Shown: piece after piece, positions 1 through 64,000 of the stretch
Numbering within the stretch: position 1 is the first letter of the stretch
Layout of the letters: each line of letters begins with the position of its first letter
Assembly: GCA_965261085.1 (NCBI GenBank)
Contig: OZ253442.1
Location: 3,776,001-3,840,000 of the forward strand
DNA from: a bacterium
Lineage (GTDB): Bacteria > UBA8248
DNA length: 64,000 nucleotides
Reading direction: 5' to 3'
Translations under genes and position numbers: made by a program
Notes under the pieces: generated by a model
Seen by the model: the letters and a program-made list of their open reading frames with translations, nothing else
The model's database searches: none
Told to the model about the DNA's origin: nothing

Positions 1-48
1 ACGTGATCTCACGCCCGCTGAAAATCTCCCGCCGTCTCTAAACGGACG
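1..48 (+). repeat. Distal part of an att-like site (imperfect palindromic core), cut by the window edge
   Basis: CGCCCGCTGAAAATCTCCCGCCGTCTCTAAACGGACG (12-48) aligns without gaps to CACCCGTTGGAAATACCCTAGTATCTATAAACGGGCG at the end of the 14856-14991 site. Confidence 0.5.
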
Positions 49-159
49 TTTTATATTTTCCGCGGGGTTTACGACTTGGTTGCCTAGTGCCGTTGATTTG
101 ATTCGGAAACGCCGCAAACGGGCGATTGTCACCCATGCGTTGTGCATGTTTATCGAGGA

Positions 160-3100
160 TCAATCGTATCTCTCTGCGCGCTGCTCAAGCCACTGTAAAC
201 GACGATCTGTTTCGATGTCTTGATCAGCCTTGATCAGCCTATCGATAATCTCTGGAACTTCATGATAGCTCCCTGTACTTTTGGGACCACAGACCAACCA
301 AACCAAATCTAGCGTTTCGCGTGGAAATTTCTCCGGTGCTTCTGATGAGGTGATGGCATGAAGACTCCCGTACCCACGATCATATGGAGAGATATAAGGT
401 CGAAGAAGCTCCAAAGCCGCGGGGAATTCGCTGCCTGAACCAACCGCAAGCTCGATCAAATGAGGGGTAAGCGACACATCCTGGAATTCGCGTTCCATCG
501 GCCAAATCTTCTCAAAGAACGGGACTCCAAGCTCTCTCCAAGCTATTTCTACACTTTTCTGATCATTTTGAAGCCACATCGCTAGCACTTCCAGCGTGCC
601 GCAACGGATGGCTTGCGGAGCCTTCCTCAGAACGTTGGCAACTTCAATAGCCGTCAAGCCCCACTGTACAGTATTGTTTCCCTCAAGTTCGGCCAACGTT
701 GGGCGAAGAATGTTCGAAGCAATTGTGGCAGCATGGTGATCTATCGATTCGCTTTCAACCACGCCTCTCAAGATCGCCTTCCTGAACGACTGCGTGACTT
801 CGGGCGTGATCGAACCAAACCTCAACATCACAGCGCGTAGTGCCACCCCTCCATTCTCGGCAGCATTGATGCGCGGGCCAAATATATCGACGACGTATTG
901 CCGATCTATAGTGAGCAAGAATGCTACACTACGCGCTAGTATGGCGCGCCCTAGTTGACCCGCCGCACCTCCAAAATCGCAAATACTCTTTATGAGCCTA
1001 AGTTGAGTCTCTGTAGGCCCGTCTCCTTTTTTCTTGCGCGCTTCAATCTGAAGCAATAGCGTTTGCGAAATCTTCCCTGCCGGGGAATTGATCGCTCTCT
1101 CGTATAGATTGGCCGTGAGATCAAGTAATTCTTCGGGTTGATTCGAAATCGCTTCCAAAAGTTTCACGAGCCAACCATCGACATCCAGGACGCGCTCTCG
1201 CGGTGCGAAGTAGAGCAAGTCGCACAGGCCGGAGACCATTGGCTGCAGGGTATCGGCATCCACTCCATGCAGATGTTCCAGCGCCTGAACTGACAGATCC
1301 TCTCGTACTGCCTTGCTAACCTCATCGCCGAATGCCAGTCCACCGAGAAACTGGTTCCACAGCACTCCGTTTTCTGGCGTTAGTTCTCCTTTGGAAAGTG
1401 AATCGAACGCACCTTGCGGGTCGGATCGGCAAAATGCGGACCAGCCTTGCTGCAAATCGAGGTCAGGACTGCCGGCGAGTTTATGCGCGATCTGAAGACG
1501 ATCATCTTCCAGCGCCTCTACAATCGGCGCAGGATCACCAACAATATCGCGGGCACCGGAGATGTATCCTCCGAAGAAATCCCGATCCTCTACCGCACGG
1601 TTTAGATGGTCGTGCCGTTCGGCTATGGCTGAAAGTTCAGTGGCTCCGACGTTAGATAGAATACCGGCGTCTTGCAACATTTTGAGGCGAAGCCATACCG
1701 CAGAATCGCGTGCATGCGCTCTCCAATCAGTTTCGCCCGGTTCTATGGGGTAGCTGTCGTAATAAGTATCGCCACTTTTTAAAATCCGTTCTTCAACCTT
1801 GTTCACGAGTTCTGCGGATGCTGTCCCCGCCCGTTCTTTCAGCAGAAGCGCAATCTCACGTCGGATCGACCAGAAATCCTGTTCAGAGACCGACAACAAG
1901 ATCGACATCGCCTCGTCCGCATCGAAGAGTGTGGAATTTCGCATCGCGTGCAGACAAAGACGCAGACCGATCCGACCGGGAAGATTCTTCCAACCCGTAA
2001 CAACACTTCTCGTGTGATCACGGTCCGAAATCGCGGCATCGGACAAGGATTCCGTGAGAGCTCGAACCAGATAATTCACACCTTCGCGGTACAGATTCTG
2101 ATCATGGCGTTCAATTGATGGCACTGTGAAATCGTTTTCGTCAAATTCTTCGCCGATCATATCGAGTTCGGTCTCAAGGCTGAGAGCCAAGCGTAGTTCA
2201 GCTGTTGCGAGGTCGAGAATCGCCTTGGCGCGGTCCGGCATCGAACACAAAACATCAACCAACTCCCCCGCGCTGTGTAAATTAGAGATTGTCGTGCGTG
2301 GCCAAATAATGTCGCCAAGTCTTTGGATCGGTTGACCAGCACTCTCTTCACGAGGCTCGCGATGACTTCGGCTTAAAATCAGCCTTGGTGCGATTAGATT
2401 CACGGCTTTTTGTAAATCGCTATCTAGGACCACCCCACTAGCAAGTCGTTGCTTGCTCACATAGTAAGCCAATTCATCGCGCTGCATGGATTCGGCAAGG
2501 CAAAACAGGCGCCACACACGGATCCAGGTTTCGTCCAAACCTTTCACGTGAAGCAATCGTTGTTCGATTTTCTGAGTAAAAGGCTGGCCTAGACGTTCTT
2601 GCCACTCAAGTGCACATTCAAGTCGGTCTCTATTTTGCCAGTCTTTGGCAACCCATGAGGAAATCACCCAAACCTCAACGCCGGACCATAGCCTCTCGTC
2701 CTGAAAGACCTCGAACCATTCGGGATCGACAATTGCATTCAGCGCAACCGACCAGAGATCCCGGTGTCCACCGAAAAGCCAACGTAGTTCTTGCCGAGAA
2801 TCAACATTCGCATCTGCAGCTGGACGTTCTAGAATTTTTCGTGCCCGTTCCCTGCGGGAGCGTTTAGGACGTTCGGCGATCTCCGCCAATGCCGCCAAGT
2901 CGCGCCAAAGGGGCGAGTGGTCGTGTTCCCCTGTTTTGGGATTTACCCTGCAGTAGGGCAACAGCGTCACGGCGAGAGTGCCCCAGGAGCGGGTGGCTTC
3001 CTCCTGGTTATGTTCGTATGAATCGAACGCATAAACCGTTTTGAGATCGGAAAAACGTACCCGGTCCGCTTCAAGCACGTTGAGGAAATAGCGAACCGGC

Positions 3101-3774
3101 GCATCGTTCGCGCTGTATCCCGCGAGCACGATCGCCTTGCAGCGCGCCAGATCGAAAAGAAAGCGCGATGCCCATCCAGAGCGCATATAGGCATCGCCAT
3201 AATCAGCGCTCGTAAGTACCAGCGGAGTGTACTCAAGACCTATTTCGTGATCTGCGAGACGCCCATGAATGTGAATAACGCCTGAAAAAGATGAACTCCC
3301 TGGAGCCGGCAGCGCTTGACCAGCGAAGCTAAAATCTCGGGGTGTTTCATATGGCATGACCTCGACGGCTGCCCGCTCAAGCAGCGTATCGAAATTTGTG
3401 GTGACTACCGTTATCAGGTTGTCGCGATTACGCGACAAGCGAAGGATCGTGCGATGCTGATCCAGACGGGGATGCTCGGGCACTGCGAGCAGTTCCGAGA
3501 CTGTGCGCGTCACTGCGTGGGGGTTCGCCAACCGCCGACTGAGCGATCCCAAGACCTCCTCGAAGCGGCCTGCGTCGAACGCGTATTGCTCCGAGTCTGT
3601 TCTCTCGATCTCTAAGGTCTCGTATGTGCGTTCGACCAACTCCCCAAAATCCGGCATTTGCGGGGCGCTTATCCCTGTGCCACAGAGAAAAACCACTTCA
3701 CCGGCAAGAAGTGAATCGATCAGTTCACCGGGGAATTCAGGACCACCATTTGGAAGGCTAAGGGTCATAACCAT
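160..3774 (-). CDS. Sir2/SIR2_2-domain protein with a long helical C-terminal region; defence-associated sirtuin (Dsr1-like)
   Basis: N-terminal Sir2 motifs VVFLCGTGISAP, TTNFDTLLE, HIHG, GYSAND. Length (~1200 aa) and architecture resemble defence-associated sirtuins. Confidence 0.8.
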   Translation of the reverse strand: MVMTLSLPNGGPEFPGELIDSLLAGEVVFLCGTGISAPQMPDFGELVERTYETLEIERTDSEQYAFDAGRFEEVLGSLSRRLANPHAVTRTVSELLAVPEHPRLDQHRTILRLSRNRDNLITVVTTNFDTLLERAAVEVMPYETPRDFSFAGQALPAPGSSSFSGVIHIHGRLADHEIGLEYTPLVLTSADYGDAYMRSGWASRFLFDLARCKAIVLAGYSANDAPVRYFLNVLEADRVRFSDLKTVYAFDSYEHNQEEATRSWGTLAVTLLPYCRVNPKTGEHDHSPLWRDLAALAEIAERPKRSRRERARKILERPAADANVDSRQELRWLFGGHRDLWSVALNAIVDPEWFEVFQDERLWSGVEVWVISSWVAKDWQNRDRLECALEWQERLGQPFTQKIEQRLLHVKGLDETWIRVWRLFCLAESMQRDELAYYVSKQRLASGVVLDSDLQKAVNLIAPRLILSRSHREPREESAGQPIQRLGDIIWPRTTISNLHSAGELVDVLCSMPDRAKAILDLATAELRLALSLETELDMIGEEFDENDFTVPSIERHDQNLYREGVNYLVRALTESLSDAAISDRDHTRSVVTGWKNLPGRIGLRLCLHAMRNSTLFDADEAMSILLSVSEQDFWSIRREIALLLKERAGTASAELVNKVEERILKSGDTYYDSYPIEPGETDWRAHARDSAVWLRLKMLQDAGILSNVGATELSAIAERHDHLNRAVEDRDFFGGYISGARDIVGDPAPIVEALEDDRLQIAHKLAGSPDLDLQQGWSAFCRSDPQGAFDSLSKGELTPENGVLWNQFLGGLAFGDEVSKAVREDLSVQALEHLHGVDADTLQPMVSGLCDLLYFAPRERVLDVDGWLVKLLEAISNQPEELLDLTANLYERAINSPAGKISQTLLLQIEARKKKGDGPTETQLRLIKSICDFGGAAGQLGRAILARSVAFLLTIDRQYVVDIFGPRINAAENGGVALRAVMLRFGSITPEVTQSFRKAILRGVVESESIDHHAATIASNILRPTLAELEGNNTVQWGLTAIEVANVLRKAPQAIRCGTLEVLAMWLQNDQKSVEIAWRELGVPFFEKIWPMEREFQDVSLTPHLIELAVGSGSEFPAALELLRPYISPYDRGYGSLHAITSSEAPEKFPRETLDLVWLVCGPKSTGSYHEVPEIIDRLIKADQDIETDRRLQWLEQRAERYD

Positions 3775-4022
3775 CTCTGAGCAGAGCGCAGTATCATCCG
3801 GTCCGAAACCGGCGGGGTCGGGCTAGTACCGCATGATCCCGATCTGCCCGTAACTGTGAGAGTCATTACAGGAAGCACGAAATAACAATGCAATACACAT
3901 CGGTATAACTCACGGCGGGGCCTTCCACTCTACACTTGTACAATGGCACAACTCATCCGTAATTGCCACGTAGCGGTCCATAGGCTTCCCTCCCGCGGTG
4001 AGGACTTTTCAGTTGGCGGTAG

Positions 4023-4649
4023 TCACTCCGATTGTCTCGCAGTGAGTTCGAAAATCCTTTCTACGGGGAATTCAGCGAGGGTATCCAACGTCTGAACATC
4101 TGTCGAATTCAATCGGTAATCACCTAAAAAGCATTCGATATGGTTTTCGAAAAAACTCGATACACTGCGGCTATAGAAATCAAAAATGTCTTTTGAATTC
4201 AATCCTAAAACTGAGTTTGCAGAAAAAATTCGCATTCCTTTTGACTTGGAATAGACCCAAACAAAGGAAGCTGGTGTTCGAAAAAGCATAGTCTCGCATT
4301 GTAAATGTAGGCGATTCCAATCTGGTTTTGAAAACTGTTGACCAGGTTCCGCTCTCTTAGCTTGTGCCAGGAACCCCTTTTTCGAACGGTAACCTGACAG
4401 ATCCAGGTCGAGGACTCCCATCAGATCCGCGCCGTGCCGTTTCTCTTCGGCGGCGATACCACGACCTGTCCTGAGATTACGATCTTTCCATACTATGCTA
4501 CCTTGAGACTGCGTTACGAAACTGTCCTCAGCTGTGTGAGTTACAATAACCGGAACCCTGGGGGCATCCATCAACTGACTTTCACCATCCGAGCTAAATA
4601 GCCTGTTTTGAAACCGATCTTCAATCGCCCCAAGGATACGATCCGTCAA
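4023..4649 (-). CDS. PD-(D/E)xK-like nuclease-fold protein, possibly 5'-truncated
   Basis: Motif EKRHGADL...FLAQAKR. The frame is open for 17 more codons (DGALDAYRENRVVEEPQ) up to a TAG at 4701-4703 with no good start, so the 5' end may be damaged. Confidence 0.55.
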   Translation of the reverse strand: MTDRILGAIEDRFQNRLFSSDGESQLMDAPRVPVIVTHTAEDSFVTQSQGSIVWKDRNLRTGRGIAAEEKRHGADLMGVLDLDLSGYRSKKGFLAQAKRAEPGQQFSKPDWNRLHLQCETMLFRTPASFVWVYSKSKGMRIFSANSVLGLNSKDIFDFYSRSVSSFFENHIECFLGDYRLNSTDVQTLDTLAEFPVERIFELTARQSE

Positions 4650-5017
4650 TTGTGGTTCCTCAACAACACGGTTTTCGCGATAGGCATCAAGCGCTCCGTC
4701 CTATCACAACGACCTAAGAGAACGTGAACCGCACCTTTCTACCGCCCTGAGAAGTTTCGATTGCCATTCTTACCAAGTCCTGCGGCTCGCTCGGCTCAAT
4801 GGATCATGGAGCCTCGCGTGAAATCAATCCAACACACGTCACCGCCTGTCCTTTGATTTAGCAGGCGTGCAGAATTCACAAAGCTGGAGGGGCAGCCGTC
4901 TCAAGTTTCCTGTATTGGACCTCAACATATTCCCCTTGACAGCCATATCTCGCATCCCTACATCGTCTCCGACGGTCCTTGTTCGGAGTGATTGAGTAAA
5001 GGACCTCGTGCACAAGC

Positions 5018-7654
5018 TCAATGTGAACGCATCGCAATCTCGGCTATTCGGTGCACCTCTGTTTTCACGTTTTCGACGGAAGTTGCCGCGTCTCGGATTC
5101 TAGACATGTGCTCCTCGATCACGTTGTTCTTGATTCCGGTCGCGGTCTCTCGCAACTCTACAGGGATTTCGGTCAGGCGCTGGTTGGCCACACCAATGAA
5201 CTCATCAAACACCTCACATCGTGCGAAGATAGTCTTGTGCAATTCGGTCAGTGCTTGCTCCGCCTGTCGATGTGATTCGGAGTGTTTTTTCAGCCACTCG
5301 ACAACCCCTTCGGTGATCGCATGATCAACTTGGAGCGGCATTTCATCCAGGTCGCCAAGCAACTGATTATAGGATTCATCAAAGTACGCTTTAAGTGCGG
5401 TTGCCAGATGGTGTCGTTTCGTCCGAACCGTCCACTTCTCCATAAGCACAAGTCGTAGCGCCCACCGAAGGTTTTCATTCCTCGCACCGGTAACAATATA
5501 TACGAGCGCCAAGACGAAGACTGACGACAATGCGCCGACTAAAACCGATTCAAATAGCCCATTCGGCAAGACTGACAATAGGACCTCAAATTGACTGGGC
5601 GCAAACTCGGCAAAGGCAAACAGCAAAACCGAGAAGGAAAAGGCAACCAAGGCAAAGCGACCAACCAAAGTCGCCCTCGCCCTCCAGATCCGCATCTTCG
5701 AACTGGCAACTCGCGCTCGCTCCGCGCTAACTTCCTGGACGTAACGGTCGACACTTTCTGACAAGCTCGAAAGAAACTCATCGACTCTCTGCTGGCAGAC
5801 GACGTTGATGCGATTTACCACAAGCTTACGGTATCCTTCGCCGAATCCGCTATCGCTGAGTGACGTTTCTTCGTCGTCATCCATAGACGGTTCCAAATCC
5901 TCGGGCTCCTCACGACGTAGAAGCCTCAGGCGTTCCTTGCAATTCTCGGAGCTCTGTGAAATGGCAGTGAAACCAAGGCAGTTCAGGGCATCGATGGACT
6001 CTGCGTGCACAGCCTGCTCTCCTGACTCGTCGAACCCCACGAAACCATGTTCCCGAAGCAGATCGCTTGAGCTAGGCGCTGAAATGTACGCGTAGAAGGA
6101 TTTGACACTGTCATCGTGTCTGCTTTGGAATCTTTCGAGGGAAGATTCAATATCGCGAGCGCTCGAACCAATTTCCCCAGCTTCCGATGTGCTTCGCAAA
6201 TGTTGAGTGGAACTGGCGACAGCCGCTGTGAGTTGTTGATTGACGATCCGAAGAATGCCCCGTGCGCACCTCGTCGATGCACCCGCAAGTCCGGATTCGT
6301 CACCGCTTACATCGACCTGACTGCCAAGGAACTCTTTCGCGTCCACTCCGCCCTTCGTTGGAAACCAACCGCGTGTCCTCCCCATGTAGTGTCTTCGCAC
6401 CCGACGCCACGTAGGCGCGCGCACGCTGCTGAGTTGTCGCTTCAGGGCACCCCTAATTTCTTCCTCGATCTTACGGAGCGTTGGTTCCTGGGTTTCATTG
6501 ATCGCCTGTGGCGTTACAATTGCCTCTACCGCGACAGACCCAGTTGGTATGGTTTGACGCGCGTCGTGCAGCCTCTGCCGGACGGACGCGAAGGAAGACT
6601 CAAGGGACTGGATAAGCTCTTCCACTGCTGTCGCCGTTCCATCAGCACGTCTCTGAGCCTCGCTAAGCAGGCGATTTAGATTTTCGCTACGGGTAGAAAT
6701 GTACGTTAGCAACACACCGAGCGCATCGGCGGCGGTCGCTAGAACATAGCGCCCTTGGGCTTGTCTTATACGCGATCTGTGCTCATCATCAGTGACGATT
6801 GGTAGCAATGCGTTTCTAACCTGTTCTACTCTGAATCCTTCCTTTGAGTCCACGAAGAACCGTTGCGCGGTTTGAAATCTATCAAGGTGATTTTGGAATC
6901 TGGAGTCCCTCCTTAACCTTTCTATGGCTTCGTCCCAGAATGCCTCTGCGTGGTTTGCTTGCCATCCCGTCTCGAAGCTAGCCGTGCGTGACGTCAAAAA
7001 TTCTTCCGCGCTGGTAACAACAATGAGCTTCGGTACATCAGAGAGTTTGTTGAACGCTGTATCTAACAGCTCAAAGTCCTTTTCCTTGTCTGCGAACGGG
7101 CGTCGGCCATCGATCGTGATTACAAGGACGTGACAAAGGTGTAGGAACCGGGTCACGGCTTCATGTTCTGCCGCCTCGTTGCCGAGGCCTGGAGTGTCAA
7201 CCAGGGTCGCATGTTCCAAAAATTCCAAGGCAGGTCCGTGGACAACGTCCACAGTGTCGATGCTTGTATATGCGGACTGCCTTATCGAGTGGGCGTGGTC
7301 GCGGTGCGAAATCAGCGTGATCTTCGTATCCGTCGGGTGCAGCCCAACGTCCCGCTTGTATCCGGGATTTTGAGCAGATGAAATGCCGAGTAGTGCATTG
7401 ATCAGACTCGATTTTCCTGAGCTAAAGTGCCCAAGAAAGCCTACCAACGCGATACTCTCCGATTGGCTCAGCAAGTCCGGAATAGACTTGGCGATGTTAT
7501 GGAGCTGAGTCCAGGCACGACATCGCTCAAGATACTCCAACGTCGTGGCGGGGGAGTCGAGTAAGTCTTCATCGATATTTAGTATCGACAGGGACTCCGA
7601 GTTATCGAGCGCACCCACCGCCTGATAAAGAGACTCCAGCGTCTGCTCAAACAT
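5018..7654 (-). CDS. Dynamin-like GTPase with a C-terminal transmembrane hairpin
   Basis: P-loop GHFSSGKSS, switch T (HPTDT), DTPG, long helical stalk, two hydrophobic segments near aa 665-725. Confidence 0.8.
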   Translation of the reverse strand: MFEQTLESLYQAVGALDNSESLSILNIDEDLLDSPATTLEYLERCRAWTQLHNIAKSIPDLLSQSESIALVGFLGHFSSGKSSLINALLGISSAQNPGYKRDVGLHPTDTKITLISHRDHAHSIRQSAYTSIDTVDVVHGPALEFLEHATLVDTPGLGNEAAEHEAVTRFLHLCHVLVITIDGRRPFADKEKDFELLDTAFNKLSDVPKLIVVTSAEEFLTSRTASFETGWQANHAEAFWDEAIERLRRDSRFQNHLDRFQTAQRFFVDSKEGFRVEQVRNALLPIVTDDEHRSRIRQAQGRYVLATAADALGVLLTYISTRSENLNRLLSEAQRRADGTATAVEELIQSLESSFASVRQRLHDARQTIPTGSVAVEAIVTPQAINETQEPTLRKIEEEIRGALKRQLSSVRAPTWRRVRRHYMGRTRGWFPTKGGVDAKEFLGSQVDVSGDESGLAGASTRCARGILRIVNQQLTAAVASSTQHLRSTSEAGEIGSSARDIESSLERFQSRHDDSVKSFYAYISAPSSSDLLREHGFVGFDESGEQAVHAESIDALNCLGFTAISQSSENCKERLRLLRREEPEDLEPSMDDDEETSLSDSGFGEGYRKLVVNRINVVCQQRVDEFLSSLSESVDRYVQEVSAERARVASSKMRIWRARATLVGRFALVAFSFSVLLFAFAEFAPSQFEVLLSVLPNGLFESVLVGALSSVFVLALVYIVTGARNENLRWALRLVLMEKWTVRTKRHHLATALKAYFDESYNQLLGDLDEMPLQVDHAITEGVVEWLKKHSESHRQAEQALTELHKTIFARCEVFDEFIGVANQRLTEIPVELRETATGIKNNVIEEHMSRIRDAATSVENVKTEVHRIAEIAMRSH

Positions 7655-7708
7655 TCACTTTCCCAGAAGTAGACCCTTCGCTGCTGCAAAAGCGCTCTGA
7701 CTATGCAT

Positions 7709-8051
7709 TCACTCGCACACGACACCGTCGCCGTCGCGGTCGGCCAGATCAGCCACGGTCGCTTCGAGCTTGGGCTCCGTCTCGACAGGCGTCAGACCAG
7801 CCTTGATGCATGCGATGAGCTTGGCGGCGTCCTTACGGGCTTGATCGGGTGCCACATCCCTGTGCCAGCCGACGGTGACGCGCTTCGACTTGCCGTTCGC
7901 CCGGACCTGCACCACATAGACCTTGAGCCCGCTGGGGTACACACGAAGACCGAAGCCGGAAGCTCGCTATTCCAAAAAACGCGTCCTTGCCGTCGACGGA
8001 GAGGCGGTCCACGATACGCTTGGAGAGCGTTCGGTACTGGCGTTCGGGCAT
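7709..8051 (-). pseudogene. N-terminal (arm-DNA-binding) fragment of a tyrosine integrase, frameshifted and truncated
   Basis: MPERQYRTLSKRIVDRLSV... then in another frame VYPSGLKVYVVQVR...QARKDAAKLIACIKAG. Paralogous to the N-termini of 35473-36570 and 36567-37748. Confidence 0.85.
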
Positions 8052-8119
8052 GTCCTCGTTCCTGCGATAGGGGTCGTCATGCCGGAGCGCGGATTGAGGG
8101 CCTCGATGTGGTGAATTCT

Positions 8120-8270
8120 CGCGTAAGCAATCCAAAAGCAACCGGCTGAAATTCGAGGTGCATTGAAGCGCATCGGAGGCGAGAATGCAAGGGGCAGAGT
8201 GGGCCGTGAAATTTTGGAATATAAATTATTTACAACAACTTATATCGGATGAGCCCAGGTCAGCGCATGC
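8120..8270 (-). promoter_or_regulatory. Integrase-proximal element end with sigma70-like promoter
   Basis: Minus strand TTGCAT-N17-TTCAAT (8190-8162). Homologous to 37795-37950 (GTAA.CAAT, CATT.AAGCG, AATGCAAGGGG, AT-rich IHF-like tract). Confidence 0.55.
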
Positions 8271-8439
8271 CAGCGCAGGTCGCGCCGCTCGGCGGTCTCG
8301 CGCGCCAGCGTCCCGCCGAGCGTCAGCCAGCCGGCTGAGCGGGATGGAATCGACGGTTGGTTCAGGATGGGTTATAGGTACCTCCTCTAGTGGATTGGAT
8401 GGGAAAGCTCTAAATCCCTCTCTGGTCTTCCCGGGTTCG

Positions 8440-8665
8440 CTCCGAGCCCGCCCGCTCCCTCACACCCCCAGTAGTAGTGGAGGCTCAACGAGCGGGTCCT
8501 TTCCGTTTTGGCCGGGGAACACACGGGGGTCATCCGGCTAGCGGGGAACCTCCTCCAACACCCTGAGCACGGGTGCCGTCAGCGAAACTATGCAAGTGGC
8601 CGCCTTGGCGTCTTAGAGTCTCAACTCGCCCGCCCTACGGTCCACGTCGTCCCAGCGTATTCGGT
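8440..8665 (-). pseudogene. Decayed catalytic-domain fragment of a tyrosine integrase
   Basis: Manual translation RWDDVDRRAGELRL*DAKAA..VSLTAPVLRVLEEVPR*PDD...HYYW..RERAGL matches RWDDVDRTAGELRLRDAKAGPRMVPLTAPVKRVLEEVPRSPDN...YYW..RERAGL of 36567-37748. Not in the ORF track. Confidence 0.8.
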
Positions 8666-8799
8666 TTGCGCCGATGCTTTCCTAATCCCCATCACTCCAC
8701 GAACGAACCTTTGCCGTAAGCGATGGGATGGACGCGCCCTCCCGAAGGCATCACACTGTGGTGAGGTGGTGTCGTTACCGCCCTGCAGGAGGGGAATCC

Positions 8800-9825
8800 A
8801 TGGAACAGGTTCACATCATCGGCATCGATCTGGCAAAACAGAGCTTTCAACTCCACGGCACGCGCCCGGACGGATCGGTCGCGTTCCGGAAGAAGCTTAC
8901 CAGGGCGAAGGTGTTGGGCTTTCTGGCTTCGCAGCCGCGGTGCCTGGTGGCGATGGAGGCATGTGCGAGCGCGCACTACTGGGGGCGTGAGATCGGCAAG
9001 CTCGGCCATGAGGTGAAGCTTATCCCGCCGATCTACGTGAAACCCTTCGTCAAGCGCCACAAGAACGACGAGGCTGATGCGGAGGCGATCTGCGAGTCGG
9101 CCTCTCGCCCGACCATGCACTTCGTGGCCGTGAAGACTGAAGAGCAGCAGGCCCGAGGGATGCTGTTCCGCACGCGCGATTTGCTGGTGCGACAGCGCAC
9201 CCAGACGATCAACGCGCTGCGCGGCCATCTGGCGGAGTTCGGCGTCGTTGCTCCCCAGGGTCCCGCCCATGTCGCGCGGCTGGCGTCGGCCGTTGCAGAT
9301 CCGGGCTTGGGCCTGCCCGAGGCGGTCCGCGATCTGGGCGGGGTTCTGCTCGATCAGATCGCCGGCCTCAATGCGAAGATCGGGGAGTTGGAGAGGCAAC
9401 TTCTCGCGAGTGCGCGCCAAGACGAGGAGGCGAGGCGCCTGATGAGCATACCGGGGATCGGGGCGATCGGGGCGATGGCGATCCAGGCCTTCGCGCCGCC
9501 GATGGAAAGCTTCCGGCGCGGTCGCGACTTCTCCGCCTGGCTCGGGCTCGTCCCGCGGCAGCACTCCACCGGTGGCAAGCCCCGGCTGGGCAGGATATCG
9601 AAGATGGGCCAGCGCGACGTCAGGCGGTTGTTGATCATAGGCGCGATGACGGTGGTGCGCTGGGCGGTCCGGCGCGGCGCTCCGCCGGGCTCATGGCTGG
9701 CCCGGATGCTGGCGCGAAAGCCGCGTATGCTGGTCGCGGTGGCGCTGGCCAACAGGATGGCGCGCATCGCCTGGGCGCTGATGACGAAAAAAGAGGTCTA
9801 CAAGGAGCCGGTGCCGGCCGCCTGA
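8800..9825 (+). CDS. IS110-family DEDD recombinase/transposase
   Basis: IGIDLAK, AMEAC, KNDEADA, GLVPRQHSTGGK. RBS GGAGGGG before the ATG at 8800. Confidence 0.95.
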   Translation: MEQVHIIGIDLAKQSFQLHGTRPDGSVAFRKKLTRAKVLGFLASQPRCLVAMEACASAHYWGREIGKLGHEVKLIPPIYVKPFVKRHKNDEADAEAICESASRPTMHFVAVKTEEQQARGMLFRTRDLLVRQRTQTINALRGHLAEFGVVAPQGPAHVARLASAVADPGLGLPEAVRDLGGVLLDQIAGLNAKIGELERQLLASARQDEEARRLMSIPGIGAIGAMAIQAFAPPMESFRRGRDFSAWLGLVPRQHSTGGKPRLGRISKMGQRDVRRLLIIGAMTVVRWAVRRGAPPGSWLARMLARKPRMLVAVALANRMARIAWALMTKKEVYKEPVPAA

Positions 9826-9894
9826 GCGGCAGGCGAGCGGATAATGCCGGGAATGTGAGCAGGTCGGAGGACAGGTAAGGGGCATACGGTCAAT

Positions 9895-10045
9895 GAGACG
9901 GGATCGGGAAAACCAGGACCTGAATGGAGAGCTTTCAAGCTCGCGTAAGCGATTCGGACCCGATCCGCGCATCTCCATACGGGCCCGTGGCAAGAGGGAA
10001 ACGCCGCAATCTAGAGGCCGAATACACGACTGCGCCTGACCACAT
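9895..10045 (+). ncRNA. Predicted bridge/seek RNA of the IS1111-type element (boundaries approximate)
   Basis: Stem GGATCGGG/CCCGATCC with inner hairpin GAGC-TTTCAA-GCTC. The loop strands match the insertion target (9917-9925, 9945-9957); downstream segments match the donor junction (9970-9978, 10022-10027). Confidence 0.75.
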
Positions 10046-10201
10046 TGCGCCGAACTGTCCGAAGAAAAAGCTTGCATTTTGGGGCGCGTCCATACACATT
10101 CGGTCGAGGGGTGATGGTGTCCGCGTAGCTCATTCCGGATAATCGAAGAGATTCCCGTAAGGTGCTGGTAACATCTTCCGGCATGTGGTAATCATGTCGG
10201 C

Positions 10202-12520
10202 ATGAAGATTTGCACGGAAGCTGTCGAGACGGAGCCGGCGTTGGTCGAGAGGCCGGATGAGCCATGGCCTCATCCCCCCGAGTTGTTCACAACCGGAGAG
10301 GCGTACTGGCGTTCGCTGTACGAGCGCGAGCGTGCGCGCGCGGAGGCGGCGGAAGCGCGCTGCGAGGAGTTGCGGTGGAAGGAGGTGGATACGCGCACGC
10401 GGGCGGGTTCGCTGAAGTGGTATCTCGACAACTGCCGGAGGAAGCTTGCCGCGAGCGTCGGGAAGTTGAAGGAAGTCCGCCGCGCGGCGAAGAAGGACAT
10501 CCTGGCGCTCGAGGCGGAAGTGGCTCGACAGGAGAAGCTTCTTCGCAAAGCCGGTGTCGAGCCGGGCAAGCGCAGCCCGCTCGCGTCGCTGCGCAAAGAG
10601 GTGGCCCGGTTGCGCAAGGCTCTCTCGGGCGCGTTGCCTCCGGGGGAGGCCGCGCGGCTGCGCAGAGTCGTGGAGAAGCGGGAGAATACGATCGAGTCTC
10701 TGCGCAAGGAGATTGAGGGGCGGGAGGAGGCGCTCGCCCGGCTGAAGAATCGGCTGGCCTGGGAGAAGCTGGAGACGAAGTCTCAGAAGAAGACGGTCCA
10801 GTGGCGTGACGAGGAGGTCATCCGGCTCTGCGGGAAGTTGCGGGAATTGCGTGACGATTTGCGGGTCTCCCTCAGGGCCGCGGACGTCGCGAAGGAACGG
10901 CTGAAGGAGCGGTTGTTGCGCGCGAAGGAGGCGTTGCGCTCGAGGTCGCCGTCTCGTTCGGACGCGGAACTTCGCAAGGCCCTGGGGAGGTCGCGGCGTC
11001 AGAAGACGGCGCTCAGGTCCCTCTCCAGGGAGAACGGGCGGTTGTGCCGTGCGCTTCGCAAGTCGGAGACCCACAGGGCGCGGCTGGAGGCCGAGCTCGC
11101 GAAGCTTCGCGCCACCGGAGCGGTGCTGGCGAGAAGGCTGTTCGGGCGCGGGAGCGAACGACAGGAGAGGCCACGCTCGGAGCGCAGGCGCGGCGGGCAG
11201 CCCGGCGCCCAAGGCCATGGCCGCACCCCGCGGCCCGCGCTCGGGGAGAGGACCGAAGTTCGCAACCCGCCGGCCAGCGCGCGCGTCTGCGCCGGTTGCG
11301 GGCAGCCCTACGTGGCGAACGGCGCACGCATGTCGAGCATCGTCGAGATCGAAGTCTCGGCCTACAGGCGGGTCATACGCCGTCCGAGGTGGCGCCGGGT
11401 GTGCGCGTGCGCGTCGTCTCCCATGGAAGTGTCGGCGCCGCCTGCGCCGCGCCTGTTTGCGGGCACGTCTTACGGGACGAGCGTCTGGGCGCGCCTGCTG
11501 TTCGAGCGCTACGCCTGCTTCCGCCCACTCAACCGGGTCGCCGCGTGGCTCTCCGACCAGGGACTTCCGGTCTCCGCGGGCACGCTGGGCGACAGCACAC
11601 ACCGCTTCACGCCGCTGTTCGAGCCGCTGGCCCGGGCGATCCTCGCCCGCCAGAACGAGGCGGCGGTGCGCCATGGGGACGAGACGACGTGGCGCGTACA
11701 GTCGCTTCGCGAGCAAGGACGCTCGAGCCGCGCCTGGCTGTGGGCCTCGGTAAGCACAGACTCCGTCTACTTCCACGTCGACCCCTCGAGGAGCGCCGAT
11801 GTCGCGATGAAGCTGTTCGGCGCGGCCGGCCCCCATACAGTCATCGTCTGCGACCGCTACAGCGCCTACAAGAAGCTGGCGCGCGAACTCGACGGCGCCG
11901 TGAGTCTTGGCTTCTGCTGGAGCCACGTTCGGCGCGATTATATCCACTGCGCCGCCGGCGATGCGCGGCTGACGTCGTGGTGTGAGAGATGGATCGGGCG
12001 GATTGCGCTGCTCTACCGCCTGAACGAGGCGCGCCTGGCCCGTTACGACTCAGGCTTCGAACGCCAGGACGCGGCGTTCGAAGCGGCGCAGGCCGCGCTC
12101 AAGAAGGCGCTCGATAGCCTGTTCGCGCAGGCCCGACGGGAACTGTCGGCCCTGCCGGCGCAGGTGCGCGAGGGCAAGGCGCTTCGCTCACTGCTGAACC
12201 ACCGCGAAGGGCTGAGCGTCTTCGTCGAGCGCCCCTCGGTGCCAATGGATAATAACGCCGTCGAGCGCGCGCTTAGGGGACCGGTGATCGGGAGGCGGCT
12301 CTCGTTCGGCTCCGTGAGTGAGGCCGGCGCCAGGTTCTCGGCGATGATGTACTCGGTCCTCGGCACCCTCGCGTCGAACGGCATCGACCCGCTCCGCTGG
12401 CTGGAGGCATGGCTCACGGCCTGCGCGGAGAACGGCGACCGGGCGCCCGGGGACCTCTCCGCGTGGCTGCCCTGGTCGATGAATGAGGAGCGCAGGCGCG
12501 CCCTCATGGCGCCGGGATGA
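10202..12520 (+). CDS. IS66-family transposase (TnpC-like) with a long N-terminal coiled coil
   Basis: LFGRGSER, Zn-finger CAGCG...CAC, HGDETTW, VCDRYSAY, CWSHVRR, DNNAVERALR. Confidence 0.92.
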   Translation: MKICTEAVETEPALVERPDEPWPHPPELFTTGEAYWRSLYERERARAEAAEARCEELRWKEVDTRTRAGSLKWYLDNCRRKLAASVGKLKEVRRAAKKDILALEAEVARQEKLLRKAGVEPGKRSPLASLRKEVARLRKALSGALPPGEAARLRRVVEKRENTIESLRKEIEGREEALARLKNRLAWEKLETKSQKKTVQWRDEEVIRLCGKLRELRDDLRVSLRAADVAKERLKERLLRAKEALRSRSPSRSDAELRKALGRSRRQKTALRSLSRENGRLCRALRKSETHRARLEAELAKLRATGAVLARRLFGRGSERQERPRSERRRGGQPGAQGHGRTPRPALGERTEVRNPPASARVCAGCGQPYVANGARMSSIVEIEVSAYRRVIRRPRWRRVCACASSPMEVSAPPAPRLFAGTSYGTSVWARLLFERYACFRPLNRVAAWLSDQGLPVSAGTLGDSTHRFTPLFEPLARAILARQNEAAVRHGDETTWRVQSLREQGRSSRAWLWASVSTDSVYFHVDPSRSADVAMKLFGAAGPHTVIVCDRYSAYKKLARELDGAVSLGFCWSHVRRDYIHCAAGDARLTSWCERWIGRIALLYRLNEARLARYDSGFERQDAAFEAAQAALKKALDSLFAQARRELSALPAQVREGKALRSLLNHREGLSVFVERPSVPMDNNAVERALRGPVIGRRLSFGSVSEAGARFSAMMYSVLGTLASNGIDPLRWLEAWLTACAENGDRAPGDLSAWLPWSMNEERRRALMAPG

Positions 12521-12524
12521 CGCC

Positions 12525-13397
12525 GTGACCGAGTGCCGCTACTACGGGCGCGACTTCACGACGGAAGAGATGGCGCTGCTGCGCGCGCTGATCGCAGGCT
12601 CTCCTGCGCTCAACCGCCATGCGCTCTCGAAGGAGTTCTGCCGCCGCATCGGCTGGTACAAGCCCGACGGCGGACTCAAGGACATGATGGCACGGGTGAC
12701 CATGCTCGCCATGGACAAGGACGGCCTGATCACGCTCCCCCCGCCGATGCGGCCACGCCACGCGGCTCGGCCAATCGTCTTCGGACCCGACACCGAAGCG
12801 CCTCTCATCCCGTCGCCGACCACCCTCGATGAGGTCCGCCCCATCGGGATGCGCATCGTCGTGCGCGGAACCCGCGAGGGCCAGCTCTGGAACGAGTTCG
12901 TCGCCCGCTACCACTACCTCGGTTACAAGACCCTCGTCGGCGCACAGATGCGCTACGCCGTCCACGACCGCGACGGCAGGCCCCTCGCCATGCTCGGCTT
13001 CTCCACCGCCGCGTGGAAGCTCGCCCCGCGCGACAGCTTCATCGGCTGGACGCCCAAGCTGCGTGAGAAGAACCTCCCCTTCGTGGTCGACAACCCGAGG
13101 TTCCTCATCCTGCCATGGATCAAAATCCCCAACCTCGGCTCGCACCTCCTCGCCATCATCCGCAGGCGCCTGCCCGGGGACTGGACCGAACGCTATGGCG
13201 TCACCCCCGTGCTCGTCGAGACCTTCGTCGAAACGCCCCGCTACACCGGAGCCGTCTACAGGGCATCGGGATGGATTCCCGTTGGAACCACCCAGGGACG
13301 AGGGCGCTACGACAGGGACAGACGCTACGACAAGCCCAAAAAGGACGTCTGGCTAAGGCCGCTCCGCAGCAACTGGAAGCAAGTCCTCAGCCGCTGA
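12525..13397 (+). CDS. DUF4338 (DruA-like) domain protein carried inside the IS66
   Basis: RYHYLGY..LVGAQMRY, AAWKLAPRDSFIGW, RFLILPW..IPNLGSH, VETFVE, YRASGW..VGTTQGRGR. Likely GTG start at 12525. Confidence 0.8.
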   Translation: MTECRYYGRDFTTEEMALLRALIAGSPALNRHALSKEFCRRIGWYKPDGGLKDMMARVTMLAMDKDGLITLPPPMRPRHAARPIVFGPDTEAPLIPSPTTLDEVRPIGMRIVVRGTREGQLWNEFVARYHYLGYKTLVGAQMRYAVHDRDGRPLAMLGFSTAAWKLAPRDSFIGWTPKLREKNLPFVVDNPRFLILPWIKIPNLGSHLLAIIRRRLPGDWTERYGVTPVLVETFVETPRYTGAVYRASGWIPVGTTQGRGRYDRDRRYDKPKKDVWLRPLRSNWKQVLSR

Positions 13398-13477
13398 AAC
13401 AAACCCCATCACCCCTCGACCGAATGTGTATGGACGCGCCCCAAAATGCAAGCTTTTTCTTCGGACAGTTCGGCGCA

Positions 13478-13628
13478 ATGTGGTCAGGCGCAGTCGTGTA
13501 TTCGGCCTCTAGATTGCGGCGTTTCCCTCTTGCCACGGGCCCGTATGGAGATGCGCGGATCGGGTCCGAATCGCTTACGCGAGCTTGAAAGCTCTCCATT
13601 CAGGTCCTGGTTTTCCCGATCCCGTCTC
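13478..13628 (-). ncRNA. Predicted bridge/seek RNA, copy 2 (boundaries approximate)
   Basis: Reverse complement of 9895-10045. Confidence 0.75.
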
Positions 13629-13697
13629 ATTGACCGTATGCCCCTTACCTGTCCTCCGACCTGCTCACATTCCCGGCATTATCCGCTCGCCTGCCGC

Positions 13698-14723
13698 TCA
13701 GGCGGCCGGCACCGGCTCCTTGTAGACCTCTTTTTTCGTCATCAGCGCCCAGGCGATGCGCGCCATCCTGTTGGCCAGCGCCACCGCGACCAGCATACGC
13801 GGCTTTCGCGCCAGCATCCGGGCCAGCCATGAGCCCGGCGGAGCGCCGCGCCGGACCGCCCAGCGCACCACCGTCATCGCGCCTATGATCAACAACCGCC
13901 TGACGTCGCGCTGGCCCATCTTCGATATCCTGCCCAGCCGGGGCTTGCCACCGGTGGAGTGCTGCCGCGGGACGAGCCCGAGCCAGGCGGAGAAGTCGCG
14001 ACCGCGCCGGAAGCTTTCCATCGGCGGCGCGAAGGCCTGGATCGCCATCGCCCCGATCGCCCCGATCCCCGGTATGCTCATCAGGCGCCTCGCCTCCTCG
14101 TCTTGGCGCGCACTCGCGAGAAGTTGCCTCTCCAACTCCCCGATCTTCGCATTGAGGCCGGCGATCTGATCGAGCAGAACCCCGCCCAGATCGCGGACCG
14201 CCTCGGGCAGGCCCAAGCCCGGATCTGCAACGGCCGACGCCAGCCGCGCGACATGGGCGGGACCCTGGGGAGCAACGACGCCGAACTCCGCCAGATGGCC
14301 GCGCAGCGCGTTGATCGTCTGGGTGCGCTGTCGCACCAGCAAATCGCGCGTGCGGAACAGCATCCCTCGGGCCTGCTGCTCTTCAGTCTTCACGGCCACG
14401 AAGTGCATGGTCGGGCGAGAGGCCGACTCGCAGATCGCCTCCGCATCAGCCTCGTCGTTCTTGTGGCGCTTGACGAAGGGTTTCACGTAGATCGGCGGGA
14501 TAAGCTTCACCTCATGGCCGAGCTTGCCGATCTCACGCCCCCAGTAGTGCGCGCTCGCACATGCCTCCATCGCCACCAGGCACCGCGGCTGCGAAGCCAG
14601 AAAGCCCAACACCTTCGCCCTGGTAAGCTTCTTCCGGAACGCGACCGATCCGTCCGGGCGCGTGCCGTGGAGTTGAAAGCTCTGTTTTGCCAGATCGATG
14701 CCGATGATGTGAACCTGTTCCAT
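13698..14723 (-). CDS. IS110-family recombinase/transposase, copy 2
   Basis: Identical translation to 8800-9825. Confidence 0.95.
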   Translation of the reverse strand: MEQVHIIGIDLAKQSFQLHGTRPDGSVAFRKKLTRAKVLGFLASQPRCLVAMEACASAHYWGREIGKLGHEVKLIPPIYVKPFVKRHKNDEADAEAICESASRPTMHFVAVKTEEQQARGMLFRTRDLLVRQRTQTINALRGHLAEFGVVAPQGPAHVARLASAVADPGLGLPEAVRDLGGVLLDQIAGLNAKIGELERQLLASARQDEEARRLMSIPGIGAIGAMAIQAFAPPMESFRRGRDFSAWLGLVPRQHSTGGKPRLGRISKMGQRDVRRLLIIGAMTVVRWAVRRGAPPGSWLARMLARKPRMLVAVALANRMARIAWALMTKKEVYKEPVPAA

Positions 14724-14855
14724 GGATTCCCCTCCTGCAGGGCGGTAACGACACCACCTCACCACAGTGTGATGCCTTCGGGAGGGCGCGTCCATCCCAT
14801 CGCTTACCCTTTGCCCGACGTAAACGCGCGCCTATGCGCTGGAGTTGTAATTCAT

Positions 14856-14991
14856 CCGCTTGCGTTTTGATTACATCCTGCGGAAGCTAGATTCCGAACA
14901 AGAGCGGGGATATTTAATATTTTCAAATGATATCAATGGGATAGCAGGATTCCACACCCGTTGGAAATACCCTAGTATCTATAAACGGGCG
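14856..14991 (+). repeat. att-like site A (GATTAC motif, IHF-like box, imperfect palindromic core)
   Basis: CCGCTTGCGTTTTGATTAC...TATCAATGGGATA...CACCCGTT-N21-AACGGGCG; colinear with 21337-21471, 35098-35231 and 35435-35571. Confidence 0.65.
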
Positions 14992-15235
14992 AAATATGAA
15001 ATTTGCGGATATTTATTTCGGTCCGAAACAAAGCTTCATTCCCCGCAACCCCTTGTCCGGAAGGGATTCGTCCGGGAGGCGGATGCGGTTTTCTCTTTCA
15101 TGGGTCCCTGCCTTCCGGGAAGAGCGACGCCCATCTCCCCCAAGGTAGCCATCGACAGGGGAGGGATGTTATCTGGAAACAGACGCCGTCCCGTGAACGG
15201 CGTTGCGGGTCCTGCACGGGCCGCCCGCATGCGCC

Positions 15236-15372
15236 TTACATACACATCCATCTCTGCCGGCGGCTCGTAGAACGTGAAATCCTCCGCATCGAGGTCCGTG
15301 ACATCGACGTTCTCCAGCCGGATCGTGCCGCCGCCCTCCGCGCTCAAGTCGATGACGGCGTCGTCGACAGCA
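15236..15372 (-). pseudogene. C-terminal fragment of an RTX/calcium-binding secreted protein
   Basis: DDAVIDLSAEGGGTIRLENVDVTDLDAEDFTF is typical of RTX-protein C-termini; no credible start. Confidence 0.65.
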
Positions 15373-15438
15373 TGTGAGGCGCACGCGGCGAAGAATCCAG
15401 ACAATCTTGAATCCTGAACCAAGGGAAGGAGAAATGCC

Positions 15439-15570
15439 ATGGCGAATATTACGGGCGGCGCGGACGACGATACGCTCGAAGGCGGCGATGGCATCGACTT
15501 TCTCTATGGCGGCGAGGTCGACGACACGCTCACGGGCGGGGCAGACGCGGGCATTTCCAGACGAGAATGA
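15439..15570 (+). pseudogene. N-terminal fragment of an RTX (GGxGxD) protein
   Basis: RBS AAGGAG then MANITGGADDDTLEGGDGIDFLYGGEVDDTLTGGAD...*; 43 aa, below the ORF-track cutoff. Confidence 0.7.
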
Positions 15571-15577
15571 AGCGCGT

Positions 15578-16441
15578 TCACCTTCTCGCTCCATACGCGC
15601 CCATGAGATCGACCGTCGAGAACGTGCCGCCGACTTCCTCGTGGTTCGGCCCGTAAAATGAACCGTTGATGGTTCCCCAATCGAAAGTCCCATTATCCTC
15701 AACCCTTTGGTTGAGCCATTCGATATTCTCGTAACTCCCACCCGCGCTTCCACCTCTGATATTCGTGAAGGAAACATCCATCCGGGCATCACCAACAGAC
15801 GCCCTGAATTCGAGCCGGGCATCCCCCTCTATATGCTCTCCCCTGTTCGCTCCCGACGAATCCACCCCCAGCATGACGCCCTCGTAGGTGGCCGATGTCG
15901 CCGGAAGACTCCCCGACTTGTTTCCTACAGACATGCCAAAGCCCATTTCGAAATAAATGCCCCGGATGGTGGTCTCACCCACGAATGATCCGAATATGTT
16001 GTGACTCATCCATGCGCCATATCCTTCGACATCCACTTCGCCATCATCCAACGGAATGGTTTGAGACGCGCGATATAGTTCAACACCATTCCTGCTTTCA
16101 ATTCCGACGAGCTGAAAATCATTCGAGATCGAATCGTCCGCATCGACAAAGTCTCCAACGACAAATCGCTCTGAATACCCCAATGGCGCATTGCTCGCCA
16201 CGCAACCATCGAGCAAACAGGTGGTGTCAATGGTGAAATCCACCGCCTTTCCTTCTTGGTCCCGGCCATACAGATACATATCGCTCATCAGCAAAAGCGC
16301 ATCGCTATTCAACTGGGAGAGATTGTCCGCATCAGGCATCACGGCAGGTCGTTGCGGCATCCCGGAGCCGCCACCGCCCCCGCAACCGAGCGCAAGAACC
16401 GCCACCAAGGAAATCGCCAGAATGTTCCTGATCATTTTCAT
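15578..16441 (-). CDS. Surface lipoprotein with a TbpB/fHbp-like C-terminal beta-barrel
   Basis: Lipobox LALG-C followed by GGGGGS; C-terminal INGSFYGPNHEEVGGTF...GAYGARR. Start at 16441 with RBS AGGGGG. Confidence 0.8.
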   Translation of the reverse strand: MKMIRNILAISLVAVLALGCGGGGGSGMPQRPAVMPDADNLSQLNSDALLLMSDMYLYGRDQEGKAVDFTIDTTCLLDGCVASNAPLGYSERFVVGDFVDADDSISNDFQLVGIESRNGVELYRASQTIPLDDGEVDVEGYGAWMSHNIFGSFVGETTIRGIYFEMGFGMSVGNKSGSLPATSATYEGVMLGVDSSGANRGEHIEGDARLEFRASVGDARMDVSFTNIRGGSAGGSYENIEWLNQRVEDNGTFDWGTINGSFYGPNHEEVGGTFSTVDLMGAYGARR

Positions 16442-16686
16442 CGTCCCCCTTGTTACGAGATATGTCCGACCGGACCCAAAGGCGGGCCGGTCTCCAAACA
16501 ACTCACGGATTCCTGGCGGGTTCCCGCCTGTTCCGACCCTTCGGGAATCGTCTTTATGGAAATTCCATTTATTCGAACGAGATTCCCTACCGGTATCGCC
16601 GGTCGATTCCCCGCGCCGCGCAAACGGATGGCCCGGCCAGGAGCGCAAGCCCGCTCGCCGGCGACCCCATGCGACGGACGCTCGCC

Positions 16687-19600
16687 CTAGAAGCGCATCC
16701 CGAAGCTCACCCGCCCGGAATACCGCGTATCGTCCGAACCGATGCCGCCCACCGACACTTCTCCGCTTACCGAGAAGCGGCCCTTGCGGTAGACGCCGCC
16801 CAGCCCCAGTAGGAGCCTGGTTTTAGACGATTTCGATTCGAGTTTCTCTCCCGATACGTCGACGAGCGTCTCCGCGTCGCCGAGTTTCTGCTCCACGTCC
16901 ACCGAACCCCGTAGGGAGAACGTCCCTCCATCCCAGGCGCGCTCGGTCTCGGCCACCACTCCGACGCCGCCCGTGAGGCGCCTCGCATCATCGAGAGAGA
17001 AACGAGCGCCCATCGAGTCGGTGAATTTGTCGATGGAAACTTCCGAGCGCGTCGCCCAGGCGCGGGGCGTGAGCTTCATCTTCCCGTTCATCTTGATGCG
17101 CCTGCCCGCCTCGATGTTCAGGAGCGTGCCGCGCGCGGCGGCGTCCCGCTTCAAGACCCCTATCTCGTCGTCGCCGGATTTAACCTCCACGTCGTAATCC
17201 GTCAGCGAGAGGCTCCCGTTTGCGTAATAACCGCCCGGCCCCTTCCAGAAACCATCGAGCGACACGCCGATTCCCTCCGCCTCGATGTCCCCGCCGCCTG
17301 TTGGTGCGGAAACGTCCGCAGAACCCGTCACGTGGCGCACCGATATCGAACCGGTGAAATGCTCGCCCATTCCGACGTCCAGCCCGGCTTGCGCCGTAAA
17401 GCGTTCGAAGTCGTATTCCGCACCTACGGTTGCACGATCGGGCGCATGGCTTCCCGTGCTTCCTGAGAGACGCGCCCACACGGGCGAGCCGGGCGAGGTC
17501 AGCCGCTCCCCGTCCGGCCCCCCGCCGCCGAGGCGCAGCAAAAAGCCGGGCAGGGCCTCATAAACCGCCGAGCGCGGAGCGTAGACCTCGTGGAATATGG
17601 GCGAGCCGAGGATTTCGATGGAGTCTTCGGCGGAGAAATTCCGACCGGCGATGACATCGGCGGCCGGCTCGCCGGCGACCTGGTCGCCGCCCTCGAGAAA
17701 ATCGGCCGCCGCATCGCCCAAGCCGTCGAACACGTTCTTGACGACCCGGCCGCCGCCCTTGATAAAAACGGACACCGCTTTGCCCGAGCCGTCGTGCACG
17801 CGCTTCGGTGGAGTCATGCAGTCCGGGGGCGTCCCGACTTGCCCCTCCGGGCACGTCGTAGGCGGCGGAGGAGGCGGAGGCGGCGTGGGCGTCGGGGTCG
17901 GCGTGGGCGTCGTGGGCGGCGGTGGAGTGGCGCAGTTCGGAGGTGTTCCGACTTGTCCCGGCGGACACATTGGCGGCGGCGGAGTAGTGCAGTCTGGGGG
18001 CGTTCCGACTTGTCCCGGCGGACACATTGGCGGCGGTGGAGTGGCGCAGTTCGGAGGTGTTCCGACTTGTCCCGGCGGACACATTGGCGGCGGCGGAGTA
18101 GTGCAGTCCGGGGGCGTTCCGACTTGTCCCGGCGGACACATTGGCGGTGGCGGAGTGGCGCAGTTCGGAGGCGTTCCGGTTAGTCCTTCCGGACAGGTGG
18201 GCCTGGCTGTTTCGTTGAAGTCCTCCGTCGAGAAATCCCGGTCGGTCACGACGCCCTCGGCCGGTTCGCTCACCGTCCAGTTCGCCGGGTCCGGGTCGGT
18301 GCGGTTCGTCACCTTGACGCCCTCCGCCCGCATCGTGACGTTCCACGCCCCGTTCGGGGCCACCGCGTCCTCGACCACGCCCGTCGCGCCCTTGTGCAGC
18401 ACGACTTCGTTGACCTCGATGGTCGTCTCCCCCCCGTCGTTGATGATCCAGTCGTCCCCGAGGACATCCGCCACAAGGCGGCCGTCGAGTTTCATGTCGA
18501 CGTGGAGTTTGGGCATGAGCGGATCGCCGTCCTCGACGGGCGTGTCGCCCGTGGCGAGAATCGCGATGCCCGACGCCGCGCCGACGCTGCCTTTGGGCCC
18601 GATGACGACCCGGCCACCGCCCGCGAGGTAGACCCCCGCCGCCTCGCCCGAGCCGCCCATCACGGGGCCGTTCACCGTCACCGTCTGCATGCGGTAGTCG
18701 TCCTCGTCCAGCGCGGCGGCCCTCTCTGCGCCGAGCCTGCCGACCTGGCCCACCTGGATGGCGTTCGCGCCGGCGCCCTCGGCCGTGACGCTCCCGTCGT
18801 CGACCGTGACGGTGATGGTCCTCTCGAGGTCCGTCGTGCTTCGATGCCAAGCCAGGATGCCGTGGGAATTCACGCCCTTGGTCGTAACGCTGCCGCCGGT
18901 GACGGCGATGTCGATGTCGCCGGTGCTTGTGTGATTGGCATAGATGCCGTTGGAAAAGGTGTCTCTGTAGCTGTCATGGAGGGCCGTACTTTCGGTCGTG
19001 ATAGTAACATCCGTTGTGTCGATGGTCACGTCGCCGGCGCCTTCGTGGTGGGCATGGATGCCGATGGAAAGGAGTCCTTTCGTCGTGATGCTGCCGCCGG
19101 CGACGTCGATGTCAATGGCGCCGGCGCCTAAATGGTAGGCACCTACTCCCTGGGAAAAGGTGACTTCGTTTCGGAGGTCCGTCGAGTCGCTCAGGATGGT
19201 GACGTTTTCCAGATCGATAGTGAGAACGCCTTTAGCCCCCCCTTCGTACACGCCAGAAACCGCATGTGACTCAATCCCTTTCGTCGTGATCCTGCCGCCT
19301 CGTACGATGATTGACGTATTGCCGGTCGAACCTGATCTGATGTAGCTTCTAATGCCATGGGAGTCGCTGCCATTTGTCGTGATGATGCTGCCACCGGCAA
19401 CGCCAATGTCGCCGTCGCCGTCGCTTGCATTATCGGCATAGACACCGTAGGAAGACGCGCCGCTCGTCGTGATGTATCCGCCGGTGACGTCGATGTCGAC
19501 GGTGCCCGTGACAGTGCCTTGATGAAGAACATAGATACCGTGGGAAGACGCGCCGCTCGTTGTGACGGAGCCGCCGGTGACGTCGATGTCGACGGCGCCC

Positions 19601-20385
19601 GTGCCCAGATGCTGGGCAACGATGCCGTGGGAGACGGTATCCTCGAGAACGGGATCGAGAGCGGTGCTCTCCGTCTTGATGGTGGCGGCCTGAACGTCAA
19701 TTTTGATGTTGCCGTTGCTTTCATGTAAGGCATAGACACCATCGGAAGTCACGCCCTTCGTCGTGATGGATCCGCCGGTGAAGTCGATGTCGACGGCGCC
19801 CGTGCCCTGATGCCAGCCCAAGACGCCGCGGGACTTGACGCCCTCCGTCGTGATGTTCGTCAGCTTGGTGGAGATGTTGATGTCCTCGGTGCCTTTATGC
19901 CGGCCCAAGACGCCGTGGGAACTGTCGCCCTCCGTCGTGATGGTGCTGGTCAAGATGTCCAGGTCCGGCCCGATGCGGTAGCTCAGGTCGATGTCGATGT
20001 ACCCGGAGCCTTCATGAAGGCCATGGACGCCGTGGGCGTTTTCGTCTGTCGTATCGATGTCGACGCCTTGGGCGTAAATGTCGATTTCAACGGTGGAATC
20101 GGCGTCCTGCGTACACTCGATGCTCTCTCCGGTTCCGGGCGTGTTGCTGCACACGGCCGCAGCAGACGCCTCGCCCGCTCCGAGAACGAGCGCGGCTAGC
20201 AGCACCAGGGCGGCGAGACCCGGCAGGGCGAGGCGTCTCCGGCCGCGCGCCATCCGGCCGGGCGGAGAGGAGCGGCCCGAATTGCGATTCAACCTCGAGG
20301 CCGGAGGCCGTGCGGCCTCTCGCTCCTGACGCCCCGACCCGCTGTTCAGCCACCGTTCTATAAAGACGAAATAGATTCCGAACAT
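16687..20385 (-). CDS. Autotransporter adhesin: beta-helical passenger, Pro/Cys-rich linker, C-terminal beta-barrel
   Basis: Extended signal peptide (...LVLGAGEASA), repeated ITTxGxxSHGI..H.G.G.IDI coils, barrel ending VSFGMRF. RBS GAAAGG before the ATG at 20385. Confidence 0.88.
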   Translation of the reverse strand: MFGIYFVFIERWLNSGSGRQEREAARPPASRLNRNSGRSSPPGRMARGRRRLALPGLAALVLLAALVLGAGEASAAAVCSNTPGTGESIECTQDADSTVEIDIYAQGVDIDTTDENAHGVHGLHEGSGYIDIDLSYRIGPDLDILTSTITTEGDSSHGVLGRHKGTEDINISTKLTNITTEGVKSRGVLGWHQGTGAVDIDFTGGSITTKGVTSDGVYALHESNGNIKIDVQAATIKTESTALDPVLEDTVSHGIVAQHLGTGAVDIDVTGGSVTTSGASSHGIYVLHQGTVTGTVDIDVTGGYITTSGASSYGVYADNASDGDGDIGVAGGSIITTNGSDSHGIRSYIRSGSTGNTSIIVRGGRITTKGIESHAVSGVYEGGAKGVLTIDLENVTILSDSTDLRNEVTFSQGVGAYHLGAGAIDIDVAGGSITTKGLLSIGIHAHHEGAGDVTIDTTDVTITTESTALHDSYRDTFSNGIYANHTSTGDIDIAVTGGSVTTKGVNSHGILAWHRSTTDLERTITVTVDDGSVTAEGAGANAIQVGQVGRLGAERAAALDEDDYRMQTVTVNGPVMGGSGEAAGVYLAGGGRVVIGPKGSVGAASGIAILATGDTPVEDGDPLMPKLHVDMKLDGRLVADVLGDDWIINDGGETTIEVNEVVLHKGATGVVEDAVAPNGAWNVTMRAEGVKVTNRTDPDPANWTVSEPAEGVVTDRDFSTEDFNETARPTCPEGLTGTPPNCATPPPPMCPPGQVGTPPDCTTPPPPMCPPGQVGTPPNCATPPPPMCPPGQVGTPPDCTTPPPPMCPPGQVGTPPNCATPPPPTTPTPTPTPTPPPPPPPPTTCPEGQVGTPPDCMTPPKRVHDGSGKAVSVFIKGGGRVVKNVFDGLGDAAADFLEGGDQVAGEPAADVIAGRNFSAEDSIEILGSPIFHEVYAPRSAVYEALPGFLLRLGGGGPDGERLTSPGSPVWARLSGSTGSHAPDRATVGAEYDFERFTAQAGLDVGMGEHFTGSISVRHVTGSADVSAPTGGGDIEAEGIGVSLDGFWKGPGGYYANGSLSLTDYDVEVKSGDDEIGVLKRDAAARGTLLNIEAGRRIKMNGKMKLTPRAWATRSEVSIDKFTDSMGARFSLDDARRLTGGVGVVAETERAWDGGTFSLRGSVDVEQKLGDAETLVDVSGEKLESKSSKTRLLLGLGGVYRKGRFSVSGEVSVGGIGSDDTRYSGRVSFGMRF
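17815..18200 (-). repeat. Coding 57-bp tandem repeat (xTPPPPMCPPGQVGTPP[ND]C)
   Basis: Four near-identical 19-aa units plus two flanking CPEGxxGTPPxC variants and a poly-TP/P tract. Confidence 0.92.
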
Positions 20386-20673
20386 GTCACCTTTCCTTTC
20401 CTCGTGCGAGACCCGAGCCGGAAGCAAACTTGGCGTTCAGGTCGCTGACAAGTCTCATTTACCGGGTATGAATGGCCCCCGCGGTGCTACGGTCGGCCGT
20501 ATAATCGTCAGTCATGTCGAAGTTTCCCGTTCAATTGCCGTTCCGTTGCCGCCGGGCCGCCCCGGCAGGGCGCCCGCAGCGCAGACGCACGAAAGCCGCC
20601 GGCGGACCGGCGGCCATGAAGGTCTTAGAGAAAGGATTGCCGCCCCGAGAGGGCGGACCGGTCCGGTCGGTCC

Positions 20674-21118
20674 GACCGGACGCCCGATCTAATCTTGAGG
20701 CTTGAGGCTTGAGGCTTGAGGCTTGAGGCTTGAGGCTTGAGGCTTGAGGCTTGAGGCTTGAGGCTTGAGGCTTGAGGCTTGAGGCTTGAGGCTTGAGGCT
20801 TGAGGCTTGAGGCCCTCAGTATATGATGACCCGACGCCTCACGCAAATTCAGGCCTCGCGCCGACTTCCCTTGATATTCCATGCGTTCCCTTTTCTTTCT
20901 TGCGTTCGTTTCACGAGGCGCGGCATGGAACCCGCAATGGGCCCGGGCGATGCGTCGAACGATACGGAGCCGGCCCCTGTGAAGGAACCGGGCGCCTCCT
21001 AGCCAAAGTCTGGTCACTTTCTAGGATAAACGATTCGGACACACCTTGTGAAACTCTAAATTCGAGGCCTGAGCAATAATCAAATTTGTGCAAATGCGGG
21101 GCCCTTGCGGGGGGCGAT
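20674..21118 (-). promoter_or_regulatory. Conserved upstream module, copy 1, with sigma70 promoter
   Basis: Minus strand TTGCGT (20846-20841)-N17-TATACT (20823-20818); G6 tract at 21109-21114; homologous to three other copies. Confidence 0.75.
20694..20812. repeat. Heptamer microsatellite (CTTGAGG)17
   Basis: 119 bp of perfect 7-bp repeats. Confidence 0.97.
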
Positions 21119-21150
21119 TCACGGGTCTTACAGCCGGAAACGAAACCCTC

Positions 21151-21471
21151 CGGCCGCAGGCGAGGGGAGGAGACATGAGATGTCGAAACCCCCAAGCCGC
21201 AGGAACGCGGCGCTCCGGGAGGCGATGGCGAAAGGCGAAACAGGACGGAGGCGCGGTTGCGTAGTGCGGGTGGAAGGGGAGACGGGATGGTTCCGGCGAC
21301 TCGGACCCGCCGGGATGCGCGGGAGTTTGAATTCGCCCGCTTTCGTTTTGATTACATATTGCGGAAGGCGGATTCCGGATGAAGTTAGTAAAAATAGATA
21401 TTTACAATTATATCAATAAGATAATGGAATTTCTTCGCCGATAAAAACACTCATCCGCATCTAAGCGGGCG
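21151..21471 (+). repeat. ~320-bp direct repeat, copy 1, ending in att-like site B (21337-21471)
   Basis: Near-identical to 34911-35231; identity stops right after CTAAGCGGGCG. Confidence 0.9.
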
Positions 21472-21564
21472 GAAAGGCATTTATGTGCGTTCCGTAAGGA
21501 GGAACACTTCCTGCCGCTCGCGCCACCTTGTCGCCGACGGGATGCGGACACGAACTACGGAGCA

Positions 21565-22023
21565 TCATCCGGGACGCCGGCATCCCGTCCGCACCACCCG
21601 CCGCACCACCCACAACACCTTGTTGCGAATATGGACGTCTTCTGCGCGGCAGGGGGCGTGGCCGTTGTCGGCGGGGATGAGCCGGAGCCTTGGGCGTTCC
21701 TCCTCCGCGCCATCGCCGCGCACCGCCTCGACTCGTCTGGTCACAAGCCTCTCCCCGAGCCTGAGCAGGAACGCGCCTCCCGCCTCCGGGAGGCGGCTCG
21801 CGAGGTCGACCACGACCCAGTCGCCCTCGCGTATCTCAGGCTCCATCGAGTCGTCCTCCACATCGAGGATGCGCAGGTGTGTGGTCTCTTCACCTTCGTC
21901 GGTGCAATACGTCACCCGGAAAGGCTGGCAGAACTCTTCATCTCCCGTGGCGGGACCCGACCCGACGGGCTCTCCGGCCGGGGCCTCCCCGCCCGCACCG
22001 CCGTTGATGATGCAGTCCGTCAT
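21565..22023 (-). CDS. Stand-alone S24 (LexA/CI C-terminal) peptidase-like protein, no HTH
   Basis: VEDDSMEPEIREGDWVVVD...RLIPADN; Arg at the usual catalytic Lys position (LVTRRV). Confidence 0.75.
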   Translation of the reverse strand: MTDCIINGGAGGEAPAGEPVGSGPATGDEEFCQPFRVTYCTDEGEETTHLRILDVEDDSMEPEIREGDWVVVDLASRLPEAGGAFLLRLGERLVTRRVEAVRGDGAEEERPRLRLIPADNGHAPCRAEDVHIRNKVLWVVRRVVRTGCRRPG

Positions 22024-22174
22024 GGGAGTCTTTCTTCCGGGTCATCCAGGCAATCGGGGACTCCGCCACGACATCCGCCGTCACACGGTCCCCGGCGATC
22101 CGTTCATGGCCTTGCGGCTTCGCGGGAGGGGCCGCTTCCCTCTATCCGGGAAGAGGGCGTCAGGCGCCTGTTCC

Positions 22175-22603
22175 TCACGGCCGCTTGACCTCCCACTCCA
22201 CCTCGCCGAGGACCTCGACGTCTTCTGCGAAGCAGGGGGCGCAGGCGGGGTTGGCGGGGATGAGCCTCAGGCGTTCGTCCTCCGCTCCATCGCCGGGCAT
22301 CGCCTCGGCTTGTCTGGCCACCAGACTCTCCCCGAGCCTGATCAGGAACTTTCCTCCCGCCTCCGGGCGCCGGCTCGCGAGGTCGACCACGACCCAATCG
22401 CCCTCGCGCAACTCAGGCTCCATCGAGTCGTCGCACACCCGCACGATGCGCAGGTGCGTGGTCTTCACGCCTTCTTCGGTGCGATGCTCCACCCAGAAAG
22501 GCTCGCCGATCTCGTTGTCGTCATCTCCCGTGTCGGGGATCAGCTCGACGGGTTCAATGAGCATGTCGTTCCCGTTACGGCCCTGTCTGGTGTCTTCCGT
22601 CAT
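22175..22603 (-). CDS. Stand-alone S24 peptidase-like paralogue, no HTH
   Basis: VCDDSMEPELREGDWVVVD...RLIPANP; LVARQA at the usual Lys position. RBS GAAAGGA. Confidence 0.75.
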   Translation of the reverse strand: MTEDTRQGRNGNDMLIEPVELIPDTGDDDNEIGEPFWVEHRTEEGVKTTHLRIVRVCDDSMEPELREGDWVVVDLASRRPEAGGKFLIRLGESLVARQAEAMPGDGAEDERLRLIPANPACAPCFAEDVEVLGEVEWEVKRP

Positions 22604-22707
22604 GGTGATATTCCTTTCCGGTAATCCGGGGAACCCGGTCCCCGATGTTCCGCGGGCCCTCGCCCGCATCCTTTCGCTTCACGTTCACGATTCCCGGTTG
22701 GATTCGA

Positions 22708-25700
22708 TCACCACCTCTTCGAACCCCTCAGGACGAGCCCGGCTTCGGGCTCACCGTCCCCGGCGGGTTCGGCGAGCGTGGCCTCGAGGTTCAGGGCGAA
22801 GGCGGGGCCGAGTTTCCAGCGCGCTCCCGCGCGCCAGGTCTCCCCGCCACCGGTGAGCGCCACGCCCGTATAGGGCGTCAGGAGACCGCGCCAGGCGTCC
22901 AGCCCGTAGCCCACCTCCGCGTTCAGGCCCGCGTCGGGGTCGAACTCCCCGCCCGCCACCGCGCGCTGCGCCCAGAGACGGCCCACTCCGCTCGATGACG
23001 CGCCCCAGGCGGAGCCGACCCGCACGGAGAGCCCACGGCCCTCCTCCCCGGGGGAGAGGGCGAGCGAGGCGCTCACGCCCCATTCCTCGTAATCGCGCTC
23101 CTCGTGCGCGATGAGGCCCCTTGCGCGCACCTCCATCGTGAGACCCCCGGAATTCGTCCAGCGGAGGCCGCCGCCCAGTTCTACGCCGCTTCCCGTCTCC
23201 GCGTCGCCTCCGTCGTGGCGAAGCCCTATTTCGAGGGAGGGCGTCAGCACGCCGCTTTCAAACTTCACCTCGCGCGAACCCTCCAGCGCCAGGCGCAGGC
23301 GCCGCGTCTGCGCATCCGCCGCGGCGAGTCCCGTCACCGCTTCCGACTCGGTCCGCACGAAGAGGACGTCGGTCTTGACCGCAAGGTCGTAGCCCGCGAC
23401 GGATGCGAGCTTGCCCCGGGCCCCGAACGCCGCCATCCCCATGGAGATGTCGGTCTCCATGCGCTCCACTATCCCCCCCGTGTTCTCCACCTCGAGCGTC
23501 AACCCGCCCTCGCCCAGGCCCAGGACGCCCCAGACCGAGAGGCGCTCGCTCAACGTGTAGCGCAGATAGGGGTAGGCGCTCGCGAGCGTCGATTCCAGCT
23601 CGCCCCGCGCGTCGGCCTCCGTGTAGGAACCCTCCCCCGTGCTGTAGGCGAGCGCCACGCCCGCCAGGACCCTGCCCCGCTCGTAATCAGCGCCCATCAC
23701 GCCCGTCGAGACGTCCCCCTCGAGCGTGAGCGCGTCCTCTTTGCCGCTGAAACTCGCGCGCGACCCCCGGGCCCACAGCGACCAGCGCCCGGACTCATCC
23801 TCGCCACCTGCCGAGGCCATATGAAACGAACTCGCCATCAGCAGCCCGGCCGTCGATATCTCGCCCGCTGTCGAATCGTCCGCCTCCGCCCGGAGAAGGT
23901 CCTTCGTCTCTCTCAAGTCCGGCCCGAGGACGCCTGCCTCCCCGAGGAGGGTCCCATCCGCTCCGGGCCACGAAGCGCCCAGCACCACCTGGTGGCCGCC
24001 GAGCGTCAACCGCGCCGGACCCGGAGAATTTGAATTCCCCTCGATCCGCGCGCCCACCGCGTCCAGCACCTGTTCCGCGACCGTGCGCCCGAAGCGCGCC
24101 AGCCACGCCTTGGGCATGTGGTCGGTGTTCTTGATCGTCCCCGTCGCCGTACCGTCCTCGATATACGCCCCCGTGGCGTTCGAGAGCGTGAGCGTCAGCG
24201 TCTCGCTCCCCTCGTCGTGCGCGTCGTCGAGCACAGCGACCGATACCGTCTTCGCCCTCTCGCCGGCCGCGAAGGTCAGCGCGCCGCTCACCGCCGTGTA
24301 GTCGGCGCCCGCCTTCGCCGTCCCGTCGGCGGTCGCGTAGTCCACCGTCACCCGCGACGACGGCGCCCGGTCGAGCCTCACCACGAAGGCAAGCGCCGCG
24401 TCCGGCCCCTCCTCCACCTCCGCATCCGCCACCGAGAGACCCGGCGGACCCAGGACCCTCGTCGATATCGCCGCCGACAGCGCCCGCCCGTCGCCGGTGC
24501 ACACCGCCCCCGGCGTACCGCAGGCGCGCCCACCCTCGAGCGTCACCGTCACGTCGCCAATCGAATCCGGCTTGACCGTCGCCTCCCACAGGTCCTTGCG
24601 CCGGTCCACCCGCTTCGCCTTCGTCACGCTCCCGCCGGACACCGATAAGGAGGCGTCGCGGAACGTCCGGAAGCCGATCGAGATGCCCTCGCTGAACGCG
24701 ATCCTGAGCTTGAACGCCGTCTTCCCGTCATGCTCCGCCGGCGCCTGCACGAAGCTCGCCGTCAGCGCCACGACCACTGGTTCGACCGCGGGGCCGGCCA
24801 CCGTGGCCGTCGCCGTGTTGGTCAACCGCCTGCGGTCCCCGCCCCGGGTGCAGATCGCCCCGGAGACCCCGCACTCGCGCCCGCCCGCCAGCGTGACCGT
24901 CACATCGCCCTCGCCGTCGGGCTCGACCGTGATCCGCCACAGGTCGTGGCGCCGGTCCACCCGGCGCGCCCCGGTCACCTCGCCCCCGTCCACCGTGAAC
25001 GAGGCGTCGCGCATCGACCGGAAGCCGATCCCGATCTCCTCGCTGAACGCCACCCGGAAGTGGAACGCGTCCTCCCCGTCGTGCGCCTCCGGCAGGCCCT
25101 CGAACGCCGCCGTCAGCGGCGCAGGGCCCGGACCCTCTACCGTCGTCGCGATCCCCTCCGACAGCGAACGCCCGTCCTCCGTGCAGATCGCCCCCGGCTC
25201 GTCGCACGGACGCCCCCCGTCGATCCGCATCGTCAGGTCGTCGTCCGAGCCCGGCTCGATCTCGAACTCCCACACGCGCTCGCCGTCTTCCTGTCCGCCA
25301 CCCGAACGGCCCGCCGAACGACCCGCCGCGCCTCCGCCCGGCCGGTTGTCCACCTGGCGCACCGACGTCACCCGGCCGCCCTCGACCTTCACCCCGTGCT
25401 CGCCGACGTTCTCCGGGCTCTCCTCGATCGCCTCGCTGAACGCCACCCGAACCTTGACCCGGCCCGAGCCGTCATGGTGCTCCGGCGGCGACACGAACCG
25501 CGCCTTCAGCGACCGCGCACCGCCCTCGCCGGCCGGGCACGCGTTCGTGACCGTCCCTTCGCTGTCCGCGACCGACAGGCAGGCCCTGACCGGGCTGCCG
25601 AGCTGGAAGCTCCTCGATGTCGTCGTGACGAACCCGGTCAAGGGGAGGCCGGCGTTGGTGTGACTAGCCCTGCACCCGAACCCCATCCGGAGCCGCACGG

Positions 25701-27378
25701 GGCCAGCGTCCGCCGGGATCTCGACCGAATCGAACTCCCAGTACCCCGTGGTGAACGTTTCCCACGTGAAGTCCTCCAGAAACAACGTCTCTCCGTGGCA
25801 GCCGGACCTGACATCGTCGTTGAAGTACTCGATCGCGATGGGGCCGCGAACTCCGAGAGCGCCCCATCCCGTGAAGTCGCGCCCGCTGCTCCGGTGGTGG
25901 TTGAGAAGGTTCGTCACCTTGACCCGGTAGCGGAATGTCTCGCCCCCGGTGATGCTTTCGATGTCGGCGCCACTTGCGTCAACGACCGCCAGGCTCACGA
26001 TCGGGTTTGTCGGCTGCTTCGCCCCGGTGCGCGCCGTCGCCACCTCCGACCAGGCGCCCCGGCCGATGGCGTTCCTCGCCCGCACCCGCAGCTCGTACTC
26101 GGTGGACGCGTCCAGGAAGGGATAGAGCAGAAGGCGCGTCCCCGCGGACTCGGTCCGCGCGGTCCGGGACCGTCTGTTTTCGTTTTCTGGATCGGCGGCC
26201 TTCCAGTACTTCACCTCGTAGTCGGTGATCGACCCAGCCGGAGCCGAGGCCGGCGCCGACCACTCCACCTCCAGCAGCCCCCCCGTGCGCGGGGGCGCGG
26301 TCGCCGTCACCGCGGTCGGGGCCGCGGGAGACGCCCGCAGCCGCGGCGTCACGGAGGCCGTCGAGGACCAGTCCAGGCCGGTGTCGCGCCAGTGGTAGGT
26401 ATGGGTGCCGCTCTCAAACTGTGCGTCGCTGAACGCGAACTTGTCGCTGCCGATATGCAAGACCAGCCTTGCCCTGTCGGCGGCGGTTAACGCACGGTTC
26501 AGGCTGAAATACAGGATACGATCGTCCCCGGCGGTCGCCACCCCGACTCCAACCATCGCCTCATCGATCCAGTAGCGGTTCGCGCCGAAGCTGATTCTGC
26601 GGTCGATCAGGCCACCCACCCCGGCACCGCGCCATGTCTTGTGGAATCCATACCCGATGGTCTTTCCGCTGGCTTCGGCCACCTCCCCCACCTGCACCGC
26701 CCCGCACCAGACGTCGCCCGGGTTCAGCGTGCAGGTCGTGGGCGGGAGCTCGCGCGTGATTCTGATGTTGTAGAGCGTATCGGCCATAAATACCGGGGAA
26801 CTCGCGGTACTCCTCCACTGAAGTGAGTTAGACCCCAACGCATCATCCGGGTCGATCATGACTTGGCTGGCGTCGACCATTGGGAAGGAAGTCGACCCGA
26901 TATGCAGCGTCAATGACTCCCGGAACTGACGGTTTGCGAGATTGCCTTGCTTGCCCGGCGAAAACCAAAGCTCAAGTATGGAGTCGGGACCGAGTATAGT
27001 GCCATGGATGTACTCAACGGCTTCTATTACATATTCATCGGAATCATGGGTGAATGTGCCGCTTTTACCGATGCCTCCGTAAGCGGTGGAGTGGCTGCCC
27101 TTGGGGTCGCCGTCGGCGTAGCTGATTGTCGTATAAGTCGCTTGCGTATCGACGAACCCCATATGCATCGTGGTCCTGAAGAGGATTTCGGACTCCTGCG
27201 CCTGGGCCGTGGCCGGCAGGGCGAGGGCGCAGGAGAGCGCGAGCAGCGCAGCGACGGCGAGCGCGCGTGCGGAGCGGAGGAGCCCGCCCGCCATGCGGCG
27301 CCGGAGTCCGGAAGGGGAGCCGTGATGCGCTCTTGAACCGTCGTTCCCTGGAGACGAAGCTTTCACGGATGCCGTCAT
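22708..27378 (-). CDS. Large autotransporter-type adhesin: FN3, three repeated Ig-like domains, Calx-beta, beta-barrel
   Basis: Signal peptide ...ALALPATAQA; FN3 (ITDYEVKYW, YELRVRARNAIGRGAWS); 3x HDG...RVAFSE...GA[IV]CT; Calx-beta (VTVDYATADGTAKAGADY); barrel ending in W. Confidence 0.85.
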   Translation of the reverse strand: MTASVKASSPGNDGSRAHHGSPSGLRRRMAGGLLRSARALAVAALLALSCALALPATAQAQESEILFRTTMHMGFVDTQATYTTISYADGDPKGSHSTAYGGIGKSGTFTHDSDEYVIEAVEYIHGTILGPDSILELWFSPGKQGNLANRQFRESLTLHIGSTSFPMVDASQVMIDPDDALGSNSLQWRSTASSPVFMADTLYNIRITRELPPTTCTLNPGDVWCGAVQVGEVAEASGKTIGYGFHKTWRGAGVGGLIDRRISFGANRYWIDEAMVGVGVATAGDDRILYFSLNRALTAADRARLVLHIGSDKFAFSDAQFESGTHTYHWRDTGLDWSSTASVTPRLRASPAAPTAVTATAPPRTGGLLEVEWSAPASAPAGSITDYEVKYWKAADPENENRRSRTARTESAGTRLLLYPFLDASTEYELRVRARNAIGRGAWSEVATARTGAKQPTNPIVSLAVVDASGADIESITGGETFRYRVKVTNLLNHHRSSGRDFTGWGALGVRGPIAIEYFNDDVRSGCHGETLFLEDFTWETFTTGYWEFDSVEIPADAGPVRLRMGFGCRASHTNAGLPLTGFVTTTSRSFQLGSPVRACLSVADSEGTVTNACPAGEGGARSLKARFVSPPEHHDGSGRVKVRVAFSEAIEESPENVGEHGVKVEGGRVTSVRQVDNRPGGGAAGRSAGRSGGGQEDGERVWEFEIEPGSDDDLTMRIDGGRPCDEPGAICTEDGRSLSEGIATTVEGPGPAPLTAAFEGLPEAHDGEDAFHFRVAFSEEIGIGFRSMRDASFTVDGGEVTGARRVDRRHDLWRITVEPDGEGDVTVTLAGGRECGVSGAICTRGGDRRRLTNTATATVAGPAVEPVVVALTASFVQAPAEHDGKTAFKLRIAFSEGISIGFRTFRDASLSVSGGSVTKAKRVDRRKDLWEATVKPDSIGDVTVTLEGGRACGTPGAVCTGDGRALSAAISTRVLGPPGLSVADAEVEEGPDAALAFVVRLDRAPSSRVTVDYATADGTAKAGADYTAVSGALTFAAGERAKTVSVAVLDDAHDEGSETLTLTLSNATGAYIEDGTATGTIKNTDHMPKAWLARFGRTVAEQVLDAVGARIEGNSNSPGPARLTLGGHQVVLGASWPGADGTLLGEAGVLGPDLRETKDLLRAEADDSTAGEISTAGLLMASSFHMASAGGEDESGRWSLWARGSRASFSGKEDALTLEGDVSTGVMGADYERGRVLAGVALAYSTGEGSYTEADARGELESTLASAYPYLRYTLSERLSVWGVLGLGEGGLTLEVENTGGIVERMETDISMGMAAFGARGKLASVAGYDLAVKTDVLFVRTESEAVTGLAAADAQTRRLRLALEGSREVKFESGVLTPSLEIGLRHDGGDAETGSGVELGGGLRWTNSGGLTMEVRARGLIAHEERDYEEWGVSASLALSPGEEGRGLSVRVGSAWGASSSGVGRLWAQRAVAGGEFDPDAGLNAEVGYGLDAWRGLLTPYTGVALTGGGETWRAGARWKLGPAFALNLEATLAEPAGDGEPEAGLVLRGSKRW

Positions 27379-27568
27379 TGTCTCACCTTTCCTTTCATGT
27401 GGTGCGCCGCCGTCCCGCACCGGTCCGGACGCAAGACCGGCGTCCGGGTCGTCCATGACTCATGCTTGTCGGTGGGGGATTCGCTGGTATTCGTCGCCAG
27501 GCGGGAATGCTCGCTTTCGGGCGCATCTGCGCCCGAAAAGGCGCACCCCCCCGGGGGGGTGAAGGCGC

Positions 27569-27990
27569 CGACCGGACGCCCGATCTATTCTTGAGGCTTG
27601 AGGCTTGAGGCTTGAGGCTTGAGGCTTGAGGCTTGAGGCTTGAGGCTTGAGGCTTGAGGCTTGAGGCTTGAGGCTTGAGGCCCTCAGTATATGATGACCC
27701 GACGCCTCACGCAAATTCAGGCCTCGCGCCGACTTCCCTTGATATCCCATTCGTTCTTGTTTCTTTCTTGCGTTCGTTTCATGAGACGCCCCATGGAACC
27801 CTCACGGGCCCGGGCGATGCGTCGAACGATACGGAGCCGACCCCTGTGAAGGAACCGGGCGCCTCCTAGCCAAAATATGATCACTTTCTAGGATAAGCGA
27901 TTCGGACACACCTTGTGAAACTCTAAATTCGAGGCCTGAGCAATAATTAAATTTGTGCAAATGCGGGCCCTTGCGGGGGGGGGATTGCCC
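27569..27990 (-). promoter_or_regulatory. Conserved upstream module, copy 2, with sigma70 promoter
   Basis: TTGCGT (27714-27709)-N17-TATACT (27691-27686); G9 tract at 27975-27983; closest to copy 1. Confidence 0.75.
27590..27680. repeat. Heptamer microsatellite (CTTGAGG)13
   Basis: 91 bp of perfect 7-bp repeats. Confidence 0.97.
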
Positions 27991-28066
27991 TCATCGCCCC
28001 GTCGCCGCTGCGGGGTCGGCATCGCGCAGAAACGCATCCCGTGCGGGCCGGACTCCGATGACAAGG

Positions 28067-30376
28067 TCACATGGCATCGACCTCTTCCACCATCAGCGTG
28101 TAGGTGCCCTGGCAGATGCCAAAAGCGCCTGCCGACACGTAGTAGGTGGCGCCCTCATCCGGCGTGAAATCCACCCGGCTGTTGCGGTGGTCCACGCCGA
28201 TGTCGTCATTCCTCGTGCGGGCGATCCGGTCGCCCTCCTCGTCGTAGATCCCGCGCAGATACGGGTCGGGCAGCGTGCCGTCGCCCGTCGGCGACCCCTT
28301 CAGTTCGAAGCGGTACGTCTTGTGCGCCTCCAGCTCGACCGCGAACCAGTCCTGGTCGCCGAGCGGCTCGATGTCGCCCGTGGCCGAGCCGCCGACCACC
28401 ACCCTCCCGGTCGTGGTGGAGTCGGCCGCGTAGTCGTCCGAAACCTCGGTGACCGCCAGCGTGTAGGTGCCGACATAACCGCCGTCAGCGCCTGCCGACA
28501 CGTAGTAGGTGGCGCCCTCAGCCGGCGCGAAATACACCCGGCTGTTGCGGCCCACACCGCTGTCGTAATTCGTCGTGCCGTCGATCGGCTCGCTGTCGGC
28601 ATCGTGGATCCCGAGCAGAACCGGGTTAATCAAGGTGCCGCCGCCGGTCGGCGACCCCTCCAGGTCGAACCGATAGAGCTTGTCCGCCTCCAGGGTCACC
28701 GCAAACCAGTCGGTGTCGCCGGGGGCATCGATGTTGCCCGTGGCCGAGCCGCCGACCACAACCCGGCCGGAGGTGGTGACGTCGGCCGGCAGGTCGGCGT
28801 CGCCCTCCGAGACGCTCGCCGCCTCGTCCTGGGCCTGGGCTGTCTCGGGCTCCGCCGGCGGGACGACCGTTTCCGCAGGCGGCTCGTCCTGTTCCTGTTC
28901 CTGCGCCGCTAGCCGCTCCGCCTCCAGCCGCGCCACTTCGGCCGGGTCCGCGTCGCCCACCCCGTAGCGGAACACATACGCGTTCGCACCCGCCTCCCGC
29001 GCCTCCACCCGTACGTAATACGTCCCCGCCGGCAGCGTCTCGCGCATCCACTCGTTCGCCGTGCCGGAACGCTCGCTGCTGTGCAGCACGTTGCCCTCTG
29101 CGTCCTCCAGCACCAGGTCCGCATCGGCGTCCTGGCGCCGAAGCCCAAGCGCCACCTCGCGCGGCCCGCTCAGCGTGAACCGGTACCACGCCACCCCATC
29201 GGCGCCGCCGTCCAGCGTACCCCGCGGGAACCGCGCCGCTGCCAACTCCGTGATGTCCCCGAGGTCCTCGGCCGCCGCGCGCGCCGGGTCCGCAACAGGC
29301 GGATTGCCCTCCACCGGCTCATCCACGTCGGTGACGCTGACGGTCGCGGTGGTGTCGGTCGTCTGATCCCCGTCACTCGCCCGGACAGTCAGCTCGAAGC
29401 TGGTCGAACCGGTCTCGTAGTCCTCGCCCCCGCCCGTGTAGAACAGCTCGCCGCCGGCCGCGTCGATCTCGAACAGCCCCGCCGCGTTGCCCCCCTCGAT
29501 GCTGTAGGTCACTGAACCGCCGTCCGGATCCGTCGCCGAGACCGTGCCCAGCGATATCCGGTTCGCGCTGCCGTCCGTGTTCTCCGCCAGATCGAAGCCG
29601 TAGCCCGCCTGCCCAAACGCCGGTGCTTCCGCCACGTCGGTGACGTTGACGGTCGCGGTGGTGTCGGTCGTCTGATCCCCGTCGCTCGCCCGGACAGTCA
29701 GCTCGAAGCTGGTCGAACCGGTCTCGTAGTCCTCGCCCCCGCCCGTGTAGAACAGCTCGCCGCCGGTCGCGTCGATCTCGAACAGCCCCGCCGCGTTGCC
29801 GCCCTCGATGCTGTAGGTCAGCGTGTCGCCTTCCGGGTCTACCGCCGAGACCGTGCCCAGCGATATCCGGTTCGCGCTGCCGTCCGCGTTCTCCGGGAGT
29901 TCGAAACCGTAGAACTGAGAGCCGAATGCCGGTGGCTGCTGCTGAACCTGCTCCTGCGCGACCGGCGGATCCTCTGGATCCGGGTCCGGCGCCACGATCG
30001 GCGGCGAGGTGTCCGTCACCTCGACCTCGTAGGTGCCCCGGCCGGAAAAGATCCCCGCCGCGCCCGCCGCGATGTAGTGGGTCCCGCTCTCGGTCGCCGT
30101 GAAGGTCACCCGGCTGTTGTAGCCTTCGCCCCCGTCGTCGTTCGTCGTACGCGGAATGAGATTGCCGCCGGAATCGTGGATGCCGCGCAGATAGGGATCG
30201 CTCAGCGTGCCGTCGTCCGTGGGGCCGCCTCTCAGATCGATGACGTAGGTCCGCCCCGCCACCAGCTCCACCGCGAACCAGTCGCTGTCGCCGTTGCTCC
30301 CGATGTTGCCCGTGGCCGTGTCGCCCACCGCGACGGCGCCCGTGGTCTGTACGTCGGCCGTATAATCGTCAGGCAT
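28067..30376 (-). CDS. Acidic secreted protein with PPC-like and cadherin repeats (paralogue A)
   Basis: DxDWFAVxLxAG..Y repeats, two cadherin units (V.A.DP[ED]G...YSIEGGN..GLFEID...DYE); no signal peptide; ends VDAM. Confidence 0.82.
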   Translation of the reverse strand: MPDDYTADVQTTGAVAVGDTATGNIGSNGDSDWFAVELVAGRTYVIDLRGGPTDDGTLSDPYLRGIHDSGGNLIPRTTNDDGGEGYNSRVTFTATESGTHYIAAGAAGIFSGRGTYEVEVTDTSPPIVAPDPDPEDPPVAQEQVQQQPPAFGSQFYGFELPENADGSANRISLGTVSAVDPEGDTLTYSIEGGNAAGLFEIDATGGELFYTGGGEDYETGSTSFELTVRASDGDQTTDTTATVNVTDVAEAPAFGQAGYGFDLAENTDGSANRISLGTVSATDPDGGSVTYSIEGGNAAGLFEIDAAGGELFYTGGGEDYETGSTSFELTVRASDGDQTTDTTATVSVTDVDEPVEGNPPVADPARAAAEDLGDITELAAARFPRGTLDGGADGVAWYRFTLSGPREVALGLRRQDADADLVLEDAEGNVLHSSERSGTANEWMRETLPAGTYYVRVEAREAGANAYVFRYGVGDADPAEVARLEAERLAAQEQEQDEPPAETVVPPAEPETAQAQDEAASVSEGDADLPADVTTSGRVVVGGSATGNIDAPGDTDWFAVTLEADKLYRFDLEGSPTGGGTLINPVLLGIHDADSEPIDGTTNYDSGVGRNSRVYFAPAEGATYYVSAGADGGYVGTYTLAVTEVSDDYAADSTTTGRVVVGGSATGDIEPLGDQDWFAVELEAHKTYRFELKGSPTGDGTLPDPYLRGIYDEEGDRIARTRNDDIGVDHRNSRVDFTPDEGATYYVSAGAFGICQGTYTLMVEEVDAM

Positions 30377-30499
30377 GGCTGCCCCCTTTCCTTTCCCGTG
30401 CAATCAATTAAATATAAGTTCCCGTACCTTCGTCCGCCCGTACCCGTGGACGGACATCAGAGGGCCGGAGACGGAACCGCCCGGCGGTCTAGCGGACTT

Positions 30500-30802
30500 G
30501 CGATCTATTCATGAGGTTTGAGGCCTTGCGCAATATGCATCCGTGGAAACACGGATTCCCGTACACGTCATCTTTCTTCTTTCCCTTTCACGAAGCGCCC
30601 CATGAACCGGGCCCGTACGACCAAGTCGAGCGACACGGAGCCGGCTCGTGGTACGGAACCAGGCGCCTCCTGGCCAAAGTCTGATCACTTTTCAGGATAA
30701 ACGATTCGGACACACCTTGTGAAACGGGAAATTTTTGGGCTAGGGACACTTTAATTTGGGCAAATGCGGGGCCCTTGCGGGGGGGGGGGGGGCGATTGCC
30801 CT
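30500..30802 (-). promoter_or_regulatory. Conserved upstream module, copy 3
   Basis: Two degenerate heptamers (CATGAGG TTTGAGG), palindrome ATCCGTG-GAAA-CACGGAT (30539-30556), G14 tract at 30779-30792. Confidence 0.7.
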
Positions 30803-30870
30803 CGGCGCCCCGGCGCCTCGGGTCCGGTTCGGATCGACGCCATTCTGTCCGGACCGGCGCGGACCCGCCA

Positions 30871-33800
30871 TCACATGCCGTCGACTACCCACAGCGTGTA
30901 GGTGCCCAGGTGATTGCCAGAAGCGCCTGCCGACACGTAGTAGGTGGCGCTCTCGTCCGGCGTGAAAGACACCAAGCTGTTGTTGCCCCAGCCGCCGTCG
31001 TCATTCGCCGTGCCGTCGATCAGTTCGCCGTCCTCGTCGTAGATGCCGCGCAGATACGGGTCACCCAGGGTGCCGTGGTGCGTCGGCGACCCCATCAGGT
31101 GGAAGCGGTACGTCTTGCCCTCCCCCAGATCGACTGCGAACCAGTCCCGGTCACCGGGGGTTCCGATCGTACCCGTGACCCAGCCGTCGACCGCAACCGT
31201 CCCGGTCGTGGCGGGGTCGGCCGCGTAGTCGCCGTCCGGATTCTCGCTCTCGCTGACCCTCAGCGTGTAGGTGCCGGTCCAATAATCGTGGTCAGAGCCT
31301 GCCGACACGTAGTAGGTGGCATCCTCATTCGGTGTGAAAGACACCCGGCTGTTGCGGACCCGACCGCCGTCGTCGTTCGTCGTGCCGTCGATCCGGTTGC
31401 CGCCGGCATCGTAGATCCCGCGCAGATACGTGTCACGCAAGGTGCCGCTCCACGACCAGATTCCCTCCAGGTCGAACTGGTACGTCTTGCCCGCCTCCAG
31501 GGTCACCGCGAACCAGTCCCGGTCGCCGAAGTATCCGACATTGCCCGTGGCCGAGCCGCCCACCACAACCGTCCCGGTCGTGGTGGCATCGGCCGCGTAG
31601 TCGTCGGCCGGATTCTCGCTGACCCTCAGCGTGTAGGTGCCGGTTCTATTGCTGTAACCGCCGGCCGACACGTAGTAGGTGGCGTCCTCATCCGGCGTGA
31701 AATACACCCGGGTGTCGTAGCTTGCGCCGCCGTTGTCGTTCGTCGTGCCGTCGATCAGTTCGCCGTTGGCATCGTAGATGCCGCGCAGATACGGGTTGCG
31801 CAACGTGCTGGGGCCGGTCGCCCGCGCCTCCAGCTCGAACCGATAGAGCGTGCCCGCCTCCAGGGTCACTGCAAACCAGTCCCGGTCGCCATTGTATTCG
31901 ATAGTGCCCGTGGCCGAGCCGCCGACCACAACCCTCCCGGTCGTGGTGGAGTCGTCCGCGTAGGCGTCCGCGTAGTCGTCCGTCGCGTCGCTGACCGCCA
32001 GCGTGTAGGTGCCGACATCATTGCCGTAACCGCCTGCCGACACGTAGTAGGTGCCGCCCTCATCCGGCCTGAAATACACCCGGCTGTTGTAGTCCTCGCC
32101 GCCGCCCCAGTCCGTCGTGCCCTCGTGCCGGTCGCCGTTGGCATCGTAGATCCCGCGCAGATACGGGGCACCCAACGTGCCGTCGCCGGTCGACACTCCC
32201 TTGAGGTCGAAGCGATAGAGCTTGCCCGCCTCCAGGGTCACCGCAAACCAGTCGCGGTCGCCGGCGGGCTCGATAGTGCCCGTGGCCGAGCCGCCGACCA
32301 CAACCATCCCGGTCGTGGCGGTGTCGGCCGCGTAGTCGTCGGCCGGAGTCTCGCTGACCGCCAGCGTGTAAGTGCCGCGCCAACCGCCGTAAGCTCCTGC
32401 CGACACGTAGTAGGTGGCGTCCTCATCCGGCGTGAAATACACATAGCTGTTGACGCCCACGCCGCTGCCCCAGTCCGTCGTGCCGGCGTACCGGTCGCCG
32501 TCCTCGTTGTAGATCCCGCGCAGATACGTGTGCTCCAAGGTGCCGTCGCCGGTCCACGACCCCTTCTGGTCGAACCGGTAGCTCTTGCCCGCCTCCAGCT
32601 CGACCGCGAACCAGTCCCGGTCGCTGTTTCTCCCGATGTTGCCCGTGGCCGAGCCGCCGACCGCGACCCGGCCCGTGGTGGTGACGTCGGTCGGCAGGTC
32701 GGCGTCGCCCTCCGAGACGCTCGCCGCCTCGTCCTGGGCCTGGGCTGTCTCGGGCTCCGCCGGCGGGACGACCGTTTCCGCAGGCGGCTCGTCCTGTTCC
32801 TGTTCCTGCTGCTGAACCTGCTCCTGCGCGACCGGCGGATCCTCGGAATCCGGGTCCGGCGCCACGATCGGCGGCGAGGTGTCCGTCACCTCGACCTCGT
32901 AGGTGCCCCGGCCGGAAAAGATCCCCGCCGCGCCCGCCGCGATGTAGTGGGTGCCGCTCCCGGTCGCCGTGAAGGTCACCCGGCTGTTGTAGCCTTCGCC
33001 CCCGTCGTCGTTCCTCGTACGCGCAATGAGATTGCCGTCGGAATCGTGGATACCGCCCAGATAGGGATCGCTCAGCGTGCCGTCACCCGTGGGGCCGCCT
33101 CTCAGATCGATGACGTAGGTCCGCCCCGCCACCAGCTCCACCGCGAACCAGTCGCGGTCGCCGTTGCTCCCGACCTCGCCCGTGGCCGTGTCGCCGACCG
33201 TCACCCGCCCGCTCGTGGAGGCGCCCGCCGAGAAGTCCTCGCCGGCAGGTTCCGATACCGTCTGCGGCGTACTCTGGTCCGGTTGCGCAACAGGCGGATT
33301 GCCCTCCACCGGCTCATCCACGTCGGTGACGCTGACGGTCGCGGTGGCATCGGTCGTCTGATCCCCGTCACTCGCCCGGACGGTCAGCTCGAAGCTGGTC
33401 GAACCGGTCTCGTAGTCCTCGCCCCCGCCCGTGTAGAACAGTTCGCCGCCGGCCGCGTCGATCTCGAACAGCCCCGCCGCGTTGCCGCCCTCGATGCTGT
33501 AGGTCACTGAACCGCCGTCCGGATCCGTCGCCGAGACCGTGCCCAGCGATATCCGGTTCGCGCTGCCGTCCGCGTTCTCCGGGAGTTCGAAACCGTAGAA
33601 CCGAGAGCCGAATGCCGGTGGCTGCTGCTGAACCTGCTCCTGCGCCGATGCCTGCTCCGCCTCCAGCCGCGCCACTTCGACCGGGTCCGCGTCGCCCACC
33701 CCGTAGCGGAACACATACGCGTTCGCACCCGCCTCCTGCGCCTCAACCCGTACGTAATACGTCCCCGCCGGCAGCGTCTCGCGCATCCACTCGTTCGCCG

Positions 33801-34431
33801 TGCCGGAACGCTCGCTGCTGTGCAGCACGTTGCCCTCTGCGTCCTCCAGCACCAGGTCCGCATCGGCGTCCTGGCGCCGAAGCCCAAGCGCCACCTCGCG
33901 CGGCCCGCTCAGCGTGAACCGGTACCAGGCCACCGCATCGGCGCCGCCGTCGAGCGCGCCCCGCGGGAACCGCGCCGCCGCCAACTCCGTGATGTCCCCG
34001 AGGTCCTCGGCCGCCGCGCGCGCCGGCTCCGGCTCGGCCGGTGGCGGGTTTTCCACCGACCCCGGCGTCACGTCCGACACCCCCAGCGTGTAGGTCCCCG
34101 TCTCGTCGCGGTCGCCCGACGCACGCACGTAGTAGGTCCCAGTCTCACGCGCCGTGAACGTCACCCGGCTGTCGCGCCCGCCCTCGAAATCGTCGTTGTA
34201 GCTGCCCGACTGGTAGCGCCCCTCGCTGTCGTAGATGGCTCGCAGGAAGGTGTCGCGCAGCGTCCCGCCCCCGCTCGGGCTGCCTCCGAGGTCGAACTGG
34301 TAGGTCCGCCCCGCCTCCAACTCCACCGCGAACCAGTCCTGGTCATGGGCCGTCTCGATGGTCGCGGTGGCCGTACCGCCCACCGCGACCGAACCCGTGG
34401 TGCCGGTGTTTGCCGTATAATCGTCAGTCAT
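30871..34431 (-). CDS. Acidic secreted protein with PPC-like and cadherin repeats (paralogue B)
   Basis: Eight PPC-like units and one cadherin; shares near-identical DNA blocks with 28067-30376; ends VDGM. Confidence 0.82.
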   Translation of the reverse strand: MTDDYTANTGTTGSVAVGGTATATIETAHDQDWFAVELEAGRTYQFDLGGSPSGGGTLRDTFLRAIYDSEGRYQSGSYNDDFEGGRDSRVTFTARETGTYYVRASGDRDETGTYTLGVSDVTPGSVENPPPAEPEPARAAAEDLGDITELAAARFPRGALDGGADAVAWYRFTLSGPREVALGLRRQDADADLVLEDAEGNVLHSSERSGTANEWMRETLPAGTYYVRVEAQEAGANAYVFRYGVGDADPVEVARLEAEQASAQEQVQQQPPAFGSRFYGFELPENADGSANRISLGTVSATDPDGGSVTYSIEGGNAAGLFEIDAAGGELFYTGGGEDYETGSTSFELTVRASDGDQTTDATATVSVTDVDEPVEGNPPVAQPDQSTPQTVSEPAGEDFSAGASTSGRVTVGDTATGEVGSNGDRDWFAVELVAGRTYVIDLRGGPTGDGTLSDPYLGGIHDSDGNLIARTRNDDGGEGYNSRVTFTATGSGTHYIAAGAAGIFSGRGTYEVEVTDTSPPIVAPDPDSEDPPVAQEQVQQQEQEQDEPPAETVVPPAEPETAQAQDEAASVSEGDADLPTDVTTTGRVAVGGSATGNIGRNSDRDWFAVELEAGKSYRFDQKGSWTGDGTLEHTYLRGIYNEDGDRYAGTTDWGSGVGVNSYVYFTPDEDATYYVSAGAYGGWRGTYTLAVSETPADDYAADTATTGMVVVGGSATGTIEPAGDRDWFAVTLEAGKLYRFDLKGVSTGDGTLGAPYLRGIYDANGDRHEGTTDWGGGEDYNSRVYFRPDEGGTYYVSAGGYGNDVGTYTLAVSDATDDYADAYADDSTTTGRVVVGGSATGTIEYNGDRDWFAVTLEAGTLYRFELEARATGPSTLRNPYLRGIYDANGELIDGTTNDNGGASYDTRVYFTPDEDATYYVSAGGYSNRTGTYTLRVSENPADDYAADATTTGTVVVGGSATGNVGYFGDRDWFAVTLEAGKTYQFDLEGIWSWSGTLRDTYLRGIYDAGGNRIDGTTNDDGGRVRNSRVSFTPNEDATYYVSAGSDHDYWTGTYTLRVSESENPDGDYAADPATTGTVAVDGWVTGTIGTPGDRDWFAVDLGEGKTYRFHLMGSPTHHGTLGDPYLRGIYDEDGELIDGTANDDGGWGNNSLVSFTPDESATYYVSAGASGNHLGTYTLWVVDGM

Positions 34432-34554
34432 GGCTGCCCCCTTTCCTTTCCCGTGCAATCAATTAAATATAAGTTCCCGGACCTCCGTCCGCCCGTACCC
34501 GTGGACGGACATCAGAGGGCCGGAGACGGAACCGCCCGGCGGTCTAGCGGACTT

Positions 34555-34840
34555 GCGATCTATTCTTGAGGTTTGAGGCCTTGCGCAATATGCATCCGTG
34601 GAAACACGGATTCCCGTACACGCCATCTTTCTTCTTTCCCTTTCACGAGGCGCCCCATGAACCGGGCCCGTACGACCAAGTCGAGCGACACGTAGCCGGC
34701 TCGTGGTACGGAACCAGGCGCCTCCTGGCCAAAATATGATCACTTTCCAGGATAAACGATTCGGACACACCTTGTGAAACGGAAAATTTTTGGGCTAGGG
34801 ATATTTGTATTTGGGCATATGCGGGGCCTTGCGGGGGGGT
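34555..34840 (-). promoter_or_regulatory. Conserved upstream module, copy 4
   Basis: CTTGAGG TTTGAGG, palindrome at 34594-34611, G7 tract at 34833-34839; 34430-34835 is nearly identical to 30375-30780. Confidence 0.7.
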
Positions 34841-34910
34841 CGAGCGTTCGGCGTACCCGGAGACGGATGCCGGGATAGCGGCGTATTTGGGCAGGCTGTA
34901 AGGAAGCCCG

Positions 34911-35231
34911 GCGGCCACAGGCGAGGGGAGGAGACATGAGATGTCGAAACCCCCCAAACCGTAGGAACACGGCGCTACGGTGGCGATGGCGAAAGGCGAA
35001 ACAGGACGGAGGCGCGGTTGCGTAGTGCGGGTGGTAGGGGAGACGGGATGGTTCCGGCGACTCGGACCCGCCGGGATGCGCGGGAGTTTGAATTCGCCCG
35101 CTTTCGTTTTGATTGCATATTGCGGAAGGCGGATTCCGGATGAAGTTAGTAAAATAGGTATTTACGATTATATCAATAAGGTAATGGAATTTCTTCGCCG
35201 ATAAAAACACTCATCCGCCTCTAAGCGGGCG
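34911..35231 (+). repeat. ~320-bp direct repeat, copy 2, ending in att-like site C (35098-35231)
   Basis: Near-identical to 21151-21471. Confidence 0.9.
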
Positions 35232-35434
35232 TGAAACGGTATCGACGGACTCGTTATCCTGCCGGTTTCCGGGAAAATTTCCCTACCGCTACTTTCTCCT
35301 TCGCGCGCCTCTCCTGTCGGAAGTGGACTGATACCGGTTCAGGACGCGGCTCGGTGTTTTTCGTATGAACGTAGCCGGATACCCAACTTTCGTAAAATAT
35401 TCGTCGACATGTCATGCCTGCATATTGATCAAAT

Positions 35435-35571
35435 CCGGTTGCGAAACGATTACGTAATGAGGAAAGGCGCAATCAAGCGGGTTGCGGTGTTGGTGAGAAT
35501 AACAAGTGATAACAAATAGATACGAGACTTTTGAGCACGTGGAAATCCCCGTATGTTGCACAAGAGTGGCG
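35435..35571 (+). repeat. Divergent att-like site D overlapping the broken 3' end of an integrase
   Basis: CCGGTTGCGAAACGATTACGTAATGAGGAAAGGCG...TAACAAATAGATA...GTGGAAAT...GTGGCG, with the same spacing as sites A-C. Confidence 0.55.
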
Positions 35572-36570
35572 GAGGTCATGGAGGCGAACGCCGTCAAGGC
35601 CCGCGTGCGTGCGGACGGTCCGCCAGGCGTCGTCCAGCTTCCTGAGGTGCGTGCCCGGTTTCCTGCCGGGGATCACCCAGGGGCTGCCGGGCAGGCGCGG
35701 GAGAGCGGCGAGAAGCTTGACCACAGGCTGTGAGAGCGAAACGACCCGCGCGCCCGTCTTGGAGTCCGCGAGCCGCAGTTCCGCTTGATTGAGCGCCACC
35801 TCCTCCCAGCGCAGCGTGAGGATCTCCGATTTCCGGCACCCGGTCAGGATCAGGAGCTTGATGGCGGCCACCGCGCTCGCCGACGCGCCGCCCTTCGCCT
35901 CCGCCTCGTCCAGGGCGCGTCCCAGACGCACGAATTCCGACTCGGTGAGGAAGCGCTCCCGCCTGCGGCCGGGGTATTCGGAGATGGCGCGGCAGGGGTT
36001 TGATAATCCGTCAGGCGCCAGTTCCCAGCTCTCAGCCAGTTTGTACATCGCGGACAGCGCCCGGACGGCCTGGTTCGCGGCCGCGGGCGTCGCGCGCAGC
36101 CGCTGGTGGAGTTCCACCACGTGTTTGCGCCCGACCGACGCGAGGGGCAGCTTTCCCAGCGCCGGCACGATGTGCTTGCAAACCACGGAGCTGACCGTCT
36201 TCACGGTGCGCGGCTTACAGCGCACGGAGACGTATTCGGCTAGATAGCGCTTCGCGAGCTCGGCCACCGTGGGACCGCCTGCGGGGTTGAGTGGCTTGGG
36301 CACAGCCTCCTCGCCCGCCTTGATCCGCGCGATGACGAGCGCCGCGCGCTTGCGCGCCTGATCGGCATGTATCACCCCGTGGCGGCCCACCGCCACGCGC
36401 CTGGGGCCTCCCGGCCCCCGCGCCTGGGCGACGTACACCTTGGCCCCCGTGGGATATACCCGCACCCCGAAGCCGGTGAGGTCGCGGTCCCAATACACGG
36501 TGTCCTTCTCGACCGTTAGTTTCGTGACCGCGCGGTTCGAGAGCGTTTTCATCGTGGGCTTCGTCGTCAT
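35473..36570 (-). pseudogene. Tyrosine integrase truncated after HDLRHS (no LGH or catalytic Tyr)
   Basis: Arm-binding N-terminus, TGCRKSE and HDLRHS are present, then an unrelated tail; the paralogue continues YASRALALGE...LLGH...ARY. Confidence 0.82.
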
Positions 36571-37748
36571 CGCTCCATCCTCCCGTTCACGACGTGGACG
36601 CCGATGCTCTCGCCTACACGGGCGGCCGCCGCCTTCTCGGCGTCTCGCATCAGGTGTGCGTAGCGCGCCGTGCTCACCACGTGGCGGTGGCCGAGCAGCC
36701 TGCCGATCGCCGATAAACTCTCGCCGAGCGCCAGCGCCCGCGATGCGTAGCTATGTCTCAGGTCATGGATTCGTACATCGTCGAGCCCCGCCCGCTCCCT
36801 CACGGCCCCCCAGTAGTAGGAGAGGTTCCCCAGGCGGTTCTTCCCGTACCTTGAGGGGATCACCCAGGAGTTGTCCGGCGAGCGGGGGACCTCCTCCAGC
36901 ACCCTCTTGACGGGCGCCGTGAGCGGAACCATCCTCGGTCCCGCCTTGGCGTCCCTGAGCCTGAGCTCCCCCGCCGTGCGGTCCACGTCGTCCCACCTGA
37001 GGTCCAGTATCTCGCTCCGCCTGCACCCGGTCAGGGCCAGGAGCCTGATCGCCGCCACCGCAGGCGTCCACGTCCTCTCCTCCGCCTCCAGGTCACGGAG
37101 CGCGCGGCCCAGGCGGCGGAATTCCTCTTGCGTCAGGAACCGCTCCCGCTTACGCGTCCGGAAGCGGCGCACCGCCCGGCAGGGGTTCTCCCCGGGCGGG
37201 AGCAGGTCCCACGCCTCGGCCATCTTGAACATTTTAGAGAGTAGCCCCAGGGCCGCGTTGGCCACGGCGGGCGTCGCGCGGAGGCCGTGATGGAGTGCGG
37301 CGACCTCCGCCCGGCCGACCTCTTCGAGCGCCGTACCGCCCAGCGCAGGCTCGATGTGGTTCTCTAGCAAGGAGCGGTACGTCCTGGCGGTGTCGGGCTT
37401 GCAGTGCGTCCCGACGTGGTCGCTCATGAAACGCTCGGCAAGGCCCGCCACGGTGAGTTCCGCCTCGGGCGGCTTGGGCTCGGGCTCCTCGCCCCGCTTG
37501 ATGCGGTCGATGACGAGTGCGGCTTGTTTCCTCGCCTCATCGCACGACAACTCGCCGTGTTTGCCCAGCGTCACGCGCTTCGGTCCCCACGGACCCCGGG
37601 ACTGCACCACGTAGACCTTCCTGCCCGTGGCGTAGACCCGCACCCCGAAGCCCGCCAGCTCCCGGTCCCAGAAGACGGCGTCGTTCGTCTCGACAGATAG
37701 CGCGTCGACTACGCGTTTGGTAAGCTTGCGTTCGCTTCTTTTCGGCAT
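36567..37748 (-). CDS. Intact tyrosine integrase with arm-binding domain
   Basis: TGCRRSE, DAK, HDLRHSYAS, LLGH, TARYAH; 4-bp overlap with the downstream integrase. Confidence 0.93.
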   Translation of the reverse strand: MPKRSERKLTKRVVDALSVETNDAVFWDRELAGFGVRVYATGRKVYVVQSRGPWGPKRVTLGKHGELSCDEARKQAALVIDRIKRGEEPEPKPPEAELTVAGLAERFMSDHVGTHCKPDTARTYRSLLENHIEPALGGTALEEVGRAEVAALHHGLRATPAVANAALGLLSKMFKMAEAWDLLPPGENPCRAVRRFRTRKRERFLTQEEFRRLGRALRDLEAEERTWTPAVAAIRLLALTGCRRSEILDLRWDDVDRTAGELRLRDAKAGPRMVPLTAPVKRVLEEVPRSPDNSWVIPSRYGKNRLGNLSYYWGAVRERAGLDDVRIHDLRHSYASRALALGESLSAIGRLLGHRHVVSTARYAHLMRDAEKAAAARVGESIGVHVVNGRMER

Positions 37749-37794
37749 GGGCGCTCCCTGAAAATCGTGTCACGGGCCTGAGGATATGGACGAT

Positions 37795-37950
37795 CCGTAA
37801 TCAATACGCATACGTCCGGCATCAAACGTGCGTCCATTAAAGCGTAAATCTGACGTAAATGCAAGGGGAGGCGAAAAAGAAAACATGATAATTATCGCTT
37901 TTAATACAGCGATTTATCGTGCTTGAGGGTATCCGGTAGTACGATTGTCC
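37795..37950 (-). promoter_or_regulatory. Integrase promoter and probable right boundary of the island
   Basis: TTGCAT (37864-37859)-N17-TTTAAT (37841-37836); AT-rich IHF-like tract; homologous to 8120-8270; gene content changes to core functions beyond it. Confidence 0.55.
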
Positions 37951-38286
37951 ATGGGACGGAATTATTAACGCGTCTTTCGATAAATTAACGGCTATTTATT
38001 TTCTTCGGAAATGACGCCGCCGAAATGCGGCGCAGGGGAATTCTGCCATGGACAGCTACTCCTGCGATGACGGAAAATGCGCGGATTTGCGGGGAGTTGC
38101 AGTGGGGATATTCCCCCGGGCGCAGCGACCGGTTTTCATTTTTTCCATAGGGGATATCACATTTAATTTCAATTGCTTAGATGGCATCGTCCCACCGGCG
38201 CGCATCATGCCCGTGGCGAGGCGACCCGATTTGGTGATATAATACTGGAATCATTACCGAGAGTTTCCAGCATAGAGGACATCGCA

Positions 38287-38928
38287 ATGCCCAGACGCCA
38301 TAAGGTGCGTAAATTCAAGCCCTATCTCATGCGCTACCTCCATTCCGACGACCCGAACTTCGAGCCCGTTCTCCACGATCTGCTCGAACACGAGCACGAG
38401 GTGTATGACGAGAGCACCGTCGGCGAGGGCGCGGAGGTGACGCGCGGAGAGAGGCTTTCCCATATGTGGCACGTTGTTTTTACTGAACTTACCGACATTC
38501 TGACCCCGTTCCACATCGAGCAGCTTTTCGAGCGCCTGGAGAAGGACTTCTCCGCCAAATGCCGGATTCTGCGCGAGATGTCAGGCCCCCAGCCGGTGGA
38601 AAAAGAGCCCGAATTCAGGCATTACCTCATGCGCTATCTCCAATCCAACGACCCGAACTACGAGCCCGTGCTCAGAGATTTGCTCGAACACGAACACGAG
38701 ATCTACGACGCCATGTCGGCAAGCGAGGAGACGGATTTTCAGCGCGGAGAGAGCGGAACGCCCGCCTGGCAGGCGGTCCATGGCCAACTCTCGAAAGTCG
38801 TTTCGCCCGAGCAAATCAAGGAGCTATTCGACAAGCTGGAACGTGATTTTTCAGTCACTTGCGAGCTTTTCCACGAAATGGCCGAGGCCGAAAAACTCAT
38901 GCAGGAAGAAGAAGGTGGGCCCGGCTAG
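38287..38928 (+). CDS. Hypothetical protein made of two ~95-aa internal repeats
   Basis: F..YLMRYL.S.DPN.EPVL.DLLEHEHE.YD...W..V...LF..LE.DFS..C occurs twice; RBS GAGG. Confidence 0.8.
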   Translation: MPRRHKVRKFKPYLMRYLHSDDPNFEPVLHDLLEHEHEVYDESTVGEGAEVTRGERLSHMWHVVFTELTDILTPFHIEQLFERLEKDFSAKCRILREMSGPQPVEKEPEFRHYLMRYLQSNDPNYEPVLRDLLEHEHEIYDAMSASEETDFQRGESGTPAWQAVHGQLSKVVSPEQIKELFDKLERDFSVTCELFHEMAEAEKLMQEEEGGPG

Positions 38929-39062
38929 GCTTAGGGTTTGCGCCTCTGATCCTCTTGCCACTCCTGGCCGCAATACTTACAATCCAAGGCTCATTGCGTC
39001 CAAAGACAATCGAACACATCATGAAACCCGAGGTTTGCAGCTTATCGAGAGGGGATTCCCGC

Positions 39063-39449
39063 ATGGCCAAATACTCATACGACCATCTTCACTTCCGGAG
39101 CGAAGACCCGCACGCCGCCCGAGATTTCTGGATCAACATGTTCGGCGCCACCGTCGTCCAGGAGCGAGAATTGGGCGGCGCCCCGTCGTTCAACATGGAA
39201 TTGAACGGCATGGTGTTCCTCGTCTCCGGCAGGGCCGAAGGAGAAGATCCGGTTCGGACGGGCTCCGAGCCCCGCTACGGGCTGGATCATTTCGGGCTTT
39301 TGGTCGACAACATGGACGAGGCGCAAAAAGAGCTGACCGAAAAGGGCGCCGAGTGGATTTGCGAGCCCTGGGAGATACGCCCAGGGGTGAAAATCGCCTT
39401 CATCAAAGGCCCCGATAACATCAGCATCGAAATGGCCCAGCGCAACTGA
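39063..39449 (+). CDS. VOC/glyoxalase family protein
   Basis: YDHLHFRSED, GLDHFGLLVD, AFIKGPDNISIE. Confidence 0.88.
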   Translation: MAKYSYDHLHFRSEDPHAARDFWINMFGATVVQERELGGAPSFNMELNGMVFLVSGRAEGEDPVRTGSEPRYGLDHFGLLVDNMDEAQKELTEKGAEWICEPWEIRPGVKIAFIKGPDNISIEMAQRN

Positions 39450-39645
39450 TCCCGTGCGTACAACACTCGATACAGCATGACCGGGGGGTAATTGCACCTA
39501 CAAGGTTTTGTTCCCGTTCGCCCTCCGGCAGAGCGGAAGAGATGGCCTTGTGGGATATAACGCCAGAATTTCCAGCGCTGGTATATTCCAGCTCTGAAAT
39601 GATAATCTTTTTCGAGAAGCTTGCCCCGCCGCCAGGAATCTCGCC

Positions 39646-40326
39646 ATGAAAAAATGGAACAGACGAGAATTGCTGAAAAACTCCCTGCTCGGCCTCACCG
39701 CGCTGGGCACGGGCGCCTTCGCGTTTAGGAAAACCCTCGCCCCCACGCCTGCATACGGGGAATTGGGGGAATTCGGGAAATTCCTGCTCGCGCAAGGCGA
39801 GAAACTGGATGAAGCGCCGCCCAAAGCGCGAAAACCGACCGCCCCTGACGCCATGGGACCCTTTTACAAAAGTGGGGCTCCGTTCCGTGGTTATTTGATG
39901 CCGAGGGACGCACCGGGGGCGCGCATGATTATCCGCGGCCAAGTTTATGGCCATGACACCCAGAAAACGCTCGAAGGCGCGACCATCGACGTATGGCAGG
40001 CTGATACGAACGGCCGCTACCACGGTATGGATGAGAAGGATAATTACCTCTATAGAGCGCGTATGCGCACCTCAAGGCGAGGTCTGTATCAGTTCGAAAC
40101 CGTGCATCCGGGGCGTTACGGTTTCGGCTTCTGGGCGAGGCCGTCCCACATCCATTTTCATATCCGCCACCCTGGTTACCAGCCGCTGGTGACGCAGCTA
40201 TATTTTCGGGGTGACCCGAGATTGGGCGACCATGAACGCTCGAAACCCTCTTTGATCATTCCCCTCCAGAAAACTTTTGTGGGGAAAAGGTATGAACTAG
40301 GGTTTTTCGATATCGTTTTGGTGTAG
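39646..40326 (+). CDS. Tat-exported intradiol ring-cleavage dioxygenase-like protein
   Basis: NRRELLK signal; GPFY, DVWQADTNGRY, PGRY, RPSHIH. Confidence 0.85.
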   Translation: MKKWNRRELLKNSLLGLTALGTGAFAFRKTLAPTPAYGELGEFGKFLLAQGEKLDEAPPKARKPTAPDAMGPFYKSGAPFRGYLMPRDAPGARMIIRGQVYGHDTQKTLEGATIDVWQADTNGRYHGMDEKDNYLYRARMRTSRRGLYQFETVHPGRYGFGFWARPSHIHFHIRHPGYQPLVTQLYFRGDPRLGDHERSKPSLIIPLQKTFVGKRYELGFFDIVLV

Positions 40327-40384
40327 AAGTGAGGGAGTCTACTCGTCTCCCGTATGAAACGAAGAAACCCGAAAGACCTGGCAC

Positions 40385-41701
40385 TCAGCCGTAGAGCGCC
40401 GTTTGAAGCTGCTCTCGCATTTTCTCGGGCGCCATTCCAAAGGCGCGAAGCGTGTCGCCCGCTTCCTGAATGACCCGATCGATATCCTCATAGATTTTGT
40501 ACGACTTCGTATAGTCGGGATACTCAAAACCCATGGCCTGGCCGAGAATCGTCATGAAATTCTCGATTTCAAAGGACTCACTCTTTTCCAGATCACATAG
40601 TTCACGATGACAACTATGATAAACGGTGAGCAGCGAATCCACCCGAGCGCGGCGCGCCGAGTCTAAAAGTTTCTCGCGCATCGCCGCTTTCGCCTCTGGA
40701 ATCTGGAGCGTGGGGCATTGATAGCCATGATCCGAGAGTTGTTCAATCTCCACGAACTCGAGACCGGGGACGGCTCTGAGGATTTTCATGACATTTTCCT
40801 CTACGCCATCGCTCCCCCCATGCAGGTGCACGGCGACGCGCTTTTCCACCTTTTGCGTAAATTCTCCTCGCAAGGTTTCCAGATTATCCACCAGATATTG
40901 TGTGATGTGGACGAAAGGCAAAATTTCTTTCTCTTTCGATTCTAAATCACCCGCCATGGGGAGTACCGGCTTCCCGGTGTATAAGTGCTGATATTCTGAG
41001 TATTGCATCTGGCAAGTAGGGCAGAAAGTAATGACTCTTTCCGGCGCATATGATTTGAAATAATCAAGGGATCGCGCGCCCATCGCCGCTCCTGCTTCCA
41101 GATCTCCACGCCTGATGTGGTTGATCCCGCAACAATGGCCCACGCCGCCGGCCACCTCATAGTCCAACCCCAGCCGGTCGAAAACATCTATGCACGAGAG
41201 CAGGATATGGGGCGTCTGGAGGATGTTGCACCCAAAATAAAACACCGCATCCACTTTGTTTTTCTCGGCCCCCCGCACGGCAGTGAGGTTTCTGAAATGT
41301 TCAGGTTCCAATTGCAAGGCGGCCATGAAGCGGATCTTTCGGCTCATATCCTGAAAATAAGACTGGCCGGCCTCTTGAATTTCCGCTTCCCCAGATTCGA
41401 TATTCTGGAGCTTGAGCTTGGCGTAGGAGAGCATTTCACGAGGATTGACGTCCTCCGGGCAGGCCTCGATGCAAATTCCGCTTTTTTGACAAGCCTTGGC
41501 CCAAAGCGCTCCCTCTCGTTCATGGGGGAGATCGTTGATGATGTCGACAACGGATTTCGTCACCCGTTCGGGCACCGCGCCTTTGGCTTCTGAATACTTG
41601 ACCATCGGGCAGACTTCATAACACTTTCCGCAATGCGTACAGGCTTCGGTGATACGGGCGATTCGCTCTTCCATAAAACTCTGATAAGCAGTAGCTTCCA
41701 T
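40385..41701 (-). CDS. Fe-S oxidoreductase (ferredoxin-like + CCG domains; HdrD/GlpC-like)
   Basis: CTHCGKCYEVCP, CQKSGICIEACP, YFGC, HCCG, FCPTC, YHSC. Confidence 0.85.
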   Translation of the reverse strand: MEATAYQSFMEERIARITEACTHCGKCYEVCPMVKYSEAKGAVPERVTKSVVDIINDLPHEREGALWAKACQKSGICIEACPEDVNPREMLSYAKLKLQNIESGEAEIQEAGQSYFQDMSRKIRFMAALQLEPEHFRNLTAVRGAEKNKVDAVFYFGCNILQTPHILLSCIDVFDRLGLDYEVAGGVGHCCGINHIRRGDLEAGAAMGARSLDYFKSYAPERVITFCPTCQMQYSEYQHLYTGKPVLPMAGDLESKEKEILPFVHITQYLVDNLETLRGEFTQKVEKRVAVHLHGGSDGVEENVMKILRAVPGLEFVEIEQLSDHGYQCPTLQIPEAKAAMREKLLDSARRARVDSLLTVYHSCHRELCDLEKSESFEIENFMTILGQAMGFEYPDYTKSYKIYEDIDRVIQEAGDTLRAFGMAPEKMREQLQTALYG

Positions 41702-41979
41702 GGTTCTCCTTCATGAAGGTGAGGAGAAAATTCTATGAGAGGTGGCCGAGGCGGTCAAGCAGGCAAAATAATGTATCGATGCGGATTTCTCAGCCGAGGC
41801 GCTGATGCAAGTTGGTTTCCTATCTCAAGAGTTTTGACCAGATCCTCCCAATATGTTAATTAAGAGCCAGTTTTCCTGACTTCTTGAGTGACGGAAAACC
41901 CTCATGGAAATGGTCTCATCCCCGCATCCGCACAAACATGATTCGTTTTGAACGGAAGGTTTCGAGGAGGTTTTGAGAA

Positions 41980-43491
41980 ATGTCGAATGCTACAGAGAAA
42001 TACGATGTCGTCGTCGTGGGTTGCGGCAACGCCGCACTTTGCGCATCGCTTGCGGCGCGAGACCAGGGGGCGAAGGTCCTGGTGCTAGAAAAAGCGCCCG
42101 AACCATGGCGTGGCGGTAATTCGGCTTTTTCGGGAGGACTTTTCCGCTTCGCCTTTAACAGCATCGAAGACATCTACTCCCTCGTTCCCGATCTTTCCGA
42201 CGCCGAGAAAGAAAACATCGAGATTGACCCCTACACATCGGAAAAATTCTTTGACGATCTTGCCCTATTAACCGAATATCAGACCGACGGCGATCTCGCC
42301 TCCGTCCTCATCCACGAGTCGTTCCCGACCCTGAAATGGATGCAGTCAAAGGGCTTGCGGCTCATCCTCGCAAGCGGTCGGCAGGCATTCAAAGTGGACG
42401 GCAAGATGCGCTTCTGGGGCGGTCTGGTTCTCGAAATCGTTGGTGGTGGACGCGGCCTCATCGATTCACTCCTCGATGCCGCAAATAATGCCGGAGTTGA
42501 GATTCGCTACACATCAAAGGCAATGCGTCTGATCACGGACCCGATGGGCGGCGTGACAGGCGTCGAAGTAAAAGGTCCCGATGGGCCTTATGAAGTCGAA
42601 GCCCACGGGGTGGTTCTGGCATCTGGTGGTTTCGAGGCGAACGCAGAGATGCGCTGCCGGTACCTGGGCCCGGGCTGGGAACTCGCGAAAGTCCGCGGCA
42701 CTCCTTACAACACGGGTGACGGCATCAAGATGGCGCTCGATATCGGCGCCCAACCCTATGGCAACTGGAGCGGCTGTCACGCCGTCGCGTGGGACTTGAA
42801 CGCCCCGCCCTTCGGCGACCTCACGGTAGGAGAGTCCTACCAAAAACACTCCTATCCCTTCGGCATCATCGTGAACATCGAGGGCAACCGTTTTGTGGAT
42901 GAGGGAGCCGATTTCAGAAACTACACCTATGCTAAATATGGTCGGGACATTCTCCAACAACCCCAACGGACCGCTTTTCAGATTTTCGATCAGAAAACGG
43001 TTCACATGCTGCGTGATGAATACCGCATTCGCGAAGTCACCAAGGCCGAGGCCAACACGCTCGAAGAACTTGCCAGACAACTCGAGATCGACGTCGATGC
43101 GTTCGTCAAAACCGTTCAGGAGTATAACGCCGCTATTCAGCCGGGCGAATTCAATCCGACCATCAAAGACGGCAAATGCACAAAAGGGATCGAACCACCA
43201 AAATCGAACTGGGCGCTTCCCATCGATGAACCGCCCTACCTCGGCTTTGCCGTCACCACGGGGATCACATTCACCTTCGGCGGCATCCGCGTAACACCGA
43301 AGGCGGAAGTCATAAACACCGAAAACGAGATTATCCCCGGACTGTTCGCTGCAGGAGAACTCGTGGGCGGCGTCTACTATTTCAACTACCCGGGAGGGTC
43401 GGGACTGACATTAGGCTCCGTCTACGGTCGACTGGCAGGCGCCGCAGCGGGACAGCGCGCCTCCAAGACGAATGCGACGGCTTCTGTGTAA
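41980..43491 (+). CDS. tcuA: FAD-dependent tricarballylate dehydrogenase TcuA-like flavoprotein
   Basis: VVVVGCGNAA, RGGNS, GGFEAN, RFVDEG, ITFTFGG, NYPGGSGL. Confidence 0.8.
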   Translation: MSNATEKYDVVVVGCGNAALCASLAARDQGAKVLVLEKAPEPWRGGNSAFSGGLFRFAFNSIEDIYSLVPDLSDAEKENIEIDPYTSEKFFDDLALLTEYQTDGDLASVLIHESFPTLKWMQSKGLRLILASGRQAFKVDGKMRFWGGLVLEIVGGGRGLIDSLLDAANNAGVEIRYTSKAMRLITDPMGGVTGVEVKGPDGPYEVEAHGVVLASGGFEANAEMRCRYLGPGWELAKVRGTPYNTGDGIKMALDIGAQPYGNWSGCHAVAWDLNAPPFGDLTVGESYQKHSYPFGIIVNIEGNRFVDEGADFRNYTYAKYGRDILQQPQRTAFQIFDQKTVHMLRDEYRIREVTKAEANTLEELARQLEIDVDAFVKTVQEYNAAIQPGEFNPTIKDGKCTKGIEPPKSNWALPIDEPPYLGFAVTTGITFTFGGIRVTPKAEVINTENEIIPGLFAAGELVGGVYYFNYPGGSGLTLGSVYGRLAGAAAGQRASKTNATASV

Positions 43492-43569
43492 ATCCCCGTT
43501 ATCGACATACAGGGAAGACAACACCCACAGCGGCGACAAACTTTTTCCAAACTCATGAACCCATGTGTC

Positions 43570-44148
43570 TCATTGCGTAATACCGCTCAACGAAATCGAC
43601 TCGCCATTCAAGCTCACGATGCTTTTCAGCGGAACGGCGGCCGTCACCATTTGTTCGGCAAAGCATCCTTGTTTCGCATTCTTGATGACCGCCAATACCT
43701 TTTCCGCCGTTTCATCAGATTCCACTTCAAAATGCGTACGGACCTCGGTACAGCCGGAATTAACCGTGCTCTTGAGAACGGAACCCCTTAAAAAATAATC
43801 GAAATCCACGTGCACCTTGGCGTGTGTGAAGGACACTTTCATCATATGCGCGTACCGCGCAAGCTGGGTGAGAAGTCAGAATCCCACCCCCATGGCAATG
43901 TAGCAAAGGGGCTGGGGGTAGGAATCCTCTCCACCGATTCGGGGCGGCTCATCGCAATACACCTCGAAATGTCTGTGCGTCCCCAGTTTGAGTTGGCCTT
44001 TTCCCTCTATCGTTTCGGTATCGGCGGACATGGTGAAAGCATAGCCTTGCGTGGGGAGTTCGGGCTTATCTATCGCACGCTCACCGGGAGTGGCGCTGTC
44101 TTTACGCGGATCGAGAGGTTCCACTTGTTTTGTCTCCTTTGGTGTCAT
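43570..44148 (-). CDS. OsmC-related selenoprotein (in-frame TGA at 43876-43878)
   Basis: Two ORF-track pieces are in the same frame, joined as DEPPRIGGEDSYPQP...GVGF-TGA-LLTQLARYA...GCFAEQ. The TGA is at the OsmC catalytic Cys position and is followed by a hairpin. Confidence 0.8.
43847..43861 (-). promoter_or_regulatory. Candidate bacterial SECIS hairpin
   Basis: TGCGCG-GTA-CGCGCA starting 14 nt after the UGA, with G in the apical loop. Confidence 0.55.
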
Positions 44149-44242
44149 AAGAATGGCAGAAGAAAAACGCTATTATGCACGCAAGGGCGGTGTAAGAGAA
44201 CCGCTGGGGCACTCGTTTTCTTGCATATAAAGGAGTTGTTTT

Positions 44243-45202
44243 GTGAACCGAATCGTCGTGCCAGATGACTATCCTTCAGTTTTCATAGGCAGCGCCGCCG
44301 AAGCCCGACTGCGGGAAATCGGAGACGTAGAAATCCATACCTCAAACCCGCAGACACCCGAAGAATTACTCAACCGCGTTTCTGGGGTGGATGGAATCAT
44401 CAATATCAGAGCCTTTTGCAAGTTCGACGCGGATTTTTTCTCTAATTGCAGCGCTCTCAAAATACTTTCGATTTGGGGAACAGGCACGGATCATGTCGAT
44501 TTGAGCGCGGCAAAAAACGCAAACGTCATCGTCTCGAATACGCCGGGCGTGGCCGCCGTTTCCGTGGCGGAACACACCCTGGCCCTCATGATGGCGGCGG
44601 CGCGTCAAATACCCGGAAATGATTCCTCCATGCGGGCGGGCGAGTGGCCGCGTGGCCAGATGACGCAATTAAACGGAAAAACGCTCGGCCTCATCGGCCT
44701 GGGCGCCATCGGCCAGCAGACTGCCCGCATCGCCGCCGGTATCGGGATGAAGCTCATCGCCTGGACGTTTCATCCAGACGATGATTTCGCTGCAAAAGTA
44801 GGGCTGGAGTTCGTCGATTTGAACACTTTGTATGAACGGGCCGACGTTGTCTCGCTACACGTGCGGCAATCGGCGGACACCATCGGCATGATCGACGCGG
44901 AGGCGTTCTCCCGCATGGGGCCAAACACCATTTTGGTGAACACCGCCCGTGGACCAATTCTAGAAGAAAAGGCGCTCATATCGGCTTTGACGAATGGGAC
45001 TCTGGCCGCGGCGGGTCTCGACGTATTTGACCAGGAACCTCTGCCACCTAATCATCCATTGGGGAAATTAGAAAATGTAGTTCTCTCCCCGCATAATGCG
45101 GGCATCACACCCGAGGTGACCGAAGCAGGACTTTTGATGTCGGTGGAAAACGTTGCCGCAGCCCTCTCTGGGAATCCACAAAACATGGTGTATCCATCAT
45201 GA
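44243..45202 (+). CDS. D-isomer-specific 2-hydroxyacid dehydrogenase (SerA-like)
   Basis: GLIGLGAIG, VNTARG, LDVFDQEP, SPHNAG. Confidence 0.9.
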   Translation: MNRIVVPDDYPSVFIGSAAEARLREIGDVEIHTSNPQTPEELLNRVSGVDGIINIRAFCKFDADFFSNCSALKILSIWGTGTDHVDLSAAKNANVIVSNTPGVAAVSVAEHTLALMMAAARQIPGNDSSMRAGEWPRGQMTQLNGKTLGLIGLGAIGQQTARIAAGIGMKLIAWTFHPDDDFAAKVGLEFVDLNTLYERADVVSLHVRQSADTIGMIDAEAFSRMGPNTILVNTARGPILEEKALISALTNGTLAAAGLDVFDQEPLPPNHPLGKLENVVLSPHNAGITPEVTEAGLLMSVENVAAALSGNPQNMVYPS

Positions 45203-45320
45203 TTTGCTATAATGAGGCATGGAAATAGGCCATTTTCTTTACCTGGAGTCCTCCGTACAGAGTCAATAGCGGCATGAATCTTCCTTCAATTCTTTCGCCC
45301 GAACGAGTAAGGAGAAGAAA

Positions 45321-46001
45321 ATGAGTCCTACAGGAAGGGCCTGCGTAGCGGAAGCCATCGGCACGTTTGCGCTGTGCTTCATCGGCGCGGGCGCTATCAT
45401 CTTGAATCAGAAAACGGGTGGAGCTGTAGGTTTAATCGGCATTGCCCTCGCCCACGGTTTGATCCTCTCGGTCATGATTTCCGCGATGGGACACGTATCG
45501 GGTGGCCACTTCAATCCAGCCGTAACCATCGGTTTTATGGTGACTAAAAAGACCGACGGCGGCACAGGCATTTCCTACATTATCAGCCAACTCGTGGGTG
45601 GAACCGTGGCCGGCATCCTGCTGAGAATTATCTTTGCCGCCGACGTCTGGCAAAAAGTGAATCTGGGAACCCCGACCCTGGCGAGTGACGTGAGTTTCGG
45701 CATGGGAATTCTGATCGAAATCATCCTCACGTTCTTCCTCGTCACCGCTATATGGGGCTCCGCGGTGGACAACAGGCACCCCGACGTGGGTGGTTTCGCG
45801 ATTGGCCTCACCATCGCCGCAGACATTTTGATGGGAGGCCCACTCACGGGAGCATCCATGAATCCGGCGCGCACATTCGGCCCCGCATTGGCCGGAGGCG
45901 GTTTCGATGGCATCAACCACTTGGTCTATTGGATAGGCCCCATCATCGGCGGTGTGGCGGCGGCCCTGGTCTACAACAACATACTGATCAAAAAAGAATA
46001 A
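45321..46001 (+). CDS. MIP/aquaporin channel
   Basis: SGGHFNPAVT and GASMNPARTFGP. Confidence 0.93.
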   Translation: MSPTGRACVAEAIGTFALCFIGAGAIILNQKTGGAVGLIGIALAHGLILSVMISAMGHVSGGHFNPAVTIGFMVTKKTDGGTGISYIISQLVGGTVAGILLRIIFAADVWQKVNLGTPTLASDVSFGMGILIEIILTFFLVTAIWGSAVDNRHPDVGGFAIGLTIAADILMGGPLTGASMNPARTFGPALAGGGFDGINHLVYWIGPIIGGVAAALVYNNILIKKE

Positions 46002-46008
46002 GGCGAAA

Positions 46009-46045
46009 AAATAGCCCCGGCACGTATCGACTGCCGGGGCTATTT
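46009..46045. terminator. Bidirectional intrinsic terminator
   Basis: AAATAGCCCCGGCA / TGCCGGGGCTATTT between convergent genes. Confidence 0.8.
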
Positions 46046-46056
46046 CGTGTGGTTTC

Positions 46057-47019
46057 CTACGCGTTTTCTTCGACGATATTGGTGGGCGCACCCTTCAGAA
46101 ACGCTTCGATGTTCGCTACCGGTACGTCGCGGAACCTCGCATACGTGCCATCGGTAATCCAAGCCGAATGCGGCGTGATGATGACATTATCCAAAGAACG
46201 ATAGATTGAATCTTTCGGCAACGGCTCGAAAGGCTCAAAAACGTCGAGGCCGGCGCCTGCGATGCGCCGGTTTCTCAAGGCGTCCAGCAGCGCATCCTCA
46301 TCCACAATTTGAGCGCGTGCCGTGTTGATGAAATAAGCCGTTTCCTTCATCCGGGCGAATTTCTCTCTCGTCATGAAAGGCGCGGCGCCCGCCGACAAAT
46401 GAAGATGGAGCGACACAACGTCAGATGCGAGACATTCCTCGACAGAAGCCGCTTCCGCCCCCTCGGCTTGCGCGCGCTCGGGCGTCATGGAAGGAGAGCA
46501 GGTGACGACCCTCATCCCGAAGCCCAAGGCCATGCGGCAAACCAGGTGGGCAATATGACCGAAACCAATGAGGCCCAGCGTCTTCCCGGCAAGCTCGACC
46601 CCTTGATCCTGGGGCCAGCCGCCCTCTTTCATGGCGGGGAACATGAGCGGCATTCTTTTCGCCAACGCCAGGATCAACATCATCGTGTGCTCGGCCACCG
46701 ACGAGGCGCTTGCCGCAGGCGTCGTGCTCACCACGATTCCGCGTTCGTTGGCGCGATGCATGTCGATCATGCGTGGGCGCGTGCCCATCACTGAAATCAT
46801 CTTGAGATGAGGAATATGATCCAGCAGATCGGTCGTCTTGAAGTCGGTTTGATACCTGGTCGTCAGGATGATCTCCGCGTCTTTCAGGCGCTCGCGGAGC
46901 AATTCTTCATTTTCGGCGTTCTCGGTGTAATGATTCACATCGCCCAAGGCCCGCAATCGACCCAAGGCTTCGGAACCTTCAAACAAATGAAAACAATCGT
47001 CCGGAATAACGATTTCCAT
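46057..47019 (-). CDS. D-isomer-specific 2-hydroxyacid dehydrogenase
   Basis: GLIGFGHIA, INTARA, GLDVFE, TPHSAW. Confidence 0.88.
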   Translation of the reverse strand: MEIVIPDDCFHLFEGSEALGRLRALGDVNHYTENAENEELLRERLKDAEIILTTRYQTDFKTTDLLDHIPHLKMISVMGTRPRMIDMHRANERGIVVSTTPAASASSVAEHTMMLILALAKRMPLMFPAMKEGGWPQDQGVELAGKTLGLIGFGHIAHLVCRMALGFGMRVVTCSPSMTPERAQAEGAEAASVEECLASDVVSLHLHLSAGAAPFMTREKFARMKETAYFINTARAQIVDEDALLDALRNRRIAGAGLDVFEPFEPLPKDSIYRSLDNVIITPHSAWITDGTYARFRDVPVANIEAFLKGAPTNIVEENA

Positions 47020-47029
47020 CGATGATGGC

Positions 47030-48109
47030 TTAACTATCACTCACGATAACGACCGCCGATTTATCGATGGTCAACCGCACTTTGCTACCCAAGCCAAAGA
47101 ATTGATGCGGGTCGCCGATGACACGGAGCGGCTCTTCCAGACCCGGCACTTTCACAAGATAGTCCACCGTGCTGCCGAAATAATAGCCGCGCGTTACCTC
47201 GCCATCGAGTACGTTCTGGGCATCCGAGCCGCCCACGTCGGCATTCTCGGGATGCACCTGAATGCGGTGGGGCCGTATGGAGACGAGCTCTCCCGTTTTT
47301 CCGCCGTCGGTATTCATCATGAACTTGGCGCCGTCGCCAGCCTCAAAAAGATCCGGGGCACTTATTTTCCCTCGAATCGAGTTCGTCACGCCAACGAATT
47401 CGGCCACAAATTTCGTCGCCGGAATATCATATATATCCGATGGCTTGCCCACTTGTTCAATCTTTCCGCTGTTCATGACGCAAATTCTATCGCTAGTGAC
47501 CATAGCCTCGGCTTGGTCATGGGTCACATAAATACTCGTGATGTTGAATTCATCGTGCAGGCGTCTGATCTCGAAGCGCATCTCCTCGCGCAGGTTGGCA
47601 TCTAGGTTCGAGAGCGGCTCATCCAGCAACAATACGGCCGGCTCCACCACGAGGGCGCGGGCCAAGGCCACGCGTTGCTGTTGACCACCCGAGAGTTCTC
47701 CCGGATACCGTGCGCCCAGATGATCCATTTGTACGATAGAGAGAAGGCTTTTCACACGCTTATCCGCTTCAGCACCCGTAATACCGCGGAATTTCAATCC
47801 ATAGCTGACATTCTGGGCCACCGTCTTATGAGGCCAAATGGCGTAGCTCTGGAAAATCATGCTCATGTTGCGGCGCTCAGGCGGAATAACGCTACTGCCG
47901 CTCGAAACAACCTCTCCATCCATCACGATATCACCGCCGTCCGGCTCGATGAAACCCGCCACGAGCCGCAGCGTCGTTGTCTTGCCGCAACCCGATGGGC
48001 CCAAAAGAGAAATCAATTCCCCGTGTTCGATGTGCAGATCTATCTCATCCACCGCGCGAACATCCGTGCCAAAGATTTTCAAAAGCCCTCTTAAGTCTAA
48101 AACCGCCAA
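47030..48109 (-). CDS. ABC transporter ATPase (FbpC/PotA type)
   Basis: GPSGCGKTT, LSGGQQQR, LLLDEP, VTHDQ, TOBE-like tail. Confidence 0.93.
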   Translation of the reverse strand: MAVLDLRGLLKIFGTDVRAVDEIDLHIEHGELISLLGPSGCGKTTTLRLVAGFIEPDGGDIVMDGEVVSSGSSVIPPERRNMSMIFQSYAIWPHKTVAQNVSYGLKFRGITGAEADKRVKSLLSIVQMDHLGARYPGELSGGQQQRVALARALVVEPAVLLLDEPLSNLDANLREEMRFEIRRLHDEFNITSIYVTHDQAEAMVTSDRICVMNSGKIEQVGKPSDIYDIPATKFVAEFVGVTNSIRGKISAPDLFEAGDGAKFMMNTDGGKTGELVSIRPHRIQVHPENADVGGSDAQNVLDGEVTRGYYFGSTVDYLVKVPGLEEPLRVIGDPHQFFGLGSKVRLTIDKSAVVIVSDS

Positions 48110-48129
48110 CGCAAATCTCCCTTATTATT

Positions 48130-49875
48130 CTATCCGGCGGACCGCATGAAGTCCCTTCCCGCCAAGCGGAAGCCGAGCGCAATCGCCACCAAAGTAATAA
48201 GCAACAACAATATCCCGAGAGCCGATATGGGACCCAACAGCGTTTCTTCATAAAAATCGATGATGACCACCGAGATGACCTTCGTATTCGTGGTCCAAAG
48301 CAGAACCGAGGCGCTCAATTCCCTGAGCGAGGGCATGAACACCAATATCCACGACGCGATGATACCCGTCTTGAACAAGGGTATCGTCACGTCCTTGAAA
48401 ACCTGAAGCCGATTCGCACCCATGATGCGGCAACTCTCCTCGAGTTCAGGATGAATACTCGTGAGGGCCGCGTTAGACGTCTGATACGCCAAAGGCAGGT
48501 ATTTGGTGAGATAAGCCAGGAACATGATCCAGAGCGTTCCATACAGCACAAAGGGCTGTTTCGTATAGGCTGAGAACAGGCCAATCGCCAAGACGATGCC
48601 GGGAATCCCAATGGGCGCGGTCGCCATGAAACCCATGTATTGATGTCCCTTGATGAGCTTGCGCTGTGCGATATAAGCGGAAATCGCGGCCACGATCGTG
48701 GCGCCGGTCGCCGCCATGATGGCCAGGAGAACCGTATTGTAGATCGATACTCTCACCGCATCATTCGTCAAGATGAAATGATAATTCCATAGAGTGAAGT
48801 TCGCCCAATTCAATCCGCCGCCCAGGTTTTTCATGAATGACGTGGTCAACAAAGCCAACGCGGGCAGAACAATCGCGCAAACGAGAGGGAGCAGGGAGAG
48901 TAGAAACACCGGAATCCGCCAAGCCCCCAGTTTTTGGGGCCGCCTCTGCCCTCCCTTGCCGCCGACGGTGGCATAGCCCCGGCGGCCCAGGATCGTGCTT
49001 CGCGTCCAAACCATGCAGATCGCCAAAACGAGCATGGGCATCGCGTAGGCCGAGGCCAAGCCGAGCAAATCGTCTTCCGATACCATGAAAGCGCGAAGCT
49101 GGGTCGTCATCGTGTGCTGACCTGCCGGTATCGCCAATACAGCCGGGATGCCGAAAAGAATCATCGCCTCTAACGCCGCCAGGATGAAACCTGCAAACAG
49201 AGAGGGCGCCACCAGCGGTAAAGTAATATTGAACATGGTGTTGAACGTGCCGCCACCCGCTACATTGGCAGCGTCTTCTACGTCTGAGGAAATATTATTC
49301 AGGCCTGATAAAACGACGATGAAGACGAGAGGGAACGTGTAGAGCGACATGGCGAATACGACGCCCTTCATCGTGAAAATATCGAACAGATAAAACTCAT
49401 CACTCAAGAAAAATATCCCGCGAATCCATTTATTCAGCCACCCTTCGTTCCTTCCCGCCAGGAATATCCAGGCGATGGCGCCCAGGAAAGGAGGCGTCAC
49501 GAAAGAGGCCAAGATGCCGTTTCTGATTAAATTCGGGAAAGGGATATCCGTTCGGCTGACCACCCAAGCCATCACGGCTCCCACCACCAAAGATATGCTG
49601 CCCACGGTGACGGCAAGCATCAACGTGATGTACATCGGCTTGTAGTATTCCGAGGTCTCGAATGCGTCAATATAGTTCTTGAAGGTGAAGCCGCCGGCCT
49701 CATCTTCAGAAACGAAAAAACTTTCCTTGAAAAGCTGGAAGATGGGATTCGCCACCAGGATGATTAGCAGGATAAACAGCACTACCCAGACGATGACGGT
49801 ATAGTCGAATTTTCTGGTGGCTGAGGGTTCGCCTCCCGAGACCATTCCGGGAAGCTGTTGCGCATCTTGCGTCAT
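48130..49875 (-). CDS. ABC transporter permease (FbpB type, duplicated membrane domain)
   Basis: About 12 TM segments; two EAA-like loops (VEDAANVAGG, LEESCRIMGA). Confidence 0.9.
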   Translation of the reverse strand: MTQDAQQLPGMVSGGEPSATRKFDYTVIVWVVLFILLIILVANPIFQLFKESFFVSEDEAGGFTFKNYIDAFETSEYYKPMYITLMLAVTVGSISLVVGAVMAWVVSRTDIPFPNLIRNGILASFVTPPFLGAIAWIFLAGRNEGWLNKWIRGIFFLSDEFYLFDIFTMKGVVFAMSLYTFPLVFIVVLSGLNNISSDVEDAANVAGGGTFNTMFNITLPLVAPSLFAGFILAALEAMILFGIPAVLAIPAGQHTMTTQLRAFMVSEDDLLGLASAYAMPMLVLAICMVWTRSTILGRRGYATVGGKGGQRRPQKLGAWRIPVFLLSLLPLVCAIVLPALALLTTSFMKNLGGGLNWANFTLWNYHFILTNDAVRVSIYNTVLLAIMAATGATIVAAISAYIAQRKLIKGHQYMGFMATAPIGIPGIVLAIGLFSAYTKQPFVLYGTLWIMFLAYLTKYLPLAYQTSNAALTSIHPELEESCRIMGANRLQVFKDVTIPLFKTGIIASWILVFMPSLRELSASVLLWTTNTKVISVVIIDFYEETLLGPISALGILLLLITLVAIALGFRLAGRDFMRSAG

Positions 49876-49950
49876 ATCCGCATCTTTCCTTTTCGAAGTT
49901 ACACTTAAGCTGTTTTCGAAAAATTCAGTTGGTCAAAATAAAAATGAAGC

Positions 49951-49988
49951 GGGAGCGATTCCTCGATATTACGCAAGAAATCGCTCCC
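49951..49988 (-). terminator. Intergenic hairpin after the solute-binding protein gene
   Basis: GGGAGCGATT / AATCGCTCCC. Confidence 0.55.
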
Positions 49989-50001
49989 ACTCATATTTGA
50001 T

Positions 50002-51015
50002 TTACACGCCGAAGAGCTTCTTGAACTTTGCACGCGTCGGCTTGTTCTTCTTCTTCAGTTCCGCGCCGCTAATGGCCATCAGCTTGATGTCCTTGAGCGC
50101 CGGTAACGCTTTGGGGTACTTCACATCCGGATTACCCACGTAGAGGAAGTAGTCCGCCAGAAGCTGCATGGTCTCCTGGGTGAACAGGTAATCAGTGAAC
50201 ACGCGCGCGGCGTTGGGGCGCGGCGATTTCGTGAAGACGCCGTTCGGCGAAGTCACCAAAGCCAAACCCGCCGGGGGAACGATGGGTTTGAGCGGCTCGC
50301 CTTTCTGAATCAGCTTGAGCAGGGCATACGAGGTCGTACCCGCTCCCAGCCAAGCTTCCCCGCGCGCTACGAGAGGAATGCCGCCGACTGCGGACTGCAC
50401 GATTTTGGGCTTTTGCATGGCCATCTTTTCATAATAACCCCAGCCGAATTTGTTCACGATATTGATCATGCCGTTCGTGACGAACCCGCTGTAGCTGGGG
50501 TGTGAGTGAACGATTTTGCCCTTCCATTTGGGGTCGAGGAAATCTGCATATGTCTTGGGCGCATCTTTCGCGCTGATTTTCTTGGTGTTGTAGAAAGGCA
50601 TCAACACGCCCGCGCGGAGAATCGTCCAGTAATTATCCTTCGTCACGAACATCGCGTTGAAGTTGTCCGTTCCGGCCGGCTTGTAAGGCGTGATGATTTT
50701 TTTGGCTTTGAGGTTCAGAAAATGACCCAGGTTCGATGTGTGAACCACGTCGGCGATGTAAATTCCACCTTTGCGCTCTTGCAGATAACGACGATAGAGC
50801 TTGCCAGAGCCGTCGCGGTGGAGGACGCACTTAATACCTGTTTTTTTCTTGTTGTAGCGGTTGCAGATATCCTGCGCGATATTTATCGTGAGCGAAGAAT
50901 ACCAGACAATTTTCCCTTCTTTCTTGGCTGCGCGCATGGTCGCATCATCCGCGGCGAACACCGGCGCGCTCAACAAAGCCACCGCCATGAGACCAGTGAT
51001 GATTCCTTTCAGCAT
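50002..51015 (-). CDS. ABC solute-binding protein (Fe3+/AfuA-like family)
   Basis: Signal peptide; AAKKEGKIVWYSS, DFLDPKWKGK, PNAARVFTDY. Confidence 0.88.
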   Translation of the reverse strand: MLKGIITGLMAVALLSAPVFAADDATMRAAKKEGKIVWYSSLTINIAQDICNRYNKKKTGIKCVLHRDGSGKLYRRYLQERKGGIYIADVVHTSNLGHFLNLKAKKIITPYKPAGTDNFNAMFVTKDNYWTILRAGVLMPFYNTKKISAKDAPKTYADFLDPKWKGKIVHSHPSYSGFVTNGMINIVNKFGWGYYEKMAMQKPKIVQSAVGGIPLVARGEAWLGAGTTSYALLKLIQKGEPLKPIVPPAGLALVTSPNGVFTKSPRPNAARVFTDYLFTQETMQLLADYFLYVGNPDVKYPKALPALKDIKLMAISGAELKKKNKPTRAKFKKLFGV

Positions 51016-51219
51016 TTTCTCTCTCCTCTACTTGTAAAGTAACCGACAGGTCCGTGTGAAGAAGCTATAACTCCAGAGTTTATGGAGTATTCTGAGATTT
51101 TCTTTAAGCCACCATTCATCATGTTTTTCAGAAGTATGGAAATCATACCAAAACTTCCCGCATCGTCAAGCGGGCGGAATCATACAATGGAATCTCGCAT
51201 GCGGTGCGTACAGGGATAT

Positions 51220-52506
51220 TCATGGCCGTGAAGCCTCTGCTCCGCCCTCTTGCGGCTTTCCCCCGGGAATAAAGCGCCGGGCGACAAAAATAGTGACGAT
51301 TGCCCCGAATATCGCCGCAATTCCCGGACCTATGAACGCCCAATCCCAATTGAGCGGAAGTTCACCATTGCTCGAATCATTACTCATATCCAAAAATTTT
51401 CCCACTACCATGGGCGCGAGGGACCCTAGCAGAAAACCCAAACCCGATTGAATTCCCAACGCTGAACCGAGGTGGCGTCTGGGCGTGAGTTCCGTGGTCA
51501 ATACCACCAGCACGGGAGCATCCACGTGCATCACGATCACCCAGATCAGGCAAAGAATCTGCAGAATTGCGAAAGGCGTCCCGAAAGCGAACCCGACAGA
51601 AACCGAAATGAGGCCACTTAAAAAAAGGCTCGCGATAATCGTGGGCGGGCGGCCAATGCGATCGGCAAACCAGCCGCCGATGAGCTTCGACACCGCGCTG
51701 AGCCCAATGATAAGGGCGGCGGATGAGGATGCAACACGCAGGGCGCTCTCGCGCGTCTCCGTTCCCGCCATCACCAAAGAGGCCGCCAAAAAGGTGACTA
51801 TCCAGCCTCTGAATGCGAACACCTCCCACCTGTGCGCACCCACAACACCCATCAGCATCCACACGGGAGCTGGCAGCCTGGGGAATTCAAACCCGGAATC
51901 TCCCTCCCCCCTCGGCGAGGGCAAGGAGGGCAGAAGAAACATCATGGCTAAAAATCCAACGGCGGGTCCCAGAGACGTCAACGCGAACGCCGTGCGCCAG
52001 TCGAAATTCGCAATGAGTACGCCCGTCACATAAATCGAAGCGGCGACGCCCACGGTATAAAAAAACGTATACACTCCCACCATGCGAGCACGCCCCCCCT
52101 GCGGGGCATACTCCGCCACCAGCCTCAACGCGGGCGCATACGTGCCAGCCAGCCCAACTCCCGTGAGACCCCGAAAAAGCGACGCGCTGATAAAACCATC
52201 GGCGAAGAGCGGGAACATGAAATTCAAGAGCGCCAGCCAAAGGCTTGAAGCCAAGTATATTTTTTTTGCGCTCATGTAATCCGTTGCGGTCGCCAGCACG
52301 GCCGAGGCGAGAATGTAGCCTACGTAAAACGCCGTATAAATCGTGCCTGCCTGCACGTTCGTAAGGTTCCACTCCGCCTTGAACAACGGGAGCGCCGCCA
52401 CATAATTCGCATAGACGAGCATCATCGGCACCTGGGCCGCGCAAATCGCCCAAAGCCAATGGGTTGATGGTGGATTTCGCTTTTGCATAAAACCCCTCTC
52501 GTCCAA
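51220..52506 (-). CDS. MFS transporter
   Basis: About 12 TM segments; GWFADRIGR motif. Confidence 0.88.
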   Translation of the reverse strand: MDERGFMQKRNPPSTHWLWAICAAQVPMMLVYANYVAALPLFKAEWNLTNVQAGTIYTAFYVGYILASAVLATATDYMSAKKIYLASSLWLALLNFMFPLFADGFISASLFRGLTGVGLAGTYAPALRLVAEYAPQGGRARMVGVYTFFYTVGVAASIYVTGVLIANFDWRTAFALTSLGPAVGFLAMMFLLPSLPSPRGEGDSGFEFPRLPAPVWMLMGVVGAHRWEVFAFRGWIVTFLAASLVMAGTETRESALRVASSSAALIIGLSAVSKLIGGWFADRIGRPPTIIASLFLSGLISVSVGFAFGTPFAILQILCLIWVIVMHVDAPVLVVLTTELTPRRHLGSALGIQSGLGFLLGSLAPMVVGKFLDMSNDSSNGELPLNWDWAFIGPGIAAIFGAIVTIFVARRFIPGGKPQEGGAEASRP

Positions 52507-52633
52507 GATGAGGAGAGGATAAAGGATTCGATATCCTCTGGCGATGGAGCGGGTATTTTGTTGCCTTGCTATCCTGAAGCGAGCATCCTGTTATATGCTC
52601 CTTTGTCTGAACCAAATTTCCCGGAGCCAACAA

Positions 52634-53512
52634 ATGTCTACCCCCATCATTGATTTCAGAGTCTCATGTCCCATTCCCGAGGGTCTGGACAGATATTTGA
52701 AACCGACAGGCCGCTTTGCCGACTACGCCAAACATTATGGAGAAAGGGTGTATGGCAACGAGGAAGAGCACGGCTATATGAAGCCGAAGGAGTTTGTTGC
52801 CTTTTTGGACGAACAAGGGTTGGACAAGGCCCTGATCAAGACTTCCGACATGACGACAATCTCAGGCACGAAATTTCCCGCCGACGTTTTGCACGACTAC
52901 ATCAAGGATTACCCGGATCGCCTGATCGGAACGGCCGGGTGCGACCCTTTCCGCGGCATGGACGCGCTGCGCGATTTGGAGCGCGACGTCAAAGAATATG
53001 GCCTCCGGGGCGTGAACATGGGGCCATGGGAGCTTGGACTTCATGCGAACGACAAGAAATTTTACCCCATTTACGCCAAATGCGTGGAGTTGGACATCCC
53101 TGTTCTGCTCCACACGTCCATGAACCTCTCAAGCTCGAATCTGCTTGATTTCGGGCGTCCAATCTATCTGGATGAGGTGGCGAGGGATTTTCCCGAACTT
53201 CGTATCGTGGCAGTGCACGGGGGTTGGCCATGGATCTCGGAAATGATCGCGGTAAGTTGGAGACACCCCAACCTATATATCGAAATCAGCGGCACGATGC
53301 CCAAATACATCGCCACACCCGATACCGGCTGGGAACCCCTCATTCGTTACGGAAGCTCGGTGCTCAAAAATAAAATTCTCTGGGCCTCGAACTGGCCAAT
53401 GGTCAGCCCAAAGGAAAGTTTGGCTGAATTCGATAAATTCCCGCTGAAAGACGACGTGAAACAACTCTGGTTCGGAGGAAACGCTCTTAAGGTTTTGGGG
53501 CTGGAAGAATAA
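52634..53512 (+). CDS. Amidohydrolase_2 family protein
   Basis: IIDFR, FYPIYAKCVELDIPVLLH, VHGGWPW, ILWASNWP. Confidence 0.88.
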   Translation: MSTPIIDFRVSCPIPEGLDRYLKPTGRFADYAKHYGERVYGNEEEHGYMKPKEFVAFLDEQGLDKALIKTSDMTTISGTKFPADVLHDYIKDYPDRLIGTAGCDPFRGMDALRDLERDVKEYGLRGVNMGPWELGLHANDKKFYPIYAKCVELDIPVLLHTSMNLSSSNLLDFGRPIYLDEVARDFPELRIVAVHGGWPWISEMIAVSWRHPNLYIEISGTMPKYIATPDTGWEPLIRYGSSVLKNKILWASNWPMVSPKESLAEFDKFPLKDDVKQLWFGGNALKVLGLEE

Positions 53513-53527
53513 ACATCCGAAGACAGA

Positions 53528-53558
53528 AAAAGCGGGAGCTTTCGCCACTCCCGCTTTT
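53528..53558. terminator. Bidirectional intrinsic terminator
   Basis: AAAAGCGGGAG / CTCCCGCTTTT between convergent genes. Confidence 0.82.
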
Positions 53559-53573
53559 GCATTCTGATTGCTT

Positions 53574-54467
53574 TTACGACGCCACTACCACTTCTTCGAT
53601 TAAGCCATACTCTTTCGCGAAGGCTCCCAACTTGCTCATGTTGGCATCAGATGGCGCACAGAGCGGCAGCCTGTATTCCAGCGCAATGCGCCCCATGATT
53701 GCCAAGGTCGCTTTCGCCGGAATCGGATTCGTTTCGCAGAACATCATATGGTTCAGTTCCCACATCTTGTAATGCAACTCTTTCGCCTTGGCGTAATCTC
53801 CATCGAGCTGGGCCTGACACATCCGGGCCACGTCTGCGGGCGCCACGTTCGCCGTCACCGAAATCGTGCCCACGCCACCCATCGCCATCATGGGCAACGT
53901 GACGAAGTCATCCCCTGAAAGCACGATAAAATCATCCGGCACACGAGAAATGATATCGCAGCAATTCGCCAAATTCCCGGTCGCCTCCTTGATACCCACG
54001 ATGTTGGGAATCTCCGAGAGGCGCGCCACCGTGTCGGGCGCTATCTGCACAACCGTGCGGCCTGGCACATTGTAGAGAACGATTGGGATATCCGCTGATT
54101 CAGCTATTGCACAAAAATGTTGGTAAAGCCCTTCTTGCGTAGGCTTGTTGTAGTAAGGCGCCACAAGGAGCGCGCCGTCCGCACCGGCCCTCATGGCGAA
54201 TTGAGTACGCTCAACGGCTTCTGCGGTGCTGTTCGAACCGGAGCCGGCAATGACCGGTATCCTCCCGTTAACCTGCTCGATCACCAACTCTACGACCCGG
54301 TCGTGCTCTTCATGGGTCAACGTGGCGGATTCTCCCGTGGTTCCACACGCCACAATCCCATGCGTTCCATTTTCAACATGAAATTCCACCAGAGAGCGAA
54401 TGCCCTCTTCGTCGAGTTTTCCGTCGCGGAATGGAGTAACCATCGCGACATAAGAACCCTTGAACAT
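53574..54467 (-). CDS. dapA: 4-hydroxy-tetrahydrodipicolinate synthase
   Basis: CGTTGESATL, PYYNKPTQEG, LYNVPGRT, GIKEA, ETNPIP. Confidence 0.96.
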   Translation of the reverse strand: MFKGSYVAMVTPFRDGKLDEEGIRSLVEFHVENGTHGIVACGTTGESATLTHEEHDRVVELVIEQVNGRIPVIAGSGSNSTAEAVERTQFAMRAGADGALLVAPYYNKPTQEGLYQHFCAIAESADIPIVLYNVPGRTVVQIAPDTVARLSEIPNIVGIKEATGNLANCCDIISRVPDDFIVLSGDDFVTLPMMAMGGVGTISVTANVAPADVARMCQAQLDGDYAKAKELHYKMWELNHMMFCETNPIPAKATLAIMGRIALEYRLPLCAPSDANMSKLGAFAKEYGLIEEVVVAS

Positions 54468-54838
54468 GAGAAGACCTCCTTCTCCCTCCGCCAATCGCGG
54501 CAACAAAGAATGTCAAACCCTATTTTCACATAGGGCAAACTGGATGTGCGTTGCTATACTTAATTCGAGCATCACATTACTCTTTGATAATCTAAACTCT
54601 ATCAAAACAGCTTACCAGGCGCAAGAAATGGAATTTAAGGGTATGATGCGGGCTGAATCCTCACCATCATAAGTAGAAGTACAATCATCTAGTGGGACTT
54701 CCACGGTGCCCCATAATATTTCGACTTTGACAAACACGTGGAAAAAGTTTTATTTTGACCAAAGTTCAAAGGTTGCAATTCTTATCCATAGAACTTTTTC
54801 AGAACCCGCCCGAATCGCCCGGAATTTAAGGGAAACGC

Positions 54839-56023
54839 ATGTCATTCGTTCTGGGGCACCGCCGGCGATTCCGTCTGACCATCATCACATTCGCATTGTT
54901 CTTGTTCACATGTTCTCTTTCTCTCGGTGTAGATTCAGCTTCCGCGCGCCGAAAGCGCTCCCGTAAAGCGGTCATCCCCTATCGTTCCATTCTATTGCTC
55001 GAAGCGAATACGGGCCGTGTCCTGAAAGCAAAGAACGAGCGGCTTGCCACAAAACCCGCCTCCATCGTGAAAATGATGACCGCTCTAATCGCCATGGAAC
55101 AAATTAAAAGAAATATCATCCATCTCGATGAGATCATCACCGTCAGCAGGAGCGCCTCGCGAATCGGAGGCCAGCAAGTGTATCTGGCGCACGGGGAAAA
55201 ATTTTCCCTGAGAAATTTAATGAAATCCATCATCATCAGTTCCGCGAACGATTCATCCTACGCCGTGGCGGAACACATTGCCGGCGACGCTGAAGCCTTC
55301 GTCGGAATGATGAACCAGCGCGCCAAAGAGCTCGGCATGACGAACACCCATTTCGTCAACGTCAACGGGCTTCCCCCAGGCAGAAAGAAACCGACCAATC
55401 GAATGAGTGCGCGCGATGCCGGCATTCTCGCTCGCGAGTTGATAAAATATCCACTCATCATGAAGTGGAGCGCCACCAAGAATGCTCCTTTCCGGAACGG
55501 GAGCTTCACCCTGACCAACACGAACAATCTCTTGGGGCGCTTTCGGGGTATGGATGGGCTCAAAACAGGCTATCACCGAAAAGCGGGATTCAGCATCGTC
55601 GCCACGGCCAAACGCAAGAATTTACGACTCATCGCCGTCGTGATGGGCTCGAGCCACTCCAGACACCGGTTCAAAGAGGCAAAACGTTTGCTCGCCTGGG
55701 GATTCATCCAATACCGTTGGGTCAATTTGGGTAGAAGCAAAAAACCGAAACGCGAGCAAATCAAGGTGTTGAAGGGCCAGAAGCGAACGGTGCGCATCCG
55801 GCTTAAGGGAAGCGTCGAGGCATTGGTGAGAAGGGGTGAGGAAAAACGCATATCCATGAAACTGGAACTGCCTGAAGCGGTACCCGCCCCCATCCGCACC
55901 GGCCAAAAGGTGGGCCGAGTCACATATGAACTGGGAGGCAACAAACTTGGCGGGGCCGACCTTGTGGCCTCTGAATCGGTAAAGAAACTAGGCTTTTTCC
56001 AATCTTTGATACAGTTCCGCTAA
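54839..56023 (+). CDS. D-alanyl-D-alanine carboxypeptidase (PBP5/6, peptidase S11)
   Basis: PASIVK (SxxK), SAN, GLKTG. Confidence 0.92.
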   Translation: MSFVLGHRRRFRLTIITFALFLFTCSLSLGVDSASARRKRSRKAVIPYRSILLLEANTGRVLKAKNERLATKPASIVKMMTALIAMEQIKRNIIHLDEIITVSRSASRIGGQQVYLAHGEKFSLRNLMKSIIISSANDSSYAVAEHIAGDAEAFVGMMNQRAKELGMTNTHFVNVNGLPPGRKKPTNRMSARDAGILARELIKYPLIMKWSATKNAPFRNGSFTLTNTNNLLGRFRGMDGLKTGYHRKAGFSIVATAKRKNLRLIAVVMGSSHSRHRFKEAKRLLAWGFIQYRWVNLGRSKKPKREQIKVLKGQKRTVRIRLKGSVEALVRRGEEKRISMKLELPEAVPAPIRTGQKVGRVTYELGGNKLGGADLVASESVKKLGFFQSLIQFR

Positions 56024-56041
56024 CACACTGCGCAAACGAAC

Positions 56042-57331
56042 CTACCCGGGATGAATCTCTTTCATCCTACCCATAAAAGGCAGGGCGATTGCCATAAACA
56101 TGAGCATTACCACCTCGGAATCGCCAAAGTTGTATTCAAACATCCCCGCACTTAAGAAACCCGCGGCCACCGCCAAACCTCCTACCATTCGAAATCGTGT
56201 TCCGAAAGGCGCATCTCTCGTATCCAGAATTCGCTGAATTACCAAGACGAAATATCCGAGCCAGGCCCAAATCCAAGCGCCCAGAGCAAAAATTCCTCGC
56301 TCAGCAGCCAAATGAACGATATTGTTGTGCAAATGGGCCAGAGATTTTTGGGTCGCTTTGGGGTTCACATAGTGAGCATAATTGTCTTTGATTTCCCCGG
56401 GTCCAAAACCCAGAATACTTTTATCCATGAACATTTTGATGCCGCTTTTCCACATATAAATACGCTCCACGGCCGTTTCGTCCTGAAGATTCACGATGCT
56501 CTTCACGCGCTGGCTTATGGAATGAGGAGCCATGAATATCGCCAATACCATCACCAGGGCCAAACATAAACCGGCCTTTCTACTTTTACTCGCTACGGCG
56601 ACGACCACCATCCCCACGGCGAGGCCAACCCAGGCATTACGACTCAAAGTGGTCAGCAATGCAGAGATAATCAACAAGACCGACGCATAGACCCACATAC
56701 TGTTCCGTTCCCGAGGCGGCACAAAAATATATGAAAGCGCTAGGGTGCCGACTACAAGTAAAAAACCTCCGAATGTCATGTATATGCTGAAAAAGCCCGA
56801 CATCCGATTCTCCAGAGATAAGGCTCCTTCCAGCGAAACACCCAAGGCATATAAGGCGGCAACGCTCGTGACCACAACGAGTGCTTTCACCAGCCAAAGC
56901 GCTTCCCAGTCATCATCGATAACGTTGATGGCCAAATAAAAAATCATGATTTGCGTCAATTCTCTCGCCTCGAGCAAGCTCTTGATCGAATCGGGAGCAT
57001 GGAAGGAACTGGCGAGAGTCAATATCGCGAAAAGGAGCCAAGGCCTCCACAACGGAAATTTTTGAGTCAGCAGGGGAGCCGCCTTGGCCATAGAAGTCAG
57101 CCACGCCACCATGGCGGTGAACACACAAATTTGAGCGAGCGATATCGACAACGGGGCACTGACGGCAAACCCCAATAGACCACCGAACGCCACCCGAGAA
57201 AGAGGTGAACGCTTCCGAAAGCGCTCCCCCAGTTCTATTAAGGAGCCTTTTAATTCATGCATAAAGTTGCTCTCTCGCATCAGAACCAAAAGTAGTTGGT
57301 CGCTTTTTCCGAGCAACGTTTTTGCGAACAA
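56042..57331 (-). CDS. O-antigen ligase family protein (start uncertain)
   Basis: Polytopic membrane protein; TLSRNAW, ERIYMW, GFGPG, HLHNN. Confidence 0.85.
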   Translation of the reverse strand: MFAKTLLGKSDQLLLVLMRESNFMHELKGSLIELGERFRKRSPLSRVAFGGLLGFAVSAPLSISLAQICVFTAMVAWLTSMAKAAPLLTQKFPLWRPWLLFAILTLASSFHAPDSIKSLLEARELTQIMIFYLAINVIDDDWEALWLVKALVVVTSVAALYALGVSLEGALSLENRMSGFFSIYMTFGGFLLVVGTLALSYIFVPPRERNSMWVYASVLLIISALLTTLSRNAWVGLAVGMVVVAVASKSRKAGLCLALVMVLAIFMAPHSISQRVKSIVNLQDETAVERIYMWKSGIKMFMDKSILGFGPGEIKDNYAHYVNPKATQKSLAHLHNNIVHLAAERGIFALGAWIWAWLGYFVLVIQRILDTRDAPFGTRFRMVGGLAVAAGFLSAGMFEYNFGDSEVVMLMFMAIALPFMGRMKEIHPG

Positions 57332-57527
57332 TCGTTTAGAGAAGTACTACACCCCGGGCCCACAACAGTCCAATTCTCGGAATAATATATGGAACCAAAG
57401 CGAGAAAACAGAAACTCAGACTTACCGGCGAATGACAGGTGCCACGATAGAGCCTCTCATCCCAAAAATCAGTTTGGAACGTGAGACTATCTTTCATCCA
57501 TTTGCATTGTCCATTTAACAAACAATA

Positions 57528-59315
57528 TTACGATATCGTCCCACCATTCGTTGCACTATTGATTTCACTGGAAAGAGACATTTCCTCGTTTGCAAACGGC
57601 ATTTCATAGAGTCTTTGGTACAAACCACCTCGCTTCATTAACTCATCGTGCGTCCCCTTCTCCACAATCCGTCCCCCATCGAGTACGATGATCAAATCAG
57701 CGTTTCGGACCGTTGAGAGCCTATGAGCCACCACGAACGTGGTGCGACCCTTCATCAATGGCTCAAGAGCTTCTTGAATCAACTGCTCGCTCTCTGTGTC
57801 GAGCGCGCTCGTGGCTTCATCAAGCAGCAAAATAGAAGGATCCCTCAAAATCGCGCGAGCAATGGCGATGCGCTGGCGTTCCCCACCTGATAGGCGTACT
57901 CCCTCTTCACCCAGCATGGTCTCATACCCATTTTGAAATTCCATAATAAAATTATGGGCATTGGCCGCTTTCGCCGCCGAGATTATTTCTTCACGGCTGG
58001 CAGGCCTCTTCGCCCCATAGGCGATGTTGTTTGCCGCCGTATCATTAAACAAAATCACTTGCTGGGTTACTACGGCGATCTGGGCGCGCAAGCTATTCAG
58101 TGAATACAGGGACGCTTCTTTCCCGTCGAAGGAAATACTCCCCCGACTGGGTAAATAAAAGCGCGGGATCAAATCCAGCAAAGTGCTTTTTCCCGCACCG
58201 CTCATCCCTACAACAGCCAGGATACAACCCGCCGGCACTTCGACATCGATATCCTCCAGCGTAACTTCATCTGAATAGGAAAAGTGCACACCCTCGAATC
58301 GAACATGTTGGGAAAGCCGCCCCATCGCTTCGCCATCTAAGTTCTTGTCTTCTTGAAGATGTTCATCCAAAATTTCAAAGACCGCCTGGCCACCCGCAAT
58401 TCCTTCCACCAGGCTATGAGACACACTGGTGAAGGATTTCAGCGGGCCGTAGGCCATGCCCAGGGCAACCGCGAAACTCGTCAGCTTTCCTGGATCCATA
58501 CTTCCCTGGATGACCGACTGAGCGCCAAACCACAAAATCCCCGCCCCCAAAATACCACCTATGATCTCCACAATTGGAGGCGCCAGCGAGCGAACCCGCA
58601 TGGCCCGCATTACGGTGTCAAAAAAGGAGCGGGTGGCGCGTACAAAACGGCTCTCCTCCTCACCTTCCGCTCCAAACGCTTTGACAACACGAATCCCCAC
58701 ATAGGTTTCCTTCATCAAGTTGCTCATGTCGCCCATGCGCGCCTGGCTTCTCCGTGTGATTCGGCGAATCTTCTCTCCCATCGTCACAACCAAAAATGCC
58801 ACCAAGGGAATGATGACGATGAATATCACCGCCATTTGGGGACTCTGGTAAATGGCCACACCAAGTAAGGCGATAAAAGTGAACCCATGCCGTAGCAAAT
58901 CCCGCACAGAGTTAGTCGCCGCATTCTGCATTAAAGAGATGTCATAAATGACTTTTGACATCAGTTCTCCGGTCGTCTTCATCTCAAAAAACCGAATCGG
59001 TAAATGAAGAAGATGCCGGTGGAGCTCATTTCTGACATCCATCACCACATGCTGACCAACCCAGTGCATGAAATAATTCTGGAAATAAGCGGCGATGCCT
59101 TTTGTCATATAGACGATGACCAGAGACAAACAAATCAAAAAGACAATGTCGGAGCGCTTCGAGATTAAAATATCATTGATGACATGTTGAACGAGGTAAG
59201 CGGGATACGCATTCAGACCACCAACAATGATTGTACAGGCGACAGCGATGCTGAACCGAAACCGGTACGGACGTAAATATTTCAGGAGTCTGAGATAAAC
59301 CTGGGTGCGGCTCAT
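57528..59315 (-). CDS. msbA: Lipid A export ABC transporter
   Basis: Fused TMD-NBD; GMSGAGKST, LSGGERQR, DEATSALD; LPS gene context. Confidence 0.82.
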   Translation of the reverse strand: MSRTQVYLRLLKYLRPYRFRFSIAVACTIIVGGLNAYPAYLVQHVINDILISKRSDIVFLICLSLVIVYMTKGIAAYFQNYFMHWVGQHVVMDVRNELHRHLLHLPIRFFEMKTTGELMSKVIYDISLMQNAATNSVRDLLRHGFTFIALLGVAIYQSPQMAVIFIVIIPLVAFLVVTMGEKIRRITRRSQARMGDMSNLMKETYVGIRVVKAFGAEGEEESRFVRATRSFFDTVMRAMRVRSLAPPIVEIIGGILGAGILWFGAQSVIQGSMDPGKLTSFAVALGMAYGPLKSFTSVSHSLVEGIAGGQAVFEILDEHLQEDKNLDGEAMGRLSQHVRFEGVHFSYSDEVTLEDIDVEVPAGCILAVVGMSGAGKSTLLDLIPRFYLPSRGSISFDGKEASLYSLNSLRAQIAVVTQQVILFNDTAANNIAYGAKRPASREEIISAAKAANAHNFIMEFQNGYETMLGEEGVRLSGGERQRIAIARAILRDPSILLLDEATSALDTESEQLIQEALEPLMKGRTTFVVAHRLSTVRNADLIIVLDGGRIVEKGTHDELMKRGGLYQRLYEMPFANEEMSLSSEINSATNGGTIS

Positions 59316-59518
59316 CTGGGATTCTCTTGAAAATTCAACTTAGGTGTCATATGAACCAGCTCAAAAGGCACACCCAATCGACTCGCCTCCCCCTCAGTTT
59401 GCCACCCGGTTGCCCAATTTGTAGAACCTTGCGCCCGCGATTGATAAGAGAAGTAGCCTCGAGGGGGGATTCTTTCCCCCTGCCTCCCATACCCGGGGAG
59501 GCTTCTTTATGGACAACG

Positions 59519-60343
59519 TTAAGAGGACTCACGTCCCCGACATAGCTCCCACAAAAAGGCGGCGCGCATGAACACATAATAAGCAGAACCAACTGATACC
59601 CATAGCCCCTGAACGCCATCCCTAAGGCCCATCTTCAAGATGTAGCTTTTGAAAAAACGCCAAAGTGGGCGGATGACAAAATCACCTACCCCAGGTCGTA
59701 CTCCCTTGGAAAATAAATCTTCCGCCGACAACTCGGCGTATTTCACTTGTCGCTGGATGAAATCTACAAACTCATCGTAACTACGGTGTTCCAGTGGGGC
59801 TGAAAACACACCCACATGCCCATGTACCAAGACGGATTCGTGAACACTTTTCTCGTTAAACTCTCCCGCATCACGCCGGAACAGTCGCACCTGATAATCC
59901 GGCCAAAGATCGCCATGACGGAGCCAGCGGCCAAAGAATATATTCTTTCGGGGCACCCGAAACCCCTTTGCAGGACCATCGGTAGACAAAACAGAGAGAA
60001 TTTCCTTGGTAAGCTCAGGACTTACGCATTCATCTGCATCCAGACTCAATATCCAGGAATGACTCGCTTTCGAGATAGCGAAATTTTTTTGCGCCGCATA
60101 GCCTTGCCAAGAATGTTGAATGATTAGCGCTCCACGTTTTTGGCATATTTCCTGGGTCCCATCCGTACTACCTGCATCTACAATAATAATTTCATCCGCC
60201 CAGGAAACGCTGTCGATGCATGCACCGATGTGTTCCGCCTCATTATGGGCAACAATCGTGACGCTAATCGATTCCCTTTTCGCTCTGGATACAAGCTTCT
60301 CGCCTGTATTGGCTTCGGCAGATGTTTCCGCCAAGCCAGACAT
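59519..60343 (-). CDS. GT2 glycosyltransferase (WaaE/KdtX-like)
   Basis: DAGSTDGT, LSLDADE, VHE; LPS operon. Confidence 0.88.
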   Translation of the reverse strand: MSGLAETSAEANTGEKLVSRAKRESISVTIVAHNEAEHIGACIDSVSWADEIIIVDAGSTDGTQEICQKRGALIIQHSWQGYAAQKNFAISKASHSWILSLDADECVSPELTKEILSVLSTDGPAKGFRVPRKNIFFGRWLRHGDLWPDYQVRLFRRDAGEFNEKSVHESVLVHGHVGVFSAPLEHRSYDEFVDFIQRQVKYAELSAEDLFSKGVRPGVGDFVIRPLWRFFKSYILKMGLRDGVQGLWVSVGSAYYVFMRAAFLWELCRGRESS

Positions 60344-60347
60344 CTTT

Positions 60348-60545
60348 CTAGCCTTTTCCTTGGGCTTTCTCCCACTCATCAAGCGGGATGGCCTCGTCCA
60401 CAAGCATGATGGGGATGCCATCTTCGATTTTATAGACCAACCCCGATTCCCGAGCGATCAAAAAATTCCCATCTCCGCTTAATTCAAGCGGAGTCTTGGT
60501 GACTGGGCATGCCAAGATCTCCAACAACTCTTTATCCACGCTCAT
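60348..60545 (-). CDS. Trm112/YcaR family protein
   Basis: LLEILACPVTK...YKIEDGIPIML. Confidence 0.9.
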   Translation of the reverse strand: MSVDKELLEILACPVTKTPLELSGDGNFLIARESGLVYKIEDGIPIMLVDEAIPLDEWEKAQGKG

Positions 60546-60647
60546 CTTCCGCTTATCTCCAATTTTCAACCGAACTCCCGAAACGACATTCGCACCTTCA
60601 AATCGCTGGTTACACCACTTCTGAAACTTGAAAATCACCCGCTTTTT

Positions 60648-61736
60648 TCAAGAAACTCCTCTAGTTTCGCATATCTCGCCAAGTTTTTCATGGGCCAGGC
60701 GCAGCCGGATCAGCCCATCCATTGCCTCTTCGATTTTCACGCGTTCCAGACACTCGATATCGGGACATTTTCTCGCATAACAGCCACTGCAAGCGAGTCG
60801 ATGATGTAAAACCAAATGCCCTTCTCCCCATGGACCGTTTCTCACGGGTTCCGTAGGTCCCATGATCGTCAAACATCGAATCCCCATGGCGGCAGCGAGA
60901 TGCATGGGACCCGAGTCGCCACCCACAAAACAAGAGCCGCGCCGAATCAAGGCCATCATTTCGCGAATACTCGTCGCAGGAGCAACATAGGGTTGTGTTC
61001 TCATTGAGCCCGTCACTTCTTCCGCTATCTTTTCCTCTCCCGGACCCCATATCAAAAGGACATCTCCCATGTCGTTTTCATGCCAATGATCGGCGAGTTG
61101 CGCAAAACGATCCGGCGCCCAGCGTTTCGTCACCCACCCACCCCCGGGATGAATGACCAACAGGGGGCGGCCGTCCTGATGCCCCAAGCCCTCCAAATAC
61201 TTTTCCGCCTGCTCCCCTTCTCCCTGCGTTTCATGAAGAGGAAACCGGTATTGCTCCTTTTGAGGAATGGGTAAATCGAGAGGTTTCAGGAGAGCCAGAT
61301 TTTTTTCCACCACATGGTGGGGATTTTCCGGGGGGAACACTTGATGCGTCGTAAAAAGTACGTTCATGCCCTCCCTGCAATAACGATGCTCAAACCCTAT
61401 GCGAACAGGCGCTCCCGATGCCCAAGTCAACAAACCGCTTTTGATCAGCCCTTGGGCATCCAGCGCCACGTCGGCGCCTACATTCTTCACAGCCAGTAGG
61501 TCACGTCTGAAAGCGGAGAAACCGCCGGATAACAGGTTTTTCCGCCATGCCCTGGTATCAATGGTCAAAACTTCATCTATATCTGAATTTTCAAGAAGCA
61601 CTTCTCGTGGGGCGAATTCAACTGCCCAGGTGATATGGGAATCAGGCCGCGCATCCTTGATGGCCGACGCCAGGGGGAGGGTATGAACGACGTCGCCTAT
61701 CGCGCCCAATCGGATGATGAGGAATCGCTCACCCAT
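60648..61736 (-). CDS. waaC: LPS heptosyltransferase I-like (GT9); start could lie further upstream
   Basis: IRLGAIGDVVHTLP, DAQGLIKS, GDSGPMHLAAA. Confidence 0.8.
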   Translation of the reverse strand: MGERFLIIRLGAIGDVVHTLPLASAIKDARPDSHITWAVEFAPREVLLENSDIDEVLTIDTRAWRKNLLSGGFSAFRRDLLAVKNVGADVALDAQGLIKSGLLTWASGAPVRIGFEHRYCREGMNVLFTTHQVFPPENPHHVVEKNLALLKPLDLPIPQKEQYRFPLHETQGEGEQAEKYLEGLGHQDGRPLLVIHPGGGWVTKRWAPDRFAQLADHWHENDMGDVLLIWGPGEEKIAEEVTGSMRTQPYVAPATSIREMMALIRRGSCFVGGDSGPMHLAAAMGIRCLTIMGPTEPVRNGPWGEGHLVLHHRLACSGCYARKCPDIECLERVKIEEAMDGLIRLRLAHEKLGEICETRGVS

Positions 61737-61887
61737 ACGCGGCTGCTCTCCCCATGCGCATGGCGAGGTCCGTGGAAGAATGCTCATTGGAGTCTCCACA
61801 AATGACGACTTCCCCTCCATAGCTTCTTACCGTTTTCGGGTTCGGGCGCCGTGCCTAGCGTGTCGTCCATCCCCTTTTCCTGGATGC

Positions 61888-62880
61888 TCACGCGCCCTCC
61901 TCCTCGAACGTCGCCAGGAGTTCATGAGGTTCCACGACCGTCGTTCCCGCCTTCATTACCACCAACCCCGCCGCGCGATTCGCGATCTCAGCCGCCTCAC
62001 GCATCCACGCGCCCGCAACCAGAGAGAGTGTGAACGCGGCGATCACCGTATCCCCCGCCCCGGTCACATCGAGCACCTGATCCGACCCATGGATAGGGAT
62101 GTCAGCTCTTGGGACATTTCCTTCAAAGAGGCTCATGCCCTTGTCTCCCCGGGTGATCAAAACTGCCCGGGCGCCCGTCTTTTCAAGCAGAGTAGCTCCC
62201 GCCTCATCAAGACGCTCTTCATCGGGCCAATACCCGAGCATCCCTTCCACTTCCTCTTCGTTGGGCGTGATGGCGGTAACCCCAAAAAACGAATCTCCCG
62301 CATATCGACTGTCCACCGTGATGATGAGTTCGGTGGATAATTTCCGGATTGCATCCTTGACGCCTTTCGTAACGACTCCCAAGCCATAGTCTGAAATCAA
62401 AAGAGCATCCAGGCCGTCATCCGCCATTCGCTCGATCTCACGCACCATCCGGGACTCAAGACTCTCGCTCAAGTCCAGCTTCTTTTCATGATCCACCCGG
62501 ATCACCTGCTGGCGCTTGGTGTTTCGGCCTCCCGCCATGATGCGCGTTTTCGTAGGAGTGACACGCTCGGGATCCGCCCATAAAAGCTCGGTATCGATTC
62601 CGTGTTTCCCCATCGCACGACGGAGCTCCTGGCCCGCTTCATCGGCCCCCAACGCACCGATGGCCCGCACGTTTCCGCCCAAGGCCGCTGCGTTCATCGC
62701 CGCATTTCCGCCGCCGCCGGGAACGATCTCGCGCCCAGTGAAATCCAAAACAAGAACCGGCGCTTCCCTGCTGATGCGAGAGGTGGCGCCATAGATGAAT
62801 TCATCCGCAATGAAATCACCCATCACCGCCACACGGATGGACGAAAATCTTTGGATATATCCCTCCAGTGGTGAACTCAT
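61888..62880 (-). CDS. rfaE1: D-glycero-beta-D-manno-heptose-7-phosphate kinase (RfaE domain I)
   Basis: RISREAPV, TPTKTRI, ISDYG, DVTGAGDTV. Confidence 0.88.
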   Translation of the reverse strand: MSSPLEGYIQRFSSIRVAVMGDFIADEFIYGATSRISREAPVLVLDFTGREIVPGGGGNAAMNAAALGGNVRAIGALGADEAGQELRRAMGKHGIDTELLWADPERVTPTKTRIMAGGRNTKRQQVIRVDHEKKLDLSESLESRMVREIERMADDGLDALLISDYGLGVVTKGVKDAIRKLSTELIITVDSRYAGDSFFGVTAITPNEEEVEGMLGYWPDEERLDEAGATLLEKTGARAVLITRGDKGMSLFEGNVPRADIPIHGSDQVLDVTGAGDTVIAAFTLSLVAGAWMREAAEIANRAAGLVVMKAGTTVVEPHELLATFEEEGA

Positions 62881-62881
62881 A

Positions 62882-63484
62882 CTAGTGATTCCCGGCCTCA
62901 TTCAAAATGATTTCCACTGCATGATAGGCATCTTGCGCCACGAAATCGGGCTGGCGGGGCCACTGCGCTCCACGAAGCTCTCTTTCTCCCCGCCCATACC
63001 CTGTGAGCAAAAGGCCTGACCTACAACCCGCGCGCCAGCCTGCTTCCAAATCGGAATACTTGTCTCCCAGCATGACGGAATTTCCCAAATCGATATCGTG
63101 CTCCGCCGCCGCCTTCAAGAGCATCCCCGGATAGGGTTTTCGCATCTTGCAGTCAACCGCATAATCGAGATTGTCTCCGTTCGGGACGTGTGGGCAATAG
63201 TAGATTGCGTCAAGCCGCGCACCTTTGCCATTGAGCTCATCCTGAAGCTTGCGGTGCACTTTTTCCAGCATGGATTCGGGGAAATAGCCCCTGGCCACGC
63301 CGGCCTGGTTCGTAATCAAAACGGCAAGCCACCTCGCCTCGTTCACTTTTCGGACGGCCGCCGCCGCCCTGGGGAGGAGTTCATACACGTCGAGGTGAGT
63401 GACGTAGCCTACGTCACGATTCAGAGTTCCGTCCCTGTCGAAAAATACCGCCGGCCTCTTCGTGACGCCTTTCTCAATTTCCAT
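62882..63484 (-). CDS. gmhB: D,D-heptose 1,7-bisphosphate phosphatase
   Basis: FFDRDGTLN, TNQAG, CPH...C..RKP, GD..SD. Confidence 0.92.
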   Translation of the reverse strand: MEIEKGVTKRPAVFFDRDGTLNRDVGYVTHLDVYELLPRAAAAVRKVNEARWLAVLITNQAGVARGYFPESMLEKVHRKLQDELNGKGARLDAIYYCPHVPNGDNLDYAVDCKMRKPYPGMLLKAAAEHDIDLGNSVMLGDKYSDLEAGWRAGCRSGLLLTGYGRGERELRGAQWPRQPDFVAQDAYHAVEIILNEAGNH

Positions 63485-64000
63485 CTTTCCCTATTCCCAT
63501 TTTTTTGTTCAGCAACCCGATGGCTTCGCTCGCCACTTCTTCAGGCGTAATCTGTTTCATGCAGTTGTGATGACGGAGAGGACATGTTCTCGCGAAACAC
63601 GGGCTGCAATCGAGATTCCTGTGAATACTCCGATTCCAAGGGCCTCTTGGCGCCGTTCGCCGATAGTCCGTGGGTCCGAACAGCGCAATCGTCGGGGTCC
63701 CGGCAAGTGCGGCTACATGCAGTGGACCAGTATCACCAGATATGAACACATCCAAACTTGACAGCAAGGCGGGCAGTGTTTCCAAAGTATCTCTTCCAGT
63801 GAGATTCACCGCTCGCCCTCCGGACATCATATCCAATTTCCCTGTAAGCGCCAGTTCATCCGGCCCGCCCAATATGAAAACCTGCGCTCCCTCATGATCT
63901 ACGAGTTGGTGAATGAGTTTTTGGAAATATTCCAGCGGCCACGTCTTGGATTCGCCGAAAAAGGCCCCGGGATGAATACCTACTAAAGGCGCATTTTTCC
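63474..64000 (-). CDS. waaF: LPS heptosyltransferase II-like (GT9), 5' part beyond the window
   Basis: GIHPGAFFGESKTWP, NLTGR, GDTGPLHVAA, CSPCF...CP..HHNCM. Confidence 0.8.
   Translation of the reverse strand, partial: KNAPLVGIHPGAFFGESKTWPLEYFQKLIHQLVDHEGAQVFILGGPDELALTGKLDMMSGGRAVNLTGRDTLETLPALLSSLDVFISGDTGPLHVAALAGTPTIALFGPTDYRRTAPRGPWNRSIHRNLDCSPCFARTCPLRHHNCMKQITPEEVASEAIGLLNKKMGIGKDGN

Follow-up and report, generated by a model that had tools for sequence, protein, structure and literature searches.

A dispersed repeat as the probable integrase-distal end of nested genomic islands in an uncultured bacterium

Introduction

In integrons (IntI, attI, attC), co-oriented recombination sites partition cargo beside a tyrosine recombinase. 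The attP sites of lambda/P4-type elements combine arm sites, IHF bends and a core.

Arrays of sites also arise when islands accumulate. In the part of the literature drawn on here, accretion of ICEs, IMEs and decayed cis-mobilizable elements, treated for the ICESt1/ICESt3 family and others, is described as giving composite islands with internal att sites and complex excision (PMC5704250). The ssrA island arrays of Dehalococcoides are reported to hold many direct att repeats within 100 kb, with islands in tandem and strain-specific cargo; some of these islands are described as having no integration module, and a related metagenomic element as carrying an att repeat inside an integrase gene (PMC3146451). 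PAISt of Streptomyces turgidiscabies, according to the account used here, is a large ICE with an internal att copy and modular excision via one tyrosine recombinase (PMC4057263).

Here we describe a 64,000-nucleotide stretch of DNA (the window; positions 3,776,001 to 3,840,000 of contig OZ253442.1) from the 4.27-Mb genome (G000) of an uncultured bacterium. An initial annotation had read repeated stretches in its first 38 kb as sites of an integron-like cassette system.

Results

Repeat R is a genome-wide family with five copies in the window

An iterated nhmmer profile of the repeated motif, which we call R, returned 50 copies at E<=1e-3 across the genome. The full-length unit has a conserved body of 163 bp, or ~235 bp including a 5' extension, and is thus longer than the motif first described; most copies are only 70-80% alike in pairwise comparison. 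The window contains the following sites:

E, 3 to 58 (genome 3775974-3776048, starting 26 bp before the window), plus strand: partial R copy, 3' part, with class I end ...TCTAAACGGACG
A, 14771 to 15017 (body 14834-14994), plus strand: R copy, E 4.6e-40, class I end ...TATAAACGGGCGAAA
B, 21235 to 21499 (body 21313-21474), plus strand: R copy, E 4.2e-43, class I end ...TCTAAGCGGGCGGAA
C, 34996 to 35257 (body 35074-35232), plus strand: R copy, E 2.5e-39, class I end ...TCTAAGCGGGCGT
D, 35425 to 35561, plus strand: diverged R-like arm at the right end of inner island d, with junction GTTGCAC|AAGAGTGG at 35561/35562

The initial annotation had described four full co-oriented sites and the tail of a fifth. 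All five stretches can be aligned and all lie on the plus strand, the same strand as the integrases of the inner island described below. A, B and C are strong members of the family (E 1e-39 to 1e-43), so that A matches strongly besides B and C, and E is a partial copy whose match to model positions 81-160 falls at window -26 to 48 (E 8.9e-09). The fourth full site, D, is marginal: it is absent from the genome-wide profile scan and is recovered only with filters off (window 1-40000), as a colinear match at 35425-35556 with an E-value of 0.0024 and 12.4 bits. By sequence, D would therefore be a marginal member of R, and its context as an island end favors membership.

A segment of ~575 bp spanning an upstream leader and R is common, at 95-98% identity, to B, C and a copy at genome 1424747. 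As first noted, B and C part company at the end of the core: their identity ends exactly after ...AAGCGGGCG. Homology likewise stops at the R 3' end in comparisons of further copies. Modules have been reshuffled at R: of the 46 copies listed, 7 have an S24 module on their 3' side, joined at the same position to R bodies and 5' flanks of different types.

The array is not local, as had been supposed: R has 20 of its 50 copies beyond the limits of the five islands that we mapped, and it is found across the genus, in 13 of 18 same-genus genomes as well as in 3 of 7 genomes of a second family. A scan of the genome collection with an 18-mer from R was noisy, with family matches confirmed at 66 of 109 loci. 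The genome is also rich in other small repeats.

R is a long sequence with an AT-rich middle and a presumed exchange point at one tip. From sequence, its conserved blocks ATGCGC, TTTGAWT and TATCAA are guessed to be arm-type and IHF sites. Several other identities were considered and set aside. RNAalifold of 72 R copies, using RNA energy parameters, found neither strand to have a consensus fold (0.0 and -0.1 kcal/mol) and window 1-40000 had no relevant Rfam match at E<=1, which argues against an RNA element; stops in all six frames of most copies leave no open frame for a small protein. No tRNA genes were found in the window. The sole ARAGORN call that might suggest a tRNA-derived att site, a weak, mismatch-rich tRNA-Pro overlapping the R 5' end at genome 1424747, is absent from B and C, and the R 5' end only loosely resembles the 3' end of the tmRNA. 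A role as promoter for flanking genes was rejected because the orientation of R relative to its neighbors is random (14, 14, 12 and 10 in four classes).

Window 1-37987 is the right end of an outer island

Window 1-37987 forms the right end of a composite island of 114.3 kb (genome 3699671-3813987), whose integrase end comprises:

35473 to 36570, minus strand: int1 of the outer island, truncated, with homology to intact copies only over ~35562-36570, up to HDLRHS
36567 to 37748, minus strand: int2 of the outer island, with an Arm-DNA-bind_3 and a catalytic domain
37749 to 37974, minus strand: arm on the integrase side of the outer island, together with the promoter region; holds a weak R-like core motif at 37793-37832
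37975 to 37987, no strand: direct repeat of 13 bp, TTTCGATAAATTA, where the composite island ends on the right; its partner lies at genome 3699658-3699670

Int2 and int1 thus stand at one end of the outer island, and an R copy (copy 41, just inside the left repeat) stands at the other. The region 37749-37974 is conserved upstream of five integrase pairs. The island is missing from three relatives, G008, G006 and G004, which join genome 3699227 (G008) or ~3696100-3696240 (G006, G004) to 3813972-3814205 with 0.5-1.9 kb between. The empty site in G008 reads ...TTTCGATAAATTAATGGC..., and this genome has TTTCGATAAATTA at both junctions. The left 43 kb of the outer island has a duplicate in island b, and this duplicate matches DNA of the relaxase/transfer region of island c (see below).

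Int2 has the make-up of a tyrosine recombinase, with active-site blocks and an N-terminal arm-binding domain (PF00589, 5.2e-20; PF13356, 3.7e-10); its blocks LTGCRRSE, HDLRHS and LLGH..Y, around the active site, align with the archaeal XerC-like structure 4a8e. Int1 does not qualify, because it ends after HDLRHS and lacks the catalytic LLGH..Y end. The proposal that this adjacent pair acts on the neighboring R sites is not supported: the pair belongs to the outer island, points the other way and differs in its core (TTTCGATAAATTA), and int1 is truncated. Likeness to integrons fares no better. Against the NCBIfam integron-integrase model TIGR02249, int2 scores 47.1 bits and int1 18.8, far below the cut-off of 265, and each has an Arm-DNA-bind_3 domain at its N-terminus. 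Where an integron would have attI beside its servicing integrase, this array borders on the 3' end of another island's truncated integrase of opposite polarity, and the 72 R copies folded with RNAalifold show no conserved hairpin of the attC kind.

An inner island interrupts int1

The truncation of int1 is explained by a second island. Inner island d, 69.1 kb long (genome 3742422-3811561, reaching window 35561), lies inside the outer island and interrupts its int1 at the HDLRHS codons; its right end is D. The missing int1 C-terminus (SFASRALALGE..LLGH..RY..) is found on the same strand at genome 3742268-3742421. The inner island has its own intact integrase pair at its left end (genome 3742652-3745009), 31 kb upstream of the window, and its junctions carry an imperfect repeat of ~8 bp, AACGAATGG / AAGAGTGG. 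Because the inner island reaches window 35561, it takes in E, A, B and C as internal R copies. No transfer genes were found among the ORFs scanned in it.

The junction of D with HDLRHS occurs in three different integrase genes: in the window, at genome 1424414 (an integrase with 58% amino acid identity to window int1) and at G008 1113519. These are three of 16 hits to the junction pattern; the remaining 13 are 2-mismatch matches without the box.

The blocks between sites are mosaics

The window carries the following genes and elements between its R sites:

160 to 3774, minus strand: Dsr1-like SIR2 defense protein, the match being limited to the N-terminal ~300 aa
5018 to 7654, minus strand: dynamin/LeoA-like GTPase
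7712 to 8660, minus strand: remains of another integrase pair in two pieces (aa 26-117 and aa 250-306; tblastn; repeat D19)
8716 to 10120, plus strand: IS110-family element; the inverted copy at 13403-14807 matches it at 100% identity
10202 to 13397, plus strand: IS66-family transposase ORF and DruA-like (DUF4338) ORF
13403 to 14807, minus strand: IS110-family element, inserted directly 5' of R copy A
15578 to 20427, minus strand: TbpB-like lipoprotein (15578-16648) and autotransporter (16687-20427)
20900 to 21312, minus strand: leader/upstream region belonging to the autotransporter operon, with homology to 34640-35073
21565 to 22669, minus strand: two S24-peptidase genes
22708 to 34458, minus strand: three repeat-rich adhesin genes (Calx-beta/fn3; cadherin/PPC)

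The cargo named in the initial annotation (SIR2, GTPase, lipoprotein and autotransporter, two S24 genes, three adhesins and two tyrosine integrases) is present, as is the DruA-like ORF. An ORF at 21485-22624, after B, is a wrong-strand artefact covering the two S24 genes. The blocks are not self-contained, as had been claimed, but IS-ridden mosaics: block E-A holds two IS110 copies, the IS66 unit and the integrase remnants. As in accreted arrays, E, A, B, C and D are direct internal copies that bound units without an intact integrase. Parts of these blocks recur elsewhere. The IS66/DruA-like unit is found again at the end of island a (genome 278009-279506), the same IS110-family element occupies the same R position at genome 2516797 and 280942, and the autotransporter leader accompanies R at genome 1424747 as it does in B and C. 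We identified no recombination directionality factor in the window, a point against reading R as an island arm.

R copies follow the polarity of islands and also occur alone

Two conjugative islands elsewhere in the genome likewise terminate in R. Island c (genome 2393864-2517134) has the properties of an integrative conjugative element, with an F-type transfer system (TrwC, TrwB, TraC/U/N/F/H/G), absence from all five relatives examined, R at the end and GACGGGCAAA common to both ends. Its empty site gives no clean attB because the flanks in this genome carry extra small repeats. The interior of island c holds ten R copies, placed mid-element with backbone and transfer genes to either side, an arrangement unexpected under simple end-on accretion. 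Island b has GACGAGC at both ends, and its 22,287-bp match to G006, 99.5% identical and located elsewhere on the chromosome, breaks off at genome 1213559 within GACGAGC; this G006 relative of islands b and c is uninformative on gain or loss of R-bounded units since its middle part is unrelated. Island a, which contains transfer genes, is flanked by ATTTATCGAAA, with R beside the far repeat.

Within the five islands, 27 of 28 R copies lie on the strand of the island's integrases, a count that overstates the independent support because R copies are related by duplication. All four R copies at G008 3344294-3368949 are on the strand of the integrase pair at 3387704-3389895. The comparison of cargo order between strains that had been suggested gave a divided answer: G008 has autotransporter, IS66/DruA and adhesin blocks in a different order with R between, but the block edges lie 80-600 bp from R, off the core. 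Adhesin, S24 and transfer modules have paralogues dispersed over six loci, and one 11,170-bp duplication of 100% identity begins within an R copy.

Fourteen annotated copies outside the islands (13 loci) are flanked by ordinary metabolic or transport genes. At least two lone copies keep the same locus in other species, and R can thus persist without an obvious island; integrase remnants of matching strand lie near several lone copies. At three lone-copy loci compared in relatives, no difference in the presence of R only was seen, and the methylmalonyl-CoA mutase locus is uninformative as an empty site because every relative has a different neighbor there. Inspection by eye of the sequence flanking 37 full-length copies revealed neither terminal inverted repeats nor target duplications.

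Short assembled contigs (four runs from one sample; 27700-38400) contain no excision product and no joint at an R tip, C and D included, or at the 13-bp repeat, and are silent either way on excision. Their joints fall only between paralogous leaders and adhesin repeats, and one contig spans 37742-38004 unchanged.

Discussion

The window holds one island nested in the integrase gene of another, and we consider it probable that R forms the conserved end, distal to the integrases, in a whole family of such elements. R would act as a lambda-style 'P arm' with a short core at its 3' tip; the family would consist of large genomic islands, some conjugative, each encoding a pair of P4-like tyrosine integrases as an operon at the opposite end. 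This fits the suggestion of att-like sites in the initial annotation: R behaves as an att-type arm and core of lambda/P4-style integrases, given its place opposite the integrases in islands absent from relatives, its consistent orientation and the breaks in homology at its 3' end. Internal R copies may be junctions from successive insertion of island-like units into earlier ends, later blurred by IS elements and duplication. In type, their 3' ends appear to match the ends served by the integrase pairs of the two conjugative islands. The internal copies could still be recombined by these pairs or by that of the inner island; the neighboring pair is an unlikely actor. To our knowledge, R-by-R recombination is not standard for lambda-type integrases, and this counts against the explanation.

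A possible, if less likely, account accepts the terminal copies as att arms and takes E, A, B and C for inert relics of segmental duplication and homologous recombination among paralogous islands. It draws on the near-identical 575 bp, leader included, of B, C and the copy at genome 1424747, on the long duplication that starts within R, on the adhesin, S24 and transfer paralogues at six loci and on the short-contig joints between paralogous leaders and adhesin repeats. Yet most copies, being only 70-80% alike, would exchange poorly by homologous recombination, differing R bodies are joined to the S24 module at one position, and homology breaks are located at the R tip. Rather doubtful is the more active version, a self-nesting system of paired-integrase islands with a long arm, in which a subtype attaches at the conserved HDLRHS box of other islands' integrase genes, disables the resident and piles up on it, while internal and solo arms stay live and the integrase pairs of the genome exchange defense and adhesin modules there, as a cassette exchange based on arm-type integrases with units of 0.3-30 kb.

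That R is an autonomous dispersed repeat, REP-/MITE-like or host protein-binding and unrelated to integrases, with islands merely tolerating or attracting its insertion, seems unlikely. Single copies between housekeeping genes, some locus-stable across species, the targeting of R by IS110-family elements in the manner of REP elements, and the many other small repeats of the genome would all suit such a repeat. However, the empty sites of relatives have no R, whereas R lies inside the direct repeats of the islands; the R-like D ends an insertion into a gene normally without R; orientation tracks the integrases in all but one of the 28 island copies; several lone copies have strand-matched integrase remnants; and by eye the flanks listed show neither terminal inverted repeats nor target duplications. 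Very improbable, finally, is a set of live integron-like cassettes whose self-contained blocks are excised, added and reordered by the adjacent integrases at 35473-37748. The sites are indeed co-oriented and att-like, B and C break at the R 3' end and block order differs in G008, but the adjacent int1 has no catalytic C-terminus, the pair has opposite polarity and the core TTTCGATAAATTA, the blocks contain IS elements and integrase remnants, and neither the integrase scores nor the R sequence, without a conserved hairpin, resemble those of an integron.

On the preferred reading of R as an island end, an apparent local curiosity becomes a genome-wide rule for an uncultured lineage, in which a single long and readily recognized repeat flags the large islands both at their distal ends and at their internal junctions; these islands hold most of the variation in defense and surface adhesins. 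R would then be a practical handle to delimit islands in metagenome-assembled genomes. Two questions are raised: do two operon-encoded integrases act jointly on asymmetric sites, and do islands compete by insertion into each other's integrase genes?

Among known systems, lambda/P4-type attP offers a parallel in its Arm-DNA-bind_3 integrases and in a long site with an AT-rich middle and an exchange point at the tip. Unlike integrons, this locus has no IntI-type integrase and no folded attC-like site; its cargo units are mosaics of 0.3-15 kb and the neighboring integrase is non-cognate. PAISt resembles the activity first proposed for the window, although the account of it describes an 8-bp palindrome, three sites and excision shown experimentally (PMC4057263); excision in the present system is hypothetical. 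The Dehalococcoides arrays, as described, use a serine recombinase, a single tmRNA-gene target and a 20-bp repeat (PMC3146451); here there are paired tyrosine integrases, several targets (a REP-like repeat and integrase box II) and a long arm. Of the known processes, tandem or nested accretion of islands comes closest. In the ICESt1/ICESt3-type accretion that has been described, composite islands, internal att copies and integrase-less decayed members are all alike (PMC5704250). The differences from that account are a shared arm of 163-235 bp in place of a short core, 50 copies per genome with up to 11 per element, a two-integrase operon per island, and one subtype that enters integrase genes, which gives nesting and not side-by-side tandems. 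What is new here is the long shared arm, the paired integrases and the insertion into integrase genes.

R is a repeated DNA-level element

The five stretches of the repeated motif that we call R (E, A, B, C and D, of which E is partial and D diverged) can be aligned with one another, with B and C nearly identical, and the motif itself is as the initial annotation had observed it. A profile seeded with window and genome copies, iterated with nhmmer and searched against the whole 4,267,820-bp source genome (G000), found 50 copies of R; D was not detected in this genome-wide iterated scan. Similarity beyond B and C holds for A and for E, and is weak for D.

Copies of R in the window (nhmmer)
14834-14994, copy A, E-value 4.6e-40
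21313-21474, copy B, E-value 4.2e-43
35074-35232, copy C, E-value 2.5e-39
copy E (tail), model positions 81-160 covered, E-value 8.9e-09
35425-35556, copy D, colinear but weak match, E-value 0.0024, 12.4 bits (filters off, first 40 kb)

The conserved body of R is 163 bp, and full-length copies extend ~70 bases further 5', for a total of ~235 bp. B, C and the copy at genome 1424747 have a stretch of about 575 bp in common that takes in an upstream leader as well as R, and B and C diverge exactly after ...AAGCGGGCG. R is present in 13 of 18 same-genus genomes, within the class in 3 of 7 genomes from another family, and in many metagenome-assembled genomes, part of them labelled Nitrospinota.

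R gave no relevant match to a known RNA family in Rfam, RNAalifold with 72 copies from G000 and other genomes gave no consensus structure on either strand, no open reading frame is maintained, and the orientation of R relative to neighbouring genes is random. Therefore, R is an element at the DNA level.

Integrase pairs and the outer island

The stop and start of the two integrase genes in the window overlap.

36567-37748, int2, tyrosine integrase
35473-36570, int1, tyrosine integrase

Four more pairs (genome 217365, 1091943, 2394199 and 3742652), a lone integrase gene (1423475) and many integrase fragments are found in the genome. All these integrases have Arm-DNA-bind_3 and Phage_integrase domains, and the solved structure of an XerC-like recombinase can be aligned with int2 at its conserved blocks, LTGCRRSE, HDLRHS and LLGH..Y. 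A 50-nt motif, GTTTGAT..CGTATGCG..TTGATTAC (window 37793-37846, minus strand), is located between the integrase promoter and the start of int2; it is also present at genome 1091883-1091960 and 2394139-2394216 and is homologous to the R body. Its flanks are inverted repeats whose sequence varies by locus while complementarity is kept. The motif could be a regulatory hairpin or a binding site.

In the relative G008, the sequences matching genome 3691853-3699227 and 3813972-3816933 are only 490 bp apart, as they are in G006 and G004, and the empty site in G008 reads ...GGGGTTTTTCGATAAATTAATGGCTATT.... In G000, the 13-mer TTTCGATAAATTA is found at 3699658-3699670 and at 3813975-3813987 (window 37975-37987). 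Directly inside the left 13-mer, R copy 41 lies on the minus strand and its 3' tip (...CACCTAA) abuts the repeat; the right 13-mer has the int2 promoter region on its inner side. We conclude, therefore, that this is a composite island of 114.3 kb that extends from R at its left end to the integrase pair of the window at its right end. Island a (genome 217128-281111), in which F-type transfer genes are present, has the same layout, and ATTTATCGAAA stands at each of its ends. Islands of this subtype have their attachment site inside a small REP-like repeat. The repeat is ~125 bp long with roughly 20 copies, among them window 37975-38094 and genome 3699541-3699670, 217020-217143 and 1091168-1091295; several further families of small repeats are present in the genome, of which one has >60 copies, near 2393291-2393364.

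Island c (genome 2393864-2517134), absent from 5/5 relatives examined, runs from an integrase pair at the left through defence genes to a relaxase, a coupling protein and an F-type secretion system, and then to an HTH_17 protein, an S24 repressor and, at the right edge, a copy of R, with housekeeping genes beyond. Both ends share GACGGGCAAA; comparison of relatives did not yield a clean attB at the empty site, since the G000 flanks contain extra small repeats. Island b has GACGAGC at its ends (genome 1091740 and 1213556), and its 22,287-bp match to G006 (99.5%) ends at 1213559, inside this motif; the matching element in G006 occupies a different chromosomal place. The tips of islands b and c belong to 'class I', as do those of A, B, C and E. 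An inverted duplication of 11,170 bp, 100% identical (genome 1155939-1167108 and 3722707-3711538), also links island b with the outer island, and its left edge is inside an R copy, at TGCGC.

An inner island splits int1

In intact int1 genes the sequence is ...HDLRHSFASRALALGE..LLGH..RYAHL. The window int1 reads ...HDLRHS and then continues into unrelated sequence, the reverse complement of D; its missing end (SFASRALALGEGLTVIGKLLGHARIETTSRYAHL...) is at genome 3742268-3742421 on the same strand, so that the halves are separated by 69.1 kb (genome 3742422-3811561). An intact integrase pair (3742652-3745009, plus strand) comes after the left junction of this inner island, GGCAAACGAATGG/CACAG; D forms the right junction (GTTGCAC/AAGAGTGGCGG, window 35561/35562), and the junctions bear an imperfect repeat of ~8 bp. 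In the inner island, the array E, A, B, C, D takes up the distal 35.5 kb. The adjacent integrases, which had been proposed to service the array, are its victims rather than its partners.

A search of 23 genomes for the D-to-HDLRHS pattern gave 16 matches, three of them true and the other 13 two-mismatch matches without the box. Besides the window, the junction is found at genome 1424414, in an integrase gene only 58% identical to the window int1, and at G008 1113519. Given this junction in three integrase genes, the inner-island subtype appears to target the stretch that codes for the conserved catalytic box in related integrases. Orphan integrase C-terminal fragments that start near the HDLRHS box (genome 2396577-2396765, 2399130-2399300, 2409488-2409601 and 1112805-1112939) may be footprints of more such insertions.

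Polarity of R and the blocks between copies

Within the five mapped islands (a, b, c, outer and inner), 27 of 28 R copies agree in strand with the island integrases (binomial tail 1e-7, for copies that are non-independent), and in G008 all four copies at 3344294-3368949 have the same strand as the pair at 3387704-3389895. Twenty copies lie outside these islands. The 14 that were annotated (13 loci) have ordinary genes on either side, and for at least two, other species have R at the same locus. Because integrase remnants of matching strand lie near several of them, some outside copies may be the final remains of decayed islands.

The initial annotation was right in kind in taking the motif for an att-type site, while its integron-like, locally serviced cassette array is not supported; the case failed the integron tests (no conserved fold; integron-integrase model). 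One can nevertheless ask if blocks bounded by R copies are cassettes. Seven of the 46 listed copies, with 5' flanks of differing types, have an S24 module after the R tip, and the order R, S24, adhesin(s), leader, R is found at three loci. Cargo order does differ in G008, with autotransporter, IS66/DruA and adhesin blocks rearranged and R between them, but the block edges there are 80-600 bp away from the R tip. Moreover, block E-A is a mosaic in which two identical copies of IS110 lie alongside an IS66 unit and remnants of integrases, the ten internal R copies of island c are mid-element, and the perfect 11,170-bp duplication indicates that large-scale copying also shapes these loci. No joints at the R tip were seen in the short contigs of one sample. 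We consider live exchange at internal R copies possible, though improbable.

Several further features were observed in the window.

160-3774, 1204-aa protein; Dsr1 model match over the first ~300 residues only (375 bits, NCBIfam cut-off 1400), the remaining ~900 matching nothing scanned
10202-13397, 772-aa IS66-family transposase ORF with a long N-terminal extension, then a DruA-like (DUF4338) ORF
20694-20812, perfect heptamer run (CTTGAGG)x17 in a small ORF closely upstream of the autotransporter
27590-27680, perfect heptamer run (CTTGAGG)x13 in a small ORF closely upstream of an adhesin gene

Since a change in copy number of a 7-base unit shifts the frame, the heptamer runs are candidates for slipped-strand phase variation. 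The IS66/DruA-like unit is also found at genome 278009-279506, adjoins island ends in G000, and is present at 86-89% identity in three relatives (G008, G004 and G014). The same IS110-family element lies directly 5' of the R CGACA block, at the same spot, in three copies (window 13403-14807, with A; genome 2515371-2516779 and 279517-281059), and in further R copies this point is interrupted by different sequences. IS110 elements seem to prefer R as a target, much as other members of the family prefer REP sites and attC sites.

Comparison with known systems

Composite islands arising by integration at an att site belonging to an element already in place, decay to members that lack integrases, and modular excision have already been described, in PMC5704250 (a review), PMC3146451 (Dehalococcoides ssrA islands) and PMC4057263 (PAISt). 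Relative to those systems, the R islands differ in the length of the shared arm and in copy number, in their paired integrases, in their targets, which here are a REP-like repeat and integrase genes, and, as a fourth difference, in their nesting.

Follow-up and report, generated by a model that had tools for sequence, protein, structure and literature searches.

Probable RNA-guided insertion of an IS1111-family element into both terminal inverted repeats of an IS66-family insertion sequence

IS4321 and IS5075 are IS1111-type elements that target the ends of Tn21-type transposons. Elements of the IS66 family, for their part, are characterized by an 8-bp target duplication and by terminal inverted repeats (TIRs) that start with GTAAG. 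In IS621 the RNA is encoded upstream of the gene, the guide order is reversed, and the core is a dinucleotide; guidance by a bridge RNA has been demonstrated experimentally for this element. Guidance by a seekRNA has been demonstrated experimentally for other IS1111 members (PMC11187229), and the passages of that paper used here give the targets of ISEc11, ISPa11, ISKpn4 and ISPst6 as a short linear site, REP sequences or attC sites. The same passages list as IS1111 features a GL-P----S/T-G motif in the C-terminal domain of the transposase, and subterminal inverted repeats of 11-13 bp with extensions of 7 or 6 bp on the left and 3 bp on the right (PMC11187229). Further traits of the family are a seekRNA from the non-coding region, which is recovered together with the transposase and on which movement depends, and a circular intermediate whose ends abut.

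Here we describe a 6,092-bp composite at positions 8716-14807 of a 64,000-nucleotide stretch of genomic DNA (the window; contig OZ253442.1, positions 3,776,001 to 3,840,000). It consists of a 3,340-bp IS66-family element with one 1,376-bp IS1111-family element in each of its 26-bp terminal repeats, and is bordered on either side by the 8-bp duplication CCTTTGCC (Table 1). The inverted arms (8716-10120 and 13403-14807; 1405 nt each) are 100% complementary and are spaced 3282 nt apart. The original prediction, made from the letters of the window, had described two identical inverted IS1111-type copies, an inner IS66 element and an IS66 target duplication intact outside, and all of this held, the two copies being 100% identical and matching NF033542; the copy length it gave, 1375 bp, is one base short.

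Table 1. Features of the composite locus (window coordinates; basis of each assignment where given)
Feature	Position	Strand	Basis
IS66-made 8-bp target duplication CCTTTGCC, left copy	8708-8715	.	8707 and 14808 adjoin in a run X8 contig, 8 letters being common to both sides
Outer 5 bp (GTAAG) of left IS66 TIR, severed by IS1111 insertion	8716-8720	+	Comparison with intact ends GTAAGCATTCGGTCG
IS1111-family element, left copy, 1376 bp	8721-10096	+	Empty sites; 7/3 extension rule (passages of PMC11187229); donor-guide covariation
IS1111 left-copy termini: CGATGGG (7-bp left extension) and ACA (3-bp right extension)			
IS1111 12-bp subterminal repeats: ATGGACGCGCCC paired with GGGCGCGTCCAT	8728-8739 with 10082-10093		
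DEDD transposase gene, 341 aa	8800-9825	+	NF033542, PF01548, PF02371
3' non-coding region, proposed seekRNA/bridge-RNA gene, 271 nt	9826-10096	+	Guide matches; comparison with relatives
Inner 21 bp of left IS66 TIR (CATTCGGTCGAGGGGTGATGG)	10097-10117	+	
IS66-family transposase gene, 772 aa	10202-12520	+	PF03050 (E 2.2e-56); NF033517 (E 5e-83)
DUF4338/DruA-like protein gene, 304 aa, second gene of the IS66 element	12483-13397	+	PF14236 (E 1.3e-36)
Inner 21 bp of right IS66 TIR	13406-13426	-	
IS1111-family element, right copy (transposase gene 13698-14723; non-coding region 13427-13697)	13427-14802	-	100% identity to left copy
Outer 5 bp (GTAAG) of right IS66 TIR	14803-14807	-	
Target duplication CCTTTGCC, right copy	14808-14815	.	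Run X8 contig junction

Each arm encodes an IS110-family transposase, with matches to NF033542 (E 7e-96; residues 30-356 of a 365-aa ORF, profile positions 1-342 of 343), PF01548 (E 2e-15) and PF02371 (E 6e-22). The 365-aa figure is that of the mechanical ORF from 8728; an ATG at 8800 behind AGGAGG gives a protein of 341 aa. The features that mark the element as IS1111 are a DEDD transposase in the 330-350 aa range with a RuvC-like N-terminal and a PF02371 C-terminal domain, whose translation carries the C-terminal motif as GLVPRQHSTG, subterminal repeats with asymmetric extensions, a non-coding region downstream of the gene, and a single target entered in one orientation with no target duplication. 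Plasmid-borne relatives reached at most about 70% DNA identity and none was clearly in an IS66 repeat: one (L001) is near IS66 tnpA/tnpB, yet not at a GTAAG repeat, and another (L051) has a GTAAC flank and guide and a broken right end.

The transposase of the inner segment belongs to the IS66 family, its DDE domain spanning residues 422-711, with no family match in the N-terminal ~330 residues. The classical tnpA-tnpB-tnpC layout is absent from this element, in which there was no match to PF05717 or PF01527. Given its single 772-aa transposase and DUF4338 gene, we therefore place it in the IS66 family by its transposase, and outside the classical three-gene group. Among 8000 candidates the PF14236 protein had 6470 homologues at E<=0.001, of which one was fused to PF03050. 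Searches against plasmids gave no match for the DNA of the IS66 part, and two records for the DUF4338 protein, neither adjoining an IS66 gene. The family hallmarks are present as perfect 26-bp repeats (GTAAGCATTCGGTCGAGGGGTGATGG) and as 8-bp duplications, both in the window and around a second, 100%-identical IS66 copy at genome 276201-280916 that carries IS1111 in its right end and is flanked by CAAATTTT.

The insertion point had been predicted to lie at the AT at bases 8-9 of a 27-bp TIR (GTAAGCG-AT-TCGG), which we revise on both counts. Uninterrupted ends in the same genome, at 276201 and 3722726, read GTAAGCATTCGGTCG and are 26 bp long; the intact TIR is GTAAG^CATTCGGTCGAGGGGTGATGG (the caret marks the insertion point), with IS1111 lying between G5 and C6. 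One C is ambiguous at the junction, and neither AT nor any other base is duplicated. Given that all relatives begin with CGATGGG irrespective of flank, and given the sequence of the intact ends, the extra G in the predicted repeat belongs to the IS1111 element. No intact instance of the repeat as first rebuilt (GTAAGCGATTCGG..) turned up in the genome when as many as 5 mismatches were allowed, and a search for it in 23 genomes of the genus at up to 2 mismatches found only GTAATCGATTCGG, in G009 and G017. We preferred GTAAGCATTCGG, which occurs as empty ends in the window's genome and in four others of the genus (G008 twice, G013, G018 as GTAAGCATTCAG, and G019 twice).

All four IS1111 copies of the 4.27-Mb genome lie in such a repeat, and site (at least 14 nt), position and orientation are identical in each, with the junctions GTAAG/CGATGGG and CATACA/CATTCGGTCG (the slash marks the element boundary); in both window insertions the left end of the element faces outwards. 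Since the four copies share site, position and orientation, chance is excluded as the cause of the shared site. Ends reading GTAAGCATTCGGTCG are occupied in four of six cases; the remaining two match perfectly and are empty, which counts against the guided reading. Six ends in the same genome have variant repeats (GTAACC.., GTAATC.., GTAATG.. and GTAAAA..), with base 5 or the GGTC stretch changed, and none of the six is occupied. The three GTAAGCATTC sites outside repeats are likewise empty, and GTAAGCATTCGG is carried by repeats only.

This element is like IS4321 and IS5075 in its fixed position and single orientation inside the TIR of another transposon, in making no target duplication, and in its 12-bp subterminal repeats with extensions of 7 or 6 bp on the left and 3 or 4 bp on the right. 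It is unlike them in its target, an IS66-family repeat entered at the family-typical GTAAG, a distance of 5 bp in from the tip, in its host, an uncultured alphaproteobacterial lineage, and in the occupation of both ends of one IS66 by identical copies. Because the target family differs (IS66, not Tn21), it is an analogue of IS4321/IS5075 and not a member of the IS4321 lineage.

Within the non-coding region, a candidate guide at approximately 9917-9927 reads GACCTGAATGG, the complement of CATTC(A)GGTC on the top strand (T guide), and a second candidate at 9945-9950 reads GTAAGC, followed by GAT (B guide). The predicted structure has a hairpin at 9929-9942 and a closing stem of 9900-9908 with 9959-9966. 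A candidate donor guide at 10022-10029, ATACA/CGA, spells the joined element ends. Compared with the repeat, the T guide of the active copies contains an additional base and would pair through 5 contiguous pairs, a bulge and 4 pairs, which we counted against a guided mechanism; the exact complement of CATTCGGTC is present in a degenerate sister copy. A 14-nt identity, CGTAAGCGATTCGG, was considered as one long guide and dropped, GATTCGGACCCGATCC being constant scaffold in relatives with other targets.

Rfam models gave nothing in 8000-15500 at E<=1, nor in the whole window at gathering scores, and the single-sequence fold of the non-coding region was no better than that of shuffles (z -1.29); we therefore relied on comparative evidence. 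Across 15 distinct non-coding regions from the genus, variability is highest in the columns of the two target-guide windows, within a scaffold that hardly varies, and among 6 element types guides score a mean of 10.8 on their own flanks versus 4.6 on the flanks of other elements. Relatives with other guides occupy correspondingly different sites. In 14 of 14 distinct combinations, which cover 6 different termini, the 5 nt before CG (or TG) in the donor guide are the same as the 5 nt that close the right end, and the base that comes next tracks the first base of the left end. Guides thus covary both with targets and with element ends, and together with the location of all four copies this supports the claim that the element is programmed for IS66 TIRs. 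Of 49 predicted pairs, no more than 4 show compensatory change, owing to the close relatedness of the sequences.

The region resembles those described for ISEc11, ISPa11, ISKpn4 and ISPst6 in lying downstream of the gene for the transposase, in its two short overlapping target matches, with the complement of the top strand 5' of that of the bottom strand (the order and overlap reported for IS1111 seekRNAs), and in the natural reprogramming seen among close relatives (passages of PMC11187229). It differs from them in that a transposon end is targeted and the RNA is a prediction only, and a donor guide spelling the circle junction, which can be read here, is not described in those passages. With the IS621 bridge RNA it has in common two loops, one for the target and one for the joined element ends, and a short shared core, but the junctions here show one shared base (C).

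Taken together, we consider it highly likely that an RNA-guided IS1111 element inserted independently into both IS66 terminal repeats. The IS66-family element would have transposed into the site, making the 8-bp duplication, and an active IS1111 element would then have entered each 26-bp repeat, between G5 and C6 of GTAAG^CATTCGGTCG. One internal loop of the 271-nt region would hold both target guides, one complementary to the top strand to the right of the crossover (C-ATTC(A)GGTC) and the other identical to the top strand to its left (GTAAG-C), and the guide in a second loop would spell the abutted element ends (ATACA/CGA). Recombination would occur at the single C common to the circular element and the target, with no target duplication. 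The predicted RNA is presumably made and used, and a split 5 bp from the tip would probably disable that IS66 end until IS1111 is precisely excised. The original prediction had proposed that the IS1111 element may either immobilize the IS66 or hitch-hike on it, and that the inner 3.3 kb might flip between the 1.4-kb inverted repeats.

An alternative is that IS1111 reads only a short generic motif (GTAA(G/C)^C plus a few bases) that chances to be present in IS66 repeats, double occupancy being incidental. The short contiguous T-guide match of the window's element, 5 nt, speaks for this, as does a sister lineage, that of OZ253470.1 and its relatives (guides GTAAC and CATCCGAAC), which is multi-copy (~17 located copies) and whose sites mostly share only (G)GTAAC^CG(TTCG), with unrelated right flanks and no obvious IS66 repeat; so too does a relative with IS66-type guides (L012) at the poorly matching site GGTATC^CGTTCATC. 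We nevertheless regard it as unlikely, given the confinement of all four genome copies to IS66-type repeats, the three empty GTAAGCATTC sites, the restriction of GTAAGCATTCGG to repeats, and the emptiness of repeats whose base 5 or GGTC stretch is altered. Among 80 related loci, moreover, left flanks end in TAAG or TAAC at 19 of the 45 whose left end was placed by the left-end pattern (the other 35, with a different subterminal repeat, are outside the flank counts), and five of the 80 have IS66 genes on the side expected, with an IS66 end there in a sixth (L053). Three of the five (L080, L081 and L083, from a MAG labelled Binatia) have IS66 genes on the right-end side of the relative. In the other two (L108 and L109) the relative occupies GTAAG^CGGGGCGAGC, immediately ahead of the genes tnpA-tnpB-tnpC in a canonical IS66, whose repeat in L108 is GTAAGCGGGGCGAGC; two intact repeats, GTAAGCGG(G/A)CGAGC, are nearby. 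Such occupation of GTAAG^C in canonical IS66 elements is in line with the targeting of IS66 TIRs originally predicted. In 4 genomes the left-junction pattern search also picked out the class 'ATAAC/CGATGGGATGGACGCGCC', which shares only ~19 nt with the left end and does not represent IS1111 insertions.

A second alternative, which we judge very unlikely, is that IS66 moves with its IS1111 passenger or passengers as one composite, the right-end copies deriving from a single insertion. In its favour, the two identical IS66 copies of the genome, one doubly and one singly occupied, are both occupied at the right end and have different duplications (CCTTTGCC and CAAATTTT); one canonical IS66, moreover, is present twice, as L108 and L109, and each copy has its left end occupied while the outer flanks differ. 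The duplications are compatible with either composite movement or repeated independent hits, and with four of the six matching ends occupied, repeated independent hits are to be expected anyway; a MITE-like element at genome 2515160-2516770 was struck by a separate IS1111 insertion. After insertion the tip keeps just 5-6 bp of the 26-bp repeat, and from the biology of DDE transposases the enzyme would need to accept an almost unrelated end. In preferring independent guided insertion we assume that the two identical IS66 copies acquired their right-end insertions in independent events.

The genome is one contig. An independent contig from another study (run X8) skips 6100 bases, joining 8707 to 14808 with 8 letters that fit both sides, and is the empty chromosomal site with a single copy of the duplication. 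Contigs from runs X4-X6, which may derive from the source sample, cross both outer junctions (7800-8745, and 14778/14779-15637 or 15800), and the depths of the X4 contigs (~10 in the flanks, 28-30 in IS66 and 38 in IS1111) are loosely in line with the assembly, depth not being copy number. That the double insertion is an artefact of collapsed or mis-joined 1.4-kb repeats is extremely improbable: the arms are 100% identical and the contigs short and repeat-broken, with no single piece among those listed spanning the whole stretch, but the single-contig genome, the outer junctions crossed, the exact empty site and the recurrence of the same junctions at two other places in the genome all argue against it.

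A broader reading, possible but held tentatively, is that there is a whole clade of RNA-guided IS1111 elements specialized on IS66-family insertion sequences. Three repeat variants each have a matching guide: CATTCGGTC in the window's genome, CGTTCAGT in G009, where a DUF4338-type IS66 has the matching variant repeat and this holds a relative with the guides GTAAC and CGTTCAGT, and CGGGGC in L108. The B guide would have been kept on the tip conserved across the family, GTAAG^C, with the T guide re-programmed after divergence of the inner repeat, and IS66 repeats with a changed base 5 or GGTC stretch would escape. Sibling IS1111 copies might themselves be entered, in their guide-RNA gene, by members of the clade, and the whole would amount to an RNA-programmed arms race of transposon against transposon able to silence both ends of IS66.

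Full-text literature searches, whose reach did not extend to Partridge & Hall 2003 or to the PMC11187229 supplements, gave no description of IS66 ends as an IS1111 target. Target logos for more than 300 IS are given in the latter, and a GTAAG-type logo may already be among them.

The practical interest of the locus is modest: the mechanism is that of the known seekRNAs and bridge RNAs, and IS4321/IS5075 are established cases of elements that strike other transposons at their ends. The natural targets listed for RNA-guided IS1111 elements, still few, gain IS66-family ends, in a fully readable case where the guides for target and donor, the element's ends and the sites left empty all agree, and which should be useful for the guide rules of the IS1111 branch, including a tolerated one-base bulge and a single-base core. 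If the clade pattern is true, one mobile family tracks, and probably disables, another by means of a programmable RNA, and IS1111 elements also attack each other's guide genes, which would bear on how genomes keep their load of insertion sequences in check.

A repeat search returned a single pair of inverted arms, 100% complementary, bearing out the original prediction that two identical IS1111-type copies lie here in inverted orientation. Its claim that the 8-bp target duplication of the IS66-family element is intact outside them also stood: a direct repeat flanks the arms, and in X8, a sequencing run that belongs to another study, one contig connects 8707 directly with 14808, skipping 6100 bases with 8 letters fitting both sides. 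This join is the unoccupied chromosomal site, and the whole 6,092-bp block is therefore a single insertion with an 8-bp duplication.

Features of the composite, the predicted guide region and related copies (window coordinates unless marked genome)
Feature	Position	Details
Direct repeat	8708-8715; 14808-14815	8 bp, CCTTTGCC
Inverted arms	8716-10120; 13403-14807	1405 nt each, spacing 3282 nt
Small element	8721-10096; 13427-14802	1376 bp
Two-gene IS66-family type	10097-13426; genome 276201-279536; genome 3699842-3703139	
IS66-family transposase	between arms	772 aa; PF03050 E 2e-56; NF033517 E 5e-83
DUF4338/DruA-like protein	overlaps end of IS66 transposase gene	304 aa; PF14236 E 1e-36
Stem closing guide loop	9900-9908 paired with 9959-9966	
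Variable window 1 (5')	about 9917-9927	between AACCAG and small hairpin 9929-9942
Variable window 2 (3')	9945-9949	directly before constant CGATTCGGACCCGATCC
Donor-guide segment	10022-10029	ATACA-CGA
Second IS66 copy	genome 276201-280916	100% identical; right end occupied, left end intact (GTAAGCATTCGGTCGAGGGGTGATGG)
Intact end	genome 3722726	GTAAGCATTCGGTCGCGGGGTGATAG; twin end at genome 2515389 occupied
MITE-like IS66 derivative	genome 2515160-2516770; genome 3722726 onwards	non-autonomous, ~235 bp
Degenerate relatives of small element	genome 1872195-1873028; 1443325-1444017; 1192341-1192623; 2514902-2515052; 275806-276163	
~160-nt repeat	14832-14994 (- strand); also 21313-21355 and 35074-35116	conserved 43-nt core GTAATCAAAACGAAAGCGGATTCATTGAAACTTCTGCGCATCC
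Left flank of composite	8670-8700	gatgctttcctaatccccatcactccacg

Since neither tnpA nor tnpB is present in the IS66-family element between the arms, it is not of the classical three-gene layout but belongs to an unusual two-gene type. The ~330-aa N-terminal part of its transposase matched no family. For the DUF4338 protein, 6470 of 8000 candidates were homologues at E≤0.001, mostly of 293 aa and ~80% identity, and one of these was fused to an IS66 DDE domain. DUF4338 is a GNAT-like acetyltransferase domain according to PMC10853773, and of the four papers that mentioned it in the literature searched, none was concerned with IS66, as judged by titles and abstracts.

The ORF in each arm gave a full-profile match to NF033542, "IS110 family RNA-guided transposase" (E 7e-96), together with matches to PF01548 and PF02371; translation likely begins at the ATG at 8800, behind AGGAGG, to give 341 aa. 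The original prediction had placed the insertion at the AT of a repeat rebuilt as GTAAGCG-AT-TCGG..., which is off by one base: the true point lies between G5 and C6 of the 26-bp IS66 repeat, with a single C alone ambiguous. Three independent lines give this correction, namely the empty sites, the left ends of relatives and the donor guide. The empty sites are the intact ends in this genome (table) and intact GTAAGCATTCGG-type ends in three further genomes (G008, G013, G019). The left end reads CGATGGG (or TGATGG) in every relative, within the genus and beyond, whatever the flank. The donor guide, the segment that reads the joined element ends, equals the right tip joined to the left tip, ATACA^CGA (^ marks a crossover or junction), and thereby fixes the boundaries independently. 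Among all loci compared, the right end closes with the same 5 nt that precede CG in the guide in 14/14 distinct guide/end combinations with six different termini; L115/L116, related loci with T as the first base of the left end, have TG in the guide instead. The rebuilt end GTAAGCGATTCGG was absent from the genome at ≤5 mismatches; a search for it in 23 genomes of the genus returned GTAATCGATTCGG alone, in two genomes.

Members of the IS1111 family extend 7 bp (left) and 3 bp (right) past their subterminal repeats and make no duplication, according to PMC11187229. With subterminal repeats ATGGACGCGCCC and GGGCGCGTCCAT and extensions CGATGGG and ACA, the small element is an IS1111 family member by every sequence feature examined.

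BLAST against the genome, one 4.27-Mb contig, found four full copies, 100% identical, all with the same junctions and orientation, the left end towards the repeat tip. Ends reading GTAAGCATTCGGTCG were occupied in 4/6 cases, ends with variant repeats in 0/6, and GTAAGCATTC outside repeats in 0/3; GTAAGCATTCGG itself is restricted to repeats in this genome. The variant ends read GTAACCGTTCGGCGG (two ends, of a 90%-identical IS66 copy), GTAACCATTCGGTGG, GTAATCATTCAG, GTAATGGTTCAG and GTAAAAGTTCAG. The ends of the MITE-like derivative also differ slightly, GTAAGCATTCGGTCGCGGGG versus GTAACCATTCGGTGGCAGGG, and the small element is inserted only in the first type: at 2515160-2516770 the GTAAGC...GGTCG end is occupied and the GTAACC...GGTGG end empty. 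All four copies thus lie where the original prediction of an element programmed for IS66 terminal repeats would have them, and the guides match the repeat.

These guides are predicted in the 271 nt 3' of the transposase gene (9826-10096). Rfam had no match for this region, and its single-sequence fold was not better than shuffles (z -1.29). Its structure was revealed by comparison with relatives. Fifteen distinct versions of the region, all from the genus, were aligned, and the scaffold proved nearly invariant apart from two short variable windows. In the element studied here the 3' window reads GTAAG then C, identical to the top-strand sequence on the left of the crossover, and the sequence of the 5' window, GACCTGAATGG, is complementary to C-ATTC-(A)-GGTC; in the degenerate sister copy at genome 1872195 that window holds the exact complement of CATTCGGTC. 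In IS1111 seekRNAs the top-strand complement lies 5' of the bottom-strand complement and the two overlap in the target (Siddiquee et al., PMC11187229), and the predicted RNA here has the same order. The ATACA-CGA segment matches the loop with which a bridge RNA reads its donor.

Relatives display what reads, in their guides and flanks, as natural reprogramming. The top-strand (T) guide, as reverse complement, and the flank agree at L006 (AATCTTGT; C AAATCTTGT; bottom-strand (B) guide ACTGT), L007 (CGTTCA; ..GGTTCAT^CGTTCAC; B guide TTCAT), L009 (CGGATACAC; C GGATACAC) and L011/L024 (AAATCTG; C AAATCTG). In a 6-by-6 guide/flank matrix the mean score was 10.8 on own flanks versus 4.6 on other elements' flanks.

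A family-level search found relatives in 19/42 genomes: the genome under study (G000), 17/22 others of its genus and one of another genus. The relative in G009 carries guides GTAAC + CGTTCAGT and is inserted in a related DUF4338-type IS66, at a variant repeat (..^GTTCAGTCGTGGGGTGATAG) that these guides match. Another lineage is represented by right-end/repeat junctions in G019, in G021 and, as two remnants, in the genome under study. A protein-guided search through the collected genomes added 80 loci (L052-L131; 75-85% amino-acid identity), all in metagenome-assembled genomes labelled Alphaproteobacteria, Rhodospirillaceae, Binatia, Vicinamibacterales, Nitrospinota or Acidobacteria, a spread reflecting either wide horizontal transfer or binning and labelling errors. 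The left end was located by pattern in 45/80, and in 19/45 the last bases of the left flank are TAAG or TAAC. At L108 and L109 the element lies at GTAAG^CGGGGCGAGC, and within 70 nt after it come canonical IS66 tnpA (PF01527), tnpB (PF05717) and tnpC (PF13007, PF13005, PF03050); the locus also holds two intact repeats, GTAAGCGGGGCGAGC and GTAAGCGGGACGAGC. At L080, L081 and L083 (labelled Binatia), IS66 tnpA and tnpC lie on the side of the right end, with both orientations represented. To judge from these five loci, classical IS66 elements in unrelated hosts are also hit at the post-GTAAG position. Strict IS66 specialisation has some evidence against it: in the multi-copy lineage L059, L062-L071, L074-L077 and L079 (guides GTAAC + CATCCGAAC) the sites mostly share little past (G)GTAAC^CG, and L012 has IS66-type guides at a poor site.

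Among the degenerate relatives, an 826-bp internal-deletion copy lies at GTAAT^C and retains intact IS66-type guides; another copy is truncated at its 5' end and has different guides. Two more are right-end remnants that belong to another lineage and abut ATTC(A/T)GTCGTCGGGTGAGATCG, and the last is a left-end fragment adjoining the second IS66 copy.

The ~160-nt repeat beside the composite occurs at 36 genome places at ≤10 mismatches and had no match in Rfam. IS66 elements seem to prefer sites adjoining it, because IS66-family ends lie 15-27 nt downstream in at least 11 cases, the window and second IS66 copies included. Other copies precede unrelated genes, one of them a type IV coupling protein gene. 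The sequence just left of the composite is similar, in reverse complement, to the inner part of another IS66-type repeat (at genome 1192700 and 2515100), a likeness suggestive of an older IS66 end nested here.

Insertion puts 1.4 kb between the outer 5 bp and the remaining 21 bp of the IS66 repeat, so the IS66 transposase should not be able to use an occupied end before the IS1111 element has excised precisely. The same loss of end use has been inferred for IS4321/IS5075 in Tn21-type repeats; these are a close functional analogue of the small element, but the victim family differs. With both ends hit, the window's IS66 copy is probably immobile, and the inner 3.3 kb might in principle be flipped by homologous recombination between the inverted 1.4-kb copies. 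The right-end insertions in two identical IS66 copies, one doubly and one singly occupied, either arose independently or moved with the IS66.

The small element would work like seekRNA/bridge-RNA elements, through its own predicted RNA. Full-text literature searches yielded no paper tying IS1111/IS110 elements to IS66 ends, and the main text of the seekRNA paper (PMC11187229) does not mention IS66; ISfinder, Partridge & Hall 2003 or that paper's supplementary target logos may list such a target. At L009/L032 (G013), L052, L056, L067 and L080/L081/L083, IS1111 relatives have inserted into sibling copies, within the non-coding region for the guide RNA. The T guide of L009 (complement of CGGATACAC) fits GGCC^GGATACACGAATG, the donor-guide segment of the sibling, and by this match L009 is programmed against the guide gene of a relative. 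It is possible that this IS1111 clade both tracks IS66 ends and attacks the guide genes of its siblings.
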